64,000 bases of DNA, taken from contig CAVYRF010000002.1 of assembly GCA_963770895.1 (NCBI GenBank), forward strand, positions 2,624,001 to 2,688,000, read 5' to 3'. The notes under the pieces were generated by a model. The model made no database searches. It was not told the DNA's origin and saw only the letters and a program-made list of their open reading frames with translations. Source of the DNA: an uncultured Acidobacteriota bacterium (GTDB lineage: Bacteria; Acidobacteriota; Thermoanaerobaculia; Multivoradales; UBA5704). The translations under genes and the position numbers were made by a program. Positions 1 through 64,000 of the stretch are shown here, piece after piece; positions within the stretch are counted from its first letter, which is position 1; each line of letters opens with the position of its first letter.

Positions 1-31
1 CTTTGCGAGCGACGATCAGCCGGTGCGCCAT
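1..31 (-). CDS. 5' fragment of probable ParE/RelE-type toxin (runs off window)
   Basis: ATG at 31 overlapping the antitoxin 3' end; reads MAHRLIVARK, resembling ParE N-termini; only 10 codons visible. Confidence 0.4.
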   Translation of the reverse strand, partial: MAHRLIVARK

Positions 32-249
32 GCCCCTGTCAGGACCCGGCTGCGCACTTCAGCCCACGGAGATCCGGCTTCCGGATCTGCCTCGAATTCA
101 GCCAGCCGCCGGTTCAACTCGGCTTTCAGGTCGTCAGGAATCGAAACGTCTTCGGGCAGGGCGGCGATACTGTCCCACAAAATCTCGGCAAGCCGGATGC
201 GCTCCGCAACGGGCAGCTCCAGGAGCTCGGCAATGGATACAGTTTTCAT
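16..249 (-). CDS. Addiction module antitoxin component (TIGR02574-like)
   Basis: LPVAERIRLAEILWDSI...ELNRRLAEFEADP...SPWAEVRSR pattern; start could be 249 or 258. Confidence 0.8.
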   Translation of the reverse strand: MKTVSIAELLELPVAERIRLAEILWDSIAALPEDVSIPDDLKAELNRRLAEFEADPEAGSPWAEVRSRVLTGAWRTG

Positions 250-405
250 CCGATTCATCCCGCAGCCAACCACGGCTGGCCTGGGTTTGCGAGCAGGCAG
301 CCGTTGCGGCTTAGCTCCTCCATCTTACCGCTGAACCCACCAGACGTCGCAACGGTTGGCGTCAGGACCGACCCCGATTTGCGAAGCCTCATTGGCTGAC
401 GGAGA

Positions 406-1506
406 TCAGCGCTGGGATGTGGGGTGGCGCTCGGCGAGCATGGCGTCGCCGTAGGAGAAGAAGCGGTAGCCTTGGGCGAGGGCTTCCTGGTAGGCGGCGA
501 AGGTGCGGTCGCGGCCGGCGAAGGCGGCGACCAGCATGAGGAGAGTGGAGCGGGGCAGGTGGAAGTTGGTGAGCAGGGCGTCGACGACCTGGAAGCGGAA
601 GCCGGGGGTGATGAAGAGGTCGGTCGAGCCGTCGCCGGCCGCCGGCTGGCTGCCGTGGGCCGCGGCGGCGGCTTCCAGGGTGCGCACGACGGTGGTGCCG
701 ACGGCGACGATGCGCCGGCCGCCGGCGCGGGCGCGGGCCAGGGCTTCGGCGGCGGTGGGGGAGATGGAGTAGCGCTCGCGGTCCATGCGGTGATCGGACA
801 CCAGGGGCGCGGTCACCGGCTTGAAGGTGCCGATGCCGACGTGCAGGGTCACCGCCGTGCGCTCGACGCCGGCGGCGGCAAGGTCCGCCAGGAGCTGTTC
901 CGACAGGTGCAGGCCGGCGGTCGGTGCGGCGATGGCGCCGGGATGGCGGGCGTAGACGGTCTGGTAGCGCTCGCGGTCGGCCTGGTCGTCGGGCCGCCGG
1001 ATGTAGGGCGGCAGCGGGACGTGGCCCAGTCGCTCCAGGTGGGGCTCGATGGGCACCGAGAAGCGCACGCGCCGCCGGCCGCTCGCGGTCACCTCCAGCA
1101 CCTCGGCCGCAACCCCGGAGGGAGCGCCGCCGGCGGTCAGCAGGTCGACGACGGCGCCGGGCCGGGCGCGGCGGCCGGGGCGCACCAATACTTCCCATTC
1201 GCGCTCGGCCAGCCGCTCGACCAGCAAGAGTTCGATGGTGCCGCTGCCGCCGGGCCGTTCGCCGCCTTCCACGTCGCTGCCGCCTGGCCTGCCGGCGGGG
1301 CGGCCGTAGAGGCGCGCGGGGATGACGCGGGTGTCGTTGACGACCAGCAGGTCGCCGGGGCGCAGCAGGGTTGGCAGGTCGCTGATGCGGCGGTGGCGGG
1401 CGTCGCCTTCGCGGTCGACGACCAGCAGGCGGCTGGCGCCGCGCGGGGCTGGGGTCTGGGCGATGGCTTCGGCCGGCAGCGGGTAGTCGAAGTCGCTGGT
1501 GAGCAC
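406..1506 (-). CDS. queA: S-adenosylmethionine:tRNA ribosyltransferase-isomerase
   Basis: SDFDYPLP..IAQ, LVVNDTRVIPAR, GHVPLPPYI, YQTVYA, AAPTAGLH, TLHVGIGTF, TNFHLPRSTL, FFSYGDAM; GTG start at 1506. Confidence 0.97.
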   Translation of the reverse strand: MLTSDFDYPLPAEAIAQTPAPRGASRLLVVDREGDARHRRISDLPTLLRPGDLLVVNDTRVIPARLYGRPAGRPGGSDVEGGERPGGSGTIELLLVERLAEREWEVLVRPGRRARPGAVVDLLTAGGAPSGVAAEVLEVTASGRRRVRFSVPIEPHLERLGHVPLPPYIRRPDDQADRERYQTVYARHPGAIAAPTAGLHLSEQLLADLAAAGVERTAVTLHVGIGTFKPVTAPLVSDHRMDRERYSISPTAAEALARARAGGRRIVAVGTTVVRTLEAAAAAHGSQPAAGDGSTDLFITPGFRFQVVDALLTNFHLPRSTLLMLVAAFAGRDRTFAAYQEALAQGYRFFSYGDAMLAERHPTSQR

Positions 1507-1511
1507 GGGCG

Positions 1512-2747
1512 TCAGGCGGCGGCGATGCCTGGGACGCGCCGCAGCAGGTCGTGGGCGAGGAGCAGGGCGACCAGCATCAGGCCGCCGGCGCTCCAGAAGG
1601 GCCAGGCGGCGCCGGCGGTGGTGAAGATCCAGGTGCCGGCGAGCGGGCCGGCGATGCGGGCCAGGGCGCCGCAGGAGCGCGAGACGCCGATGGTTTCGCC
1701 TTGCGACGCCTGGCTGCTGAGGCGCGACAGCAGGGCCAGCAGGGAGGGATTGTGGAGGGCCGAGCCGATCGCCAGCAGGGCCAGGGTGAGCGCCAGCCAG
1801 GCGGCGCGGGCGGGCACCGGCAGGAGCAGCAGGCCGAGCGCCATGGCGGCGATGCCGGCGAGGATGAGGCGGCGGTCGCCGAAGCGGCGGGCGAGCCGTC
1901 CCAGCAGGCCGCCCTGCACCACGACGAGCAGCACGCCGACGTAGGCGAACAGGCCCGAGGTGGCGCGCGGGCCGAAGCCGAAGCTGGCCTGGCAGAAGAG
2001 CGCCAGGGTGGCTTCCATGATCGAGAAACAGAACATCACCAAGAAAAAGAGCAGCATCAGGTTGCGCAGCCGCACGTCGTGCCACAGGCGCCGCAGGTCG
2101 TCCAGGCCGAACAGCGGTTTGGCCATTGCCGCGCCGCGCGCCGCCGGCGGCAGCGACTCGGGCAGGGCGGCGACCGCGACGACCAGGTTGAGGGTGGACA
2201 GCGCGGCGGCGGCGTAGGGCACGGCGGTGACGCCGAAACGCAGCAGCAGGCCGCCGAGCGCCGGCCCGATGACGAAGCCGAGCCCGAAGGCGGCGCCGAC
2301 CAGCCCCATGGCGCGGGAGCGGTCGGCAGGCGGGGTGATGTCCGCCAGGTAGGCCTGGGCGATGCCGTAGTTGGCGGCGGCGATGCCGGCCAGGCTGCGC
2401 GCCACGAACAGCATGGGGAGGCCGCCGGCGGTGGCAAACAGCAGGTGCGCGGCGGCGCTGCCGGCGATCGACACCAGCATCAGCGGCCGGCGGCCGAAGC
2501 GGTCGGAGAGCCTCCCCAGCCAGGGCGCGCACAGCAGCTGCGCCAGGCTGTAGGAGGCGAACAGGAAGCCGATGGTGAGCTTGCTGGCGTGGAACGCTTC
2601 GGCGTAGTAGGGCAGGATCGGCAGGATCATGCCGAAGCCGATCAGGTCGAGCGCGATGGCCAGGAACACCGTCAGCCGGGCACCCCTGGCCGGCGTCGCC
2701 GCCGGCGGCAGATCGGCAGGAGGATTGGCGCTCGCGCTGACGTTCAC
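1512..2747 (-). CDS. MFS transporter, TetA/DHA1-like
   Basis: About 12 hydrophobic segments; motif A GRLSDRFGRRP; AYLADIT; GFVIGPALGG. Confidence 0.92.
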   Translation of the reverse strand: MNVSASANPPADLPPAATPARGARLTVFLAIALDLIGFGMILPILPYYAEAFHASKLTIGFLFASYSLAQLLCAPWLGRLSDRFGRRPLMLVSIAGSAAAHLLFATAGGLPMLFVARSLAGIAAANYGIAQAYLADITPPADRSRAMGLVGAAFGLGFVIGPALGGLLLRFGVTAVPYAAAALSTLNLVVAVAALPESLPPAARGAAMAKPLFGLDDLRRLWHDVRLRNLMLLFFLVMFCFSIMEATLALFCQASFGFGPRATSGLFAYVGVLLVVVQGGLLGRLARRFGDRRLILAGIAAMALGLLLLPVPARAAWLALTLALLAIGSALHNPSLLALLSRLSSQASQGETIGVSRSCGALARIAGPLAGTWIFTTAGAAWPFWSAGGLMLVALLLAHDLLRRVPGIAAA

Positions 2748-2820
2748 GGGAGGAGGAGTCTAGCCCACAACCGGCCGCCTGCATCCGGCGCCCGCGGGCG
2801 GGTAGGGTGCAGGTCTATCG

Positions 2821-3900
2821 TCAGCCCGGCGCACCGCTGCCGGCCGCGGCGGCGGCGGTTTCGGCCGCCTGGGGCAGGCGCGGCAGGCGCTGCCGGTGGG
2901 GGTCCAGCAGGTCGCGCAGGTCGTCGCCCAGGAAGCTGACGGAGACCGCGATGAGCGCCAGCAGGGCGCCGGGAACGACCGCCAGCCACCAGGCGCTGTC
3001 GGGCGCGTGGTAGGCGTCCGCGATCATGCCGCCCAGGCTGGGCGTGGGGGGTTGCAGCCCCAGGCCCAGGAAGGAGAGCGCCGATTCGAGCAGGATGATC
3101 CTGCCGACCAGCTGCGTCGAGCGCACCAGCAGCGGGGTCATGGCGTTGGGCAGCATGTGCCGCACCAGGACCACCAGCGGGTGCTCTCCCAGCGCGCGGG
3201 CGGCCAGCACGAAGTCGCGCTGCTGCAGGCCGCGCAGCTCGGCGCGAGTGAGCCGGCTGATGATCATCCAGTTGGTGCCGCCGAGCATCAGCACCATGAC
3301 GGCAGTGCTCGGCCGCAGCAGCGCCGACAGCGCGATCATCAGGAACAGCCATGGAAAGGCGAACAGGGCGTCGACCAGGCGCATGGTCACCGCGTCCCAC
3401 AGCGGTGTGCCCAGGGCGGCCAGGGCGCCCAGGGCGATGCCCAGGGTCAGCGCCAGCAGCACCGACAGGACGGCCACCGCGAGCGAGAGGCGGGCGGCGT
3501 ACAGCAGGCGGCTGGCGACGTCGCGGCCGAACTGGTCGCTGCCGAGCGCGAAGACGCGCCTGTCCGCGACTCCCGTCGCCGTCAGATTGAGAACCTGCGC
3601 CGCGGGGACCACCGTCCGCCTGCCCAGGCGCTCGACCTCCAGGCCTTGCGGCACGCGCCGCACCCGCTCCGCCAGCTGCCAATCGCCGCCGGCCAGGTGG
3701 AGGGCGGCGAGCGCCGTGCCGGGCGGCCGCAGGCTGGCGGCGCGCGGGTCGAGCTGCTCGTTGGGATCGTAGGGGGCCAGCAGCGGCGCTGCCGCCGCCA
3801 GCGCCACCAGGGCCGCGACCAGCACCGTGCCCGCTCCCAGCGAGTGAGCCCGCAGCCAGCGCCACGGCCGGCCCGCCGCCGCCACTGCGCGCCTAGCCAC
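2821..3900 (-). CDS. Peptide/nickel ABC transporter permease (DppC/OppC-like)
   Basis: LGSDQFGRDV, FVLAARALG EAA loop, HMLPN, ESALSFLGLG. Confidence 0.93.
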   Translation of the reverse strand: MARRAVAAAGRPWRWLRAHSLGAGTVLVAALVALAAAAPLLAPYDPNEQLDPRAASLRPPGTALAALHLAGGDWQLAERVRRVPQGLEVERLGRRTVVPAAQVLNLTATGVADRRVFALGSDQFGRDVASRLLYAARLSLAVAVLSVLLALTLGIALGALAALGTPLWDAVTMRLVDALFAFPWLFLMIALSALLRPSTAVMVLMLGGTNWMIISRLTRAELRGLQQRDFVLAARALGEHPLVVLVRHMLPNAMTPLLVRSTQLVGRIILLESALSFLGLGLQPPTPSLGGMIADAYHAPDSAWWLAVVPGALLALIAVSVSFLGDDLRDLLDPHRQRLPRLPQAAETAAAAAGSGAPG

Positions 3901-4870
3901 GCTCCGCCTTGCGCAAGCGCGGGTCGACCGCCGCGTGCAGCAGATCGGCGACCAGATTGCCGCCGATGGCCAGGGCGGCCGCCACGGCGGTGGTGGCGAT
4001 GATCACCGGGTAGTCGCGACTGGAGGTGGCGTCGTAGGTGACCCTGCCGATTCCCGGCCACGCGAACACCACCTCGATGATCAGGATGCCGGACAGCAGC
4101 TCCGGCACCGAGACCCCCAGCCGCTGGATCAGCGGCACCAGGGTGGCGCGCAGGGCGTGCACCCACAGGACGCGCCGCTCGCTCAAGCCGGCGGCGCGGG
4201 CGGTGCGGACGTAATCGCAGGCCAGGACGTCGAGCAGGCTGGCGCGCACGTAGCGGGCGGTCGCCGCCGCTTCGATCAGGCCGAGCGTCAGCGCCGGCAA
4301 CGTCAGGTGGCGCAGCAGGTCGACCAGCCGCGCGGCGCTCCCCAGCTGGTCGGCGCCCACCGATTGCATGTGCGACGCCGGCAGCCAGCGCAGGTAGTAG
4401 GAGAAGATGATGACCGCGAGCAGCGCCACCCAGAACGTCGGCTGCGAATACATCACCTGGGTGACCAGGCGGATGGCGCCGTCCAGGCGGGTGCCATGGT
4501 GCCGCGCCGCGACCACGCCCAGGGTTACGCCGACGCTGAATTCGACGCACAGGGCGGCGACGGCGAGCAGCAGGGTGGCCGGCAGCGCCTCCTTCACCAC
4601 GTCGGCTGCCGGACGCTGCTGTCCGTAGGAGATCCCCCAGTCACCGTGCAGCGTCACCGCGGCGAGCCAGCGCACGTACTGCTCCGCCAGCGGGCGGTCG
4701 AGCCCATAGGAGTGGATGAGCAGGTCCTTCTGGTGCTGCGGCACGGGGATCTCGGACAAATTGGCGAGCGGGTCCCCCGGCACCAATCGCAGCAGCACGA
4801 AGGTGAGCGTCAGCACCAGGTAGAGGAGCAGCAAGGACGCGGCGAACCGCCGCAAAAGATAGGCAGGCAC
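3893..4870 (-). CDS. Peptide ABC transporter permease (DppB/OppB-like)
   Basis: GLDRPLAEQY, GDWGIS, DYVRTARAAGL, IEVVFAWPGIG, RDYP. Confidence 0.94.
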   Translation of the reverse strand: MPAYLLRRFAASLLLLYLVLTLTFVLLRLVPGDPLANLSEIPVPQHQKDLLIHSYGLDRPLAEQYVRWLAAVTLHGDWGISYGQQRPAADVVKEALPATLLLAVAALCVEFSVGVTLGVVAARHHGTRLDGAIRLVTQVMYSQPTFWVALLAVIIFSYYLRWLPASHMQSVGADQLGSAARLVDLLRHLTLPALTLGLIEAAATARYVRASLLDVLACDYVRTARAAGLSERRVLWVHALRATLVPLIQRLGVSVPELLSGILIIEVVFAWPGIGRVTYDATSSRDYPVIIATTAVAAALAIGGNLVADLLHAAVDPRLRKAERG

Positions 4871-4895
4871 CTGGGACCCGTCGGCCGGCGGCGCC

Positions 4896-6587
4896 TCAGT
4901 GTTGCGGCGGAGCTTCGAGCCACCAGTCCCGCAGCCGCATCATGCTGTACAGCAGGCTGGGTTGCACTCCGTGCAGCCGCCGGTCGAAGGCGCTCAGGCG
5001 CTGCGACTCCCACAGAAAGGTGCAGGGCTGGTCGTGCTGCACCAGCAGTTGGATGCGGTCCAGGTCCTGGCGGGCAAGCGTGATGTCGGGCACGCTCATC
5101 GAGCGTGCGATGAGGCGGTCGACCTCGGGGTTGGAATAGCGGGTGAAGTTGGACTCGCCGATGGCGCTGGTGGCGAAATAGGCCCAGAGATCGAGGCTGG
5201 TGTCCATGCCGCTGCCGGTCAGGCAGGCGTCGTAGTTGCCGGCTTCGGTCTGCCGCGTCAAGGCGTTGAACTCTTCCTGCCGCGGCTGGGCGCGCACGCC
5301 GATCCTGGCGAGCTGCGCCTGGACCATCACCGTGGCGTCGACGCGCTGCTGATTGCCGGAGTTGGTCAGCAGGTCGAACGCCAGCGGCTTGCCGTCGCGC
5401 TGCAGGACGCCGTCGGGGCCGGGTTTGAATCCCCTGGCGGCGAGCAGGCGCCGCGCCGCCGCGGGATCGTACGGGAACGGCACCAGCGACCGGTTGTGCG
5501 CCCACACCGTGGTCAGGATGGGCGAGTCGCACAGGCGCGCGAACTTCCCCCAGAGGGTGTCGACGATCGCCCGGCGATCGATGCCCATGGTCAACGCCCG
5601 CCGCACTTCGGGGTCCGAGAACGGCGCGTGCTGGTTGTTCCAGGCCACGCTGACCCAGGTGCGAAACCAGTACGGCAGCACCGTGAGGTGCGGGTTGGCG
5701 GTGACGTGCGGCACGTCGCCGGGCGCGATCTGGGGGGTGTAGTCGATGTCGCCGCTGTCGAGCTGGGTGATCAGGCTGGCCTGGTCGGGGATGATGCGCA
5801 TCACCATCCGGTCCAGGTAGGGCCGGCTGGGGTCGAAGAAGCGCTCGTTGCGCCGCAGCACGATCTCCTGCTGGTGCTTCCACGATTCGAGCACGAACGG
5901 GCCGTCGCCGACCAGGTGCTGGCGGAACCAGTCGCCGCTCTGCCGCCAGCGCGAGAACGGGAGCTGTCCCCAGGCGTGGCGCGGCAGGATCGCTCCCTCG
6001 TTGGCGTCCAGCAGCTGCTTGGCGTAGACGCGCTTGAAGCGGAAGCGGGCGGTCTTGGGGTCGACCACTTCGACGTCGGCGATGTCGGCCTTCATGAAGG
6101 CGAACTGCCAGGCGACCTCCGGGCTGGTCTGCGCCTGCCAGGTCCAGCGCACGTCGTCGGCGGTGACCGGCACGCCGTCGCTCCAGACCGCGTTGTCCCG
6201 CAGATGGAAGGTGAGCGCCTTGTGGTCCGGCGACCATTCGAACGAGCGGGCAAGCAGCGGCAGCATGGTCGCCGGATGCTCGGTGTAGTCGGACTGCTCT
6301 TCGACCAGGCGCAGCTGGAGCTGCACCATGAGCTCGCCCATCACCGCCGTCTGGGGCCCGATCAGATCATTGACGCCGGGGGGCTCCGCCGTCCAGGCGG
6401 TGACCAGGGTGCCGCCGCGCCGCGGCGCGCCCCCCTGCTGCGGCGCGCCGTGGCCGCCGCGGCCGCAGCCGCTCGCCGCGAGCGCCAGGACCAAGGCCAT
6501 GCCCAGCACCGCCAGGGCCAGGATCGGCGGCACCGGCACCGAGCGCCTTGCGGGAGGCCGGCGTGAACGGACGAGAAGCGGATGCAT
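4896..6587 (-). CDS. Peptide ABC transporter substrate-binding lipoprotein (family 5)
   Basis: Lipobox LAASGC; TFHLRDNAVWSDGVPVTADDV; GDGPF; VRRALTMGIDR. Confidence 0.93.
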   Translation of the reverse strand: MHPLLVRSRRPPARRSVPVPPILALAVLGMALVLALAASGCGRGGHGAPQQGGAPRRGGTLVTAWTAEPPGVNDLIGPQTAVMGELMVQLQLRLVEEQSDYTEHPATMLPLLARSFEWSPDHKALTFHLRDNAVWSDGVPVTADDVRWTWQAQTSPEVAWQFAFMKADIADVEVVDPKTARFRFKRVYAKQLLDANEGAILPRHAWGQLPFSRWRQSGDWFRQHLVGDGPFVLESWKHQQEIVLRRNERFFDPSRPYLDRMVMRIIPDQASLITQLDSGDIDYTPQIAPGDVPHVTANPHLTVLPYWFRTWVSVAWNNQHAPFSDPEVRRALTMGIDRRAIVDTLWGKFARLCDSPILTTVWAHNRSLVPFPYDPAAARRLLAARGFKPGPDGVLQRDGKPLAFDLLTNSGNQQRVDATVMVQAQLARIGVRAQPRQEEFNALTRQTEAGNYDACLTGSGMDTSLDLWAYFATSAIGESNFTRYSNPEVDRLIARSMSVPDITLARQDLDRIQLLVQHDQPCTFLWESQRLSAFDRRLHGVQPSLLYSMMRLRDWWLEAPPQH

Positions 6588-6664
6588 GACGGGGTCGTAA
6601 ATCCGCCTGCATGCTACGCGTTCACCGGGCCGGGGGTCAAACCGCGGGTGGTATCCTCAAAGCC

Positions 6665-8083
6665 ATGAGGGGTGGCGGCACAAGGCGCGACGGCGTCAAG
6701 CCCGACATGTCGCGGTGGCTGATCGCCGGCTCGCTGCTGTTCCTGGTGTTCGTGCTGGACCTGGCGCTGTTCGGCTGGCTGATCTTCCGCTCGCTGTCGC
6801 AGCGCGAAGTCGAGCGCGCGATCCTGGAGACGCGCGTCGAAGCGCAGCGGCTGGCCTCGCAGATCGAGCGCCAGGCCGACCGCCAGGGCAAGGACCTGTA
6901 TACCGCGGTGGCCTACGAGCAGGAAACCCAGACCTACATCGACTCGATCCTGCGCCAGCGCGACTTCATCCGCACCGTCGAGATCCGCGACCGCAACAAC
7001 GTCCTGGTCTACGAGAGCCGCAGCCACGGCGTGGTGCCGGTGGTGCCGCCGGCGGCGGCGCTCGCCCCCCATACGCCCGAGCTGCCGCAGCGCGTCGAGC
7101 GCAAGTCCTACGAGCAGTCGTCGGTCGTCCCCGTGCCGCGCATCGACGTGCCGATCGGCGACCTGGGGTCGCTGCAGATCGGCATCAGCCCCGGCGAGCT
7201 GTCCAAGCGGGTGGGCGTGCTGCGCGGCGAGCTGATCCGCCAGACGACGCTGATCGGCGTCGCCTCGCTGGTGCTGCTGCTGGGGGCCTTCAGCGCCGTC
7301 TGGATGTTGCTGCGGCGCACCCGCCGGCTGGAGCTGCAGGCCGCCGAGGCGGAGCGGATGGCCTACATCGGCACGCTGGCCTCGGGGTTGGCGCACGAGA
7401 TCCGCAGCCCCCTCAACTCGCTCAATCTGAACATGCAGATGCTGGAAGAGGAGATCGCCGAGCAGGGGCCGGGGGTGATGCCGACCGGCCGCCGCCTGCT
7501 GTCGATCACCCATTCGGAGATCAACCGGCTGGAGCGCCTGGCGACGGACTTTCTGGCCTACGCCAAGCCGCGGCCGCTGGAGATCGCGGAGGTCGCGGCG
7601 GTGCTGCCGCTGGAACGCCTGCGCGACGTGCTGGCGGGCGAGATCGAAAAGCGCGGCGCGCGCATCGCGGTCGAGGACCGCAGCAACGGCACGCGGATAC
7701 GGATCGACCCGGCGCAGATCGACCAGCTGCTGATGAACCTGGCGCAGAACGCCCTGGCCGCCGCCGAGGAGGCGGGGCGGTCGCCGGTGCTGACGCTGAC
7801 CGCCTACCGGCGCGGCGGCACGGCGGTGCTGGAACTGCTCGACAACGGCATCGGCATCCCGGCGGACCAGGAAGCCAAGATCTTCGACCTCTTCTATTCG
7901 ACTCGCCGCGGTGGCACCGGTCTGGGGCTGGCCATCGTGCAGCGCATCGCCCGCGCCCACGGCGGCACGGTGCGCGTCAAAAGCTCGCCCGGGCTCGGTA
8001 CGGCGATGAGCCTGGAGCTGCCGGCCGTGGCGACTCCGCTCGAGAGCGCCACCCGCCCGTCGCTCAAGCCGTCGCCGGTCTGA
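6665..8083 (+). CDS. Two-component sensor histidine kinase
   Basis: Two TM segments; H-box LAHEIRSPL; N-box NLAQNA; DNGIGI; GTGLGL; start 6665 chosen from the upstream TG-n-TATCCT. Confidence 0.93.
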   Translation: MRGGGTRRDGVKPDMSRWLIAGSLLFLVFVLDLALFGWLIFRSLSQREVERAILETRVEAQRLASQIERQADRQGKDLYTAVAYEQETQTYIDSILRQRDFIRTVEIRDRNNVLVYESRSHGVVPVVPPAAALAPHTPELPQRVERKSYEQSSVVPVPRIDVPIGDLGSLQIGISPGELSKRVGVLRGELIRQTTLIGVASLVLLLGAFSAVWMLLRRTRRLELQAAEAERMAYIGTLASGLAHEIRSPLNSLNLNMQMLEEEIAEQGPGVMPTGRRLLSITHSEINRLERLATDFLAYAKPRPLEIAEVAAVLPLERLRDVLAGEIEKRGARIAVEDRSNGTRIRIDPAQIDQLLMNLAQNALAAAEEAGRSPVLTLTAYRRGGTAVLELLDNGIGIPADQEAKIFDLFYSTRRGGTGLGLAIVQRIARAHGGTVRVKSSPGLGTAMSLELPAVATPLESATRPSLKPSPV

Positions 8084-8102
8084 TCCTGCGTCTGTCTCCC
8101 TG

Positions 8103-8156
8103 AAAAGAGGAAACCCCGCCGCACCCTGCCCGTGGACGGGGCAGGATGCGGCGGGG
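8103..8156 (-). terminator. Intrinsic terminator of hsp20
   Basis: Long GC stem CCCCGCCGCA..TGCCCG/CGGGGCA..TGCGGCGGGG followed on the minus strand by TTTCCTCTTTTC. Confidence 0.75.
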
Positions 8157-8210
8157 CCGGCTCCCCAGGGCCTGTGGCTACCTTGGGGGAGAGGGCGACT
8201 GCGTCGTCGC

Positions 8211-8654
8211 TCAGGCGATGGCGATGTGGCGCGGCTTCGCCTGCTCCGCCTTGGGGACGACGATCGACAGCACGCCGTTGTCGAACTTGGCTTCCACCTT
8301 GTCCGAGCTCACCTGGTGCGGCAGGGCGAAGGAGCGGGCGAAGGTGCCGTAGACGCGCTCGATGCGATGGTAGCTGTCCTGCTTGACGTCCTTTTCGAAC
8401 TTGCGCTCGCCCGATACGCGCAGCACGTTGTTCTCCAGCGTGATCTGGACGTCGTCCTTCTTGAGGCCGGGCAGCTCGGCATGGATGCGATACGCCTCGT
8501 CGGTTTCCTGGATGTCCACCGGCGGCGTCCAGGTGCGGCCGGCAACGTCCTCGCCGTGGTGGGCGTCGGACAGGTAGGTGTCGAAGAGGCGGAAGAACGG
8601 CTCGCGGAAGGCGGCCTGCTGCGACGGGGTCCAACGGGTCATGGTGGAAAGCAT
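8211..8654 (-). CDS. Hsp20/alpha-crystallin small heat shock protein
   Basis: WTPPVDIQET, AELPG, ER.YGTF.RSF.LP, AKFDNGVL; RBS AAGGAGG. Confidence 0.96.
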   Translation of the reverse strand: MLSTMTRWTPSQQAAFREPFFRLFDTYLSDAHHGEDVAGRTWTPPVDIQETDEAYRIHAELPGLKKDDVQITLENNVLRVSGERKFEKDVKQDSYHRIERVYGTFARSFALPHQVSSDKVEAKFDNGVLSIVVPKAEQAKPRHIAIA

Positions 8655-8689
8655 GGTGATCCTCCTTGGCTTTGTCGTTAGGGGTCAGA

Positions 8690-8786
8690 TCTCAGCTTAT
8701 CTGACTCAATCTTGATGATCATGATAGATTGCCACTAAGATCTTGTCAACAGCCCTTGTCGTGGATCTTAGTGTTTCTCAGTCAGA
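8690..8786. promoter_or_regulatory. Three HAIR-like (HspR-type) 7-N7-7 boxes
   Basis: TCTCAGC-N7-ACTCAAT (8690-8710), CATGATA-N7-ACTAAGA (8720-8740), TCTTAGT-N7-AGTCAGA (8766-8786); degenerate relative to CTTGAGT-N7-ACTCAAG. Confidence 0.5.
8721..8749 (-). promoter_or_regulatory. sigma70 promoter of hsp20
   Basis: TTGACA-N17-TATCAT on the minus strand. Confidence 0.8.
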
Positions 8787-8841
8787 CATTAGAACCAGCC
8801 TTGGCGTAGATTTATTCGCGAGAACCCAAGGAGACCCCCCG

Positions 8842-8997
8842 ATGGCCACCCCCGAGTACCTGGTCTGCCTCGAGTGCGAGACCCCCTGCTACGAGTTCGA
8901 ATGGAAGGACGGCAAGATCAGCAACGTGCTCTGCGTGAGCTGCGGCAACGAGGACCCCGAGCAGTTCGCGATGCCCGAAGACATCGAGGGCTACTGA
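8842..8997 (+). CDS. Small 51-aa zinc-ribbon-like protein
   Basis: RBS AAGGAG; CLEC...C...CVSC; coding-like codon usage. Confidence 0.75.
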   Translation: MATPEYLVCLECETPCYEFEWKDGKISNVLCVSCGNEDPEQFAMPEDIEGY

Positions 8998-9012
8998 ACC
9001 GGGCGGGGCCGG

Positions 9013-9891
9013 TCAGGCGAGCGGCAGGTCGCGGCGGACCTGCCGCAAGGTCGCCGCGAGCTGCCGCGGGCATTCCTGATGGACGGCGTGGCCGCAGCCC
9101 GGCAGGACGTAGAGCGGCGCATGGTGTGCCGCCGCCGCCATGGCGCGGGCGGTCTTGAGGGTGAACAGGCCGTCGTGCTCGCCCCAGATCATCGCCACCG
9201 GCATGCCCAGCTGCGCCAGGTGGCGCCGCCGGTAGGTGTCGCGCTCGTTGAGCATGGACAGCAGGTTGCGCACGCTGGGCGAGGTGTAGGCGCGCAGGAA
9301 GGCGGGCTGCGAGCGCCGCATGATCCAGGGTGCGCGGTGGTACAGCGCACGGTAGAGCCGCCGCACGCCGCCCAGGTCCTGGACCCGCACCAGGCCGCCG
9401 ATGCGGTCCCAATCCTGCCAGCGGTACCCGGCGGCGTCGATCAGCACCAGCCGCGCCACCAGGTCGGGGCGCTCCTGGGCCAGGCGCATCGCCATCCAGC
9501 CGCCCATGCTCAGACCGGCGACGCTGACCGGACCGCCGTCCAGCTCCTGCTCGATCAGCTGTGCCGCCAGCCGGGCGCCTTGCGCGACGTCCAGCCCGGC
9601 CTTGGGCGCACGGGTGCCGCCCAGCGCCGACAGCTCCGGCACGATCACCCGGCAGTGGTTCCCCAGGCCCGGCAGCACGCGCCCCCAGCTGGCCGCCACC
9701 GACCCCAGCCCATGCAGCAGCAGCCACGGTTCGCCGTCCGGCCCGCCGCGATCGATGCGGTAATAGATCGCCGACACCTCGCCGTCGTCCAACACCCGGC
9801 GGCGAGCGCCGGCGAGCATGAGGTAGAGGGTGCTTGCGAGCAGGTAGAAGCGCAGCAGCACGGCGGCAGGATACCGCACGCCCCCTCTCAT
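9013..9891 (-). CDS. Alpha/beta hydrolase
   Basis: LLLHGLG, GLSMGG nucleophile elbow, WGEHD, GHAVH; start uncertain (9879-9891). Confidence 0.88.
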   Translation of the reverse strand: MRGGVRYPAAVLLRFYLLASTLYLMLAGARRRVLDDGEVSAIYYRIDRGGPDGEPWLLLHGLGSVAASWGRVLPGLGNHCRVIVPELSALGGTRAPKAGLDVAQGARLAAQLIEQELDGGPVSVAGLSMGGWMAMRLAQERPDLVARLVLIDAAGYRWQDWDRIGGLVRVQDLGGVRRLYRALYHRAPWIMRRSQPAFLRAYTSPSVRNLLSMLNERDTYRRRHLAQLGMPVAMIWGEHDGLFTLKTARAMAAAAHHAPLYVLPGCGHAVHQECPRQLAATLRQVRRDLPLA

Positions 9892-9905
9892 GCCATCTGG
9901 CGGCA

Positions 9906-11078
9906 CTAGTTCGGCCGCATCACCACCTTGATGCAGTGGTCCTGTTTGCGCTGGAAGGTGGCGTAGGCTTCGGCGCCCTGGTCCAAGGTCAGCCGGTGGG
10001 TGACGATCTGGGACGGGTCGATGCGGCCGGCGCGCACCAGCTCGAGCAGCGGCTTCATGTAGCGGTGGACGTGCGTCTGCCCCATCTTGAGGGTCAACCC
10101 CTTGGCGAAGGCGGCGCCCAGCGGCACCTTGTCGGCGACGCCGCCGTAGACGCCGGGGATCGACACCGTGCCGCCCTTGCCGCACGCCTGGATGGCCTGC
10201 CGCAGGGCGTGGATGCGGTCGGTGTCCAGATGCAGCATCTGCTTGGCCGAGTCGTACCGCGCATCCAGGGTGGCGCCGTGCGCCTCCATGCCGACCGCGT
10301 CGATGCAGGAGTCGGGGCCCCTGCCATCGGTCAGTTCGCGCAACGCGGCAAGCACGTCCACCTGCTCGTAGTCGAGGGTTTCGGCGCGGCCCCAGCCGTG
10401 CGCCAGCTGCAGGCGGTCGGCGAAGCGGTCGATGGCGATCACTCGCCCGGCACCCAGCAGCCAGGCGCTCTGGATGGCGAACTGGCCCACCGGCCCGCAC
10501 CCCCACACCGCCACCGTGTCGCCGGGTTGGATGGCGCAGTTCTCCGCCGCCATGTAGCCGGTGGGGAAGATGTCCGACAGGAACAGCGCCTGCTCGTCGC
10601 TCACGTCGTCCGGCACGCGCAGCGGCCCGACGTCGGCGAACGGCACCCGCACGTACTCGGCCTGTCCTCCCGCGTAGCCGCCCAGCAGGTGCGAATAGCC
10701 GAACAGGCCGGACGGCGAGTAGCCGTACAGCTTTTCGGCCATCCAGGCGTTGGGGTTGGAGTTGTCGCACAGCGACGACAGCCCCCGGCGGCAGCAGCCG
10801 CAGCGCCCGCAGGCGATGGTGAAAGGCACCACGACGCGGTCGCCGACCGCCAGGTTGGCCACTGCCGGGCCGACGTCGACCACTTCGCCCATGAACTCGT
10901 GGCCCAGGATGTCGCCCTTCTTCATGCTCGGGATGGCGCCGTCGTACAGGTGCAGATCGGAACCGCAGATGGCGGTCAGGGTGATCCGGATCACGGCATC
11001 CTGCGGGTTGAGGATGCCCGGATCGGGCACCGTTTCCAGGCGGATGTCGTGCTTACCGTTCCAGCACAGGGCTCGCAT
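9906..11078 (-). CDS. Zn-dependent alcohol/formaldehyde dehydrogenase (YbdR/FDH-like)
   Basis: ICGSDLH, GHEFMG, CxxCxxC..C cluster, [14 protein letters not shown]. Confidence 0.94.
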
Positions 11079-11096
11079 CGCGTACCTCCGGGTCGC

Positions 11097-11900
11097 TCAG
11101 AAGGGGTTGTGCAGGTCCAGGGAGGCCCGCTCGCCGACCGCCTGGCCCTCCGTGGTCGGCACCTCGCCGGCCTCCATCAGGCACTTGAAGCGGCGCAGGT
11201 CTTCGCGCACCTGCTGCTCGGTGGCGGCGCGCAACGCCCGGCCCAGGGCGCGGCCGAAGCCGGCGCCGAACGGCATCACCTCCATGATCACCCGCACCAC
11301 CGCGCCGCGCCGCCCGGCGGGCGCCTCCCCCGCTGCGCCCGCGATGTCTTCGAAGAGCACCACGCCGGCGTTGTGGACCTGGGCGCCGGGCATCGAGCGC
11401 CACGACAGGAGCCTGCCGGGCAGGTCTTCGACGATCTCGGCGTCCCACTGCGGGTGCAGGCCGAAATGCAGGTGTCCCACCCAATGCGAATGGCCGTCGC
11501 CGTCCTCGCTGACCGATTGCAGCCCGTGCATGAAGCGAGGCAGGTTGTCGAGCTTGCGCCAGAAGGCATACAGGTCGGCGGCCGGGCGCTCGATCGTGAC
11601 CCCCGCCTCCACCTCGATCGGCGCCGCGGCCAGCGCCGCCATTCCCTTGGTCACCGGCCAGTGGCCGGTCAGCCCGCGGTAGACCAGCGGCGCGCCGGCG
11701 AGCGCCAGCCCCAGGCCGAGCAGCGGCCGGCGGCGGCCCGCAAGGCCCAGCAGCGCCGCGCCGCCGACGGTTGCCGCCACCCGCTCGGCGGCGCGCGCCG
11801 CGCGATCCGTGGCGCGCTGGCGCCGCCGGCTCCGTCCTCCCAGCTCGCCGGGCAGAGCAGGCAGTGCAGCAGAAGGAAAGGTAGGAGTCGCTACGGTCAC
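11097..11900 (-). CDS. SRPBCC/polyketide cyclase-like protein with N-terminal hydrophobic segment
   Basis: [39 protein letters not shown]; RBS AGGAGG before GTG 11900. Confidence 0.88.
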
Positions 11901-11954
11901 AGGTACCTCCTTGTCGTCCTGGTCGCCCCAGGCCAGCCCAAGCCCCGAGCAAAC

Positions 11955-11969
11955 GCAAGGCGCGTGCCA
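11955..11969 (-). promoter_or_regulatory. sigma54 (-24/-12) promoter of SRPBCC operon
   Basis: TGGCACG-CGCC-TTGC, matching the consensus with GG-N10-GC. Confidence 0.8.
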
Positions 11970-12121
11970 CTCACCCCTGCGCCGCCCCTGCGCCGCCTGC
12001 GCCGTCCGGCCGTTGGGGGACCGGTCCGACTCCGCTACCATTGGCGGGTTGGGAGCACCCGGCCGCGGCTGCCCGCATCGCCGCGCCTTGTCGAGGACCG
12101 GAAAGGACCAGAGAGGAGACC

Positions 12122-13511
<1,390 letters not shown>

Positions 13512-13537
<26 letters not shown>

Positions 13538-14618
13538 AGCCACGGAGCCGCAAGACGCCGGCCGCCGGGTGCTGCACTGCGACATGGACTGTTTCTATGC
13601 CGCGGTGCACATGCGCGACGACCCCGCGCTGGCCGGCCTGCCGGTGGTGATCGGCGGCCTGCCCGAATCGCGCGGGGTGGTCGCCGCCGCCAGCTACGAG
13701 GCCCGCCGCTTCGGCATTCATTCGGCCATGCCCTCGTCGCAGGCGCGCCGCCTGTGCGCCGACGTGATCTTCGTGCCGCCCGACTTTCGTCGCTACCACC
13801 GCGAGTCGGAGCAGATCTTCGCCATCTACCGGGAGTTCACGACGGTCGTCCAGGCGGTGTCGATCGACGAGGCGTATCTGGACGTGACCGGCCGGCTGGA
13901 GCCGTTCGGCACCGCCACCGCCCTGGCGCAGGAGATCCGCCGCCGGGTGCGCCAGGAGCGCCGGCTGACGGTCAGCGTCGGCGTCGGACCCAACCGCCTG
14001 ATCGCCAAGATCGCCTCGGACTTCAAGAAGCCGGACGGCCTGACCGTGGTGCCGCCGCGGCGCGTCCTGGGCTTTCTCGAGCCGCTGCCGGTGCGGCGCC
14101 TGCACGGCGTCGGCCCCGCCACCGAAAAGGCGCTTGCCGAGCTGGGCGTGGAGACCGTCGGCGACCTGCGCCTGCACAGCCTGGATGCGCTTTTGGCGCG
14201 CTTCGGGCGCCATGGGCGCACCCTCTACGAATTCGCGCGCGGCATCGACGCCCGGCCGGTCGAAACCCACGGCGAACGCAAGAGCCTGGGCGTCGAAAAC
14301 ACCTACAGCCGCGACCTGGCCGGCCGCGAAGCGATGGTCGCCGAGCTGCAGCGCATGGCCGGCGAAGTGGCCGCCTCGCTGGCGCGCCGCGACATGGCCT
14401 GCCGCACGGTGACGATCAAGGTGCGCTACGGCGACTTCACCACCCTCACCCGCTCCCGCACCCACGCCGCGCCGGTCGCGGACGCCGCCGTCATCGCCGG
14501 CTGCGCCCTGGAGCTGCTGGGGCGCACCGACGCGCCGCGCCGTCCGGTGCGCCTGCTGGGCGTCACCGCTTCCAACCTGGTGCTGGGCTCGGCGGCCCAG
14601 CTTCTGCTCTTCGGCTGA
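13512..14618 (+). CDS. dinB: DNA polymerase IV
   Basis: [38 protein letters not shown]; start uncertain, may overlap the fumC end. Confidence 0.95.
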
Positions 14619-14640
14619 GCGCTGCGGCTGAGCGTGGCGC

Positions 14641-14685
14641 GGCGGTGGCAGCGGCGGCGGTGGCAGCGGCGGCGGTGGCAGCGGC
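14641..14685 (+). repeat. Perfect 15-bp tandem repeat x3 (GGCGGTGGCAGCGGC)
   Basis: Read directly; lies between the dinB stop and the sigma54 box. Confidence 0.9.
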
Positions 14686-14696
14686 AGTGGGCACCG

Positions 14697-14713
14697 CCGG
14701 CACAGCTCTTGCT
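14697..14713 (+). promoter_or_regulatory. Probable sigma54 promoter of AI-2E gene
   Basis: CCGGCACA-GCTC-TTGCT, GG-N10-GC. Confidence 0.6.
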
Positions 14714-14729
14714 TGCCTGAGAAACCCAC

Positions 14730-15891
14730 ATGCGCCTCGAGCCCGCCGTGCCTCCGCCGCCGTCTCCCCCGGTGGAGGACCGCGAGCCGGAAGGCGAAAA
14801 CGGCCTGCCCCGGCCCAACCTGGACAAGCTGAACCAGGCGATCCAGCAGCCGCTGCAATCGATGGCGGTCACCGGCCTGTTCGTGCTGGCGTCGTTCTAC
14901 ACCCTCTATTTCTGCCGCTCGCTGCTGTTGCCGCTGGTGATGGCGGGGCTGTTTTCGCTGCTGCTGTCGCCGCTGGTGCGCACGCTCAAGCGGCTGAAGA
15001 TCCCCGAACCGGTGAGCGCCGGCCTGGTGATCCTGGCGCTGCTCGCCGCCCTGGGTTTTGGCATCTATGGCCTGTCGGGCCCGGCTTCCGATTGGATCCA
15101 GCGCGCGCCGCAGAGCATGCGCAGCCTGCAGGTCAAGCTGCACGATCTGCAGCGCTCGGTGCAGCGCCTGGGGCGGGCCACCGAACAGATGGAAAAGATC
15201 GCCGACGTCAGCGGCACCGTCGAGCCGCGGCCGCCGGCGGTCGTGCAGGCGACGCCCAGCTTGCGCGAGCGCCTGTTCGACCGCGCTACCGACCTGGTGA
15301 CCGACGGCGTCGTGATGGTCATCCTGCTGTACTTCCTGCTGGCTTCGGGCGACCTGTTCCTGCGCAAGCTGATCCGCATGTTGCCGCGTCTGGCGGACAA
15401 GCGGCGGGCGGTCGAGATCGCCCGCCAGGTGGAGCGCGACATCTCCGCCTACCTGAGCACCGTGACGCTGATCAACCTGGGGCTGGGCGCCGGCGTCGCG
15501 CTCGGCTTCACCCTGCTGCGTGTGCCGAACCCGCTGCTCTGGGGCGCCATGGTGGCGCTGTTCAACTACGTGCCCTACCTGGGACCGGCGCTCGACTACG
15601 CGATCTTCACCATGGTGGGGGTGCTCACCTTCGCCACCGTGCCGCGGATGCTGGCGCCGGTCGGCCTGTTCCTGGTGCTCAACGTGCTGGAGGCCTACCT
15701 CTTCACGCCGATGATCCTGGGCCGGCGGCTGACCCTCAATCCGGTCGTCCTCTTCGTCGGCCTCACCTTCTGGGGCTGGAATGTGGGGGATCGTGGGAGC
15801 CATCCTGGCCGTCCCCATCATGGCCGTCATCAAGATCTTCTGCGACCACATCGAGCCGCTGGCGCCGCTCGGCGAGTTCCTGGGCTGGTAG
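14730..15891 (+). pseudogene. AI-2E (PerM-like) family transporter with a +1 frameshift at about 15780
   Basis: Frame breaks after FWGW (TGG-A-ATG); the shifted frame gives the expected MWGIVGAILAVPIMAVIKIFCDH...GW* ending at 15891; may be a sequencing error. Confidence 0.85.
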
Positions 15892-15924
15892 GCGGGCGCG
15901 CGCGGCAGAGATAAGTGCGGGGCG

Positions 15925-16305
15925 CTAGCTCTCGTCGGATTCCCAGCGCTCGATGTCGCGGCGGTCCTTCTTGGTCGGGCGTCCGGCGCCGGTTTCGCGC
16001 CGCGACGGTGGGCGCCGCAGCAGCCGCTGCAGCGGATCGGGCGCCGGCCGCGGCCCGCTCAGGTCCTCGTACAGCCCCGCCGCTTCGGCCTTGGCCACCG
16101 GCCGGTCGCGCAGCTCGCGCACCGTCAGGACGCGCTCCCAATCCCCCTGCGTCAGCTCGACGCGGTCGCCGGGCGCCAGCTGGCGGTGCGCCTTTGCCGC
16201 CTGGCCGTTGACCTTGACCCGCCCCAGCTCGCAGGCATGCGTCGCCTGCGTACGCGTCTTGAACATCCGCGCCACCTGCAGCCACTTATCCAGGCGCACC
16301 GGCAT
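15925..16305 (-). CDS. hslR: S4-domain ribosome-associated heat shock protein Hsp15
   Basis: VRLDKWLQVARMFKTR, GRVKVNG, GRPTKKDRR. Confidence 0.9.
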   Translation of the reverse strand: MPVRLDKWLQVARMFKTRTQATHACELGRVKVNGQAAKAHRQLAPGDRVELTQGDWERVLTVRELRDRPVAKAEAAGLYEDLSGPRPAPDPLQRLLRRPPSRRETGAGRPTKKDRRDIERWESDES

Positions 16306-16344
16306 GGCCGCGAGTCTATCGCGGCGGGGGAGCCGCGGGCCGGT

Positions 16345-17868
16345 TCAAGGGTCGTCGTGCTCGCCGGGCGCCGGCGCGGCAGGCCAGGCGGCGCGGACGA
16401 CAAACGACGCGCGGCGCAAGGCAGCCGGCCAGGCGGTGGGGGAGGTCCGCAATGCCACCCCATAATCGGAGAGCCTCTGCGGCCAGGGGTACGGGGCCGG
16501 CGGCGGGGCCAGGACGCCGATCGCGGCAAAGAACAGCGCATAGCCGGCGGCGCCGGCCAGCCCCACGGCCCACATGGCCAGCCGCCGGCCCGGCCGCAGG
16601 ACCTGGGCAAACCCCAGGGCGCAGGCGGGCAACGCGTCGGTCATGAACCGCTGGCCGTAGCCGCCGGTATTCGCCCACTCCGACCAGCAGCCATGGAGCG
16701 CCGCCACCGCCACAAACCAGGTCAACCCGATCAGGCCCCAGCGGCGCCAGTCGGCGGTCGCGGTGGCCTCCGGGTCAGCTGGAGTCCTGCATTCGCGTGG
16801 GAGAGGTGCCGCTGCCAGGGTGGTGTTGGTTTGGTCGACGCCGGTCGATCCGGCCGCCATAGCGCTGGCCTGATTCCGCTTGCGCAGCGTGGCCGCCACC
16901 AGGCCCGCGACCGCCAGCAGCAGCGCCGGGTGGAACAGGAACAGGCCGTGGACCGGCGCGGCCAGGACGTTCCAGGGCGACGCCCAGGTGAAGTGAAAGG
17001 TCCCGCCGTACGGCGGCGCCAGCCAGCTGCCGAAGATCGCCCGGTTCCACAGCGGCAGGACGGCGCAGGGCAGCGTGGCGGCTGCGGCCATGAACACCGC
17101 GCGCCGCCGGCCGCCCGCGGGCACTGCCACGAGCGCCGCCGGAAACAGCGCCACCGCGTCGTAGCGCACCAGGATTGCGACGCCCAGCGCCAACCCTGCC
17201 GCCGCCGCTCGCCCGGCATCGAGCGCCAAACCTGCCCGTCGCGCCGCCGGTGTGCCGCGCGCGCGTTCCGCCACCGCGCCGTCGCGCAGGCGCACCAGCA
17301 GGAGCAGCAGCAGCGACGCCAGCGCGAAGGCGGGCGCGTGGGTCATGCCGACCAGGGAGTAGAAGACCAGGGGGCCGCCAAAGAAGGTCGCTGCCAGCGC
17401 GGCCGCCGTCCGCGGCCCGGCGCAGCCCAGCCGCCGCAGGGCCGCTGCAATCCAGAGCAACCCCAGGAGCACCGCCAGGTTGCGCGCCAGGACGATGGCG
17501 GCGGCGCTCAGGAACACGCCGCGCGGCACCCGCCCCACCGGCGGCAGCACGACGCCCCGCGCGGCCAGGGACGCCGGCAGCAGCGCGTCGGCCAGGCGGC
17601 CGCAAAGATAAGGCAGGGCATCCAGCGCCAGGATTCCGGGCGGGTACTGCGCCACCAGGTGCCCGGCAGGCGTCCGCACCAGGCCGTTGGGGACGCCGGG
17701 GGGCTGGCGTTCGAGCCAGATGGCGCCGTGGTCGCAGAGCGCGCCCAGCTCGGCGAACGTCGCCCACCCGTCGCCCCCCAGCCCGCGGTCGAACACCGCC
17801 ATGTGGGCCGCCGCCAGGGCCAGGACCAGGCCCACCCACCGCCACGCTCGAGGCAAGGAGAGCCGCAT
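16345..17868 (-). CDS. Polytopic membrane protein, probable GT-C-fold glycosyltransferase-like
   Basis: Early DG motif after TM1, YPPG, many TM segments, HGLFLFHP, GGYGQRF. Confidence 0.6.
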   Translation of the reverse strand: MRLSLPRAWRWVGLVLALAAAHMAVFDRGLGGDGWATFAELGALCDHGAIWLERQPPGVPNGLVRTPAGHLVAQYPPGILALDALPYLCGRLADALLPASLAARGVVLPPVGRVPRGVFLSAAAIVLARNLAVLLGLLWIAAALRRLGCAGPRTAAALAATFFGGPLVFYSLVGMTHAPAFALASLLLLLLVRLRDGAVAERARGTPAARRAGLALDAGRAAAAGLALGVAILVRYDAVALFPAALVAVPAGGRRRAVFMAAAATLPCAVLPLWNRAIFGSWLAPPYGGTFHFTWASPWNVLAAPVHGLFLFHPALLLAVAGLVAATLRKRNQASAMAAGSTGVDQTNTTLAAAPLPRECRTPADPEATATADWRRWGLIGLTWFVAVAALHGCWSEWANTGGYGQRFMTDALPACALGFAQVLRPGRRLAMWAVGLAGAAGYALFFAAIGVLAPPPAPYPWPQRLSDYGVALRTSPTAWPAALRRASFVVRAAWPAAPAPGEHDDP

Positions 17869-18000
17869 GCGCGAGGCAGTATAGCCGCCGGCCTCAGGCC
17901 TCTACGGCATCTGGCGCGGCCCACGCTGAAAAGCTCAGGAAGCTGGTCGACCGCCTGCAGGTGGTGCCGCTGGCGTGCTGCCTGGGGTTAAGCTCATCCC

Positions 18001-18360
18001 ATGCGAGTCCCGCCCGAGGAGTTCGAGCAGCTGGTGGCGCGTGCGCTGGACGGTCTGCCGGAGGAGTTTGCGGCGATGCTGGAAAACGTCGCCGTGGTGG
18101 TCGAAGAGGAACCCGACCCCGAGGACCTGGAAGCGCTCGACATGGAGCCGGACGAAGAGCTGTTCGGCCTCTATCAGGGGGTGCCGCTGCCCGAGCGCAG
18201 CGCCGGCTACTCCGTGCTTCCCGACCGCATCGCCATCTACCGCGGCCCCATCCTGCGCTCCTGCCGCGACCGCCGCGAAGTCATCCGCGAAGTCCGCGAC
18301 ACCGTGGTCCACGAGCTGGGCCACTATTTCGGCCTGGAAGAAGACGACATGCCGTATTGA
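18001..18360 (+). CDS. Minimal zincin metallopeptidase (Zincin_1/DUF1025-like)
   Basis: LFGLYQGVPL, PDRIAIYRGPI, VHELGHYFG. Confidence 0.9.
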   Translation: MRVPPEEFEQLVARALDGLPEEFAAMLENVAVVVEEEPDPEDLEALDMEPDEELFGLYQGVPLPERSAGYSVLPDRIAIYRGPILRSCRDRREVIREVRDTVVHELGHYFGLEEDDMPY

Positions 18361-18375
18361 GCGGGTTGCTGTTAC

Positions 18376-18430
18376 TTTACAGTGTAAGGTCACCGGTGTA
18401 CAATGCAACGGGACGGCGACTCGTGACGTA
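18376..18430 (+). promoter_or_regulatory. Tandem promoters of ECF sigma gene (sigma70-type plus possible ECF-type)
   Basis: TTTACA-N17-TACAAT (18376-18404), then GCAAC-N18-GTA (18405-18430). Confidence 0.55.
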
Positions 18431-18548
18431 TTGGTAGAGGACGGGACGCTCTCCCGTAGGGGGGCTGGTGTCGGGAGATCTGATCCCGGCTCCGGCGCGT
18501 AGGACGACCAAGCGGGTACCGATGGGATCCAAGGCGAAAGAGGTGAGC

Positions 18549-19181
18549 ATGGCCAAACAAGGCGCTGACCACCAGAAAGGGTGGGACTTCGAAGCGGCGG
18601 CGATGCCGTTCGTGGACGCGCTCTACAATACTGCGTACCGCATGACCCGCAACGCTGAAGACGCCCAGGACCTGGTGCAGGAAACCTATCTGAAGGCGTA
18701 TCGCTATTACGACAAGTTTGAGGAAGGGACCAACTTCAAGGCCTGGCTGTTCAAGATCATGAAGAACACCTTCATCAACAACTACCGCAAGAAGCAGCAG
18801 ATGCCGGTGCACAGCGACTTTGCCGACATCGAAGAGTCGTTCGAGACGCAGGTGGCCGAAGACGCGGTGCGGCAGATCAAGAATCCCGAGCAGGAGCTGC
18901 TGGAAAACGTGCTCGACCAGGACGTCCAGCAGGCGATGGACAAGCTGCCTCCCGATTATCGGATGGTGGTCCTGCTGGCCGACCTGGAAGGCTTCTCCTA
19001 CAAGGAGATCGCCGAGATCCTCGAAGTGCCGGTCGGCACCGTGATGAGCCGTCTCTATCGTGGCCGCCGGCTGATGGAGGCCTCGATGCTGGAGTTCGCC
19101 CGCGAGCACGGCTATTTGCGTGAGCGCGAGCCGCTCAAGATGCGCAGCAGGAGCGGCGCCGGCCCCGCGGGATCAAAATGA
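18549..19181 (+). CDS. ECF sigma factor, SigR/SigH-like
   Basis: [50 protein letters not shown]; RBS GAGGTG. Confidence 0.93.
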
Positions 19182-19233
19182 ACGGGTGCCGGGCCAGGCA
19201 GCCCGCGCGCGTAGTGCAGGGCAGGGGTGGAGC

Positions 19234-19260
19234 GGAATAAGGGCCCGCGCGCGCGGGTTG
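19234..19260 (+). promoter_or_regulatory. SigR/SigH-type promoter upstream of anti-sigma gene
   Basis: GGAAT-N18-GTTG, matching the known SigR/SigH consensus. Confidence 0.7.
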
Positions 19261-19302
19261 ACAAGCCCAGGAGCAGAGGCCCGTCGGCCCGGGAGGAAGG
19301 AG

Positions 19303-19551
19303 ATGGATTGCGAAGAGGTCAGCAAAGTCTTGTTCCTTTTTGTCGACAACGAAATGGAAGAGGATCTGCTGATCCTGTTTCGCGCGCACATGGAGCGCTG
19401 CTCCGGGTGCGCTGACAGGATCGTCTATACGCGCAAGCTCCTGCTGGTCGTCCGCGAGCGTTGCGTCCGTTGCGCCGCGCCGCACACCCTGCGCCGTCGC
19501 ATCCTGACCAGCCTGCCGCATCGCCGTGCCGACGACGCCGGCCCGCTGTAG
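19303..19551 (+). CDS. ZAS (zf-HC2) anti-sigma factor, RsrA/RshA-like
   Basis: N-terminal Cys, HxxxCxxC (HMERCSGC), AP..LRRRIL; RBS AAGGAG. Confidence 0.88.
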   Translation: MDCEEVSKVLFLFVDNEMEEDLLILFRAHMERCSGCADRIVYTRKLLLVVRERCVRCAAPHTLRRRILTSLPHRRADDAGPL

Positions 19552-19602
19552 GTACTCCTCGCCGCCACGCCGCCTTTCACGTCCTGCTCGCGTCCATCGC
19601 CA

Positions 19603-20103
19603 ATGACCGCGCGCCGCCCGCTCACCCGCCTCGCCCTGGCTCTGATCGTCCCGGCAGCTCTCGCCGGTCTGATGGCCGTGCCGCTCGCCCCGGTCCTGGG
19701 CGGTGGTCGTCTGGCGGCGCAGGAGCTCCACCTGAGCGGCCTTGCCGGCGAAACCCTGGACGACAGCGACCTGGCGCATGGCACCTTCATCATCGTCGCC
19801 TGGGCCTCGTGGTCGCCCCGTTCGCGCGACATGGTCGCCAAGGTCAAGCCGCTCGCCAGCCACTGGAGCGGACGCGCGCGGGTGGTGACCCTGGATTTCG
19901 AAGAGGAGCGCCCGGCGGTGGTCGCCTTCCTCGCCGGCAAGGACCTGGGAGTCCCCGTCTTTCTCGACGCGGACGGCCTGTTCTCGAAGAAGTACGCGAT
20001 TGCGACGCTGCCCGGTCTGCTGGTCGTCAAGGACGGCAAGGTCGCCTATCGCGGCAAGCTCCCCGACGACCCCGATCCGATCATCACCCAAGCACTCCAT
20101 TAG
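19603..20103 (+). CDS. Exported TlpA/redoxin-like thioredoxin-fold protein lacking cysteines (SxxS)
   Basis: Signal-peptide-like N-terminus; WASWSPRS in place of WASWCxxC; cis-Pro TLP loop retained. Confidence 0.8.
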   Translation: MTARRPLTRLALALIVPAALAGLMAVPLAPVLGGGRLAAQELHLSGLAGETLDDSDLAHGTFIIVAWASWSPRSRDMVAKVKPLASHWSGRARVVTLDFEEERPAVVAFLAGKDLGVPVFLDADGLFSKKYAIATLPGLLVVKDGKVAYRGKLPDDPDPIITQALH

Positions 20104-20199
20104 ATAGATAGAGCCGCTCGGCTCCGTTGGTAGAGACCAGCCCCCGGTCCTCGACGTCTGGCGCGCGGGCGGCCGCGCCCCTGCCCTCCGTCGCCGCCG

Positions 20200-20250
20200 C
20201 CTGACCGCAGATGGCGGGACCGGGAGCGGCCCCGCCATCTGGATGTCAGG
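20200..20250. terminator. Strong hairpin between convergent genes
   Basis: CCTGAC..CAGATGGCGGG / CCCGCCATCTG..GTCAGG; no U-tract. Confidence 0.5.
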
Positions 20251-20280
20251 TGCTGCGGGGTCTGCCGAGGTGAGTCAGCC

Positions 20281-20436
20281 CTAGCAATAGCACTGGCTGA
20301 CGCCGCAGAACGACTTCATCACGGTGGTGGTGATGCCGCCCACGACGGCGCCCGCCTCCTGCTTGCTGAGCGCTCGCAGGGTCTCACGGTGCAGTTCGAA
20401 GCTCTGCCGTTTGTCCTTCTCGATCTGGCGTTTCAT
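20281..20436 (-). CDS. Putative RiPP (lanthipeptide-like) precursor, 51 aa, double-glycine leader
   Basis: RBS AAGGAG; leader ..FELHRETLRALS..AVVGG; core ITTTVMKSFCGVSQCYC rich in Ser/Thr/Cys. Confidence 0.75.
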   Translation of the reverse strand: MKRQIEKDKRQSFELHRETLRALSKQEAGAVVGGITTTVMKSFCGVSQCYC

Positions 20437-20689
20437 CGGGTGACTCCTTGTGCGGCGCCTGCGGATCATGCCGGGGCACCAAAAGCAGGGGTGCCTGCCT
20501 GGCAACAGGCCGCGCCAGCCCTCATCCTCCTATCCTGAATCGAAGCAAGCACGCTGCTGCGCGCCGGGTGGATGGTTCCGTGTGTGCGATTCCTGTGTTA
20601 CGATCCGCGCCAATTTGCAAGCCGGATGGCAGAATGACGCTTTTCGGCAGGGCGCAGTCCTTTTGGGCTGTAGGAGGAGATCCGCCCGC

Positions 20690-22153
20690 ATGGAGCAAGA
20701 GAGCGTTCCGCTCGGCCCTCGTCTCGTTCGCCTCGCGGCGCCCCTCGTTCTTGCCCTGCTGGCAGCAGGCCTCCTGCTGGCCACCCGCCATCTCACCGCC
20801 ATTTCGTCGGACACTGCCGGCGATGCCGGCGCCGCCGGCATCCTGAGTGCCGCGAGCGCCGGTGCCTCCGGTACCGCTGGCGGGCTGGCCCACGCGGTCG
20901 GCCCGGTGCCGCGCTACAACCCCCGCGCAGTGCTGCCGACCGAAGCCAGCGCGCGGCTGGCGTTGGTGCGGGTGCCGGTCGAAAGCGTCCTGCGCCGTGG
21001 CGAAACGTTCGGTCAGGTGCTGAGCCGGTTCGGCGTCAGCGCCCAGGATGCGCACGCCGCGGTGGCGGAGCTGGCGGCCCACGTGTCGCCGCGCTCGTTG
21101 CGCATGGGCAATCGCTATGTGGCGCTCTTCAATCCTGATTCCACCCTGGCTTCGCTGCAATTCGACGTGGCGGGGGACGGCCGGTTGGCGATGCGCCGCG
21201 GCGCCGGCCAGGCCTGGCAGTTTGCCTGGGATCCCTGCCAGCGGAGCAGCGACCTGCGGGTGGTCCGCGGCGAGCTTGCCGCGGCCGACGGCTCGATCGA
21301 ATCGGCAATTCGCCGCGCCGGCGGCGCTCCGGGCCTGGCCTATCGCATGGCCGACGCCCTGCAATGGGACCTGGACTTCCACCGCGACCTGCGGCGCGGC
21401 GACCGCTTCCAGGTGCTGTACGAAGCGATGCAGGTGGACGGCAAACAGGAAGGGGTCGGCCGCATCGTCGCCCTGGTCTATGAGAACCGCGAACGGCGCC
21501 ACGAAGTCTACGGCTATGGCGACAGCGGCACCTTCTACGACGGCGAAGGGCGCCCGCTCCGCAAGATGTTCCTGCGTTCGCCGCTGCGCTTCACCCACGT
21601 CACGTCCGCGTTCTCGCAGAGCCGCTTCCACCCGGTGCTCAACGAATATCGGCCTCACTACGGCGTCGACTACAGTGCGCCGGTGGGGACGCCGGTCGAA
21701 GTCACCGCCAGCGGCGTGGTGATTGCCGCCGGCTGGGACGGCGGCGGCGGCAACGTGGTCAAGGTGCAGAACGGCCCCGACTACGTGACCGCCTATCTCC
21801 ACCTGTCGCGTTTTGCCCCCGGTGTCCACCCCGGAGCGCACGTGCGTCAGGGTGACGTCATCGCCTACACGGGCATGACCGGCCTGGCCACCGGACCCCA
21901 CCTGGACTATCGCGTGAAGTACCGCGGCAACTGGATCGACCCGCTGACCCTCAAGGGGGTGCGCGACGAGCCCATCTCGCGAGCCGCGCTGGCGTCCTTC
22001 CAATCGTGGCGCACCAGGCTGCGAACGGGCCTGGACAGCGGCGTGGTCCCCGCCGGCCTCAAGCTGCCGGCGCCGCGCCAGCCCGAAACGCGGCTCGCCG
22101 CGGCCGCCGGCGGCCACAACGCCGCCGCATCCGCCGGCGCCATCGCGCGTTGA
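20690..22153 (+). CDS. M23 family peptidoglycan endopeptidase (MepM/Csd3-like)
   Basis: N-terminal TM; DLRRGDRF; RFHPVL..RPHYGVDY; YLHLS; TGLATGPHLDY; RBS AGGAGG. Confidence 0.92.
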   Translation: MEQESVPLGPRLVRLAAPLVLALLAAGLLLATRHLTAISSDTAGDAGAAGILSAASAGASGTAGGLAHAVGPVPRYNPRAVLPTEASARLALVRVPVESVLRRGETFGQVLSRFGVSAQDAHAAVAELAAHVSPRSLRMGNRYVALFNPDSTLASLQFDVAGDGRLAMRRGAGQAWQFAWDPCQRSSDLRVVRGELAAADGSIESAIRRAGGAPGLAYRMADALQWDLDFHRDLRRGDRFQVLYEAMQVDGKQEGVGRIVALVYENRERRHEVYGYGDSGTFYDGEGRPLRKMFLRSPLRFTHVTSAFSQSRFHPVLNEYRPHYGVDYSAPVGTPVEVTASGVVIAAGWDGGGGNVVKVQNGPDYVTAYLHLSRFAPGVHPGAHVRQGDVIAYTGMTGLATGPHLDYRVKYRGNWIDPLTLKGVRDEPISRAALASFQSWRTRLRTGLDSGVVPAGLKLPAPRQPETRLAAAAGGHNAAASAGAIAR

Positions 22154-22163
22154 GCCGTCGTCC

Positions 22164-23162
22164 GTGACCACCGCTCGCGCCTGGTGTCGCGTCGACCTGG
22201 CCGGCGGCACCCTGGACATCTGGCCGCTGGGCCTGCTGCACGGTGCCGCCGCGACGGTGAACGTCGCGATCGACGTCGCGGTCGAGGTGCGCGTCGAGCC
22301 CGCGGCCGAGCGCTACAGCGTGCGCCAGGGGGACGCGTTCGTTGCCGCCGATTCGCCGGCCGACCTGGCCGCGCAACCGGACGGGGCGCTGGTGGGGTTG
22401 GTGGCGGCGGCGCTGGACCTGCCGCCGCTGCTGGCGACACTGACCAGCGGCTCGCCGCGCGGCGGCGGCCTGGGGGCCTCGTCGGCGATGACGGTGGCGC
22501 TCATCGCCGCGGCGGACCGAGCCTTTGCCCTGCCGCACCGCACCACCGCCCAGTGCGTGCGCCTGGCGCGCGACCTGGAAGCGCGCCTGATGGCGTTGCC
22601 CACCGGCATCCAGGATCACTACGCCGCGCTGCTCGGCGGCGCCCTGGCGATCCACCATCGCGCCGGCGGCGAGCAGGTGCGCCGCCTGGACGTCGACCTG
22701 GCGGCCCTGGGCGACAGCCTGGTCGTCGTCTACACCGGACAGAGCCACTTTTCGGCTGGCCAGAACTGGCAGGTGGTGCGCGGCCGCCTGGACGGCGACG
22801 CCCAGGTCGCCACCCTGTTCGGCGGCATCGCCAAGGTGGCCGGCCAGGTCGAGGCGGCCCTCGCCGCGGGCGACCTGCCTGCCGTGGGCTCGCTGATGGA
22901 CGAAGAGTGGCGCCTGCGGCGGCAGCTCGCCGGCGGGATCTCGACCCCGACCATCGAGCGCCTGCTGGACCTGGCAGCGGACCTGGGAGCCTGGGGCGGC
23001 AAGACCTGCGGCGCCGGCGGCGGCGGCTGCCTGGCGCTGCTGTGCCCCCCCGACCGCAAGCCGCAGCTCGCCGCCGCCCTGACCGACGCCGGCGGCCAGA
23101 TCCTGGCCGCGCGCCCGGTCGCCACGCCGCTGGTCCTGCTACCCGGCGATCCGGGCCACTAG
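22164..23162 (+). CDS. GHMP sugar kinase, HddA (heptose-7-P kinase)-like
   Basis: RVDLAGGTLD, PRGGGLGASS, GIQDHY, KTCGAGGGG. Confidence 0.85.
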   Translation: MTTARAWCRVDLAGGTLDIWPLGLLHGAAATVNVAIDVAVEVRVEPAAERYSVRQGDAFVAADSPADLAAQPDGALVGLVAAALDLPPLLATLTSGSPRGGGLGASSAMTVALIAAADRAFALPHRTTAQCVRLARDLEARLMALPTGIQDHYAALLGGALAIHHRAGGEQVRRLDVDLAALGDSLVVVYTGQSHFSAGQNWQVVRGRLDGDAQVATLFGGIAKVAGQVEAALAAGDLPAVGSLMDEEWRLRRQLAGGISTPTIERLLDLAADLGAWGGKTCGAGGGGCLALLCPPDRKPQLAAALTDAGGQILAARPVATPLVLLPGDPGH

Positions 23163-23229
23163 ACGAGGAGGCGGTGGCGCGGCGGAGCGCCGGGCGCTGG
23201 ATGCGCCGGGCGCTACCAGCTGGGAGGTG

Positions 23230-23736
23230 CTATTGAGCCGGCCGGACGGTGGCGCGCGGTACGACGGCGCCGGCGCCAAGGCGGGGGGGACTGGACGGGC
23301 TGGTGTGGCCGGCGGCGCCACCGGGACCGGCGCCGAGCGCGGCGGTGATGCCGTTTGCCGGTGCGTGGGCGGCTGCCAGCGAGGATTCTTCGCTGCGGGT
23401 CTGCACCCGCTTGAAGGCGATGAAGTCTTCCACCTCACGCTGGGCGTCGCGCGGCAGGGCATTGAAATCCTGCACCAGCTGGACGTCGCGCGGGGTGATC
23501 GATTCTTGCGCCACGCCTTCGAAGAACTCACCGATGCTCATCTTGAATTCGGTGAGGATGCGGAACAGGGTGTCCAGGCTGACCCGATACTCCCCTTGTT
23601 CCATGCGGGAGAGATCGGACTGCTGGATGCCCAGGCGGGCGGAGAGCTCCACCTGCGTCAGCTTGTGTTCCTTGCGCAACTGCCGGATCTTGCGTCCTAC
23701 CAGCTGCACCTGACGGATCTTTTCGATAGTTGCCAT
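23230..23736 (-). CDS. XRE-family HTH transcriptional regulator
   Basis: VGRKIRQLRKEHKLTQVELSARLGIQQSDLSRMEQG. Confidence 0.92.
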   Translation of the reverse strand: MATIEKIRQVQLVGRKIRQLRKEHKLTQVELSARLGIQQSDLSRMEQGEYRVSLDTLFRILTEFKMSIGEFFEGVAQESITPRDVQLVQDFNALPRDAQREVEDFIAFKRVQTRSEESSLAAAHAPANGITAALGAGPGGAAGHTSPSSPPRLGAGAVVPRATVRPAQ

Positions 23737-23817
23737 GGCCGTGTCTTTTCGAGAGCCTGGTCGAGTACTGGAACCGAGTCGCTATGTCGCGCTGGCATGA
23801 GCCAATGCTTTCTCAGG

Positions 23818-23846
23818 ATACTAATCCCCCCGCCCCCGACTGTCAA
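23818..23846 (-). promoter_or_regulatory. sigma70 promoter of XRE regulator
   Basis: TTGACA-N17-TAGTAT on the minus strand. Confidence 0.7.
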
Positions 23847-23942
23847 TCGCGTTGAACAGAGGGCGCACAGGGTGTTCCCTATATAGTGTCGGTCCGCCGC
23901 GGCATCGGGCCTGGCCGGCGCGACAGGAGGCTAGAACACACC

Positions 23943-24719
23943 TTGCGGCACCACCTTTTCCTGCTGCGGGAGCTGGTCAAGCGCGACTTTCAAGGGCGCT
24001 ACGCCGGGTCGCTCCTGGGCTTTGTCTGGTCGTTCGTACAGCCGCTGTGGCTGCTCCTGCTGTTCACCTTCGTGTTCTCCACCGTGCTCAAGGTGCGCGT
24101 CGTCGACCCGGCCAATCCGGGCGGCCACTTCGCGACTTTCCTGTTTGCCGGTCTGCTGCCATGGATCGCCCTGCAGGAAGGGGTCCTGCGCTCTTCGACC
24201 GCGATCACCGACAACGCGGTCCTGGTCAAGAAACTGCGCTTTCCGGCAGAGATCCTGGTGATGGCGGTGGTGCTGGCCGCCCTGCTCCACGAAGCCATCG
24301 CCGCCGTGGTCTTCCTGCTGGTCCTGGCGGTGCTCGGCGACCTGGCGTGGGGGGGGCTGCCGACGCTGCTCGTCGCGCTGCCGCTGCAGGCGCTCTTCAC
24401 CCTCGGCCTCGGACTGCTGCTGAGCGCCGTGCAGGTGTTCTTCCGCGACGTGGCGCAGATCCTGGGCATGTTGCTCACCGGATGGTTCTACCTGACGCCG
24501 ATCGTGTACTCGCTGGCGGCGGTGCCGGCGCGGCTGCGGCCGTGGATCGAGCTCAACCCGCTGACCCCCCTGGTGGAGCTCTACCGCCAGGCGTTCCTGC
24601 GCGGCAGCGTGACCCTGGTGCCGGGCACGGCGGGCCTGGCGGTTTCGGCCGTTGTGCTACTATCCGGCGGCTTTTGGCTGTTCCGGCGGCTCAAGATCGC
24701 CTTTGTCGATGAAATCTGA
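23943..24719 (+). CDS. wzm: ABC-2 polysaccharide exporter permease (Wzm/TagG)
   Basis: LVKRDFQGRYAGSLLGFVW..QP, LVKKLRFP, FFRDV, FYLTPIVY, LNPL; start 23886-23943. Confidence 0.93.
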   Translation: MRHHLFLLRELVKRDFQGRYAGSLLGFVWSFVQPLWLLLLFTFVFSTVLKVRVVDPANPGGHFATFLFAGLLPWIALQEGVLRSSTAITDNAVLVKKLRFPAEILVMAVVLAALLHEAIAAVVFLLVLAVLGDLAWGGLPTLLVALPLQALFTLGLGLLLSAVQVFFRDVAQILGMLLTGWFYLTPIVYSLAAVPARLRPWIELNPLTPLVELYRQAFLRGSVTLVPGTAGLAVSAVVLLSGGFWLFRRLKIAFVDEI

Positions 24720-24922
24720 CGGGCGCCACACAAGCCAACGAAGGAAAAAACGACGAGTTCCTCGGCTTCTCCCACCACCACCAGCCGCTCGGCCGGATGC
24801 GCCTCAGGCGACACCCGGCGCCGGCACCAAGCGCATCCTTCCATAGACGCTGTCAGGGGGACATACGTAAGGAAGAGGGCTCGCCACGCCGGACCCGCCA
24901 CGGAGGTGTCAATTTGTTCTCG

Positions 24923-26752
24923 ATGAAACGCATCACGCAGCTGTTCCTGCTCGCCGCGCTGTGCCTGGCGCTGGCGTCGCCCGCTCCAGCCGGCGCCCAG
25001 GGCGCTCAACCCCAGCCCGCGGCGCCGCCTGCCGGCGCCGCCGCGCCGGCCGACGGTTCGGGCAGCGGTTCGGCCGCGGCACCGCCGGCCGCTCCGGCGG
25101 CCCCCGCGGGCTCCGGCGCCAACTGGCGGACCCAGCCTCTGGGCTCGGGCACGGCGCCACCGGCGCATCCGCTGAATCTGGTGCCGCAGCCGCCGGACGG
25201 CAAATGGCTGAAGGATGCGCAGGGCAGGTTTTACTACCTCGACAAGCTGCGCAAGGCGGAGGGCCAATATCGCCGCCTGGACGACCACACCGTGCGGACG
25301 GTCTGGGGCATCCCGATCGACGTTGCCAAGGAAGACGACAAGTACTTCTACTTCAAGGTGTACAAGATCGATCCCGCGGTCCAGTCGGTGAACGTGAACA
25401 AGCCGCCGACGGCCGACCAGCTGCAGAAGGTGGTGGACAGCTACAAAGTGGTGGACGTTCCCGAAAGCCATCGCCTGCATTTCGAGTCGATCAGCAAGGG
25501 GCTGCCCATCTCGGGGCAGTGGCGCGAAGGCTTCGTCCTGGCAGACATGAACGGCGACGGCCGCCTCGACATCGTGCATGGGCCGCCGCGCAAGGGCTTC
25601 AGCCCGCCGGTGATCTTCCTCAACGACGGCAAGGGCGGCTGGCGGCGCTGGAACGAAGCCAAGTTCGCGCCGTTCCCGTACGACTACGGCGATATCGCGG
25701 TGGCGGACCTCGACGGCGACGGCCATCCTGACCTGGTCCTCGCCATGCACCTCAAGGGCTTCACCGCGCTCCTGGGCGACGGCAAGGGCAATTTCACCCG
25801 CCGCTGGGACAAGGGGCTGGACTTCCTGCAGCCGGGCAAGGGCGCCGACGAAACCAACGTCTTTTCGTCCAAGACGGTCACCACGATCCATTGGAACAAG
25901 GACAAGCTGCCCGACATCCTGACCCTGGGCGAGGGACCGCGTCTCAACCTCTCGGCGATGCACGCCGGCGGCGGCTCGGTGCTGGCCGCCTCGCGCAGCT
26001 ACGGGCCGCTCCTCTACCTCAACCAGGGCGACGGCACCTGGAAACGCAAGGACTCGGGCACCGGTCGCGAGCAGGTGTTCGGCGACTCCGTCACCGTCGG
26101 CGACTTCAACGGCGACGGCCTGCCGGACTTCGCGGTGGGCAGCAACGTTCAGGGCCGGCGCGACCTGGTCTATCTCGGCCGCGCCGACGGCGGCTGGGAC
26201 AAGGCGGAGATCGACGTCAGGCCCAACGCGTACATCCGCGCCGTCGCCGCCGGCGATTTCGACCACGACGGCCTGTCCGACCTGGCGGTCGGCTACCTTG
26301 CTTACGAGGGTAACGTCTGGCGCTACGGCGTAGACATCTTCTTCGCCCGGCCCGGTGGCAAATGGGAGCGGCGCGCCCTGGCATTCAAGGAGGGGCGGGA
26401 CGGCATCAACGCCCTGGGAGTGGGCGACGTCGACGGCGATGGCAAGCTGGACCTGGTTGCCTTGACCGGCGACGGCGACACCTGGATCTTCCTGGGCGAC
26501 GGCAAGGGCGGCTTCACCCGCGAGGTGGGGGCCATCCCCAACTTCGGCGGCTGCGACGGCAGCCGGGTGCGGTTGGGGGATCTCGACGGCGACGGGCGTG
26601 ACGAGATCGTGTCGTCCTGGGCAAGCGAGTACTCTCCCATGTACACTCCTGACAAGTGCAAGACCGAGGGCGGTATCACGGCCTGGCACCTGGTACCGAA
26701 CAGCAGCGCCGCCGTTGTGACCGGGACGTCTCAGGGGAAGGGGAATCGATAA
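24923..26752 (+). CDS. Secreted FG-GAP/VCBS-repeat beta-propeller protein
   Basis: Signal peptide MKRITQLFLLAALCLALA; Pro/Ala linker; repeated D(M/L/F)(N/D)GDG..D motifs. Confidence 0.9.
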   Translation: MKRITQLFLLAALCLALASPAPAGAQGAQPQPAAPPAGAAAPADGSGSGSAAAPPAAPAAPAGSGANWRTQPLGSGTAPPAHPLNLVPQPPDGKWLKDAQGRFYYLDKLRKAEGQYRRLDDHTVRTVWGIPIDVAKEDDKYFYFKVYKIDPAVQSVNVNKPPTADQLQKVVDSYKVVDVPESHRLHFESISKGLPISGQWREGFVLADMNGDGRLDIVHGPPRKGFSPPVIFLNDGKGGWRRWNEAKFAPFPYDYGDIAVADLDGDGHPDLVLAMHLKGFTALLGDGKGNFTRRWDKGLDFLQPGKGADETNVFSSKTVTTIHWNKDKLPDILTLGEGPRLNLSAMHAGGGSVLAASRSYGPLLYLNQGDGTWKRKDSGTGREQVFGDSVTVGDFNGDGLPDFAVGSNVQGRRDLVYLGRADGGWDKAEIDVRPNAYIRAVAAGDFDHDGLSDLAVGYLAYEGNVWRYGVDIFFARPGGKWERRALAFKEGRDGINALGVGDVDGDGKLDLVALTGDGDTWIFLGDGKGGFTREVGAIPNFGGCDGSRVRLGDLDGDGRDEIVSSWASEYSPMYTPDKCKTEGGITAWHLVPNSSAAVVTGTSQGKGNR

Positions 26753-26828
26753 ATGTCCTTCCGGCATTTCGCAGCCTCTGCGGCACCGCGTCGTGGCGGG
26801 CGCCCACAAAGAAAATCACTTCCGGGCC

Positions 26829-26857
26829 TTGACAGGCTGGGACGGCATCCCTATAGT
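26829..26857 (+). promoter_or_regulatory. Near-consensus sigma70 promoter of surface protein gene
   Basis: TTGACA-N17-TATAGT. Confidence 0.82.
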
Positions 26858-26863
26858 GCGAAA

Positions 26864-27113
26864 GCATAAAACCGGCTGACGAGGCTGGCGCCTCAAGCGA
26901 GACGCCGACTCCCGGTCGCGAAGAAGGCGCCGGATCGGCTGACGCAATCGCGACCAGGCGCCATAAATGTTGACTGTAGTTAGAGTTACATGGCTCTAAA
27001 CTTTAAACAGGAGGTGATGTTTCTTCCCGAGGAGAGTGGAGACGTCGGACGACTTGGATGGAAGTACTGCAACAGCGTCAGCAACACCTACCCTAGCTAG
27101 GAGATTGTCTGTC
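26864..27113 (+). promoter_or_regulatory. Long structured 5' leader
   Basis: Nested stems TGGCGCCT/AGGCGCCA and GGTCGCGA/TCGCGACC; hairpins TAGAG/CTCTA and AAACA/TGTTT. Confidence 0.5.
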
Positions 27114-28406
27114 ATGAAGAAAACCGCACTGAGTCTTGCTCTCATGGGCCTGCTGGCCCTGGGCGGCCAGGCAGTTGCGACGATCTGCACCATCGATGCA
27201 GTGCCAGCAGCCACGCTGCTGCTGCCCTACTTCGAGGTGGATCTGAACAACCCGAACGGGTTGACCACGCTGTTCTCGGTCAACAACGCCTCGGCGACCG
27301 CGGTCCTGGTCCATGCCGTCATCTGGACCGACCTGTCGGTGCCCGTCCTCGACTTCAACATCTATCTGACCGGCTATGACGTTCAGTCGGTCAACCTGCG
27401 CGACATCATCATCAACGGCAACCTGCCGCAGACCGCCTCGGCGGGGCAGGACCCGACCGATACCATCAGCCCCAAGGGCAGCTTCTCGCAGGACATCAAC
27501 TTCGCCAGCTGCAACGGCGTACTGCCTCCGCCCCAGCTGCCGGCGGCCTACACCACCCACCTTCAGGAGTCGCTGACCGGTCTGCCGTCGGCGATTCTGG
27601 GCGGCAACTGCTCCGCCCAGGCGCTGGGTGACAACATCGCTCGCGGCTACATCACGATGGACACGGTCAACAACTGCACCCTGCGGTTCCCCGGCGACAC
27701 CGGCTACTTCGTGGCCGGCGGCACGGGCGACGTGACCAACCAGAACGTGCTGTGGGGCGACTGGTTCATCGTCAACTCGACCGAGAACTTTGCCGAGGGC
27801 GGCGACCTGGTGCACATCGAAGCGGATGCCACCAACCCGGCGACCTCGACCTCGGGCCGGTACACGTTCTACGGCCGGTACGACGCCTTCACCGCGATCG
27901 ATAACCGTGAGCCGCTGGCCACTACGTTTGCCACCCGTTTCCTCAACGGTGGCGGCTTCAACGGTGGCACCTCGCTGCTGGTGTGGCGTGACTCGAAGGT
28001 TGCCCAGGGTGCGTTCACCTGCCCGGTCGACCCGGGGGTCCGTCCGATCTGGTATCCGTTGGCTGAAGAAGGCCTGGTGATCTTCGACGAGCAGGAGCAT
28101 CCGGTCACGCCGACCACGATCCCGATCTCGCCGCCGCCGCCTACCACGACGCAGACGCCGTTCCCGGCGGAAACGCAGCGGACGGTTGTCGGTGGTCCGA
28201 ACCTGGCGGTGCCGTTCTCGTTCGGTTGGTTGTACCTCGACCTGAACGTGACCGAGCCGGTTGCGGCGCCTGGTTTGCCGCCGGTCGACCCGGCCGCGGC
28301 GCAGGCGTGGGTGGTTGCAACGTTGTCGCAGAACGGCCAGTACGCGGTCGGTATCGACGCGATCCGGCTTGACAGCGCTTGCGCCGCCAACCACTTCGTC
28401 CCCTAA
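27114..28406 (+). CDS. Secreted acidic T/A/G/N-rich protein; probable S-layer/major surface protein
   Basis: Signal peptide MKKTALSLALMGLLALGGQAVA; 6 Cys; only 2 Lys in the mature part; strong promoter and hairpin; PAATLLLPYFEVDL motif. CDS is solid, function is inferred. Confidence 0.7.
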   Translation: MKKTALSLALMGLLALGGQAVATICTIDAVPAATLLLPYFEVDLNNPNGLTTLFSVNNASATAVLVHAVIWTDLSVPVLDFNIYLTGYDVQSVNLRDIIINGNLPQTASAGQDPTDTISPKGSFSQDINFASCNGVLPPPQLPAAYTTHLQESLTGLPSAILGGNCSAQALGDNIARGYITMDTVNNCTLRFPGDTGYFVAGGTGDVTNQNVLWGDWFIVNSTENFAEGGDLVHIEADATNPATSTSGRYTFYGRYDAFTAIDNREPLATTFATRFLNGGGFNGGTSLLVWRDSKVAQGAFTCPVDPGVRPIWYPLAEEGLVIFDEQEHPVTPTTIPISPPPPTTTQTPFPAETQRTVVGGPNLAVPFSFGWLYLDLNVTEPVAAPGLPPVDPAAAQAWVVATLSQNGQYAVGIDAIRLDSACAANHFVP

Positions 28407-28423
28407 ACACCCTTCGGTGGGTA

Positions 28424-28451
28424 CCGGCCTCTCCCGCAAGGGAGAGGCCGG
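28424..28451 (+). terminator. Perfect 12-bp hairpin with GCAA tetraloop after surface protein gene
   Basis: CCGGCCTCTCCC-GCAA-GGGAGAGGCCGG. Confidence 0.8.
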
Positions 28452-28748
28452 GCCCGCTGTCTCTCACGGGCCGATACCAAATCGGCTCTTGCAACCTGGT
28501 CCTCACCCCCCGGCCCCGGGAACCCATGGGTGGGTGCCAGATTGGAAGGGTCACCTCTCAGGCGGTCGAATGGCGGCAGGTTGTGCTGTGTTCGCGTCAG
28601 CCGTCTGGTGAGCAAGCGATTCGCAAGCTGTATTACTTGGTTCAGGCGTGCGCGCGGGCATGCTGGAAGCTGTCAACCGCGTTTCGCCGGCCGGTGGGTT
28701 CTCGCTGGGGTGCGAGCCACCGGATGGGGTCTTGATAGGAGCTGCGCC

Positions 28749-31700
28749 ATGAAAAGTCCGAGCATCCTGGTCCGTCGTTCTCGAACTCTCCAACCGCTCT
28801 CATGGCGAATGCTCGTCCTGACGCTGTCGCTCATGGCGTTGTCGGCGATTGTTTTGGCGCCGCAAGCCGCTCTCGCGCAGCACCCGCAATCTTGTATTCC
28901 CGCGGCGGGCTGCGGCTACGACTCGTGCGCTACACCTGCAATGCCGGTGCCGACCTCCAACTGGGGAACGCTCAAGCCGGTGGACACCCCCGGCCAGCGC
29001 CTGCCGGCAAGCCGCGACGTGACCGCGTTCAGCGAGTACCTGGCTGCCTACACCAACAACCCTTACTTCTATTCGATCGATATCCAAAACGGCTATGCCT
29101 TCGCGCTGATGACCTTCGGCGTTCAGATCTTCAACCTGAATACCGATCCAAACATCCAGAACGGCCCGACGGCCTATCTCAGCTATACCAGTTTCCCGTT
29201 TTGGGCGACGGGCGAAGCCAATAAGACGCCGCTGCAGGACATCGCCTTCCCCGCCGGCAACGACACGCTGGGCGTGGTGGTCGGCATGCAGGGCCCCGGC
29301 ACCGCGATCATCGACACCACCAACAAGTCCATGCCCCGCCTGCTGTATCAGAACGGCGGCAACGGCACGGATGCGACCGCGGCGTATGCGGCGCAGATCA
29401 ACGGCACCAACTACGCTTTTACGGTCAATCTTTCCGGGCCGGGCGCGGTGCACGTCTTCAACATGGACGCCGCCCGCGCCCTGTACAACTCGACCGGCCA
29501 CTATTGCGCAGAGGCGGCGGTGGGCACGTCCTGCCCCGGCGTCTACGTCGGACAGATCGGCACCGGTGGCGACGCCTATATCTCGGGCGTCGACCACTAC
29601 ATCGTGGTCAGCTCGGGGTCCAGCGTCGGCTATCAGGTCTGGGACGTATCGTCACCGGCGTCGCCGGTACACGCGGCCAGCGGTCTCAGCGATCGCGCCA
29701 TCTACGGTGTCGCCATGTGGAAGGATACCGCTGGTAATTATTACGTTGCCGGCCGGGCCGCTCCCAACTTCGCCAATCCTTCGCTCCCCTTCGAGTTGAA
29801 CATCACCAACGCCAACTGCATCAGCAACCACTGCGTCGGCACGGCGCCGACGATGCTCTCCACCTTCGTGGACACCGGCGATACGGGGACCCAGTCGTTC
29901 TTCCTCACCTTCTCGCGTCAGGGCGACGGCACGCCGTTCCTTTACATGGGCAGCGACGAGGACTGCGGCTCGCCGACGCCGCAGCGCGAATACCTGCTCA
30001 ACGTGAGCAATCCGTCGGCGCCGACGGACATCACGCCGCCGGCCACCGCGTCGGGCGGCTATTGGGGCTGGTACTACCGCGAGAACGTCGCGACCGGCTT
30101 CAACTACGTCATGCCGCGCCGGGGCAAGTTCTTCGGCAACAACTTCTACCGCGTCGCGCAGTCGATCTTCGACATTCACCAGCACGTCGGTGCCACTGCC
30201 CCGAACGCCAACTTCACCTGGAATCCGTCGCAGATCTATCCCGGCACGCCGGTCACGTTCTCCGACGAGTCGGGCGGCACGCCGACCTCGTGGAGCTGGA
30301 CGTTCTCGCCGGACGGCACCAGCGCCAATGCGACGGCGCAAAACCCGACGGCGACCTTTGCGTCGGCCGGGCCGAAGAGCGTGTCGCTGACCGCCATCAA
30401 CGGCCAGGGGCGCTCCACCGCCACCCTGCCGCTCACCGTGCTCAGCGCGCAACCGGCGATCGGCAGCATTTCGGTATCGCCGCCGTCGCCGCTGCAGTGC
30501 CAGCCGGTCACGCTGACCGGAACCGGTGTCACAGGTGAGCCACCGCTGACCTATGCGTGGGCGATCACCGAAAATACGGCCCCTGCTCCGGGCGGCACGT
30601 CGTCGGCGACCAGTTTCACCTGGGATACCGCTGCCAATGCCGCCTCTCCCGGCACCTACACGGCGCAGCTGGGGATCTCGGGCGTCGGCACTGGCAGCGC
30701 CTCGGCCTCCTTTACCCTGGGGTCGCTGCCGTCGCTGCCGCTGACGTTCACGCCGACCGCCGGAACGCCAGACAGCGGCGGCAAGGTGATCTTTGGCGCC
30801 GGCGTCGCGGGCGCCACGCAGTGGAACTGGAACTTCGGCGACGGCACCGGCTACCAGGGCTGGACCAACGACCCGGTGAACGGACCCAATCCGCCCCATA
30901 CCTACGCTGCGACCGGCAACTACACGGTGACCGTCCAGGTACGCAACTGCCTGAGCGAAGCCGTGGTGACCAGCAGCTCCATCTCGGTGAACATCACCAG
31001 CGTAACGAAGCTGACCGCCGGCTTCGCGGCGATCTGCGCCTTCGCGCCGTGCGCCTTCACCGCCGGCTCGCCGATCACCTTCACCGACAGTTCGACCGGT
31101 GCCACCACCTGGGACTACGACTGGAACGGTACCGGCACCTTCGCCGACGCCGGCCATGCGGCGCCGGTGACGCAGCACACCTATGCGACCGCGGGCAGCT
31201 ACTCACCGACGCTGCGGGTGCATAACGGCTCGCAGATCGCCACCTACACCATCAGCCCGGCGCTCGTGGTGTACGCGGGGCAGCCGGTGGGCACGCCGAC
31301 GATCTCGGTGGGCGGCGCCACCAGCGGCACGACCGGCACGGCGTACAACTTCAGCGCCGCGGGCTCCAACTGCACCCCCTCCGCCACCTGGGCTTGGAAC
31401 ATCACCGGTGGCGGCACGGTCGCCGGCAGCAGCACCAGCTCCTCGATCGTCGTGACCTGGGCGACGGCCGGCAGCTGGTCGGTCTCCGCCACCAATGCCG
31501 GTTGCGCCGGCGCTTTCGGCAGCCGTTCGATCGTCATCAGCACCTCGGGCAGCGGCACGCCTCCTCCCACCGGCGGTCTGAAGGCCGTGTTCAGCTATTC
31601 GCCGACCTCGCCCAACGCGGGTGCGACGGTCAGCTTCAACGGCTCGGCTTCGACCGGCAGCCCGCAGTCCTATGCGTGGTACTTCGGCGACAGCAATGCC

Positions 31701-33575
31701 GTCGGCGCCACCACGGCGCAGGCGACCCACGTCTACGCCGCGGCCGGCAACTACACCGTCAAGCTGGACGTGTCGGTGCCGGGCACCGGCTCGGGCTGCA
31801 TCCTGGGCACCTGCGTCAACGAAGCGACGGCGACGGTCACGGTCAACTCGGCCGGCGGCGCGCCGCCGCCCACGCCGCTTTCGGCGGACTTCACCTCCAG
31901 CGGCGGGTGCACCAACCTCGCCGGTTTCTTCACCTGCCCGGCGACCGCCAGCCAGTCCGTCACCCTGACCGCCACCGAGACGCGGGGCACCACCTACTCG
32001 TGGGGCTTCGGCGACGGCTTGTCCGCCACCGGCGCCACGGTCACCCACACCTGGCAGAACTCGGGCGATTTCGCCGTCACGCTGACGGTCAGCGCGGCGG
32101 GCTTCGCCAGCCAGGCCGAAACGCGGACGTTCCAGGTTGCCGCCGCGCCGGCGCCGACGTTCCAGACGCTGGTGCTGCCGTGGATCGCCGAAACCCGCGG
32201 CGCCCTGGTGCAGTCGAGCGACCTCTATCTGTTCAACCCCGGCACGACGGCGCTGCCGGTGACGCTGCAGTTCCTCAAGCGCGGCACGCCGCAGGTGCCG
32301 CCGCCGCAGGCCACCGTCGACATCCAGCCCGGTGCGACGCTGTATGCCCCGGACGTGCTGGAAAACATGTTCCAGCAGAACAACATCGCCGGCTTCCTGA
32401 CGGTGACGGTGCCGGCCAGCGATCCGCTGCCGATCATCACGTCCTTCAACACGGTCGTGCAGACCAACGGCAACCAGTTCGGCCAGACGGTGCCCGGGCT
32501 GCCGCTGCCGCAGGCGACGCAGACCAACAGCTCGACCGGCACGACCGATACCTTCCAGTACCTGATCGGTCTCAACAACAACGGCACGGAGCTGGCGTAC
32601 TTCGGCGTCAGCAATCCCTCGTCGTCGGTCGCCACCTACACCCTGCAGCTGCTCGACAACACCGGTACGCTGATCGGACAGTCCAACGGCGGCCTGACGC
32701 TGTCGCCGTACGGCCAGCGCCAGTTCCAGGAAGAGGACATCGAGACCCTGTTCGGCGTCACCAACGCCAGCGACTACCGGGTTTCGATCGAGAACACCAG
32801 CAGCTCGCCGCTGTTCCCGTACGGCGAAAACGTGCGCACCGGTTCGCAGGCTCCGACCTTCATCACGCCGGGCTCGACCAGTGCCGCAACGCAGTACGTG
32901 ATCGGTGCCTTCAGCACGGCCGGCGCCTGGCAGACGGACGTGGTTCTGGCCAACCCCAGCACGGCGCCGATGGCCGTGACGCTGACCTTCACCCGTACCG
33001 GTGTCACCGCACCGACCACCGCGCCGGTCAAGCTCACCCTGCAGCCGGGTGAGACGCAGCGGCTTGCCAACGCCATCGCCGGCCAGTGGAATCTGAACAA
33101 CACGGTCGGCGTCATCACCGTCACCTCCAGCGAAGCCAGCGGGCCCTATCCGCTGGTCCAGGCGGAGAGCTACAACAACGTGCCGGCTGCCAACCGGTAT
33201 GGCCAATCGATGCGGGCGTTCTCCAGCTCCGACGCGGCGTCGGTGGGCCAGAGCCAGTACCTGGTCGGCCTGCGTCAGGACAACACGTACCTCACCTCGT
33301 TCTGGATCTTCAATCCCAGCACGACCGATGCTGGCATCTATGACGTCACTTACCGCACGCTCGACGGTGCGCTGCTTGGCACGGTGTCCGACGTGGCCCT
33401 GCCTCCGGGCAAGGTGCGCGAATTCCTGCCGACCCAGCACCCGCTGCCGGCGGGTGGAGTCACCGACGGCTTCACCGTGCAGATCCAGGTGAAGAACGGT
33501 CAGGCCATCTCCGCCGCGCAGGTACTCACTGTTTCGTCCGGTGCCCCGGCGTACGTTCAGGGAGCGCCGCGTTGA
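28749..33575 (+). CDS. Large secreted PKD-domain surface protein (about 1600 aa)
   Basis: Long signal peptide; N-terminal propeller-like region; multiple PKD motifs (WNFGDG, WYFGDS, WGFGDG, HTYA..G.YTV); four C-terminal beta-rich repeats. Confidence 0.88.
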   Translation: MKSPSILVRRSRTLQPLSWRMLVLTLSLMALSAIVLAPQAALAQHPQSCIPAAGCGYDSCATPAMPVPTSNWGTLKPVDTPGQRLPASRDVTAFSEYLAAYTNNPYFYSIDIQNGYAFALMTFGVQIFNLNTDPNIQNGPTAYLSYTSFPFWATGEANKTPLQDIAFPAGNDTLGVVVGMQGPGTAIIDTTNKSMPRLLYQNGGNGTDATAAYAAQINGTNYAFTVNLSGPGAVHVFNMDAARALYNSTGHYCAEAAVGTSCPGVYVGQIGTGGDAYISGVDHYIVVSSGSSVGYQVWDVSSPASPVHAASGLSDRAIYGVAMWKDTAGNYYVAGRAAPNFANPSLPFELNITNANCISNHCVGTAPTMLSTFVDTGDTGTQSFFLTFSRQGDGTPFLYMGSDEDCGSPTPQREYLLNVSNPSAPTDITPPATASGGYWGWYYRENVATGFNYVMPRRGKFFGNNFYRVAQSIFDIHQHVGATAPNANFTWNPSQIYPGTPVTFSDESGGTPTSWSWTFSPDGTSANATAQNPTATFASAGPKSVSLTAINGQGRSTATLPLTVLSAQPAIGSISVSPPSPLQCQPVTLTGTGVTGEPPLTYAWAITENTAPAPGGTSSATSFTWDTAANAASPGTYTAQLGISGVGTGSASASFTLGSLPSLPLTFTPTAGTPDSGGKVIFGAGVAGATQWNWNFGDGTGYQGWTNDPVNGPNPPHTYAATGNYTVTVQVRNCLSEAVVTSSSISVNITSVTKLTAGFAAICAFAPCAFTAGSPITFTDSSTGATTWDYDWNGTGTFADAGHAAPVTQHTYATAGSYSPTLRVHNGSQIATYTISPALVVYAGQPVGTPTISVGGATSGTTGTAYNFSAAGSNCTPSATWAWNITGGGTVAGSSTSSSIVVTWATAGSWSVSATNAGCAGAFGSRSIVISTSGSGTPPPTGGLKAVFSYSPTSPNAGATVSFNGSASTGSPQSYAWYFGDSNAVGATTAQATHVYAAAGNYTVKLDVSVPGTGSGCILGTCVNEATATVTVNSAGGAPPPTPLSADFTSSGGCTNLAGFFTCPATASQSVTLTATETRGTTYSWGFGDGLSATGATVTHTWQNSGDFAVTLTVSAAGFASQAETRTFQVAAAPAPTFQTLVLPWIAETRGALVQSSDLYLFNPGTTALPVTLQFLKRGTPQVPPPQATVDIQPGATLYAPDVLENMFQQNNIAGFLTVTVPASDPLPIITSFNTVVQTNGNQFGQTVPGLPLPQATQTNSSTGTTDTFQYLIGLNNNGTELAYFGVSNPSSSVATYTLQLLDNTGTLIGQSNGGLTLSPYGQRQFQEEDIETLFGVTNASDYRVSIENTSSSPLFPYGENVRTGSQAPTFITPGSTSAATQYVIGAFSTAGAWQTDVVLANPSTAPMAVTLTFTRTGVTAPTTAPVKLTLQPGETQRLANAIAGQWNLNNTVGVITVTSSEASGPYPLVQAESYNNVPAANRYGQSMRAFSSSDAASVGQSQYLVGLRQDNTYLTSFWIFNPSTTDAGIYDVTYRTLDGALLGTVSDVALPPGKVREFLPTQHPLPAGGVTDGFTVQIQVKNGQAISAAQVLTVSSGAPAYVQGAPR

Positions 33576-33639
33576 AACGCGGTTCTTCCTAGCGCCGAGG
33601 GGGCCGTTCCAAGGCCTTCCAAGCGTCCGTTTTCCTCTT

Positions 33640-33677
33640 GGCCGCCGGGCAGCAGACCGGCGGCCTCTTCTTTTTTG
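33640..33677 (+). terminator. Intrinsic terminator after PKD gene
   Basis: GGCCGCCGG-N8-CCGGCGGCC-TCTTCTTTTTT. Confidence 0.85.
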
Positions 33678-33699
33678 AACGCGGTAGAATCCCCGCCGG

Positions 33700-35400
33700 A
33701 TGCAAGAGCCCACCGTCGAAGTCGAGCGCCTGAGCAAGGTGTACCGGGTCTACCGGTCGCCGTGGGACCGCCTGCGCGAGGCGCTGCTGCGGCGCCCGCG
33801 GCATCGCGCCTTCAGCGCCCTGCAGGACGTCAATTTCAGCCTGCCGGAGGGTCAGGGGCTGGCAATCCTGGGCGAGAACGGCGCTGGGAAAAGCACGCTG
33901 CTCAAGATCCTGGCCGGCATCAGCACCCCCACTTCAGGACGCCTGAGCGTGCGCGGCAAGATCGCCTCCATCCTGGAGCTGGGCTCCGGTTTCCACCCTG
34001 AGTTCACCGGCCGCCAGAACATCGTCCTCAACGCCGCCATGCTGGGCCTTGGCGAGCGCGAGCTGCAGCAGAAGCTCCCCACCATCATCGAGTGGAGCGA
34101 GCTGGGCGACTTCATCGATCAGCCGGTCAAGGTGTACTCGACGGGCATGGCGATGCGGTTGGGGTTCTCGATCGCCACCCAGGTGGAACCGGACGTCCTG
34201 ATCATCGACGAGGCGCTGTCGGTGGGCGACGGCTACTTCCAAAAAAAGTGCATGGACCGCCTGCTGCAGTTCGTCGGCGGGGGCGGCACCCTGCTGTTCT
34301 GTTCGCACGCCATGTATTACGCCTCGGCGTTCTGCCAGCAGGCCCTGTGGCTGCGCAACGGGCGCGTCGAAGCCCTGGGACCGGTGGCGGACGTCGTCCG
34401 CGACTACGAAACCTTCCTGCTGCACAAGAGCGCTCGCGGCGCGGCCGCTGGCGATGCAGCGGGCGCTGGCAATGCCGCCGGCCGCGACCAGGGCCGCGCC
34501 GGTGCCGCGGCTGGCAAGCCAAGGGCCGGCGGAGCGGGCAAGGCGCCTGGTGAAGGGGACTCCGCGGCGGCCGGAGGTGGGGGAACGGAAGCCGGTGGAG
34601 AGGCGGAGGAACCGGCGCTGGAAGCGGTCCGGCGCCCGGCGCGTCTGCTGGGGGCGCGGGTCGTGGGCGGCGTGGCCGCCTCGGGCCAGGAGGCCGGTGA
34701 GGCCGCCGTGTCTGGCGGAGCTGGCCCGGCGCCAGCGGCAGGTGGTGCGGTCGCTGCGGCTGGTGGCGCCACCACCCCGTCTGGCGGTGTGGCCACGCTG
34801 GGCCAGGACCAGCACGCGGAACCGGGACTTGCGGCTGCGGGCGATGGGCCGCCGCGCTTCGCGCCTGGCGATCGCTGGGAGCTGGAGATCGAATGGGAGG
34901 CGAGCAGCCCCGACGTCGCGTTCCATGTCGGCGTCGGGATCAATCGCAGCGACGACCTGGAAGTCTTGACGCTGGCGACCCACCTGGACGGCAGGCCACC
35001 GATGTCCGGCAGCACCCACTACCAGGTCCGCGTCGTGATGCCGCGGCTACCGCTGGTCAAGGGGGAGTTCACGCTGTACCTGTTCCTGCTCGACGAATCG
35101 GGCCTGCACATCTACGACCAGCGCATCCACCGGCGCGCCTTCACCGTGCAGGCGCCCGGCTACGCCTTCGGGCTGATCACCGCCGATCACACCTGGGTCG
35201 AACCGGCGCCAGCGCCGGGCGTGGGCGCCGGCGTTGCTGCGACCGCCGCGCCGCCCCCGACAGCCCATGGATCGATGTCTGCCGCGGCCGCCGACGCCTC
35301 GGTAGCTGCCCCGGCCGCCGCGATCGTTGCAGTCCCCGCGGGTTCCGCGGCAGCGCGGGAAAACCCGGCTGCTCCGGCCTTGACCGGGCGGCGCAGCTAG
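33700..35400 (+). CDS. wzt: ABC polysaccharide exporter ATPase with Wzt-C domain
   Basis: GENGAGKSTLL, ELGSGFHPEFTGRQN, YSTGM..RLGF, IIDEALSVGD..FQKK; C-terminal beta-sandwich. Confidence 0.94.
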   Translation: MQEPTVEVERLSKVYRVYRSPWDRLREALLRRPRHRAFSALQDVNFSLPEGQGLAILGENGAGKSTLLKILAGISTPTSGRLSVRGKIASILELGSGFHPEFTGRQNIVLNAAMLGLGERELQQKLPTIIEWSELGDFIDQPVKVYSTGMAMRLGFSIATQVEPDVLIIDEALSVGDGYFQKKCMDRLLQFVGGGGTLLFCSHAMYYASAFCQQALWLRNGRVEALGPVADVVRDYETFLLHKSARGAAAGDAAGAGNAAGRDQGRAGAAAGKPRAGGAGKAPGEGDSAAAGGGGTEAGGEAEEPALEAVRRPARLLGARVVGGVAASGQEAGEAAVSGGAGPAPAAGGAVAAAGGATTPSGGVATLGQDQHAEPGLAAAGDGPPRFAPGDRWELEIEWEASSPDVAFHVGVGINRSDDLEVLTLATHLDGRPPMSGSTHYQVRVVMPRLPLVKGEFTLYLFLLDESGLHIYDQRIHRRAFTVQAPGYAFGLITADHTWVEPAPAPGVGAGVAATAAPPPTAHGSMSAAAADASVAAPAAAIVAVPAGSAAARENPAAPALTGRRS

Positions 35401-36545
35401 TGCACGACCGCCCCGGCTTTGCCCCGCCGGCGACGCGGGCGCGCGACAGCCTGGCGGTGGTGCTGGTGCACTACCACACGCCGGAGCTGGCGGCGGAGGC
35501 GGTCGCGGCGGTGCAACGCGACCTGGCGGCGAGCGGTGGCGGGTGGGACGTGGAGTGGATCCTGGTGGACAACGGCAGCGACGCGGCGGGGCGGGCGCTG
35601 CTGGAACGGCTGCCGGTGCGGCTGCTCGATCCTGGCCGCAACGTGGGGTATGCCGGCGGGGTCAACCTGGGCGTGGCGGCTTCGCGCGCCGAGCACATCG
35701 TGCTGATGAATCCGGACGTGTTGGTGCTGCCCGGCTGCATCGCCGCGCTGGTGGAATGCTTACGGCGCGGTGCCGCGGCGGCTGGACCGCGCTTCTTCTG
35801 GGATGCCGGGCGCCGGCTGGCGCTGCCTCCCGGCGAACCGCGCAGCCGTCGCGGCGAGCTGGCGGCGTGGCTGGCGGCGACGCGCGGCGGCAGCTGGGCG
35901 GCGGCGGCGCGGCGCACCAGCCGCCGCCACTGCCGGCGGCATTGGCTGGCGCGCGAGCCGCTGGCGAGCTACGCCTTGTCGGGCAGCCTGCTGGCGGTGA
36001 CCCGCCAGGCGTGGAACCGGATCGGCGCCTTCGACGAAGGCTTTCAGCTGTATTTCGAGGAGACGGACTGGCTGCTGCGCCTGCGGCGCGCCGGGCTGCC
36101 GGCCCGCTTCGTGCCGGCGGCTCAGGCAGTGCACCTGTTCGGCCGCAGCGCCGCGCGCGAGCCGCGGGCGCAACAGTGGTTCGAGGCCTCGGCGCGGCGT
36201 TTCCGCCGGCGCCACTACGGGGCCTGGTTTGCCGCGGCGCTGGAGCGCCTGGACAGCCTGCCGCGCGAGGTGCCTGCCGTCGTGGTGCCGCCGCTGCCCG
36301 CCGCCGGCATCGACCTGGATGCCTATCCGCGGCCGTTGTGGGTGGAGGTCTCGCCGCTGGCGGCAGGATTCCCCGCCGCCGCCGAGCTGCTGGCGCCGGG
36401 TGCGGCGGCAGGACCCTGGCGGCTGCCTGCCGAAGTGCGGGAGCGTCTGGACGACGCCGTCTGGTACGTCGGGCTGAGCGACCAGCACAGGCGCGACCTC
36501 GGGCGTTTCCGCATCGACCCGGTGGCGGGCGCGGGCGGCGATTGA
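35400..36545 (+). CDS. GT2 glycosyltransferase (WbbL-like)
   Basis: LVDNGS, NVGYAGGVNLG, MNPD, FDEGFQLYFEETDW; GTG start overlapping wzt stop. Confidence 0.9.
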   Translation: MHDRPGFAPPATRARDSLAVVLVHYHTPELAAEAVAAVQRDLAASGGGWDVEWILVDNGSDAAGRALLERLPVRLLDPGRNVGYAGGVNLGVAASRAEHIVLMNPDVLVLPGCIAALVECLRRGAAAAGPRFFWDAGRRLALPPGEPRSRRGELAAWLAATRGGSWAAAARRTSRRHCRRHWLAREPLASYALSGSLLAVTRQAWNRIGAFDEGFQLYFEETDWLLRLRRAGLPARFVPAAQAVHLFGRSAAREPRAQQWFEASARRFRRRHYGAWFAAALERLDSLPREVPAVVVPPLPAAGIDLDAYPRPLWVEVSPLAAGFPAAAELLAPGAAAGPWRLPAEVRERLDDAVWYVGLSDQHRRDLGRFRIDPVAGAGGD

Positions 36546-36752
36546 AGCGCGGCCTGCCGCTGGGCAACGGGGGTTGGGGAGGCAGACGCTCGTCCTGGCC
36601 GCGGGCGCCGTGGGCGCTGCGGGCCGGCGACGGGAACCTCACCTGCTGCGTAAGCAGTGCATTGCAGATGCGCCATCCGGTGCACCATCCACGACGACGC
36701 TCGGGCGCTGCCGGGGAAGGGCCGCCAGGAGCGGGGGGATAGAATCGCCACG

Positions 36753-37454
36753 ATGAGCGTCGAGCTGTCATTGGTCATCCCCGCCTACAACGAGGCGGCG
36801 CGGGTGGCGCCGGGGTTGCGGCGTGCGCAGGAATACCTGGCGGCGCGCGGTCTGACGTACGAAGTGCTGGTGGTGGACGACGGCAGCAGCGATGCCACCG
36901 CCGAGGTGGCGGCTGCGGCGGGGGCCAGGGTGCTGCGGCATGCCCGGAACCGCGGCAAGGGGGCGGCGGTCAAGACCGGCGTGCTGGCCAGCACCGGCGC
37001 CAGCGTGCTGATCTCGGACGCCGACTTTTCGACGCCGATCGAAGAGCTCGAAAAGCTGACCGGCCGCCTGGACGACGCCGATCTGGTACTGGGGAGCAGG
37101 GCGCTGGCCGGATCGCTGATCACCGTGCACCAGCCTTTCTATCGCGAGCTGATGGGCAAGACCTTCAACCGCGTGATTCGCGCCGTGGGTGTGCGCGGCA
37201 TCCGCGACACCCAGTGCGGCTTCAAGCTGGCACGCGGCGACGTGGCGCGCTCCCTGTGCTCGCAGCTGACCGTCGACGGGTTCGCCTACGACGTCGAGCT
37301 GATCTGGCTGGCGTTGCAACGAGGCTGCCGGGTGGTCGAAGTGGGGGTCGTCTGGGCCAACTCGCCCGATTCCCGCGTCGACCCCGTCCGCTCTTCGCTG
37401 AGCATGCTCCGGGACGTGCTGCAACTCCGCTGGCGCCACCGGGGCGGCCGTTGA
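36753..37454 (+). CDS. GT2 polyprenol-phosphate glycosyltransferase (Dpm1/Alg5-like)
   Basis: VIPAYNE, VDDGSSD, NRGKG, DADFS, DTQCGFK. Confidence 0.92.
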   Translation: MSVELSLVIPAYNEAARVAPGLRRAQEYLAARGLTYEVLVVDDGSSDATAEVAAAAGARVLRHARNRGKGAAVKTGVLASTGASVLISDADFSTPIEELEKLTGRLDDADLVLGSRALAGSLITVHQPFYRELMGKTFNRVIRAVGVRGIRDTQCGFKLARGDVARSLCSQLTVDGFAYDVELIWLALQRGCRVVEVGVVWANSPDSRVDPVRSSLSMLRDVLQLRWRHRGGR

Positions 37455-40201
37455 CGCTGGGGCTGGCGCTGAATCCGGCCCTGCCTCTGCTGGCCCTGGC
37501 CGCGGCGGCCGGCCCGGCCCTGGCCGCCGCCCTGGCGCGCGCCGGCCGCTGGCTGGACCGCGGCGGCGACCGCGCGCGGCGATCTCCGGGCGCGCCGGAG
37601 GCACCGGGGTCATCTCGTGCACCGGGGGCATCTGGTGCGCCGGGGGCATCTGGTGCGTCCGGCACGCAGGGCATGCACCGGCCGCGACCCCCTCAGAACA
37701 CCGCGCCGTTCCCCGGCGAGCCCCGGCGCCTGTGGCGCGAGCTTGGCACCCCCTGGGCGATCCTGGGCGTCGCCGGCCTGGCGCTGCTCGCGCCGGCCCT
37801 CGCCCTGCCCACCGGCATCCCCAGCCCGGCCGGCACCCTTTCGCTGCTGCCGCCCTGGTCCGGCGCGCCGGCGAGGCCGACCGGCGTCGCCGACACCGGG
37901 CGCCAGCCCGACCCAACCGCGGTGGCGACGCCCGCGGCGACGGCGCACGACATCGGGCGCCCGCCCGCCCCGGCCGCGGCGACGACGCCCGCGGCAACGG
38001 AGCGCGGTGCGGGCGGCTACCCCGGCAATCCGCTGCTGCGGGACGTGACCTACCAGATTCAGCCGTGGCTGCTGTTCATGCGGCGGGAGCTGCGGGCGGG
38101 GCGGTTGCCGGGCTGGAACCCGTTTCAGTTTGCCGGCGCGCCGTTCTGGGCCAACGGCCAATCGGCGGTGCTGTTTCCCCTCCACCTGCTGTTCGTGGCG
38201 CTGCCGCTGTCGCTCGGCTTCAACCTGCTGCCGTGGCTGCGCCTGGTGATCGGCGGCTGCGGGGTCTGGGCGCTGGGCCGCGAGCTGGGCCTGGGGATAC
38301 AGGCGGCGGCCCTTGCCGCGGTCAGCTTTGCGCTGTCCGGCATGCTGGTCAGCTTCGCGCTGTTCCCCATGGGCAACGCGCTGGCGCTGGTGCCCTGGGT
38401 GCTGTGGGCGGTGGAGCGCGTCGCCGCCACCGCCGGCGAGGCGCCTGCCGCCCGCCTGCGGGCTGTCCTGGCCCTGGCGGCCGCGACCGGCCTGCAGCTG
38501 CTGGCCGGCCATCCGGAAACCGCCGCCCATACGGCGCTGCTGTCGCTGCTGTACCTGGCGGTGCGCGGCGGCGCGCACCCCGTCGCCGCCTGGGCCGGTT
38601 GGTGTGGCGGCTGGCTGGCCGGCGCCGGTCTGGCGGCGGTGCAGCTGGTGCCGCTTGCCGCCCTGCTGCCCGCGACGACGCGCTGGCAGGCGGCCGGCGG
38701 CGGCACGGAGCCGCCTTTCGGTCTGCTCCTGCAACAGCCGTTGCGGCTGGTGCTGCCCGAACTCTTCGGCCATCCGGCGCACGGCACCTGGTGGGGGCCG
38801 TTCAACTACTCCGCCACCGCCGTCTACGCCGGCGCCCTGGCCCTGCCCCTTGCCGCCGCCGGCCTCGCCCGCTGCCGCCGCGACCGTCGCTGGCTGGCGC
38901 TCGCTGTTGCAGGCGCCTTCGCCTTTGCCGCCGCCTACCACTGGCCTGGGCTGCGCGATCTGCTGGCGGTTCTTCCGATCGTCGGCCGCGCCGCCCACCA
39001 CCGCCTGATCTTCGGCATCGAGCTGACCGTGGCGCTGCTCGCCGGCGCCGGCTGCGACGAATGGCTGGCCGGGCGCGGGCGCGGCATCCTCGCCGGCAGC
39101 GCCGCCGCCGTGGCGCTGCTGGCCGTAGCCTGGCTGCTGTACCGCGATGCCTGGGCCGCCCACGGTCTGACCGCGGTCGAGACGGCATGGACGCTGGGCG
39201 TGGCCGCCGCGGCAGTCCTCTGCGCCCTGTCGTTGCGTCTGACCGCGCCCTGGCGGCACCACCTGGCGGGGGCGCTGCCGGCGCTTGCGCTCTGCGACCT
39301 GCTGCTCGCCCACGGCGCCATCAACCCGCCCCTGCCGCTGGAGCGCCTCTACCCGCAAACCGGCGCCGTCGCCTTCCTCCAGCAGCAGTCTGGGGAGGGC
39401 AGCCAGGGCATCGGCCGCGGCAGCCAAGAATGGCGAGCCGGGCGGCACGGACGGGACGGCCAGGATAGGCCAGGAGGACCGGAGCCGGCCGCAAGGGTGG
39501 TCGGGATGGGCGAGGCGCTGCGGCCCGACACCGCCACGGTGTTCCGCCTCTACGACCTGCGCGGCGACGATCCGGTGAAGCTTGGGCGCTTCGAAGCTGT
39601 CTACGGGCAGCTCGCCCCCACCGACGCCGTCTACTTCCAGCCGGTCACCCATTGGGATTCGCCCTGGCTCGACCGCCTCGGCGTGCGCTGGGTACTCGCC
39701 GGCCCCGATCAGCCTCCCGCGATCGGCGCCGCGGGCGCCGCAGGCAGGTGGCGTCTGGCCTACGCCGGCGCCGATGCGCGGGTCTACGAGCGCCCGACGG
39801 CGCTGCCGCTGGTACGGTGGGATGCGGCGGGTGGCGGAGACCCGGATGCATTGGCGACGCTGGGACGTGCGCCGGGGCTGTGGCGGATTGCCTGGCGCAG
39901 CGCGATCCGGCGGACGCTGGTGGTGGCGGAGACGTGGGACCGCGGCTGGCGTGCGTACCTGGACGGCCGGCAGGTGCCGGTCCAGCCGGCAGGCGGCCTG
40001 CTGCTGGGGGTGGCCGTGGGTCCAGGCGTCGGCCGGCTGGAGCTGCGCTATCGGCCGCCGGGGCTGCGCGCCGGAGCGGCTCTGTCGCTCGCCACCGTGA
40101 TCCTGCTGGCAGGCCTCGCGGCCTGGCTGTCGCGGGTCGGGGATGGTCCCGCCGCGACGGGCGGCGGCGACAGTGCGACCTTGGAGGCGGGGGTCCGATG
40201 A
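37451..40201 (+). CDS. YfhO-family (GT-C-type) membrane glycosyltransferase
   Basis: NPLLRD..YQ..PW, GRLPGWNPFQFAGAPF, LAGHPE, many TMs, C-terminal ETWDRGWRAYLDG..LRYRP. Confidence 0.85.
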   Translation: MTLGLALNPALPLLALAAAAGPALAAALARAGRWLDRGGDRARRSPGAPEAPGSSRAPGASGAPGASGASGTQGMHRPRPPQNTAPFPGEPRRLWRELGTPWAILGVAGLALLAPALALPTGIPSPAGTLSLLPPWSGAPARPTGVADTGRQPDPTAVATPAATAHDIGRPPAPAAATTPAATERGAGGYPGNPLLRDVTYQIQPWLLFMRRELRAGRLPGWNPFQFAGAPFWANGQSAVLFPLHLLFVALPLSLGFNLLPWLRLVIGGCGVWALGRELGLGIQAAALAAVSFALSGMLVSFALFPMGNALALVPWVLWAVERVAATAGEAPAARLRAVLALAAATGLQLLAGHPETAAHTALLSLLYLAVRGGAHPVAAWAGWCGGWLAGAGLAAVQLVPLAALLPATTRWQAAGGGTEPPFGLLLQQPLRLVLPELFGHPAHGTWWGPFNYSATAVYAGALALPLAAAGLARCRRDRRWLALAVAGAFAFAAAYHWPGLRDLLAVLPIVGRAAHHRLIFGIELTVALLAGAGCDEWLAGRGRGILAGSAAAVALLAVAWLLYRDAWAAHGLTAVETAWTLGVAAAAVLCALSLRLTAPWRHHLAGALPALALCDLLLAHGAINPPLPLERLYPQTGAVAFLQQQSGEGSQGIGRGSQEWRAGRHGRDGQDRPGGPEPAARVVGMGEALRPDTATVFRLYDLRGDDPVKLGRFEAVYGQLAPTDAVYFQPVTHWDSPWLDRLGVRWVLAGPDQPPAIGAAGAAGRWRLAYAGADARVYERPTALPLVRWDAAGGGDPDALATLGRAPGLWRIAWRSAIRRTLVVAETWDRGWRAYLDGRQVPVQPAGGLLLGVAVGPGVGRLELRYRPPGLRAGAALSLATVILLAGLAAWLSRVGDGPAATGGGDSATLEAGVR

Positions 40202-41328
40202 TCGCGGTGCGGGCGACGACGGAGGCCGACGTGGAGGGGCTTTCGGCGCTGTTCGAGGCGCGGTTCGGGCATGGGTTGAGCCTGGCGGCGTGGAGCTGGA
40301 AGTACCGGCAGTTGCCGGGGGTGGCGCGCAGCATGGTGGCGGTGGACGCCGACGGCACCGTGTTGGCGCACGCTGGGGCGCTGCGTCTGGAGGCGCGGTG
40401 GCTTGGGGGCCAGGGGGGCATCTGGCAGCTGGTCGATTTTGCCGGGCGGTCGAGCGGCGCGGGCCTGCGGCCGCCGCTGGTCGAGCTGGGGAGGCAGCTG
40501 CTGGCCGACCTCCCCGCCGCGGGCGAGGCGCCCTGGATCTTCGGCTTCCCCAGCGAGCGTCACTTCCGCCTGGGGGAGCGGGTCTTCGGCTATCGGCCGC
40601 TGGTGCACCTGACCCCGCTGGCGGGGCCGCTGCCTCAGGTGCCGGCGGCTGCGGTGGTGGCGCCGGTGGCGCTGGCGGCGCTGGGGGAAACGGCCCTGGG
40701 GGAAACGGACCTGGAGAGAGCGGCGCCGGCTGACGAAGCGTCGCTGCGATGGCAGTCGGGCGACTGGCGCCTGGCGAGCGGCGATTCGTGCGGCGCATGG
40801 GCGGCGGCGATCTGGGAGCGCTGCGGGGTCCTGGGGATCCGGCGCACCAGGGAGTTCCTCAATTGGCGCTATTGGGCGCGGCCCGACCGGTATTACCGCT
40901 TCTACCGCCTGCGCAACGGGTCTGACCAGGGCCTGGCGGTGTTTGCCTTTGTCGGCGACCAGGCCTGGGCGGCGGAGCTCTGGCTTCCGGGCGGGAGCGA
41001 CTGGTACTCTCCGATGCTTGCCGTCGCCGCCGATCTGCGGGCCGCCGGCCTGCGCAGCTGGCGCTTCTGGCCCCTGCCGCAGCCGGGCGGCGCACACGAC
41101 GCGGCGGCAGCCGCGGGCGCGGTGACCGGCGATGCCGCCATCGCCGCCATCGCCGCCAGCGGCGGCGCAGGTGGGGCAGGCACGGACGCCGGGCTGCTGC
41201 GCCGTCTGGGCCTGCTCCCTGAAAGCGAGCGGCGGTTCGTCGGCTGCCGCGGCGCCGTGGGCGCGGCGGACCCGGCGCCGGCGGCGAGCGGCTTCTACTT
41301 CGCCATGGGTGACTATGACCTCGCCTGA
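40198..41328 (+). CDS. GNAT-family acyltransferase (glycan-locus type)
   Basis: MIAVRATT.AD, W.WKY, FGFPS, FLNWRY..P; ATG overlapping upstream stop. Confidence 0.72.
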   Translation: MIAVRATTEADVEGLSALFEARFGHGLSLAAWSWKYRQLPGVARSMVAVDADGTVLAHAGALRLEARWLGGQGGIWQLVDFAGRSSGAGLRPPLVELGRQLLADLPAAGEAPWIFGFPSERHFRLGERVFGYRPLVHLTPLAGPLPQVPAAAVVAPVALAALGETALGETDLERAAPADEASLRWQSGDWRLASGDSCGAWAAAIWERCGVLGIRRTREFLNWRYWARPDRYYRFYRLRNGSDQGLAVFAFVGDQAWAAELWLPGGSDWYSPMLAVAADLRAAGLRSWRFWPLPQPGGAHDAAAAAGAVTGDAAIAAIAASGGAGGAGTDAGLLRRLGLLPESERRFVGCRGAVGAADPAPAASGFYFAMGDYDLA

Positions 41329-43933
41329 CCTCGGCCATCGCGCGGGCGCTCCCGCGTCCGTCGCCGTGCCGGCGCGTCTGCTCGGCGCGGCGCTCTGCCT
41401 TGTCCTGGCGGCGGGGTGCCGGCATGCGCCTGCTGGCTTCGATCTGCGGTCGCTGGTCGCGGCGGGGCGGTTTACCGTCGCCGGCGGCACCGCGGCCAAC
41501 GGCACGCCGGCAAACGGCTCGGCTGCCAACGCCACAGCCGCCGGGGGCACGGCGCCGGAAGAAACGGCGCCAAACGGCGCCTCGCCGAGCCTGGTGTTCG
41601 CGGCTCGCCCGCAGCTCGCGGACGTCGAGGTGGACCACGAGCGGCGGCCGGTGGTCCTCACCAGCGCCGCGCCCTGGAGCTGGACCGGTCAGGTGCCGCC
41701 GCACGCGGAGCTGCACGCGGGCGTGCAGCTGGTGCCGGCGGCGCGGCCGCTGGTGCGCCGCCTGCAGGCGGTGGTGACCCTGCGGAGCGGGCACGAGACG
41801 GAGGTTTTGCAGGCGGCGCGGTCGGGAGAGCGGGTCGATCCGCTGTGGCTCGACCTGTCGGCCGACCTGGAGCGCTATGCGGGCCGCCGGGTGACGCTGC
41901 AGTTCGCGGTGACCCTTGCCGACCTGCCGCGGGCCTCCGCCGGCGCCAACCTGGTGGCCTGGGGGCCGGTGGCCCTCACCGCCGCCGCCACGGGTCCGGG
42001 CTCGATCGCGCCCACGTCCGCCACGTCTGCCGCTGGCGGCGCCGCCGGCAGAGCCGGAACCGCCGGCGCCGGCCCGGCAGGCGGCACGGCGCGGCCCAAC
42101 ATCCTGATGATCCTGGTGGACACGCTGCGCCGCGACCGCCTGACGCCTTACGGCTACGGCAAGGACACCACGCCCGAAATGGCGCGCTGGCTGGCCGAGC
42201 GCGGCACCGTGGCCGAGGATGCCTACAGCCAGGCGCCCTGGACGCTGCCGTCGGTGGTGTCGCTGTTCACCGGCCGGTATCCGGGGGAGCTGCTGGGCTC
42301 CGACCTCGCTTCGTACGGCGTGCCGCCGCGGCTCCAGCCGCTGGCCGAGCGGCTGGCGGCGGCCGGGTTCGTGACCGCGGGATTTCTTGCCAATCCGACC
42401 CTGCACGTCGGCGCCGGCTTCGAGCGCGGCTTTCAGACGTTCTATGCCCCGCCGGCCGACGTGGAGTGGCTGCGGCGCCACGCCGAGGACGTCAATCGCC
42501 ATGCCCTGCCTTGGATTGCCGCGCACCAGGACGGCGGGCGGCCGTTCTTCCTGTACCTGCACTACATCGATCCCCACGATCCCTACGACAATCCGGACGT
42601 CGTCGGCAACCATTCGCCGTTCGATGACGGCAACTACACCGGCCCGGTGGCGGGCGACTGGGTGCACGGCGTCTACAGCGGCAAGATCGTCCTGCCCGAT
42701 CCGCCGCGCGACATCGCCCACCTCTCCGCCCTGTACGACGCCGAGGTGCACTACGTCGACCGCTACGTCGGCCAGGTGCTGGCCAGCCTGCGGCCGGCGG
42801 TGCTGGCCAACACCCTGGTGGTGCTCACCGCCGATCACGGCGAGGAGCTGTTCGACCACGGCGGCTGGAAGCATGGGCAGACGCTCTATGACGAGCAGAT
42901 CCACGTGCCGCTGCTCTGGCGGTGGGACGGCCACATCGCGGCCGGCCGGCGGCTGGCGGGCACCGTGCGGCTGCTCGACGTGGCGCCCACCCTGGCCGCC
43001 GCCGCCGGCGCGCCGCCGGATCCGGGTTGGGAAGGCGCCAACCTGCTGCCGGCACTGACCGGCGCCGCACCGCTCGCCGAGCGGCCGGCTTTCTCCCAGG
43101 GCCTGTCCGGCGGACCCCTGCGCGCCGCCGCGGTGCTCGGCCATGAAAAGCTGATCGTGTTCAACCACGAAGAGCCCTTCCAACCCGGCGACGCGCTGCA
43201 GGACCACCTGTGGCGCCAGGACCTTGCCCGCCTGCGGCGGGTCGAGCACTACGACCTGGCCGCGGACCCGCGCGAGCGCCACGACCTGGCGGCCGCCTCG
43301 ACCCCGAACCCCGGCGCCGGTCCGGCCACCGGCCCGGCCGGTAGCCCAGCCGCGGCGCCGGCCGGCAGCCGCCTGCCGCTGCTCGCCGCGGTCATCGAGC
43401 GCCGCCTGGACCGCTGCCTGTCCGGTCTGCGCCTGTACGCCGCCGGCATTCCGGCCGGGTCGACGCTCCGCCTCGACCTCACCCTGGCGCGGCCGCCGCA
43501 CGGCTGGACCCCCTACCTGCTGGGCGCCGCCGACCACGCCGTCGTGGCGGGAGGGCACCTGGTCCTGGACCTTGCGGGCGGCGACTGGCTGGTGCGCGGG
43601 GTGCGGATCGACGACGATGCGGCGGGGGTGGTGGCGCTTGCCGCCACCCTGGACGGCCGGCCGCTGCCGCCGGGGCAGGTGCGCGTCGGCGCCGGCGCGC
43701 CCTATGCCGGCGGTGCGCTGAACCCGGCCGCGCTGCGGACCCGCGACTGGCCGGCGGTGCTCGACGACGCCACGGCGGCGCCCTTCGGCGGCGCCGGCGC
43801 CGCCGGCGCCGCCGGTAAAATCGGCCCCGTCGTGGGGCTGTGGCTGCACGACACCACGGGCGAGCTGCAGCGGCCGACCGCCCACGACCCCGAAACCGAA
43901 CGGCGCCTGCGCGCCCTGGGGTACATCGAATGA
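41315..43933 (+). CDS. Sulfatase/alkaline-phosphatase-superfamily lipoprotein, Thr-type active site
   Basis: Lipobox LAAGC; PNILMILVDTLRRD; WTLPSVVSLFTG; DPHDPY; ADHGE; HVPL; C-terminal LRALGY. Confidence 0.88.
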   Translation: MTSPDLGHRAGAPASVAVPARLLGAALCLVLAAGCRHAPAGFDLRSLVAAGRFTVAGGTAANGTPANGSAANATAAGGTAPEETAPNGASPSLVFAARPQLADVEVDHERRPVVLTSAAPWSWTGQVPPHAELHAGVQLVPAARPLVRRLQAVVTLRSGHETEVLQAARSGERVDPLWLDLSADLERYAGRRVTLQFAVTLADLPRASAGANLVAWGPVALTAAATGPGSIAPTSATSAAGGAAGRAGTAGAGPAGGTARPNILMILVDTLRRDRLTPYGYGKDTTPEMARWLAERGTVAEDAYSQAPWTLPSVVSLFTGRYPGELLGSDLASYGVPPRLQPLAERLAAAGFVTAGFLANPTLHVGAGFERGFQTFYAPPADVEWLRRHAEDVNRHALPWIAAHQDGGRPFFLYLHYIDPHDPYDNPDVVGNHSPFDDGNYTGPVAGDWVHGVYSGKIVLPDPPRDIAHLSALYDAEVHYVDRYVGQVLASLRPAVLANTLVVLTADHGEELFDHGGWKHGQTLYDEQIHVPLLWRWDGHIAAGRRLAGTVRLLDVAPTLAAAAGAPPDPGWEGANLLPALTGAAPLAERPAFSQGLSGGPLRAAAVLGHEKLIVFNHEEPFQPGDALQDHLWRQDLARLRRVEHYDLAADPRERHDLAAASTPNPGAGPATGPAGSPAAAPAGSRLPLLAAVIERRLDRCLSGLRLYAAGIPAGSTLRLDLTLARPPHGWTPYLLGAADHAVVAGGHLVLDLAGGDWLVRGVRIDDDAAGVVALAATLDGRPLPPGQVRVGAGAPYAGGALNPAALRTRDWPAVLDDATAAPFGGAGAAGAAGKIGPVVGLWLHDTTGELQRPTAHDPETERRLRALGYIE

Positions 43934-45897
43934 GCACACCGCCTCCGCCGCAGCCTCCCGGCGCCACCGAAGAGGTGCGCGCCGCAAGCGTCCTGGTCGT
44001 GGCACCCCATCAGGACGACGAGGTGGTGGGGTGCGGCGGCCTGGTGGCCGCGCTGGCCGCGGCGGGCGCCGTGGTGCGGGTGCTGTTTCTGAGCGACGGC
44101 GGCGGCGGCACCGAGCGCGTCCCCGACCGCGAAACCTACCGCTTGCGCCGCCGCCACGAAGCGGTGGCGGCCCTGGGCCTGCTGGGAGTGGCCGGCAGCG
44201 ACCGTCTGGAGCTGCCCGACGGCGCGCTCGACCAGCACCTGGAGGCGGCGGCAGCCGGCATCCGCCGCGCGCTGACCAGCCAGCGCCCCGAGCTGCTGCT
44301 GTGCCCGTCGCCGCTGGAGGTCTCCGCCGACCACCGCGCCGCGTTCGCCGCCCTCCACCGGGTGCTGGCGCCGCTACGCTCCGCCGCCGAGGTGGAGGAG
44401 CTTGGCGGCCTGCGCATCCTGCTCTACGAGGTCAACCACCCCGCCTACCCCGACCTGCTGGTGGACGTGAGCGGCGCCGAGCCGCTGCTGCGCGCGGCCA
44501 TGGCCTGCTATGTCAGCCAGGAGGAGCGCCACCCCTACCTGGCGGCGGCGCTCGGCCTGCGCCGCTATCGCACCCTCAGCCTGTCGCCGCAGGTGACCAT
44601 GGCGGAGGCCTACCGGCGGCTGACCGTCGCCGATTTCACCACCCGCAGCGCGGCCCAGCTGGTGCGCCACCTGGGCGGCGAGCCGGAGCTGCTCGCCGTG
44701 CACGAGGGGCCGCGGATCTCCGTCGTGGTGCGCACCCGCGACCGCCCCCAGCTGCTGGCCGAAGCCCTGGGCAGCCTGGCGGGCGGCACCTATCGGCGGG
44801 CCAGCGTCGTGCTGGTCAACGACGGCGGGCAGCCGCCGGTGGTGCCGGACGGCTTCCCGCTGCCGGTCACCCGCGTCGAGCTGCCGCCGGGTGGCGGGGA
44901 GCATGGCCGCGCCGCGGCGGCGGCGGCCGGCATCGCCGCCGCCACCGGCGACTACGTGGCGTTCCTCGACGACGACGACCTGGCGGCGCCCGAGCACCTG
45001 GCGACCCTGGCCGCCATGGTCGGCGGCGCCGCGGTGCGCATCGCCTACACCGACGCCGCGGTCGGCGTGTACGAGCTGGACGGCCAATCGGGCTGGGTCT
45101 GCCGCGAGCGCCGGCTGCCGTACAGCCGCGACTTCGATCCCGACCTGCTGCTGGTGGACAACTACATCCCGTTCAACACCCTGCTGATCGAGCGCCGGCT
45201 GCTGCAGGAGGCGGGACCGCCCGACGCCGCGCTGCCGTTTTTCGAGGATTGGGACCTGCTCATCCGCCTGGCGGCGCTGGCGCCCTTCCACCACCTGGCG
45301 CGGGTCACCTGCGAATACCGCCACTTCCGCGGTCCGATGTCGCACGTCTTCGGCGAGCGCCCGCGCGAGCGCGCCGACTTCCTCGCCGTCAAGGCGCAGG
45401 TGCTGGCCAAGCACGCCGCGCGCCTCCCCCCGGCGGCGCTGGCGCGGGTGGTGGACACCTTGCGTGGCGACCTGGTCGCGGCGCGCGAGGCGGTCGCGGT
45501 GGGCGAGCGCCAGCTCGCGGCAGCGCGCGACGAAATGGCCGGCCTGGCGCGCGCCCACCGTGCCGTGGCGGCGGAACGCTTTCATTTCGAGGACCGCTAT
45601 CACGCCGTCAACGGCGAGCTGCATGCGGTGCGCGGGGATCTGCACGCGGCGCACGGCGAGGTGACGCGCCTGGCCCGCGAGCTGGCGGACCACGCCGCCG
45701 CCGCCGCCGCCAACGCCGCCGAGCTGCGGCGCCTGTACGACGAAGAGTGCCGCCTGCGCGCCGCCGTCGACGAGCAGACGGCGCACCTGGGCCGCACCTA
45801 CGGCGAGATCGACCGCCTCACCCGGCAGATCCGCGCCATGGAGGCGACGCGCGCCTGGCGCCTGCGCCGGTGGCTCGAGGGGTGGCGCCGCCGATGA
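43930..45897 (+). CDS. PIG-L/LmbE deacetylase - GT2 - coiled-coil fusion
   Basis: APHQDDE, R..EA, ADH; then VVVRTRDRP, VNDGG, FLDDDD, EDWD; heptad tail ending MEATRAWRLRRW. Confidence 0.88.
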   Translation: MSTPPPPQPPGATEEVRAASVLVVAPHQDDEVVGCGGLVAALAAAGAVVRVLFLSDGGGGTERVPDRETYRLRRRHEAVAALGLLGVAGSDRLELPDGALDQHLEAAAAGIRRALTSQRPELLLCPSPLEVSADHRAAFAALHRVLAPLRSAAEVEELGGLRILLYEVNHPAYPDLLVDVSGAEPLLRAAMACYVSQEERHPYLAAALGLRRYRTLSLSPQVTMAEAYRRLTVADFTTRSAAQLVRHLGGEPELLAVHEGPRISVVVRTRDRPQLLAEALGSLAGGTYRRASVVLVNDGGQPPVVPDGFPLPVTRVELPPGGGEHGRAAAAAAGIAAATGDYVAFLDDDDLAAPEHLATLAAMVGGAAVRIAYTDAAVGVYELDGQSGWVCRERRLPYSRDFDPDLLLVDNYIPFNTLLIERRLLQEAGPPDAALPFFEDWDLLIRLAALAPFHHLARVTCEYRHFRGPMSHVFGERPRERADFLAVKAQVLAKHAARLPPAALARVVDTLRGDLVAAREAVAVGERQLAAARDEMAGLARAHRAVAAERFHFEDRYHAVNGELHAVRGDLHAAHGEVTRLARELADHAAAAAANAAELRRLYDEECRLRAAVDEQTAHLGRTYGEIDRLTRQIRAMEATRAWRLRRWLEGWRRR

Positions 45898-47222
45898 GCC
45901 GCATCGCCTTCGTCTCGAGCGAGCCGATCCGGCCGCGCATGGCGGGCATCGGCATCCGCTATCTGGAATTCGCCCGCCGCCTGGCGGCGCGCGGCCTGGC
46001 GACCGTCCTGCTGTCGCCGGCAACCGCCGCGGAGAGCGAGGGGCTGGACCTGGCAGGCGTCGAGCTGCAACGCTGGGAGCCGCAGCGCCTGGCCGGCCAG
46101 CTGGCCGGCTGCACCGCCGCGGTGGCCCAGGGGCAGCTGGCCAACGACCTGGTGTTGGCGGCGCCCGACCTGCCGGTGGCGCTGGACCTGTACGACCCCT
46201 GGCTGGTCGAGCATTTTTCCTACCTTGGCACCCTGGGCCTGGATCCCTACCGCAACGACCACGCCACCTGGCTGCTGCAGCTGTCGCGCGGCGATTTCTT
46301 CCTCTGTTCGTCGGAAGAGCAGCGCGCCTTCTACCTGGGCTTCCTGGCTGCCCTCGGCCGCGTCAACCCCGAGCTGGCGGCGCGCGATCCCGACCTGCGC
46401 ACGCTGATCGAGGTGGTGCCTTTCGGCGTGCCGGACGCGCTGCCGCCGCACCGCCCGTACCTGCCGCCGCGCCAGCCCGGCGAGACGCGGCTGCTGTTCG
46501 GCGGCCTGTACGACTGGTACGACCCCTGGACCCTTCTCGACGCCCTGGCGCTGGCCGAGCGGCCGGGCCAGGTGCTGCTGTTGATCCACAATCCCAACCC
46601 GGGCACGCCGCAGCGCCTGTTCGAAGAGGTCGCCGAGCGCTGCCGCCGCCTGGGCTGGTGGGGGAGCCGCGTGCAGGCGATCGACTGGGTGCCGGTCGAG
46701 CGGCGCTACGACCTGCTGCGCGACGTCGACCTGCTGGTGGCGCCGCACCGCCCCAGCCTGGAAACCCGGCTGTCGCTGCGCACCCGCTTCCTGGACGCGC
46801 TGGCCGCCGGCTGTCCGGTGGTGACGACGGAAGGCGGCGCCATGAGCCGCATGCTGCGCGAGCACGGCGCCGGCTGGGCCGTGCCGCCGGGCGACGCGGC
46901 GGCGCTCGCCCAGGCGCTGGCCGCCGCGCTGGCCGCCGGGCCCGGATCGGTCGCCGGCGCCGCCTGGCGCCAGGGCGCCGCGGCGCTTCTGGCTGCCTTT
47001 CGCTGGGACCAGGCGCTGGACCCGCTGGCGCGCTTCTGCGGCGCCCCCTGGCGCGACGCCACCAAGTCCCGCTTCGTGCACACCCTGGCGACCGCGGCGC
47101 CCGCCGACTCCCTGGCCTTCCGCATCCGCCGCCGTCTGCGCCTGGCGCGGGCGCGCCTCGCGCAGCGCAGCGGCGGGGCCGGCAGCGGCAGCGGGCGCGC
47201 AGGCGAGGCGCCGCAGCGATGA
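45894..47222 (+). CDS. GT4-like (GT-B) glycosyltransferase
   Basis: MAGIGIRY, VVPFG, FGGLYDWYDP, ETRLSLRTRFLDALAAGCPVV. Confidence 0.82.
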   Translation: MSRIAFVSSEPIRPRMAGIGIRYLEFARRLAARGLATVLLSPATAAESEGLDLAGVELQRWEPQRLAGQLAGCTAAVAQGQLANDLVLAAPDLPVALDLYDPWLVEHFSYLGTLGLDPYRNDHATWLLQLSRGDFFLCSSEEQRAFYLGFLAALGRVNPELAARDPDLRTLIEVVPFGVPDALPPHRPYLPPRQPGETRLLFGGLYDWYDPWTLLDALALAERPGQVLLLIHNPNPGTPQRLFEEVAERCRRLGWWGSRVQAIDWVPVERRYDLLRDVDLLVAPHRPSLETRLSLRTRFLDALAAGCPVVTTEGGAMSRMLREHGAGWAVPPGDAAALAQALAAALAAGPGSVAGAAWRQGAAALLAAFRWDQALDPLARFCGAPWRDATKSRFVHTLATAAPADSLAFRIRRRLRLARARLAQRSGGAGSGSGRAGEAPQR

Positions 47223-48661
47223 CGGCGCCGCGCCTGGTTTCGGTCGCCATCCTGTCGTGGAACGGCCGCCGCCACCTGGAAGTCTGCCTGCAGGCGCTCG
47301 CCGAGCAGCAGGACCCCGGCGTCCCCTGGGAGATCCTGGTCCTCGACAACGGCTCGACCGACGGCACCGCCGCCTGGTTGGCCCGGCAGCGCCACCCGCG
47401 CGTGCGGCTGATCGAAAGCGCGGTCAACCTGGGCTTCTGCGCCGGCAACAACCGCCTGGTCGCCGACGCCGCCGGCGACGCGGTGGCCTTCCTGAACAAC
47501 GACACCAGGCCCCGCCCCGACTGGCTGGCGGCGCTGGTCGACGCCTACGGCGCGGCGCCTGCCGACGTCGCCGCGGTGTCGGGCAAGATCGTCGATTGGG
47601 CGGGCGAGCGGCTGGACTTCGGGCGCGGCGTCATGGCCTTCGACGGCCACGCCTTCCAGCTGGACTTCCGCCGCCCCCTGGCCGCCGCCCGCATCCCCGC
47701 CGCGGGCGAAGAGCTGCTCTTTGCCTGCGGCGGCAACATGCTCGTCCGGCGCGCCTCGTTCCTGGCCGCCGGCGGCTTCGATGCCAGCTACTTTGCCTAC
47801 CTGGAAGACGTCGACCTGGGCTGGCGCCTGTGGTCGGGAGGCGAGCGCGTGACCTTCGTGCCCGACGCCGTCGTCCACCACCGGTCCAGCGCCACCTCGG
47901 ACCTGCTGGGCCTCTACAACCGCGGCTTCCTGTTCGAGCGCAACGCCTTCCTGACCGCCTACAAGAACTACGAGCCGGGCCTGTGGGAGCGCGTCATGCC
48001 GGCGCTGCTGCTGACCTTCCTGTCGCGCACCCATACCATGCTCGCCGACAACAACCCCGGCGGCGGCTCCCTGCGCATCGACCCCTACGCCGGCTGGATC
48101 GCCAACACCGCCGCCGCGCCAGCCCCGCCGCCCGCGGCGCTAGATTCCGCCGCCGCGTCGCCGTCCGACGAGCACCCGGCCGCCGCACCCAGCCTGACAG
48201 CCGCGCCCGCCGCCGCCCGCCCGCCCGTCCTCAAGCGCCTGGTCCGCACCTGGCGCCAGCACGGCGCCCGCGAAGTCTGGCGCCGCGCCGGCCGCCGCCT
48301 GGCCGCCCTCCCCGCGGCGCGCGGCGGGGCAGCGGCCGGTGCGGTTGCGGACGCCGCCGCCAGCGTGCCGGTGCTCACCGACGAGCGCAGCGTCGCCCAG
48401 CTGCGCGCCCTGTCCTACCTGCTGTCGCACCTGGAACCCGCCGCCGCCGCCCGCCGGCAGGTACAAGCCCGCCGCCGCCGCCCCGACAGCGAGATCTTCG
48501 CCCGCTTCCCCCTCTACCTGGTCCCCACCTACCCCGGCGACCACGCCCTCTTCGCCAGCCCCGCCTTTGCCGCCTGGTTTCCCGCCGACCTGCCCATCGC
48601 CCGCCACACCCTGGCCGAAATCATGGAACCCGACTCCCCGCCCGCCAACCCCTCAACCTGA
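47219..48661 (+). CDS. GT2 glycosyltransferase
   Basis: ILSWNG, LDNGSTD, NLGFCAGNN, FLNND, GGFD..YFAYLEDVDLGWR. Confidence 0.92.
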   Translation: MTAPRLVSVAILSWNGRRHLEVCLQALAEQQDPGVPWEILVLDNGSTDGTAAWLARQRHPRVRLIESAVNLGFCAGNNRLVADAAGDAVAFLNNDTRPRPDWLAALVDAYGAAPADVAAVSGKIVDWAGERLDFGRGVMAFDGHAFQLDFRRPLAAARIPAAGEELLFACGGNMLVRRASFLAAGGFDASYFAYLEDVDLGWRLWSGGERVTFVPDAVVHHRSSATSDLLGLYNRGFLFERNAFLTAYKNYEPGLWERVMPALLLTFLSRTHTMLADNNPGGGSLRIDPYAGWIANTAAAPAPPPAALDSAAASPSDEHPAAAPSLTAAPAAARPPVLKRLVRTWRQHGAREVWRRAGRRLAALPAARGGAAAGAVADAAASVPVLTDERSVAQLRALSYLLSHLEPAAAARRQVQARRRRPDSEIFARFPLYLVPTYPGDHALFASPAFAAWFPADLPIARHTLAEIMEPDSPPANPST

Positions 48662-48704
48662 TCCCGGCCGGCGGGACATGGCCTGCCGCTGACCTACAAG
48701 CGCC

Positions 48705-49097
48705 TCATCCATCCGTGGGCGGCGAGCCCTTCTTGAACGTCAACAAAGACAGCGAACGGCGCCGGATGCCGCGTTCGTCCACGACCGTCATGGCGCCCGG
48801 GAGCCTGTCGGCGTGATCGGCGATCACACCCAGAACCCGCGATGTCTTCTCGAGGGAGGTGGACCGCGGCAACCGGATCAGAATGATTCCTGTGGCTGCC
48901 GAGCGCTGGAGGAATGCCAGCTCGGCGAAGTCCTTGTCGTTGGTCAGGAGAATTCGTTGCTCTTGGGTGGCCCTGGCCAGCACGTCGTGGTCGCCCAGGC
49001 CGGCGCTGTCACGGCCTATCTGCGCCACGTCGTGGCCCTCTGTCCGCAGCGTGTTGATCAGCAGGCCTTCGACGTTTTCGTCAGCTAGAAATCTCAC
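48705..49097 (-). CDS. DUF5615/Mut7-like PIN-domain toxin
   Basis: MRFLADENV, GHDV, D..VL, RILLTNDKDF. Confidence 0.9.
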   Translation of the reverse strand: MRFLADENVEGLLINTLRTEGHDVAQIGRDSAGLGDHDVLARATQEQRILLTNDKDFAELAFLQRSAATGIILIRLPRSTSLEKTSRVLGVIADHADRLPGAMTVVDERGIRRRSLSLLTFKKGSPPTDG

Positions 49098-49339
49098 CCT
49101 TGTCCGCGTACGTGCGGGATGAATTCGTCGGTGCCGACGGTTTGTCGGGCAAAGGCCAGGGCGGCCAGGATGTCTTCGCGTGTCAGGCGGGGGTAGTCGG
49201 ACCGTATCTCCTCGACCGAACGGCCGGCCGCCATCTTCTCCAGGATGATTTCGATGGTGATCCGCGTGCCTCGAATGACAGGCTTGCCAAGCATGATCTT
49301 GGGATCGATTTCAACCCTGTCGAGTGGGTCTTGTTCCAT
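49094..49339 (-). CDS. DUF433 antitoxin
   Basis: IDPKIMLGKPVIRGTRI, YPRLTREDILAALAF. Confidence 0.92.
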   Translation of the reverse strand: MEQDPLDRVEIDPKIMLGKPVIRGTRITIEIILEKMAAGRSVEEIRSDYPRLTREDILAALAFARQTVGTDEFIPHVRGQG

Positions 49340-49415
49340 CGTCGTGCTCCCCGCGGATGCCATCGCTCACCATCAATAACGTTTCGAGCATAGCGCAGCC
49401 GGCGATTTTCCCCGC

Positions 49416-49646
49416 TCACGAGCCGGGCGTGGGGGGTTGGGGGCGGCCGGCGATGGAGAGGAAGAGCTCTTCGACGACTTCCTTGAGCTCGACGGTGTAG
49501 GTGGCGAGCTCGCGGAGGGCCAGCTCGAGGTGCTCGGGGGAGGGGCGGGTGAGCGCGCCGCCGGAGCGCGGGCGGACTTTGTAGGTGAGGCGGTCGTCGA
49601 GGCTTTGCAGCTTCTGGTAGGCGTCCTTCAGTCGTTGCGCGTCCAT
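49416..49646 (-). CDS. Small hypothetical helical protein
   Basis: Abuts the cytochrome c stop; coding-like codon usage. Confidence 0.65.
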   Translation of the reverse strand: MDAQRLKDAYQKLQSLDDRLTYKVRPRSGGALTRPSPEHLELALRELATYTVELKEVVEELFLSIAGRPQPPTPGS

Positions 49647-49988
49647 CTATCGCCTCGCCTTCTCCTGCGGCAGGTGCAGGACGTAATCGGTGAGCGCCGA
49701 CAGCTGCTGTTCGTCCAGGGTGTCGGCAAAACCTGGCATGGCGCCGTAGCCGTCGGCGATGCGCTGGTAGAGGTAGAAGCGGCCGCGGATGCCGGCGCGC
49801 GCCAGGGGCGAGTTGGTGAGCGCCAGGCGGGGGTAGAGGCCGATCGAGCGGCTGTCCCCCCGGCCGTCGTCGCCGTGGCAGCGGGCGCAGCGCGCGCGGT
49901 ACAGATCGGCGGCCGGCACCTGCTGGCCGCCGCCGCAGCCGGCCAGTGCCAGCGCCGCCAGGGCCAGGAGTGCTGCCGTCCGTGTCAC
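49647..49988 (-). CDS. Monoheme cytochrome c lipoprotein
   Basis: Lipobox LAGC; CARCH; distal Met in MPGF; GTG start with GAGG RBS. Confidence 0.87.
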   Translation of the reverse strand: MTRTAALLALAALALAGCGGGQQVPAADLYRARCARCHGDDGRGDSRSIGLYPRLALTNSPLARAGIRGRFYLYQRIADGYGAMPGFADTLDEQQLSALTDYVLHLPQEKARR

Positions 49989-50022
49989 CGCAACCTCACC
50001 ACGACCAGGGCCTGAAGGTCGG

Positions 50023-50796
50023 TCAGCCGCGGCGGTGCACCATCTGGGCGGTGGCTTGGTCGAGCGGCCGCACCACCATCTCATCGATGTTGACGTGCGC
50101 CGGGCGGGTGGCGGCCCAGACGACGCATTCGGCGATGTCCTGGCCGACCAGCGGCTGCATGCCTTTGTAGACCGACCTGGCGCGCTCCTCGTCGCCATGG
50201 AAGCGGACGCGGGTGAACTCGCTGTCGACCAGGCCGGGATCGATCTCGGTGATGCGCACCGGCTGGCCCAGCAGCTCCATGCGCAGGGTGCGCGTCAGGG
50301 CGCGCAGGGCGTGCTTGGTGCTGGTGTAGCCGGCGCCGCCGACGTAGGTTTCGAAGCCGGAGACCGAGCCGATGTTGATGACGTGGCCGGCGCCCGAGGC
50401 CAGCAGCGCCGGCAGCAGGCCGCGCGTCATGCGCATCACGCCCAGGACGTTGGTCTCCCACATGATGCGCCAGTCGTCGTCGCTCGCCTTGCCGACGGGG
50501 TCCAGGCCGAAGGCCATGCCGGCGTTGTTGACCAGCAGGTCGAGCCGCGGCACCTGGGCCACGAACGCCTCGACGCTGGCGGCGTCGGCGACGTCGAGCG
50601 CCAGCCCCTGCGCTCCGGCGCCGGCGCCCGGCGCTGCGCCGCGGTTGATGTCGTCCGCGATCTGGCTCACCCGCTGCAGGCGGCGCGCTCCCAGGATCAC
50701 CTGAAACCCCGCCGCCGCCAGGGCGCGCGCGGTCGCTTCGCCGATGCCGGCGCTGGCGCCGGTGACCACTGCCGTCTTTGCCGCTCCGCTGCTCAT
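50023..50796 (-). CDS. SDR oxidoreductase (YdfG-like)
   Basis: TGASAGIG, NNAG, YxxxK (YTSTK), PAHVNI. Confidence 0.92.
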   Translation of the reverse strand: MSSGAAKTAVVTGASAGIGEATARALAAAGFQVILGARRLQRVSQIADDINRGAAPGAGAGAQGLALDVADAASVEAFVAQVPRLDLLVNNAGMAFGLDPVGKASDDDWRIMWETNVLGVMRMTRGLLPALLASGAGHVINIGSVSGFETYVGGAGYTSTKHALRALTRTLRMELLGQPVRITEIDPGLVDSEFTRVRFHGDEERARSVYKGMQPLVGQDIAECVVWAATRPAHVNIDEMVVRPLDQATAQMVHRRG

Positions 50797-50845
50797 GCCG
50801 TTCCTCCGCTCCACACGAACCTGGTTGTACCGCAGACCTGAGGCC

Positions 50846-51619
50846 TCAGACTTCGGCCGAGGGGCAGATGTCTGCCAGGACGCAGCGCGCGCACGCGGGG
50901 CGCCGGGCAATGCAGACTTCGCGCCCATGAAAGATCAGCAGGTGCGACCACAGGGTCCACGACGGCTGCGGCACCAGGGCCATCAGGTCGCGCTCGATCT
51001 TTTCGGGATCGGTCTGTTCGGTCAAGCCCAGGCGGTGGCTCAAGCGCTGCACGTGGGTGTCGACGACCACCCCGACGTTCTGGCCGAAGCCGCTCCCCAG
51101 GACGACGTTGGCGGTCTTGCGGCCGACGCCGGGCAGGCCGCGCAGCTCTTCCATGGTGTCCGGCACCTTGCCGCCGTGCTCCGCCACCAGCGCCTGCCCG
51201 AGCCCCAGCAGCGACCGCGCCTTGTTGTGGAAGAAGCCGGTGGTGCGCACCAGCTCTTCGAGCTCGGGGATGGTGGCCTTGGCCAGCTCGCGCGGCGACG
51301 GGAAACGGCGGAACAGCGCCGGCGTGACCATGTTGACCCGCTGGTCGGTGCACTGCGCCGACAGGATCGTGGCCACCAGCAGCTGGTAGGGGTTGTCGTG
51401 GTGCAGGGCGGTTTGCGCGTGGGGGTAGGCGCGGTGCAGGCGGTCCAGGATCTGCGCCGTGCGGCGCCGGCGCGCCGCGCCCGATTCGCGCCGCGCCTGG
51501 CCGGGGGTGAGGTGCGGCCGCGGTGGCGCGCCGTCCGGAGCGGCGGCGGCGTTGTCGGCGGCCGGGGCGGCGGCGGCACGGGCAGGACGGGCGGGGCGTG
51601 ACTGGGGGGTGCGCGGCAT
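50846..51619 (-). CDS. nth: Endonuclease III
   Basis: LVATILSAQCTD, LPGVGRKTANVV, VDTHV, C-X6-C-X2-C-X5-C. Confidence 0.96.
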   Translation of the reverse strand: MPRTPQSRPARPARAAAAPAADNAAAAPDGAPPRPHLTPGQARRESGAARRRRTAQILDRLHRAYPHAQTALHHDNPYQLLVATILSAQCTDQRVNMVTPALFRRFPSPRELAKATIPELEELVRTTGFFHNKARSLLGLGQALVAEHGGKVPDTMEELRGLPGVGRKTANVVLGSGFGQNVGVVVDTHVQRLSHRLGLTEQTDPEKIERDLMALVPQPSWTLWSHLLIFHGREVCIARRPACARCVLADICPSAEV

Positions 51620-51627
51620 CGCCGGGC

Positions 51628-51969
51628 TCAATCGGCGAACGCCCGCACTGCCCAGTTGAACAGCCCGATGACCAGGCCGCCGACGATGGCGGTGCCGCAG
51701 CCGGCGACCTTGAGGTGGTGCGGCAGGAGCATCGCCGCCAGGTACAGCACGAAGCCGTTGATCAGCAGGTAGAACAGACCCAGCGACAGCACGATCAACG
51801 GCAGCGACAGGAAGGTCAGGATCGGCTTGACCAGCAGGTTGAGCAGGCCGAGCACCAGGCCGGCCAGCAGCAGCCATTCGATGCCGCCGCTGTAATGGAT
51901 GCCGGGGACCAGGGTGGCCGCCAGCCACAGCGCCACGGCGTTGAGCACGACCTGCAACAGGGCACGCAT
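51628..51969 (-). CDS. 4-TM phage-holin-superfamily membrane protein (YvlD/DUF360-like)
   Basis: LGLLNLLVKPILTFLSLPL..LSLGLF.LLING. Confidence 0.85.
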   Translation of the reverse strand: MRALLQVVLNAVALWLAATLVPGIHYSGGIEWLLLAGLVLGLLNLLVKPILTFLSLPLIVLSLGLFYLLINGFVLYLAAMLLPHHLKVAGCGTAIVGGLVIGLFNWAVRAFAD

Positions 51970-52002
51970 GATGGGCCACGTCCTCCTACAGAGACAGAGA
52001 CG

Positions 52003-52530
52003 CTAACGGGAAGCCAGGATGAAGTCGCCGGCGATCGCCCGCGCTTGCGCCGCGACCCGGCGTTCGTTTTCGAAGCTGAGCTTTGCCAGGCCCTCGTCCC
52101 AGCCGAACCAGCCGGCGCCGGACACTTCCCGCGGGTCGAAGTCGGCGGCGTCGCCGCTGACGTAGGCCAGCAGGAAGTAGTCGACGTGCTTGTGGACGCG
52201 CAGCGCCCCCTTCTCCACGTACCAGTATTCGATCTCGGACAGCGGCGCCAGCACGCGGCCGGTGACGCCCGTCTCTTCGCGCACTTCGCGCACCGCCGCC
52301 TGGGCCGCGGTTTCACCGGCTTCGATATGGCCTTTGGCCAGCTGCCAGCGGCGGCCGTTGTGGGTCGAGATGAGCAGGATCTCCGGCGGATCGCCGCGCA
52401 CGATCAGGCCGCCGGCGGAGCGGTGATGCTCGGTCTTGAGCGCGCGGCCGCCGGGGCCGGCCGGTCCGCGGGGGTCGGCGGGGGCGGGGCCACCGCCGCC
52501 GCCGCCCTCAGTTGGCCGTCTCTTCGCCAT
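52003..52530 (-). CDS. NUDIX hydrolase
   Basis: [23 protein letters not shown] Nudix box. Confidence 0.92.
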
Positions 52531-53131
52531 TGCCGCTGGGGGTCCACGAAGGCAGGGTGGCGGGGTTGACCCCCACCGATTCGAGCGCCGCCGCCCACAC
52601 CCGGTCGGGGTCCGGGGCGAAGATCAGGTCGCCCAGCGCCGGCGCGGTCAGCCAATCGTTGCGCAGGATCTCTTCGATCAGCTGGCCGGCGCCCCACCCC
52701 GCGTAGCCGAGAAACAGCCGGAACCGCTCCGGCGGCCCCTGGGCCAGCCGCGCCAGGTCGCCGACGTGCTGGGTGAGGGAGACGCCGGCGAACACCTCGG
52801 TCGCGGCGCCCGCGGGCGGGGCGTCCGCGGATGGGGCATCTGCGGAGGGAGCGTCTGCGGACGGGGCGCCGAACAGCACGGTGCCCAGCTGCGGCTGGAC
52901 CGGACCGCCGAAGTGGGCCACGGCGTCGTCGCGGCCGTGCCAATCGATGTCCATACCCTTGAGGATCTCGGCCATCTTGATGCCAGTCGGCCGGTTGACG
53001 ATGAACCCGGTGCTGCCGTCGTCTTCGTGGTGTACCAAGAGCACCACGCTGCGATGGAAGAACGGGTCAAGCACCTGCGGCATGGCGACCAACAGGACGG
53101 GAGTCTGCAAGGTCGCGGAGGCGCCTGGCAT
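52508..53131 (-). CDS. YqgE/AlgH family protein
   Basis: [37 protein letters not shown]...NDW. Confidence 0.92.
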
Positions 53132-53248
53132 GGCGGCATCTTACCCCGGACCGCTGTCGGCTTGCCGGGGAAGCTGGTATTGTCGCGGCAAGCGCGGCGC
53201 GGACGCCGTTGTGCCGCCGCCGCCGTAGAGCCCCCTGGGAGAGATCCG

Positions 53249-56065
<2,817 letters not shown>

Positions 56066-56145
56066 CGCCCCGCGGCAGCGGCTCTACCTTCTTTTGTATC
56101 TGAGACTTGCCGGCGATCTGCAACGCCGGCCGAGGAGGCTCCCCC

Positions 56146-56565
56146 ATGCACCAGCACACGCGTTTCAGCCCGGCCGCGACCGCCCTCTTCCTGGCCCTGA
56201 CCCTGTTCGCGGTGGTGGCGCCGCTGGCGCCGGTCGCCGCCCACGCCGCCGCCGACCCCTCCGTGGCGCACGTCGACGGCTACATCAGCGTCAGCCCCGA
56301 CGGCCGCTGCATGGCGCTGCGCCAGCACGACGGGTCGCTGCTCACCCTGGACGGGCGGCGCCGCGGCCTGCTGAACAACGATCACGTGCGGATGGAAGGG
56401 CGCATGGTGGCCGACAACCGCTGCGGCGGCCAGGGCGGCTTCGACATCTCGCTGGTGCAGACCATCTGGGCCGACGACCGCCACAAGTCGACCTATTACG
56501 ACCAGCTGCGCGACGGCACCTTCGACAACTGGCTGGCACGCAACCGCCCCAACCTGTTGCATTGA
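56146..56565 (+). CDS. Secreted small beta protein (DUF5818-like)
   Basis: RBS GAGGAGG; signal peptide; G.C..LR..DG...L.G....V..EG......C pattern. Confidence 0.6.
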   Translation: MHQHTRFSPAATALFLALTLFAVVAPLAPVAAHAAADPSVAHVDGYISVSPDGRCMALRQHDGSLLTLDGRRRGLLNNDHVRMEGRMVADNRCGGQGGFDISLVQTIWADDRHKSTYYDQLRDGTFDNWLARNRPNLLH

Positions 56566-56606
56566 CGCGCAGCGCGGCCGCCGACTTCTGATACCGTACT
56601 CGCGTC

Positions 56607-57506
56607 ATGACGCAAGCGACCTCTACGGCGGCGCCGCAGCCGCGCGCCGATGTTACGACCATCCGCATCGCCCACAGTCCCGACTCGGACGATGCGTTCA
56701 TGTTCTACGCCCTCACCCAGGGCCGCCTGGACATCGCCGGGCTGCGTGTCGAGCACGTGCTGCGCGACATCGAAACCCTCAACCAGGCGGCCTTCGCCGG
56801 CACCTACGAGATCACCGCGCTGTCGTTCCACGCCTATGCCCACCTGGCGGACCGGTATCAGCTGATGCCGTCCGGCGCCAGCTTCGGCGACGGCTACGGC
56901 CCGATCGTGGTGTGCCGTGACGCCGCCGCCGGCGGCCGCCTCACCCGCGAAAGCCTGGCCGGCCGCAAGGTGGCGATCCCCGGCCAGCTGACCACGGCAA
57001 ACCTGGCCTTGCGCCTGTGGCAGCCGGACGTCGCGACCCACATCGTCCCCTTCGACCGCATCCTGGACGTCGTGGCAGACGGCGAAGCCGACGCCGGCGT
57101 GGTGATCCACGAAGGCCAGCTGACCTATGGCGAGCAGGGGCTTGCCGCGGTCGTCGACCTGGGCGCCTGGTGGAAGGACACGACCGGCCTGCCGCTGCCG
57201 CTGGGCGGCAACGGCATCCGGCGCGACCTCGACCCGGCGCTCAAGGAGCGCCTGTCGCAGCTGCTCACGGCCAGCATCGCCTACGGGCTGGACCACCGGC
57301 AGGAAGCGCTGTCCTACGCGGTGCAGTACGCGCGCGGCCTGGAGGACGATCCCGAGCGTTCCGACCACTTCGTCAGCATGTACGTCAACGAGTGGACCCG
57401 CGACTACGGCGAGGCCGGACGCCGCGCCGTGCAGCTGCTGCTCGACCGCGGTTTCGCCGCCGGCCTGCTGCCGGCCCACGTCACTGCCGAGTTCGTCACC
57501 GCCTGA
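56607..57506 (+). CDS. mqnD: 1,4-dihydroxy-6-naphthoate synthase (futalosine pathway)
   Basis: HSPDSDDAFMFY, DIETLN, GDGYGP, IHEGQLTY, LPLPLGG, MYVN. Confidence 0.92.
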   Translation: MTQATSTAAPQPRADVTTIRIAHSPDSDDAFMFYALTQGRLDIAGLRVEHVLRDIETLNQAAFAGTYEITALSFHAYAHLADRYQLMPSGASFGDGYGPIVVCRDAAAGGRLTRESLAGRKVAIPGQLTTANLALRLWQPDVATHIVPFDRILDVVADGEADAGVVIHEGQLTYGEQGLAAVVDLGAWWKDTTGLPLPLGGNGIRRDLDPALKERLSQLLTASIAYGLDHRQEALSYAVQYARGLEDDPERSDHFVSMYVNEWTRDYGEAGRRAVQLLLDRGFAAGLLPAHVTAEFVTA

Positions 57507-57515
57507 GCGCGCGGT

Positions 57516-57540
57516 GTCCCCTGCGGCAACCGCAGGGGAC
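57516..57540. terminator. Hairpin after mqnD
   Basis: GTCCCCTGCGG-CAA-CCGCAGGGGAC; no U-tract. Confidence 0.5.
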
Positions 57541-57575
57541 GCTGGCGGCGGCTCGCCCGGCGGAAAGGAGCGCCC

Positions 57576-58307
57576 GTGCCGCGCGGCATCATCTTCGACC
57601 TCGACGGCACCCTGATCGATTCGCGGCGCGACATCGCGACCGCGGTCAATCGCATGCGGTCCGAACGCGACCTGCCGCCGCTGTCCGTCGCCGCCGTCGA
57701 CCGCATGATGGGCGAGGGGGCGCGCGTCCTGGTGCGCCGGGCGCTGCCGCCCGGCCTGGGCAAGGACGAGCTGCGCCAGGCCGTCACCAGCTACCTGGCG
57801 CACTACGAAGCGGTGTGCCTGGATACCACGGTCGCCTTTGCGGGTGTGCCGGCGATGCTCTCGTCGCTGGTGGAGGGCTTTGCCCTGGGCGTGCTCAGCA
57901 ACAAGGGCGAAGCCCTGTGCCGCCGCATCCTGGACGCCCTGGGCCTGGCCCGCCACCTGCGCGAAGTCGTCGGCGGCGACACCCTGCCCACCCGCAAGCC
58001 CAATCCCGGCGGCCTGTTCCTGCTCGCCGACCGCTTCGGCATGGCGGCGGAAACGCTGCTGCTGGTGGGCGACAGCGACGTCGACGCGCGCACCGCGCAG
58101 GCCGCCGGCTGTCCTTTCGCCCTCACCATCTGGGGGCAATCGGGCCAGGCGGGGCAGGACGGCGGGGCGTCCGGACCGGACGCCCCCACCGCCGTCGATG
58201 CGACCGGCGACGTGGACGCGCTGGTCACCGGCGGCCTCAAGCCGGCCTGGTGCTTCGCCCACCCCGCCGACCTGCAAGCCGCCTTCGGCCGCCCCGACGA
58301 CGACTAG
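57576..58307 (+). CDS. gph: HAD phosphatase, phosphoglycolate phosphatase-like
   Basis: IFDLDGTLIDS, SNK, RKPNP, VGDS..D. Confidence 0.8.
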   Translation: MPRGIIFDLDGTLIDSRRDIATAVNRMRSERDLPPLSVAAVDRMMGEGARVLVRRALPPGLGKDELRQAVTSYLAHYEAVCLDTTVAFAGVPAMLSSLVEGFALGVLSNKGEALCRRILDALGLARHLREVVGGDTLPTRKPNPGGLFLLADRFGMAAETLLLVGDSDVDARTAQAAGCPFALTIWGQSGQAGQDGGASGPDAPTAVDATGDVDALVTGGLKPAWCFAHPADLQAAFGRPDDD

Positions 58308-58427
58308 CGCCGTCCCGGCGCCCGCGACGCGGCGAGCGTCCGCCGTGCCGCGCGCGCGAGGGCTTGTGATATTTTTCGCGCACCGGTCTGTCCGGCCGCG
58401 GCTTACCATCCCCCAGGAGGACAGCGC

Positions 58428-59672
<1,245 letters not shown>

Positions 59673-59695
59673 ATCCAAAGACAACGGAGCTCCTG

Positions 59696-60619
59696 ATGCA
59701 CTACAAAGTCACCGTGGTGGGCGCCGGCAACGTCGGCGCCACGACCGCGCAGCGGATCGCCGAGGCCGACCTGGCCGACGTCGTGATGGTGGACGTGGCC
59801 GCCGACCTCGCCACCGGCAAGGCGCTCGACATGATGGAGGCCGCGCCCATCATGGGGTTCAACGCCCGCGTCAGCGGCGGCGGCGACTACGCCCTGACCG
59901 CCGGCTCGCACGTCTGCGTGGTCACCGCGGGCCTGGCGCGCAAGCCGGGGATGAGCCGCGACGACCTGCGCAACAAGAACACTGAAATCGTGCACGAGGT
60001 GGTCAAGAACCTGGTCGAGCATTCGCCCGACACCATCCTGATCGTGGTCACCAACCCGCTCGACGCCATGTGCGAGGTGGCGCGGCGCGCCTCCGGTTTC
60101 CCGCGCGAGCGCGTGCTGGGCATGGCGGGGGTGCTCGACGGCGGGCGCATGCGCTGGTTCATCGCCGACGAGCTCAAGGTGTCGGTGCAGGACGTCGACG
60201 CCTTCGTCCTGGGCGGCCACGGCGACACCATGGTGCCGCTGCCGCGCTATGCCACGGTCAACGGCATCCCGCTGCCGCAGCTGCTGGCCGCCGACCGCAT
60301 CGAAGCGATCAACCTGCGCACCAAGAACGGCGGCGCTGAAATCGTCAACTACTACAAGACCGGCTCCGCCTACTACGCGCCGGCCGCGGCCAGCTATGAA
60401 ATGGTGGCGGCGATCCTCCAGGACAAAAAGAAGATCCTGCCCTGCGCCGTGCAGCTCAAAGGCGAATACGGCGTTCACGACCTGTTCGTCGGCGTGCCGG
60501 TGAAGCTGGGCCGGGGCGGCGCCGAAAAGGTGGTCGAGCTGGCGCTGACCGGCGAAGAGCAGGCGCTGTTCGACCAGTCGGTGGCCGCGGTCCGCGGCCT
60601 GGTCGCGGAGCTGTCGTAA
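59696..60619 (+). CDS. mdh: Malate dehydrogenase (LDH-like)
   Basis: GAGNVG, ARKPGMSRDDL, NPLD, GGHGD, GSAYYAP. Confidence 0.96.
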   Translation: MHYKVTVVGAGNVGATTAQRIAEADLADVVMVDVAADLATGKALDMMEAAPIMGFNARVSGGGDYALTAGSHVCVVTAGLARKPGMSRDDLRNKNTEIVHEVVKNLVEHSPDTILIVVTNPLDAMCEVARRASGFPRERVLGMAGVLDGGRMRWFIADELKVSVQDVDAFVLGGHGDTMVPLPRYATVNGIPLPQLLAADRIEAINLRTKNGGAEIVNYYKTGSAYYAPAAASYEMVAAILQDKKKILPCAVQLKGEYGVHDLFVGVPVKLGRGGAEKVVELALTGEEQALFDQSVAAVRGLVAELS

Positions 60620-60719
60620 GCCGCTGGCGGTTCCGGCGATCGTGAAGGGGCGGCGGCCCGCCGCCGCATGAGCCGCGCCGGCGCCCGCGGCCTCGCGGGC
60701 GCCGGGCGGCACCGGACAA

Positions 60720-63122
60720 ATGCGCACGTCGCGACATCTCATCTTCTGGGCGCTGGCCGGCGCGGCCGGCGCCCTGCTGCTGGTCTCGGCCTACCAGCGC
60801 GCGGTGCCGCTCGGGCCGCGCAGCTGGCGCTTCTCCGAGGCGCGGGCGATCGCCGAGCTGCGCCACCGCGTGGGCGCGCTGGGCGAGCCGCTGCGCGACA
60901 CCTTCGTGGTCGCCCGGCTTTCCGGCAACCAGGTTTTGGAGCGCCGCCTGCAGCTCATGCTGGACACCATGCCGATGGCTCGCCTGCGTGCCACGGGCCT
61001 GCCGGACCAGGTGTCGGTGTGGGTCGCGGAATTCTACCGGCCGGACGCGGTGCGGGGCGACTATGCGGCCAGGGGCGAGCTGTCGCCGGACGGTGCGCTG
61101 ATCTCGCTGCATCTGCACGTCGACGCGTACGCCAAGGGAGAGTCCCCCTCGCCGGCCGCGGCGCGGGCGCTGGCCGAGCGCTTCCTGCGCGGCGAAGGGA
61201 TCGCCCTGGACCGCTACGGTGAGCCGGAGATCCGCACCCAGCAGCTGGCGGCGCGCACCGACACCACGGTGCGCTACCGCGACCGCGAGCGGCCGCCGGA
61301 CGGCGCCGGCTTCGGCGTCGAGGTGAAGCTGGCCGGCAACCAGGTGTCGGACTTCGGGCACTGGATGGACGACGGGTCGACGACCAAGACGGCGCAGCGC
61401 AACCTGCAAGGGGTGCAGGCCTTCGTCTTCGGACACTTCGCGGTGGCGTACTTTCTGCTGGTGGCGCTGGCGGTGCCGTTCCTCAGGCGCTACCACGAAG
61501 GGGAGATCGGCGTGCGGCGCGGCGTCCAGCTGTTCGCGCTGTGCGGCGCGGCCGGCCTGGTGTTCATGCTGATGGTGGCGCGCGCGTCGTCCGACGACTT
61601 CGGCTTTGCCTTCGCGACGCCGCGCCAGGCGGTCGGCTTCGCCGTGCTGTTCGGCACGCTGTTCAACGTGGTGCCGCGCGCCCTGCTGGCGTTTCTCGCC
61701 TGGTCGGTGGGCGAAGCGCTCTGCCGCGAGCGCTGGGGCCAAAAGCTGTCTTCCTTCGACGCCCTGTTCCGGCGGCAGTGGGCCAACGCCACGGTCGCCT
61801 CGTCCGCGCTCGCCGGCATCCTGGCCGGGATCGCCCTGGCCGGGGTGGCGGTGGCGGTGCTGCTGCCGCTCGAGCGGCTGGGCGTCTGGCCGGTGATGAC
61901 GGTGACGCACGGTGTCGACAGCGGCTGGGCGGGGCTCGAAGCGGCGATCAGCCTGATCGCCTTTCAGCTGCCGGTCCAGATGACGGTGGCGCTGTGCGCA
62001 CTGCCGATCCTGGCGCGCTGGCTGGGGCGCACCGGCGGGCTGCTGACCACCGCCCTGCTGTCGGTGGCCTGTACCTCGATACCGCTGCTGGTGCTGCCGC
62101 TCGGTTGGGCGGTCCTGCTGTCGTTCGCCGCCGCCGCCGCCCTGCTGTGGGTGTTCGTGAGCGTCGACCTGCTCGCCTTCCTGCTCGCCGGCTCGACCGC
62201 CGTCTATCTGCTGATCATCGTGCCGATGCTCGAAGCCGCCGATCCCATGCTGCGCCTGCTCGGCTGGGCCGGGCTTGCCCTGCTGGCGACGCCGCTGTGG
62301 CTGTCGGTGCGGTTTCTGGGCAGCCGGCGTGAGATTTCCTACCGCTACGAAGACATCCCGCCGCACGTGCGGCGCATCGCCGACCGCGAGCGGCAGCGCG
62401 TCGAGCTGGAAACGGCGCGGCGCATCCAGAGCTCGATCCTGCCCGAGCTGCCGCCGCGGCTTGCCGGCGTCGAGCTGGCGCACGCCTACCTGCCCGCCTC
62501 CGAGGTGGGGGGCGACTTCTACGACGTGCTGGCGCTCGACGACGGGCGCCTGGCGCTGGCGGTCGGCGACGTCGCCGGCCACGGCGTGTCCAGCGGCCTG
62601 GTGATGGCGATGGCCAAGTCGGCGCTGGCGGTGCAGGTGACCTTCGATCCGGAGGTGGCGCCGGTGTTCGTCACCCTCAACCGCACGGTCTACCAGACCG
62701 CCCGCAAACGCCTGCTGGCGACGTTTTGCTACGCCCTGCTCGACCCGGTGCGGCGCGAGCTGCTGTACGCCAGCGCCGGCCACCTCTATCCCTACCGCAT
62801 CAGCGCCGGCGGCAAGGTCGAGGAACTGCGCGCCAACGGCTACCCGCTGGGGGTGCGGCGCACCATCGAGATCGAACCGCGGCGGACGCAGCTCGACCCC
62901 GGCGACCTGCTGTTCCTGTTCAGCGACGGCCTGGTCGAAGCGCGCGCCGAGGGCAGCGACGAAGTGTTCGGCTTCGACCGCCTGGAGCAGAGCCTGGGGC
63001 GGCACGCCGCCGGCGGCGTCGAGGCTCTGCGCGATCAGGTGCTGGCCGACGTCGCCGACTTCGCCCGCCACGCGCCGCGCGAAGACGACATGACCGTGGT
63101 GGTGGTGCGGCTGCCGGCGTAG
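60720..63122 (+). CDS. Membrane-bound PP2C/SpoIIE-type Ser/Thr phosphatase
   Basis: Extracytoplasmic N-domain, about 10 TMs, ELETARRIQ, EVGGDFYD, GDVAGHG, SDGLVE, EDDMT. Confidence 0.92.
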   Translation: MRTSRHLIFWALAGAAGALLLVSAYQRAVPLGPRSWRFSEARAIAELRHRVGALGEPLRDTFVVARLSGNQVLERRLQLMLDTMPMARLRATGLPDQVSVWVAEFYRPDAVRGDYAARGELSPDGALISLHLHVDAYAKGESPSPAAARALAERFLRGEGIALDRYGEPEIRTQQLAARTDTTVRYRDRERPPDGAGFGVEVKLAGNQVSDFGHWMDDGSTTKTAQRNLQGVQAFVFGHFAVAYFLLVALAVPFLRRYHEGEIGVRRGVQLFALCGAAGLVFMLMVARASSDDFGFAFATPRQAVGFAVLFGTLFNVVPRALLAFLAWSVGEALCRERWGQKLSSFDALFRRQWANATVASSALAGILAGIALAGVAVAVLLPLERLGVWPVMTVTHGVDSGWAGLEAAISLIAFQLPVQMTVALCALPILARWLGRTGGLLTTALLSVACTSIPLLVLPLGWAVLLSFAAAAALLWVFVSVDLLAFLLAGSTAVYLLIIVPMLEAADPMLRLLGWAGLALLATPLWLSVRFLGSRREISYRYEDIPPHVRRIADRERQRVELETARRIQSSILPELPPRLAGVELAHAYLPASEVGGDFYDVLALDDGRLALAVGDVAGHGVSSGLVMAMAKSALAVQVTFDPEVAPVFVTLNRTVYQTARKRLLATFCYALLDPVRRELLYASAGHLYPYRISAGGKVEELRANGYPLGVRRTIEIEPRRTQLDPGDLLFLFSDGLVEARAEGSDEVFGFDRLEQSLGRHAAGGVEALRDQVLADVADFARHAPREDDMTVVVVRLPA

Positions 63123-63234
63123 GGCGGGCGCGCGCCGCGTGCGCCGGCGCCGCCGGGGGAGCCGGGTGGGATAGACTCCGGCGGTTCGCGCCGGCGGGTC
63201 CGTGGGACCGCCAGACCAAGGAAGAGGGGGCTTT

Positions 63235-64000
63235 TTGAAGATCCACGAGTTCCAGGCCAAAGAGATCCTGCGCGGGTTCGGCGTCGCCACGCCGCGCGGC
63301 CAGGTCACCGACGATCCGGAGGCAGCGGAGCGCATCTGTGAACAGCTGGGCGGGCGGTGCGTGGTCAAGGCGCAGATCCACGCCGGCGGCCGCGGCAAGG
63401 GCGGCGGCGTGAAGCTGGCCAAGTCGCCGGCCGAAGCGCGCGAGCTGGCCGGGCGCATCCTGGGGATGCAGCTGGTGACGCCGCAGACCGGCCCCGAAGG
63501 GCAGAAGGTGCGCCGCGTGCTGATCGAAGAGGCGCTCGACATCGCGCGCGAGCTGTACGTCTCGGTCACCTTGGACCGCCACGCCGGCAAGCCGATCGTC
63601 ATGGCCTCGAAGTCGGGCGGCATGGACATCGAAGAGGTCGCGGCGCGCGACCCCCAGGCGATCCTGCGGCAGGAGGTCGACCCGCTTTTGGGGCTGCTGC
63701 CGTTTGAGGCGCGGTCGCTCGCGCGCGGCCTGGGACTGACCGGCGCGACCGCCGGCAAGGCGGGGAAGCTCCTGACCGCGCTGGTCGCCGCCTACCTGGG
63801 CACCGACGCGTCGCTGGTCGAGATCAACCCGCTGCTGGTGACCGGCGGCGGCGACGTGCTGGCCCTGGACGCCAAGATGACGTTCGACGACAACGCGCTG
63901 TTCCGCCGGCCGGACGTGGTGGCGATGCGCGACCTGACGGAAGAGAACCCGATGGAAGTGGAAGCCGGCAAGTTCAACTTGAACTACATCAAGCTGGACG
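63235..64000 (+). CDS. sucC: Succinyl-CoA synthetase beta subunit (truncated by window end)
   Basis: TTG start; MKIHEFQAKEIL, VKAQIHAGGRGKGGGVK, GGMDIEEVA, EINPL, DAKMTFDDNALFR. Confidence 0.97.
   Translation, partial: MKIHEFQAKEILRGFGVATPRGQVTDDPEAAERICEQLGGRCVVKAQIHAGGRGKGGGVKLAKSPAEARELAGRILGMQLVTPQTGPEGQKVRRVLIEEALDIARELYVSVTLDRHAGKPIVMASKSGGMDIEEVAARDPQAILRQEVDPLLGLLPFEARSLARGLGLTGATAGKAGKLLTALVAAYLGTDASLVEINPLLVTGGGDVLALDAKMTFDDNALFRRPDVVAMRDLTEENPMEVEAGKFNLNYIKLD

Follow-up and report, generated by a model that had tools for sequence, protein, structure and literature searches.

A predicted envelope unit of 25 kb, made up of glycan exporter, secreted-protein and glycan assembly genes, is conserved across the class Thermoanaerobaculia. 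Its content suggests the matched protein and sugar parts of an undescribed cell coat. We favor a reading in which the surface proteins would dock non-covalently on the exported glycan to give a protein-on-glycan coat (rough probability 0.4) over covalent glycosylation of an S-layer, because the secreted proteins have glycan-binding fold precedents, no Wzy_C or STT3 gene was found in the cluster, and its GT-C glycosyltransferase is unmatched in some relatives.

Layout of the Locus and Its Host

Gene calls in a window of 64,000 nt (the whole stretch of DNA analyzed) from a Thermoanaerobaculia MAG combined GC3 frame analysis, the context of start codons, and Pfam and NCBIfam searches. The genes of a putative ABC glycan exporter, wzm (23943–24719, plus strand) and wzt (33700–35400, plus strand), were separated by 9 kb holding three secreted-protein genes, which encode an FG-GAP propeller, the acidic protein P0001 and a giant PKD protein. 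This bore out the split exporter described in an earlier, sequence-only reading of the window. Eight glycan assembly and decoration genes followed 3′ of wzt; of the eight junctions between wzt and the final GT2 gene, seven have overlapping stop and start codons, in line with the mostly overlapping codons of that reading. An XRE-family HTH regulator (23230–23736, minus strand; Pfam HTH_3, E 1.9e-12) was divergent from wzm at the left edge, where it had been placed before, and an XRE match of 54–90% identity was present upstream of wzm on the opposite strand in nearly all relatives. The locus was shown to comprise three transcription blocks in fixed order: the XRE gene divergent from wzm and the FG-GAP gene, the P0001–PKD cassette, and wzt with the glycosyltransferase and decoration genes.

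The host is a diderm acidobacterium, as had been supposed: LpxC is present in the genome, a genome search found LCP absent, and every named relative belongs to Thermoanaerobaculia or Acidobacteriota. All named relatives found are metagenome-assembled genomes. No Wzx, Wzy, Wza or lipid A genes were detected among the Pfam-scanned ORFs between 11885 and 63122, which agrees with what had been read from the sequence. The cluster contains no Wza or PCP gene, and the sole Poly_export gene of the genome is ∼390 kb away. Wzy_C had four matches in this genome, all of them elsewhere and none in the window, and STT3 was not found in the genome. Pfam detected no known S-layer domain in the cluster proteins.

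Synteny in Relatives

Non-duplicate loci of relatives were anchored on the FG-GAP orthologue. wzm lay directly 5′ of this gene in 37 of 40 loci and wzt lay 3′ of it in 28 of 30, with at least one P0001 gene (29/30) and a PKD C-domain (24/30) between wzm and wzt; these counts overstate independence, because the genomes are related and all loci were picked via the FG-GAP gene. The split arrangement was seen in 26 of the 30 relatives' loci with both flanks. Gene order holds across two orders, at protein identities down to 31–40%, and a single locus from a second order within the class (L048) keeps the layout. The secreted genes are thus deeply syntenic with wzm and wzt, so the association described in the sequence-only reading is not peculiar to this genome.

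The content of the wzm–wzt interval varies, from 0 to 3 P0001 copies and from 0 to 3 PKD genes. The smallest locus (L041) consists of wzm, the FG-GAP gene and wzt, the last two matches being 19 nt apart. In another locus (L011), wzm has moved beside wzt, and the secreted genes remained by the upstream M23 and GHMP genes.

The FG-GAP Propeller

The FG-GAP gene (P0002; 24923–26752, plus strand) is the one constant gene of the wzm–wzt interval. It encodes a secreted, lectin-like seven-blade propeller with a signal peptide (Pfam FG-GAP_3, 131 bits; AF2 model pLDDT 81.6). The gene is present in one copy in its own genome and is strongly matched in 36 of 40 relatives. In three genomes with weak FG-GAP matches only (G031, G231, and G028), P0001 was likewise not found at E ≤ 1e-10 (3/3 tested), which hints at a phyletic link between the two. 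Foldseek matched the propeller to ITFG2, CRTAC1, integrin alpha, UmbA4 bound to teichuronic acid, and PVL lectin, and some proteins of this fold are enzymes, such as aldos-2-ulose dehydratase.

The propeller, and perhaps P0001 and the giant as well, may instead be part of the pathway itself, as a hand-over device in the periplasm or outer membrane replacing OPX/PCP, or as a lyase or chain-trimming enzyme, and not cargo or coat. It alone always adjoins wzm, even in L041, and both the lack of a Wza or PCP gene in the cluster and the enzymes of its fold are consistent with such a role. However, no catalytic motif was identified, and P0001 and the giant, which are served by a strong promoter and a terminator of their own and come in 0–3 copies, fit cargo better than machinery. 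We regard this explanation as quite improbable.

The P0001–PKD Cassette

P0001 and the PKD gene were shown to form a self-contained cassette with its own promoter, a long leader and a terminator, and they are treated as a unit because these elements are conserved. The sigma-70-type promoter (26829–26857, plus strand) reads TTGACA-17-TATAGT and matches the consensus at 11 of 12 positions, so the near-consensus promoter ascribed to the acidic secreted protein stood; promoter-like sites in 13 kb numbered 2, against 0.8 expected. The exact hexamers with a 17–18 nt spacer were kept in 30 of 38 non-duplicate loci. Within the ∼250-nt leader, a Shine-Dalgarno-like element, AGGAGGTGAT (27009–27018, plus strand), is located ∼95 nt 5′ of the P0001 start. 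GGAGGTGAT was unchanged in 23 of 23 aligned leaders, and the leader 10-mer occurred once in the window versus 0.05 expected; no Rfam family matched there. An intrinsic terminator (33640–33675, plus strand) of nine G-C pairs and a T run occupies the gap between the PKD gene and wzt, and 16 of 24 non-duplicate loci show a similar hairpin with a T run 52–69 nt past the PKD stop codon. The P0001 leader and gene are covered, in pieces over 26866–27640, by contigs from four soil metatranscriptome runs (four studies), some with 1–2 differences, giving a weak hint that P0001 is expressed; contigs cannot rank expression level.

P0001 has nine copies in its own genome. The other eight sit amid unrelated housekeeping genes, far from the wzm- and wzt-like genes found in the genome, and the family can therefore do without a glycan cluster nearby. 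These paralogues working from unrelated sites, the transcriptional self-containment of the cassette and the rearranged locus L011 would all fit neighbors without shared function, the cassette having been inserted into a wzm–wzt operon early in the class and kept by inertia or by shared XRE regulation. On the other hand, the order has been kept at such low identity and across two orders, the content of the interval changes but its flanks never drift apart, and P0001 was not found in the three tested genomes with weak FG-GAP matches. We regard neighborhood without shared function as quite unlikely.

Folds of P0001 and the Giant PKD Protein

P0001 (27114–28406, plus strand) is an acidic secreted two-beta-sandwich protein with a signal peptide (430 aa, pI 4.25, six Cys). 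Its family, very large and without a name, comprises at least 1884 clusters at 50% identity (E ≤ 0.001). Neither the protein nor its residues 23–239 matched any Pfam family even at E ≤ 10, so PF07100 (ASRT) was not matched. In the AF2 model (pLDDT 91.8), the N-domain is predicted to have an ASRT/TM1070-like fold: it aligned with TM1070 (1nc7_A) at Z 10.5 and rmsd 2.6 over 111 of 116 residues, and with ASRT (2ii7_A) at Z 6.6, the following row having Z 4.8. Structural matches of the C-terminal half reached only Z ∼4, and Foldseek of P0001 returned nothing clear against PDB or BFVD. Proteins elsewhere join the P0001 domain to PKD, Big_5, Big_9, DUF11, Calx-beta, and Peptidase_S74. PMC2739507 predicts sugar binding for the ASRT superfamily and proposes that the extracellular members bind polysaccharide from a linked glycosyltransferase.

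The giant secreted PKD protein (28749–33575, plus strand; 1608 aa) is built of a propeller-like N-terminal region, five PKD stretches (Pfam PKD_4, 165.8 bits) and C-terminal DUF5719 repeats. DUF5719 (PF18986) matched residues 1131–1608 in three stretches (28.8 bits vs. 26.2, E 8.7e-7). Residues 40–490 led to LVIVD with an Atlas score of 0.86, which is a lead only. One Atlas cluster contained both DUF5719 (39%) and ASRT (13%). When profiles of the P0001 family and of the giant's C-terminal domain were compared, the result was not significant (probability 0.5%, E 0.12). DUF5719 presumably covers the actinobacterial ASRAH lipoproteins. P0001, the DUF5719 giant, and the FG-GAP propeller all have folds with known or predicted glycan-binding precedents; a shared fold shows no function. 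Such putative sugar-binding folds would fit non-covalent docking at least as well as covalent glycosylation.

The Exporter and the Downstream Glycan Genes

wzm starts with TTG, preceded by AGGAGG, and its product has several hydrophobic segments. It matched Pfam ABC2_membrane (PF01061) with 76.7 bits against a cut-off of 26.9, and the NCBIfam models Wzm/RfbD and KpsM each under its cut-off. The wzt product is an ATPase (Pfam ABC_tran, PF00005, 79.2 bits) with an Ala/Gly-rich insert and a putative Wzt_C-like C-terminal domain, for which Wzt_C scored 27.1 bits in the Pfam scan of the window (cut-off 30.4) and 30.4 in the genome search. Its best NCBIfam models, TagH (221 bits) and Wzt (191 bits), were both below their equivalog cut-offs. 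Wzt is 566 aa long here, and the ORFs of relatives at the same position are mostly 401–444 aa.

The eight genes that follow are all on the plus strand. The first encodes a GT2 glycosyltransferase (35400–36545; Pfam Glycos_transf_2) that was also found in relatives. The second is a small GT2, putatively of the polyprenol-phosphate-sugar synthase type (36753–37454; Pfam GT2, 87.9 bits) with no hydrophobic segment; its best NCBIfam matches, PpgS (82.8 bits vs. 370), AglJ (62.3 vs. 325) and ArnC-like, were all far under the cut-offs. The third, the only GT-C of the cluster, is a putative YfhO-like membrane glycosyltransferase (37451–40201). Its earlier assignment needs qualifying: Pfam YfhO (PF09586, 51.5 bits) was above cut-off and ∼8 hydrophobic segments are present, but the match is limited to the last 50 residues (profile positions 786–835 of 835). 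At least eight YfhO-type genes in the genome scored above cut-off. By tblastn, this GT-C had no match in the stretch shown of L009, L013, L019, L041, and L042, clusters which otherwise keep the layout. The fourth product, g10 (40198–41328), is a cytoplasmic protein, possibly GNAT-like. Its reading as a GNAT draws on weak Acetyltransf_9 matches in two relatives' homologues (E 4.6e-6), but g10 itself had no Pfam, NCBIfam or PDB sequence match.

The fifth gene encodes an alkaline-phosphatase-superfamily ("sulfatase") lipoprotein (41315–43933; Pfam Sulfatase, 146.5 bits). A LAAGC lipoprotein-type signal, read by eye, ends its lone hydrophobic segment (residues 13–36). Thr stood at the nucleophile position in every orthologue match (9 rows), confirming the Thr type that had been assigned. 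An LtaS/EptA-type enzyme was considered and rejected, because the protein has the lipoprotein signal and no N-terminal multi-pass membrane domain. A PIG-L deacetylase–GT2 fusion (43930–45897; Pfam PIG-L, 80.9 bits, and GT2) follows, with a helical C-terminal tail of ∼130 residues in which a coiled coil is suggested by visual inspection only. The unit is completed by a GT4 (45894–47222; Pfam Glyco_trans_1_4) and a last GT2 (47219–48661; Pfam GT2, 78.8 bits). The order from the small GT2 through the YfhO-like gene, g10, the sulfatase-fold gene, the PIG-L/GT2 fusion and GT4 to the last GT2, or the part covered, was the same in 5 of 5 relatives extended downstream.

The sequence-only reading had taken this gene set to glycosylate an S-layer, with the exported lipid-linked glycan attached to the embedded surface proteins. 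On this view that glycan, or single sugars from the polyprenol-phosphate donor, would be put covalently on P0001, the giant and/or the FG-GAP protein. The deep synteny supports this equally, and the layout recalls the slg clusters of Bacillaceae. The small GT2 and the YfhO-like GT-C resemble Streptococcus Pgf genes at the family level only (PgfS 38.7 and PgfM2 34 bits, far under cut-offs), the giant contains 22.7% Ser+Thr, and P0001 has a Pro/Thr-rich loop of low model confidence near residues 330–350. However, the family consensus does not conserve this loop, and the GT-C is unmatched in the five clusters named above. The diderm host and the synteny of that proposal stood, whereas for covalent attachment no Wzy_C-type transferase was found in the window, the four copies lying elsewhere, and no STT3 in the genome. 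We consider covalent glycosylation unlikely.

Proposed Model and Significance

In the favored model of non-covalent docking, polymer synthesis by the GT2 and GT4 enzymes would take place on a polyprenol carrier at the membrane's inner face. Wzm/Wzt would then bring the product to the periplasmic side, with the Wzt_C-like domain recognizing a terminal cap. Outside the cytoplasm, the polymer may be decorated by the small GT2 together with the GT-C, and by the Thr-type phosphatase-fold lipoprotein. It could then reach the surface on a lipid anchor, for example lipid A-core via a Wzy_C protein encoded elsewhere. P0001 and the giant, presumably produced in quantity from their own strong promoter, would bind this glycan non-covalently through their ASRT-like and DUF5719 beta-sandwiches, thereby forming the coat, and the propeller encoded beside wzm may also bind this polymer, either on the cell surface or in the periplasm. 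A bolder version is very doubtful: an undescribed coat in which P0001, as founding member of its unnamed family, and the PKD/DUF5719 giant form a surface layer on a dedicated ABC-exported glycan, with the FG-GAP protein as a new periplasmic partner of the pump that passes the polymer outward and bypasses the usual OPX/PCP or Lpt-ligase routes.

The locus names likely main surface components of Thermoanaerobaculia, which are common in soils: a protein family without a Pfam model, a matched glycan pathway, and a conserved regulator, promoter and leader. It may provide a case of a diderm outside Proteobacteria that couples a surface protein to a glycan, and the persistence of a gene for a secreted propeller between two ABC pump genes calls for an explanation. 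We found no literature on such a system in Acidobacteria and nothing in print on the cell surface of Thermoanaerobaculia.

Comparison With Known Systems

The slg clusters of Geobacillus and Paenibacillus contain Wzm/Wzt and glycosyltransferases beside surface-protein genes, with a Wzt that carries an extra C-terminal domain. The present locus resembles them in these traits, with putative surface-protein genes and a putative extra domain on Wzt. Their hosts are monoderm and their wzm and wzt are adjacent, whereas here the host is diderm and the pump genes are split. They also carry a Wzy_C-type O-oligosaccharyltransferase and nucleotide-sugar genes; no Wzy_C-type transferase is present in this cluster.

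RsaA of Caulobacter is an abundant acidic S-layer protein held non-covalently on the LPS O-antigen, with glycan genes near the protein gene. The likeness lies in a diderm host and in an acidic surface protein, here putatively abundant, that would be held by a dedicated glycan. RsaA is an RTX protein with type I export, whereas P0001 carries a Sec signal and is unrelated in fold. The ABC-dependent O-antigen pathways of E. coli O9a and Klebsiella use a carbohydrate-binding Wzt and coiled-coil chain terminators. They resemble the locus in Wzm, a Wzt_C-like Wzt, GT2/GT4 polymerases, a helical glycosyltransferase tail, and putative periplasmic side-branching by a polyprenol-phosphate glycosyltransferase and a GT-C; the difference is that here secreted-protein genes split wzm and wzt, and Wzt_C is matched at the cut-off only.

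Actinobacterial cell-surface ASRAH lipoproteins, as presented in PMC2739507, are linked to a glycosyltransferase, WhiB, and an inactive zincin, and are proposed to bind the polymer that those enzymes make. They belong to another phylum and envelope, are lipoproteins and have one adjacent glycosyltransferase, whereas here Wzm/Wzt and eight enzymes are present; P0001 also differs from ASRT-family members, by Pfam, in its lack of a sequence match to PF07100. What the two systems would share, on the account given in PMC2739507, is extracellular ASRT-like beta-sandwich proteins encoded beside glycan-building enzymes.

Gene Content of the Unit

As the G+C content of the window is ~72%, genes were called by third-position GC and start-codon context, and named by Pfam and NCBIfam. 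The unit is laid out in three blocks. An XRE regulator on the minus strand (23230-23736) is followed by wzm (23943-24719) and the gene of a secreted FG-GAP propeller protein, P0002 (24923-26752). The second block holds P0001, an acidic secreted protein (27114-28406; 430 aa, pI 4.25, six Cys) without a Pfam match even at E 10, and P0003, a secreted PKD protein of 1608 aa, called the giant here (28749-33575). The third begins with wzt (33700-35400) and runs to 48661 through eight genes whose stops and starts overlap or nearly so, in the order GT2, small polyprenol-phosphate-type GT2, YfhO-like GT-C, g10, sulfatase-fold gene, PIG-L plus GT2, GT4 and GT2.

The gene list of the sequence-only reading was thus recovered, with some names revised. 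The GT-C does match Pfam YfhO, but the match is confined to its last 50 residues. The name GNAT for g10 (40198-41328) goes back to weak matches of two relatives' homologues only, and a PDB sequence search with g10 gave no match. The sulfatase fold and the Thr at the nucleophile position stood, and this Thr is kept in all orthologue matches; the protein is not of the LtaS/EptA type, as it carries a lipoprotein-type signal but lacks a membrane domain. Wzt is 566 aa long here, versus mostly 401-444 aa for same-position ORFs in relatives. Its residues 245-366 (window 34432-34797) are an Ala/Gly-rich low-complexity insert and tail, and third-position GC goes out of frame in this insert.

On the flanks, the scanned ORFs were housekeeping genes and a DUF5615/PIN-like gene (48705-49097, minus strand) directly 3′ of the last GT2, which is probably a toxin-antitoxin element marking the end of the unit. 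An aconitase ORF of 1209 aa (52436-56065) carries its Aconitase domain from residue 362 onward; its true start probably lies much later, or else it has an N-terminal extension. A Zincin_1 (PF06262) gene (18001-18360), located 5 kb upstream of the cluster, adjoins the gene of an ECF sigma factor. According to PMC2739507, the actinobacterial ASRAH neighbourhood likewise includes an inactive zincin, which may be a coincidence.

Synteny of the Secreted Genes With wzm and wzt

The FG-GAP protein is encoded once in the host genome, and strong matches (E ≤ 1e-69) were found in 36 of 40 relatives, from 12 families of the order. Loci were collected around FG-GAP matches (20) and from named MAGs (24, all of them Thermoanaerobaculia or Acidobacteriota), and the window's proteins were mapped onto them by tblastn, with Pfam run on selected extra ORFs only. 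Duplicate loci (L024, L029, L034) were left out of the counts. wzm lies directly upstream of the FG-GAP gene in 37/40 loci with enough upstream DNA; no wzm was seen upstream in L017 and L018, and in L011 it is relocated beside wzt. wzt lies downstream in 28/30 loci with at least 9.5 kb of downstream DNA, with none within the stretch examined of L019 and L037. Between them, at least one P0001-type gene was present in 29/30 loci and the C-domain of the giant in 24/30. The split wzm...wzt layout as a whole was found in 26 of the 30 loci with both flanks, and the downstream order from the small GT2 through YfhO, g10, sulfatase-fold, PIG-L/GT2 and GT4 to the last GT2 (or the part covered) was kept in all five extended relatives. 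The sequence-only reading had made its model depend on synteny of the secreted genes with wzm and wzt, and this synteny is clear even though the loci were picked via the FG-GAP gene and come from related genomes.

The contents of the gap vary. L041 is wzm-FG-GAP-wzt with no further gene between, and L042 is wzm-FG-GAP-P0001-wzt. Across the loci compared, the FG-GAP gene is the constant insert between wzm and wzt, while P0001 genes (0-3) and PKD genes (0-3) are variable. The minimal locus suggests that the FG-GAP protein could be part of the export route itself, a role that we regard as improbable. L048, from another order of the class, retains XRE and wzm-FG-GAP-P0001-...-wzt-GT2 at 24-59% identity. 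In L046, a locus of another class, FG-GAP is accompanied by three P0001 genes in tandem, and the 20 kb fetched contained neither a wzm nor a wzt match. Searched across the phylum, the FG-GAP N-domain had matches in 6 of 301 genomes, a count that understates the range because it missed the divergent L048 module seen by tblastn. Mere co-location of the secreted genes with the transporter genes is quite unlikely, since the layout is conserved across two orders and no P0001 turned up in the three tested genomes whose FG-GAP matches were all weak.

Some relatives carry further genes. A radical-SAM/SPASM gene (~374 aa), absent from the window, occurs in the wzt operon of many of them (L004, L007-L010, L012, L013, L016; e.g., L007:15669-16808), in most directly after wzt. 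It is unlikely to encode a maturase of the sulfatase-fold protein, because all orthologue matches, including that of a genome carrying the radical-SAM gene, have Thr at the nucleophile position. An arylsulfotransferase (ASST) family gene lies between the PKD gene and wzt in L005 (11414-12814), L006 (7437-8537), L010 (11751-13202) and L013 (11433-12800). In relatives, the XRE gene is also followed by a TPR protein (L041:7513-8421; L002:18449-19405) and then an unassigned ~455-aa protein with a signal-peptide-like N-terminus (L041:6140-7510), both absent from the window.

A Nested Expression Cassette

The promoter noticed upstream of P0001 in the sequence-only reading is indeed present (TTGACA-17-TATAGT, 26829-26857). 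Exact hexamers with a 17-18 nt spacer were found in 30 of 38 non-duplicate loci, from genomes of 58-73% G+C. The leader of P0001 is 230-300 nt long, and GGAGGTGAT is invariant ~95 nt upstream of the start codon in 23/23 aligned leaders. The window holds a single copy of the 10-mer AGGAGGTGAT, versus 0.05 expected; this leader element resembles the Shine-Dalgarno-like stabilisers on mRNAs of Bacillus genes with very high expression. An Rfam search of 23000-36000 returned one sub-threshold row and no family in the leader. At the other end, a G+C-rich hairpin followed by a T run lies 3′ of the PKD stop (33640-33675), and a comparable terminator was present 52-69 nt past this stop in 16/24 loci. 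The conserved promoter, leader and terminator indicate that P0001 and the giant form their own strongly promoted, terminated unit, as judged from sequence signals, between wzm-FG-GAP and the wzt operon. Transcription of wzt may then depend on read-through, or on a promoter not seen.

Soil metatranscriptome contigs from four runs, belonging to four studies, span the P0001 leader and gene, and some of them differ hardly at all from the window. Contig cover was low or nil in most bins outside 26648-28639, which is uninformative on the expression of the neighbours. Because such contigs cannot rank genes and transcripts of relatives sum, they give a weak hint that the P0001 leader and gene are expressed in soil.

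Folds of the Secreted Proteins

The P0001 family is very large: 5673 of 8000 scored candidates matched at E ≤ 0.001, with 69-98% identity among the 120 matches listed, and clustering at 50% identity gave 1884 clusters at E ≤ 0.001 and 832 at E ≤ 1e-30. No Pfam model exists for it. The host genome has nine copies, the other eight among unrelated housekeeping genes, and other proteins carry the domain in fusion with PKD, Big_5, Big_9, DUF11, Calx-beta, P_proprotein or Peptidase_S74. The AlphaFold model of P0001 (pLDDT 91.8, pTM 0.91) has two beta-sandwich halves. Residues 22-237 matched TM1070 (1nc7; Z 10.5) and the Anabaena sensory rhodopsin transducer (Z 6.6), with the next rows well below; the second half gave matches of Z ~4 only. 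Likeness to viral double-jelly-roll capsid or tail-fibre proteins was rejected, since Foldseek against PDB and BFVD gave no usable match (TM ~0.15, probability up to 0.25-0.4). De Souza, Iyer and Aravind predicted sugar binding for the ASRT/TM1070 superfamily, and proposed that extracellular actinobacterial members bind the polysaccharide of a linked glycosyltransferase (PMC2739507).

The last 478 residues of the giant are DUF5719, over the Pfam cut-off, and a PDB sequence search with this C-domain gave no match. One Atlas cluster holds both DUF5719 (39%) and ASRT (13%). Homology of P0001 to the C-terminal repeats of the giant was not significant by BLASTP or hhalign. The first 450 mature residues of the giant gave an LVIVD propeller match in the Atlas (score 0.86), to be taken as a lead only. 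In L011 (6432-12269, genome G032), a 1945-aa ORF combines the propeller-like N-region of the giant with two P0001-type domains. The FG-GAP model (pLDDT 81.6) combines a seven-blade propeller with a small beta domain and an Ala/Pro-rich linker, which is disordered. Among its structural matches are ITFG2, CRTAC1 and integrin alpha heads, together with two of lectin type, namely UmbA4 bound to teichuronic acid and PVL lectin.

Host Envelope and Proposed Mechanism

The host genome (8.16 Mb, three contigs, 95% complete) encodes LpxC and has no match to the LCP family. Together with the Thermoanaerobaculia and Acidobacteriota relatives, this bears out the earlier assignment to a diderm acidobacterium, and rules out a teichoic-acid-like wall polymer in a monoderm, which the TagH and YfhO matches and 72% GC had suggested. 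One Wza-type gene lies ~390 kb away, and at least eight YfhO-like genes are above cut-off. On contig C2, a second locus (5036284-5043063) has Wzm-like, GT2 and polyprenol-phosphate-type GT2 matches within ~7 kb, and another Wzt (1538166-1539473), whose Wzt_C match is strong (93.6 bits), lies near a YfhO-like gene.

The sequence-only reading had the exported glycan attached covalently to the surface proteins. This is doubtful, as it leaves the reaction without a transferase: none of the four Wzy_C genes of the host is within the window, and no STT3 match was found in the genome, which is 95% complete; N-glycosylation by a PglB-type enzyme was rejected on this ground. Moreover, tblastn with the sole GT-C of the cluster gave no match within the stretches shown for the clusters of five relatives. 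We tentatively favor non-covalent docking of the cassette proteins and the propeller on a Wzm/Wzt-exported glycan (probability about 0.4). The polymer would be assembled on a polyprenol carrier and leave the cytoplasm through Wzm/Wzt. Once decorated on the outside and anchored at the surface, it would be bound by the propeller and by the abundant proteins of the cassette. Docking, covalent attachment, an export role of FG-GAP and co-location are not mutually exclusive.

Comparison With Known Systems

Literature searches, with subscription journals outside their scope, turned up no paper on DUF5719 or on Wzt together with FG-GAP, none on S-layers or glycosylation of Acidobacteria, Thermoanaerobaculia included, that bears on the cluster, and, by titles and abstract openings, nothing relevant on Acidobacteria with Wzm and Wzt. 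Surface-protein genes adjoin glycan genes in slg clusters and in Caulobacter, where RsaA occurs with its O-antigen. The actinobacterial ASRAH-glycosyltransferase neighbourhood, as described in PMC2739507, is another such pairing. New are the involvement of uncharacterised protein families and the nesting, between wzm and wzt, of a self-contained cassette together with the gene of a propeller, a layout kept in the loci compared across a class of diderm Acidobacteriota.
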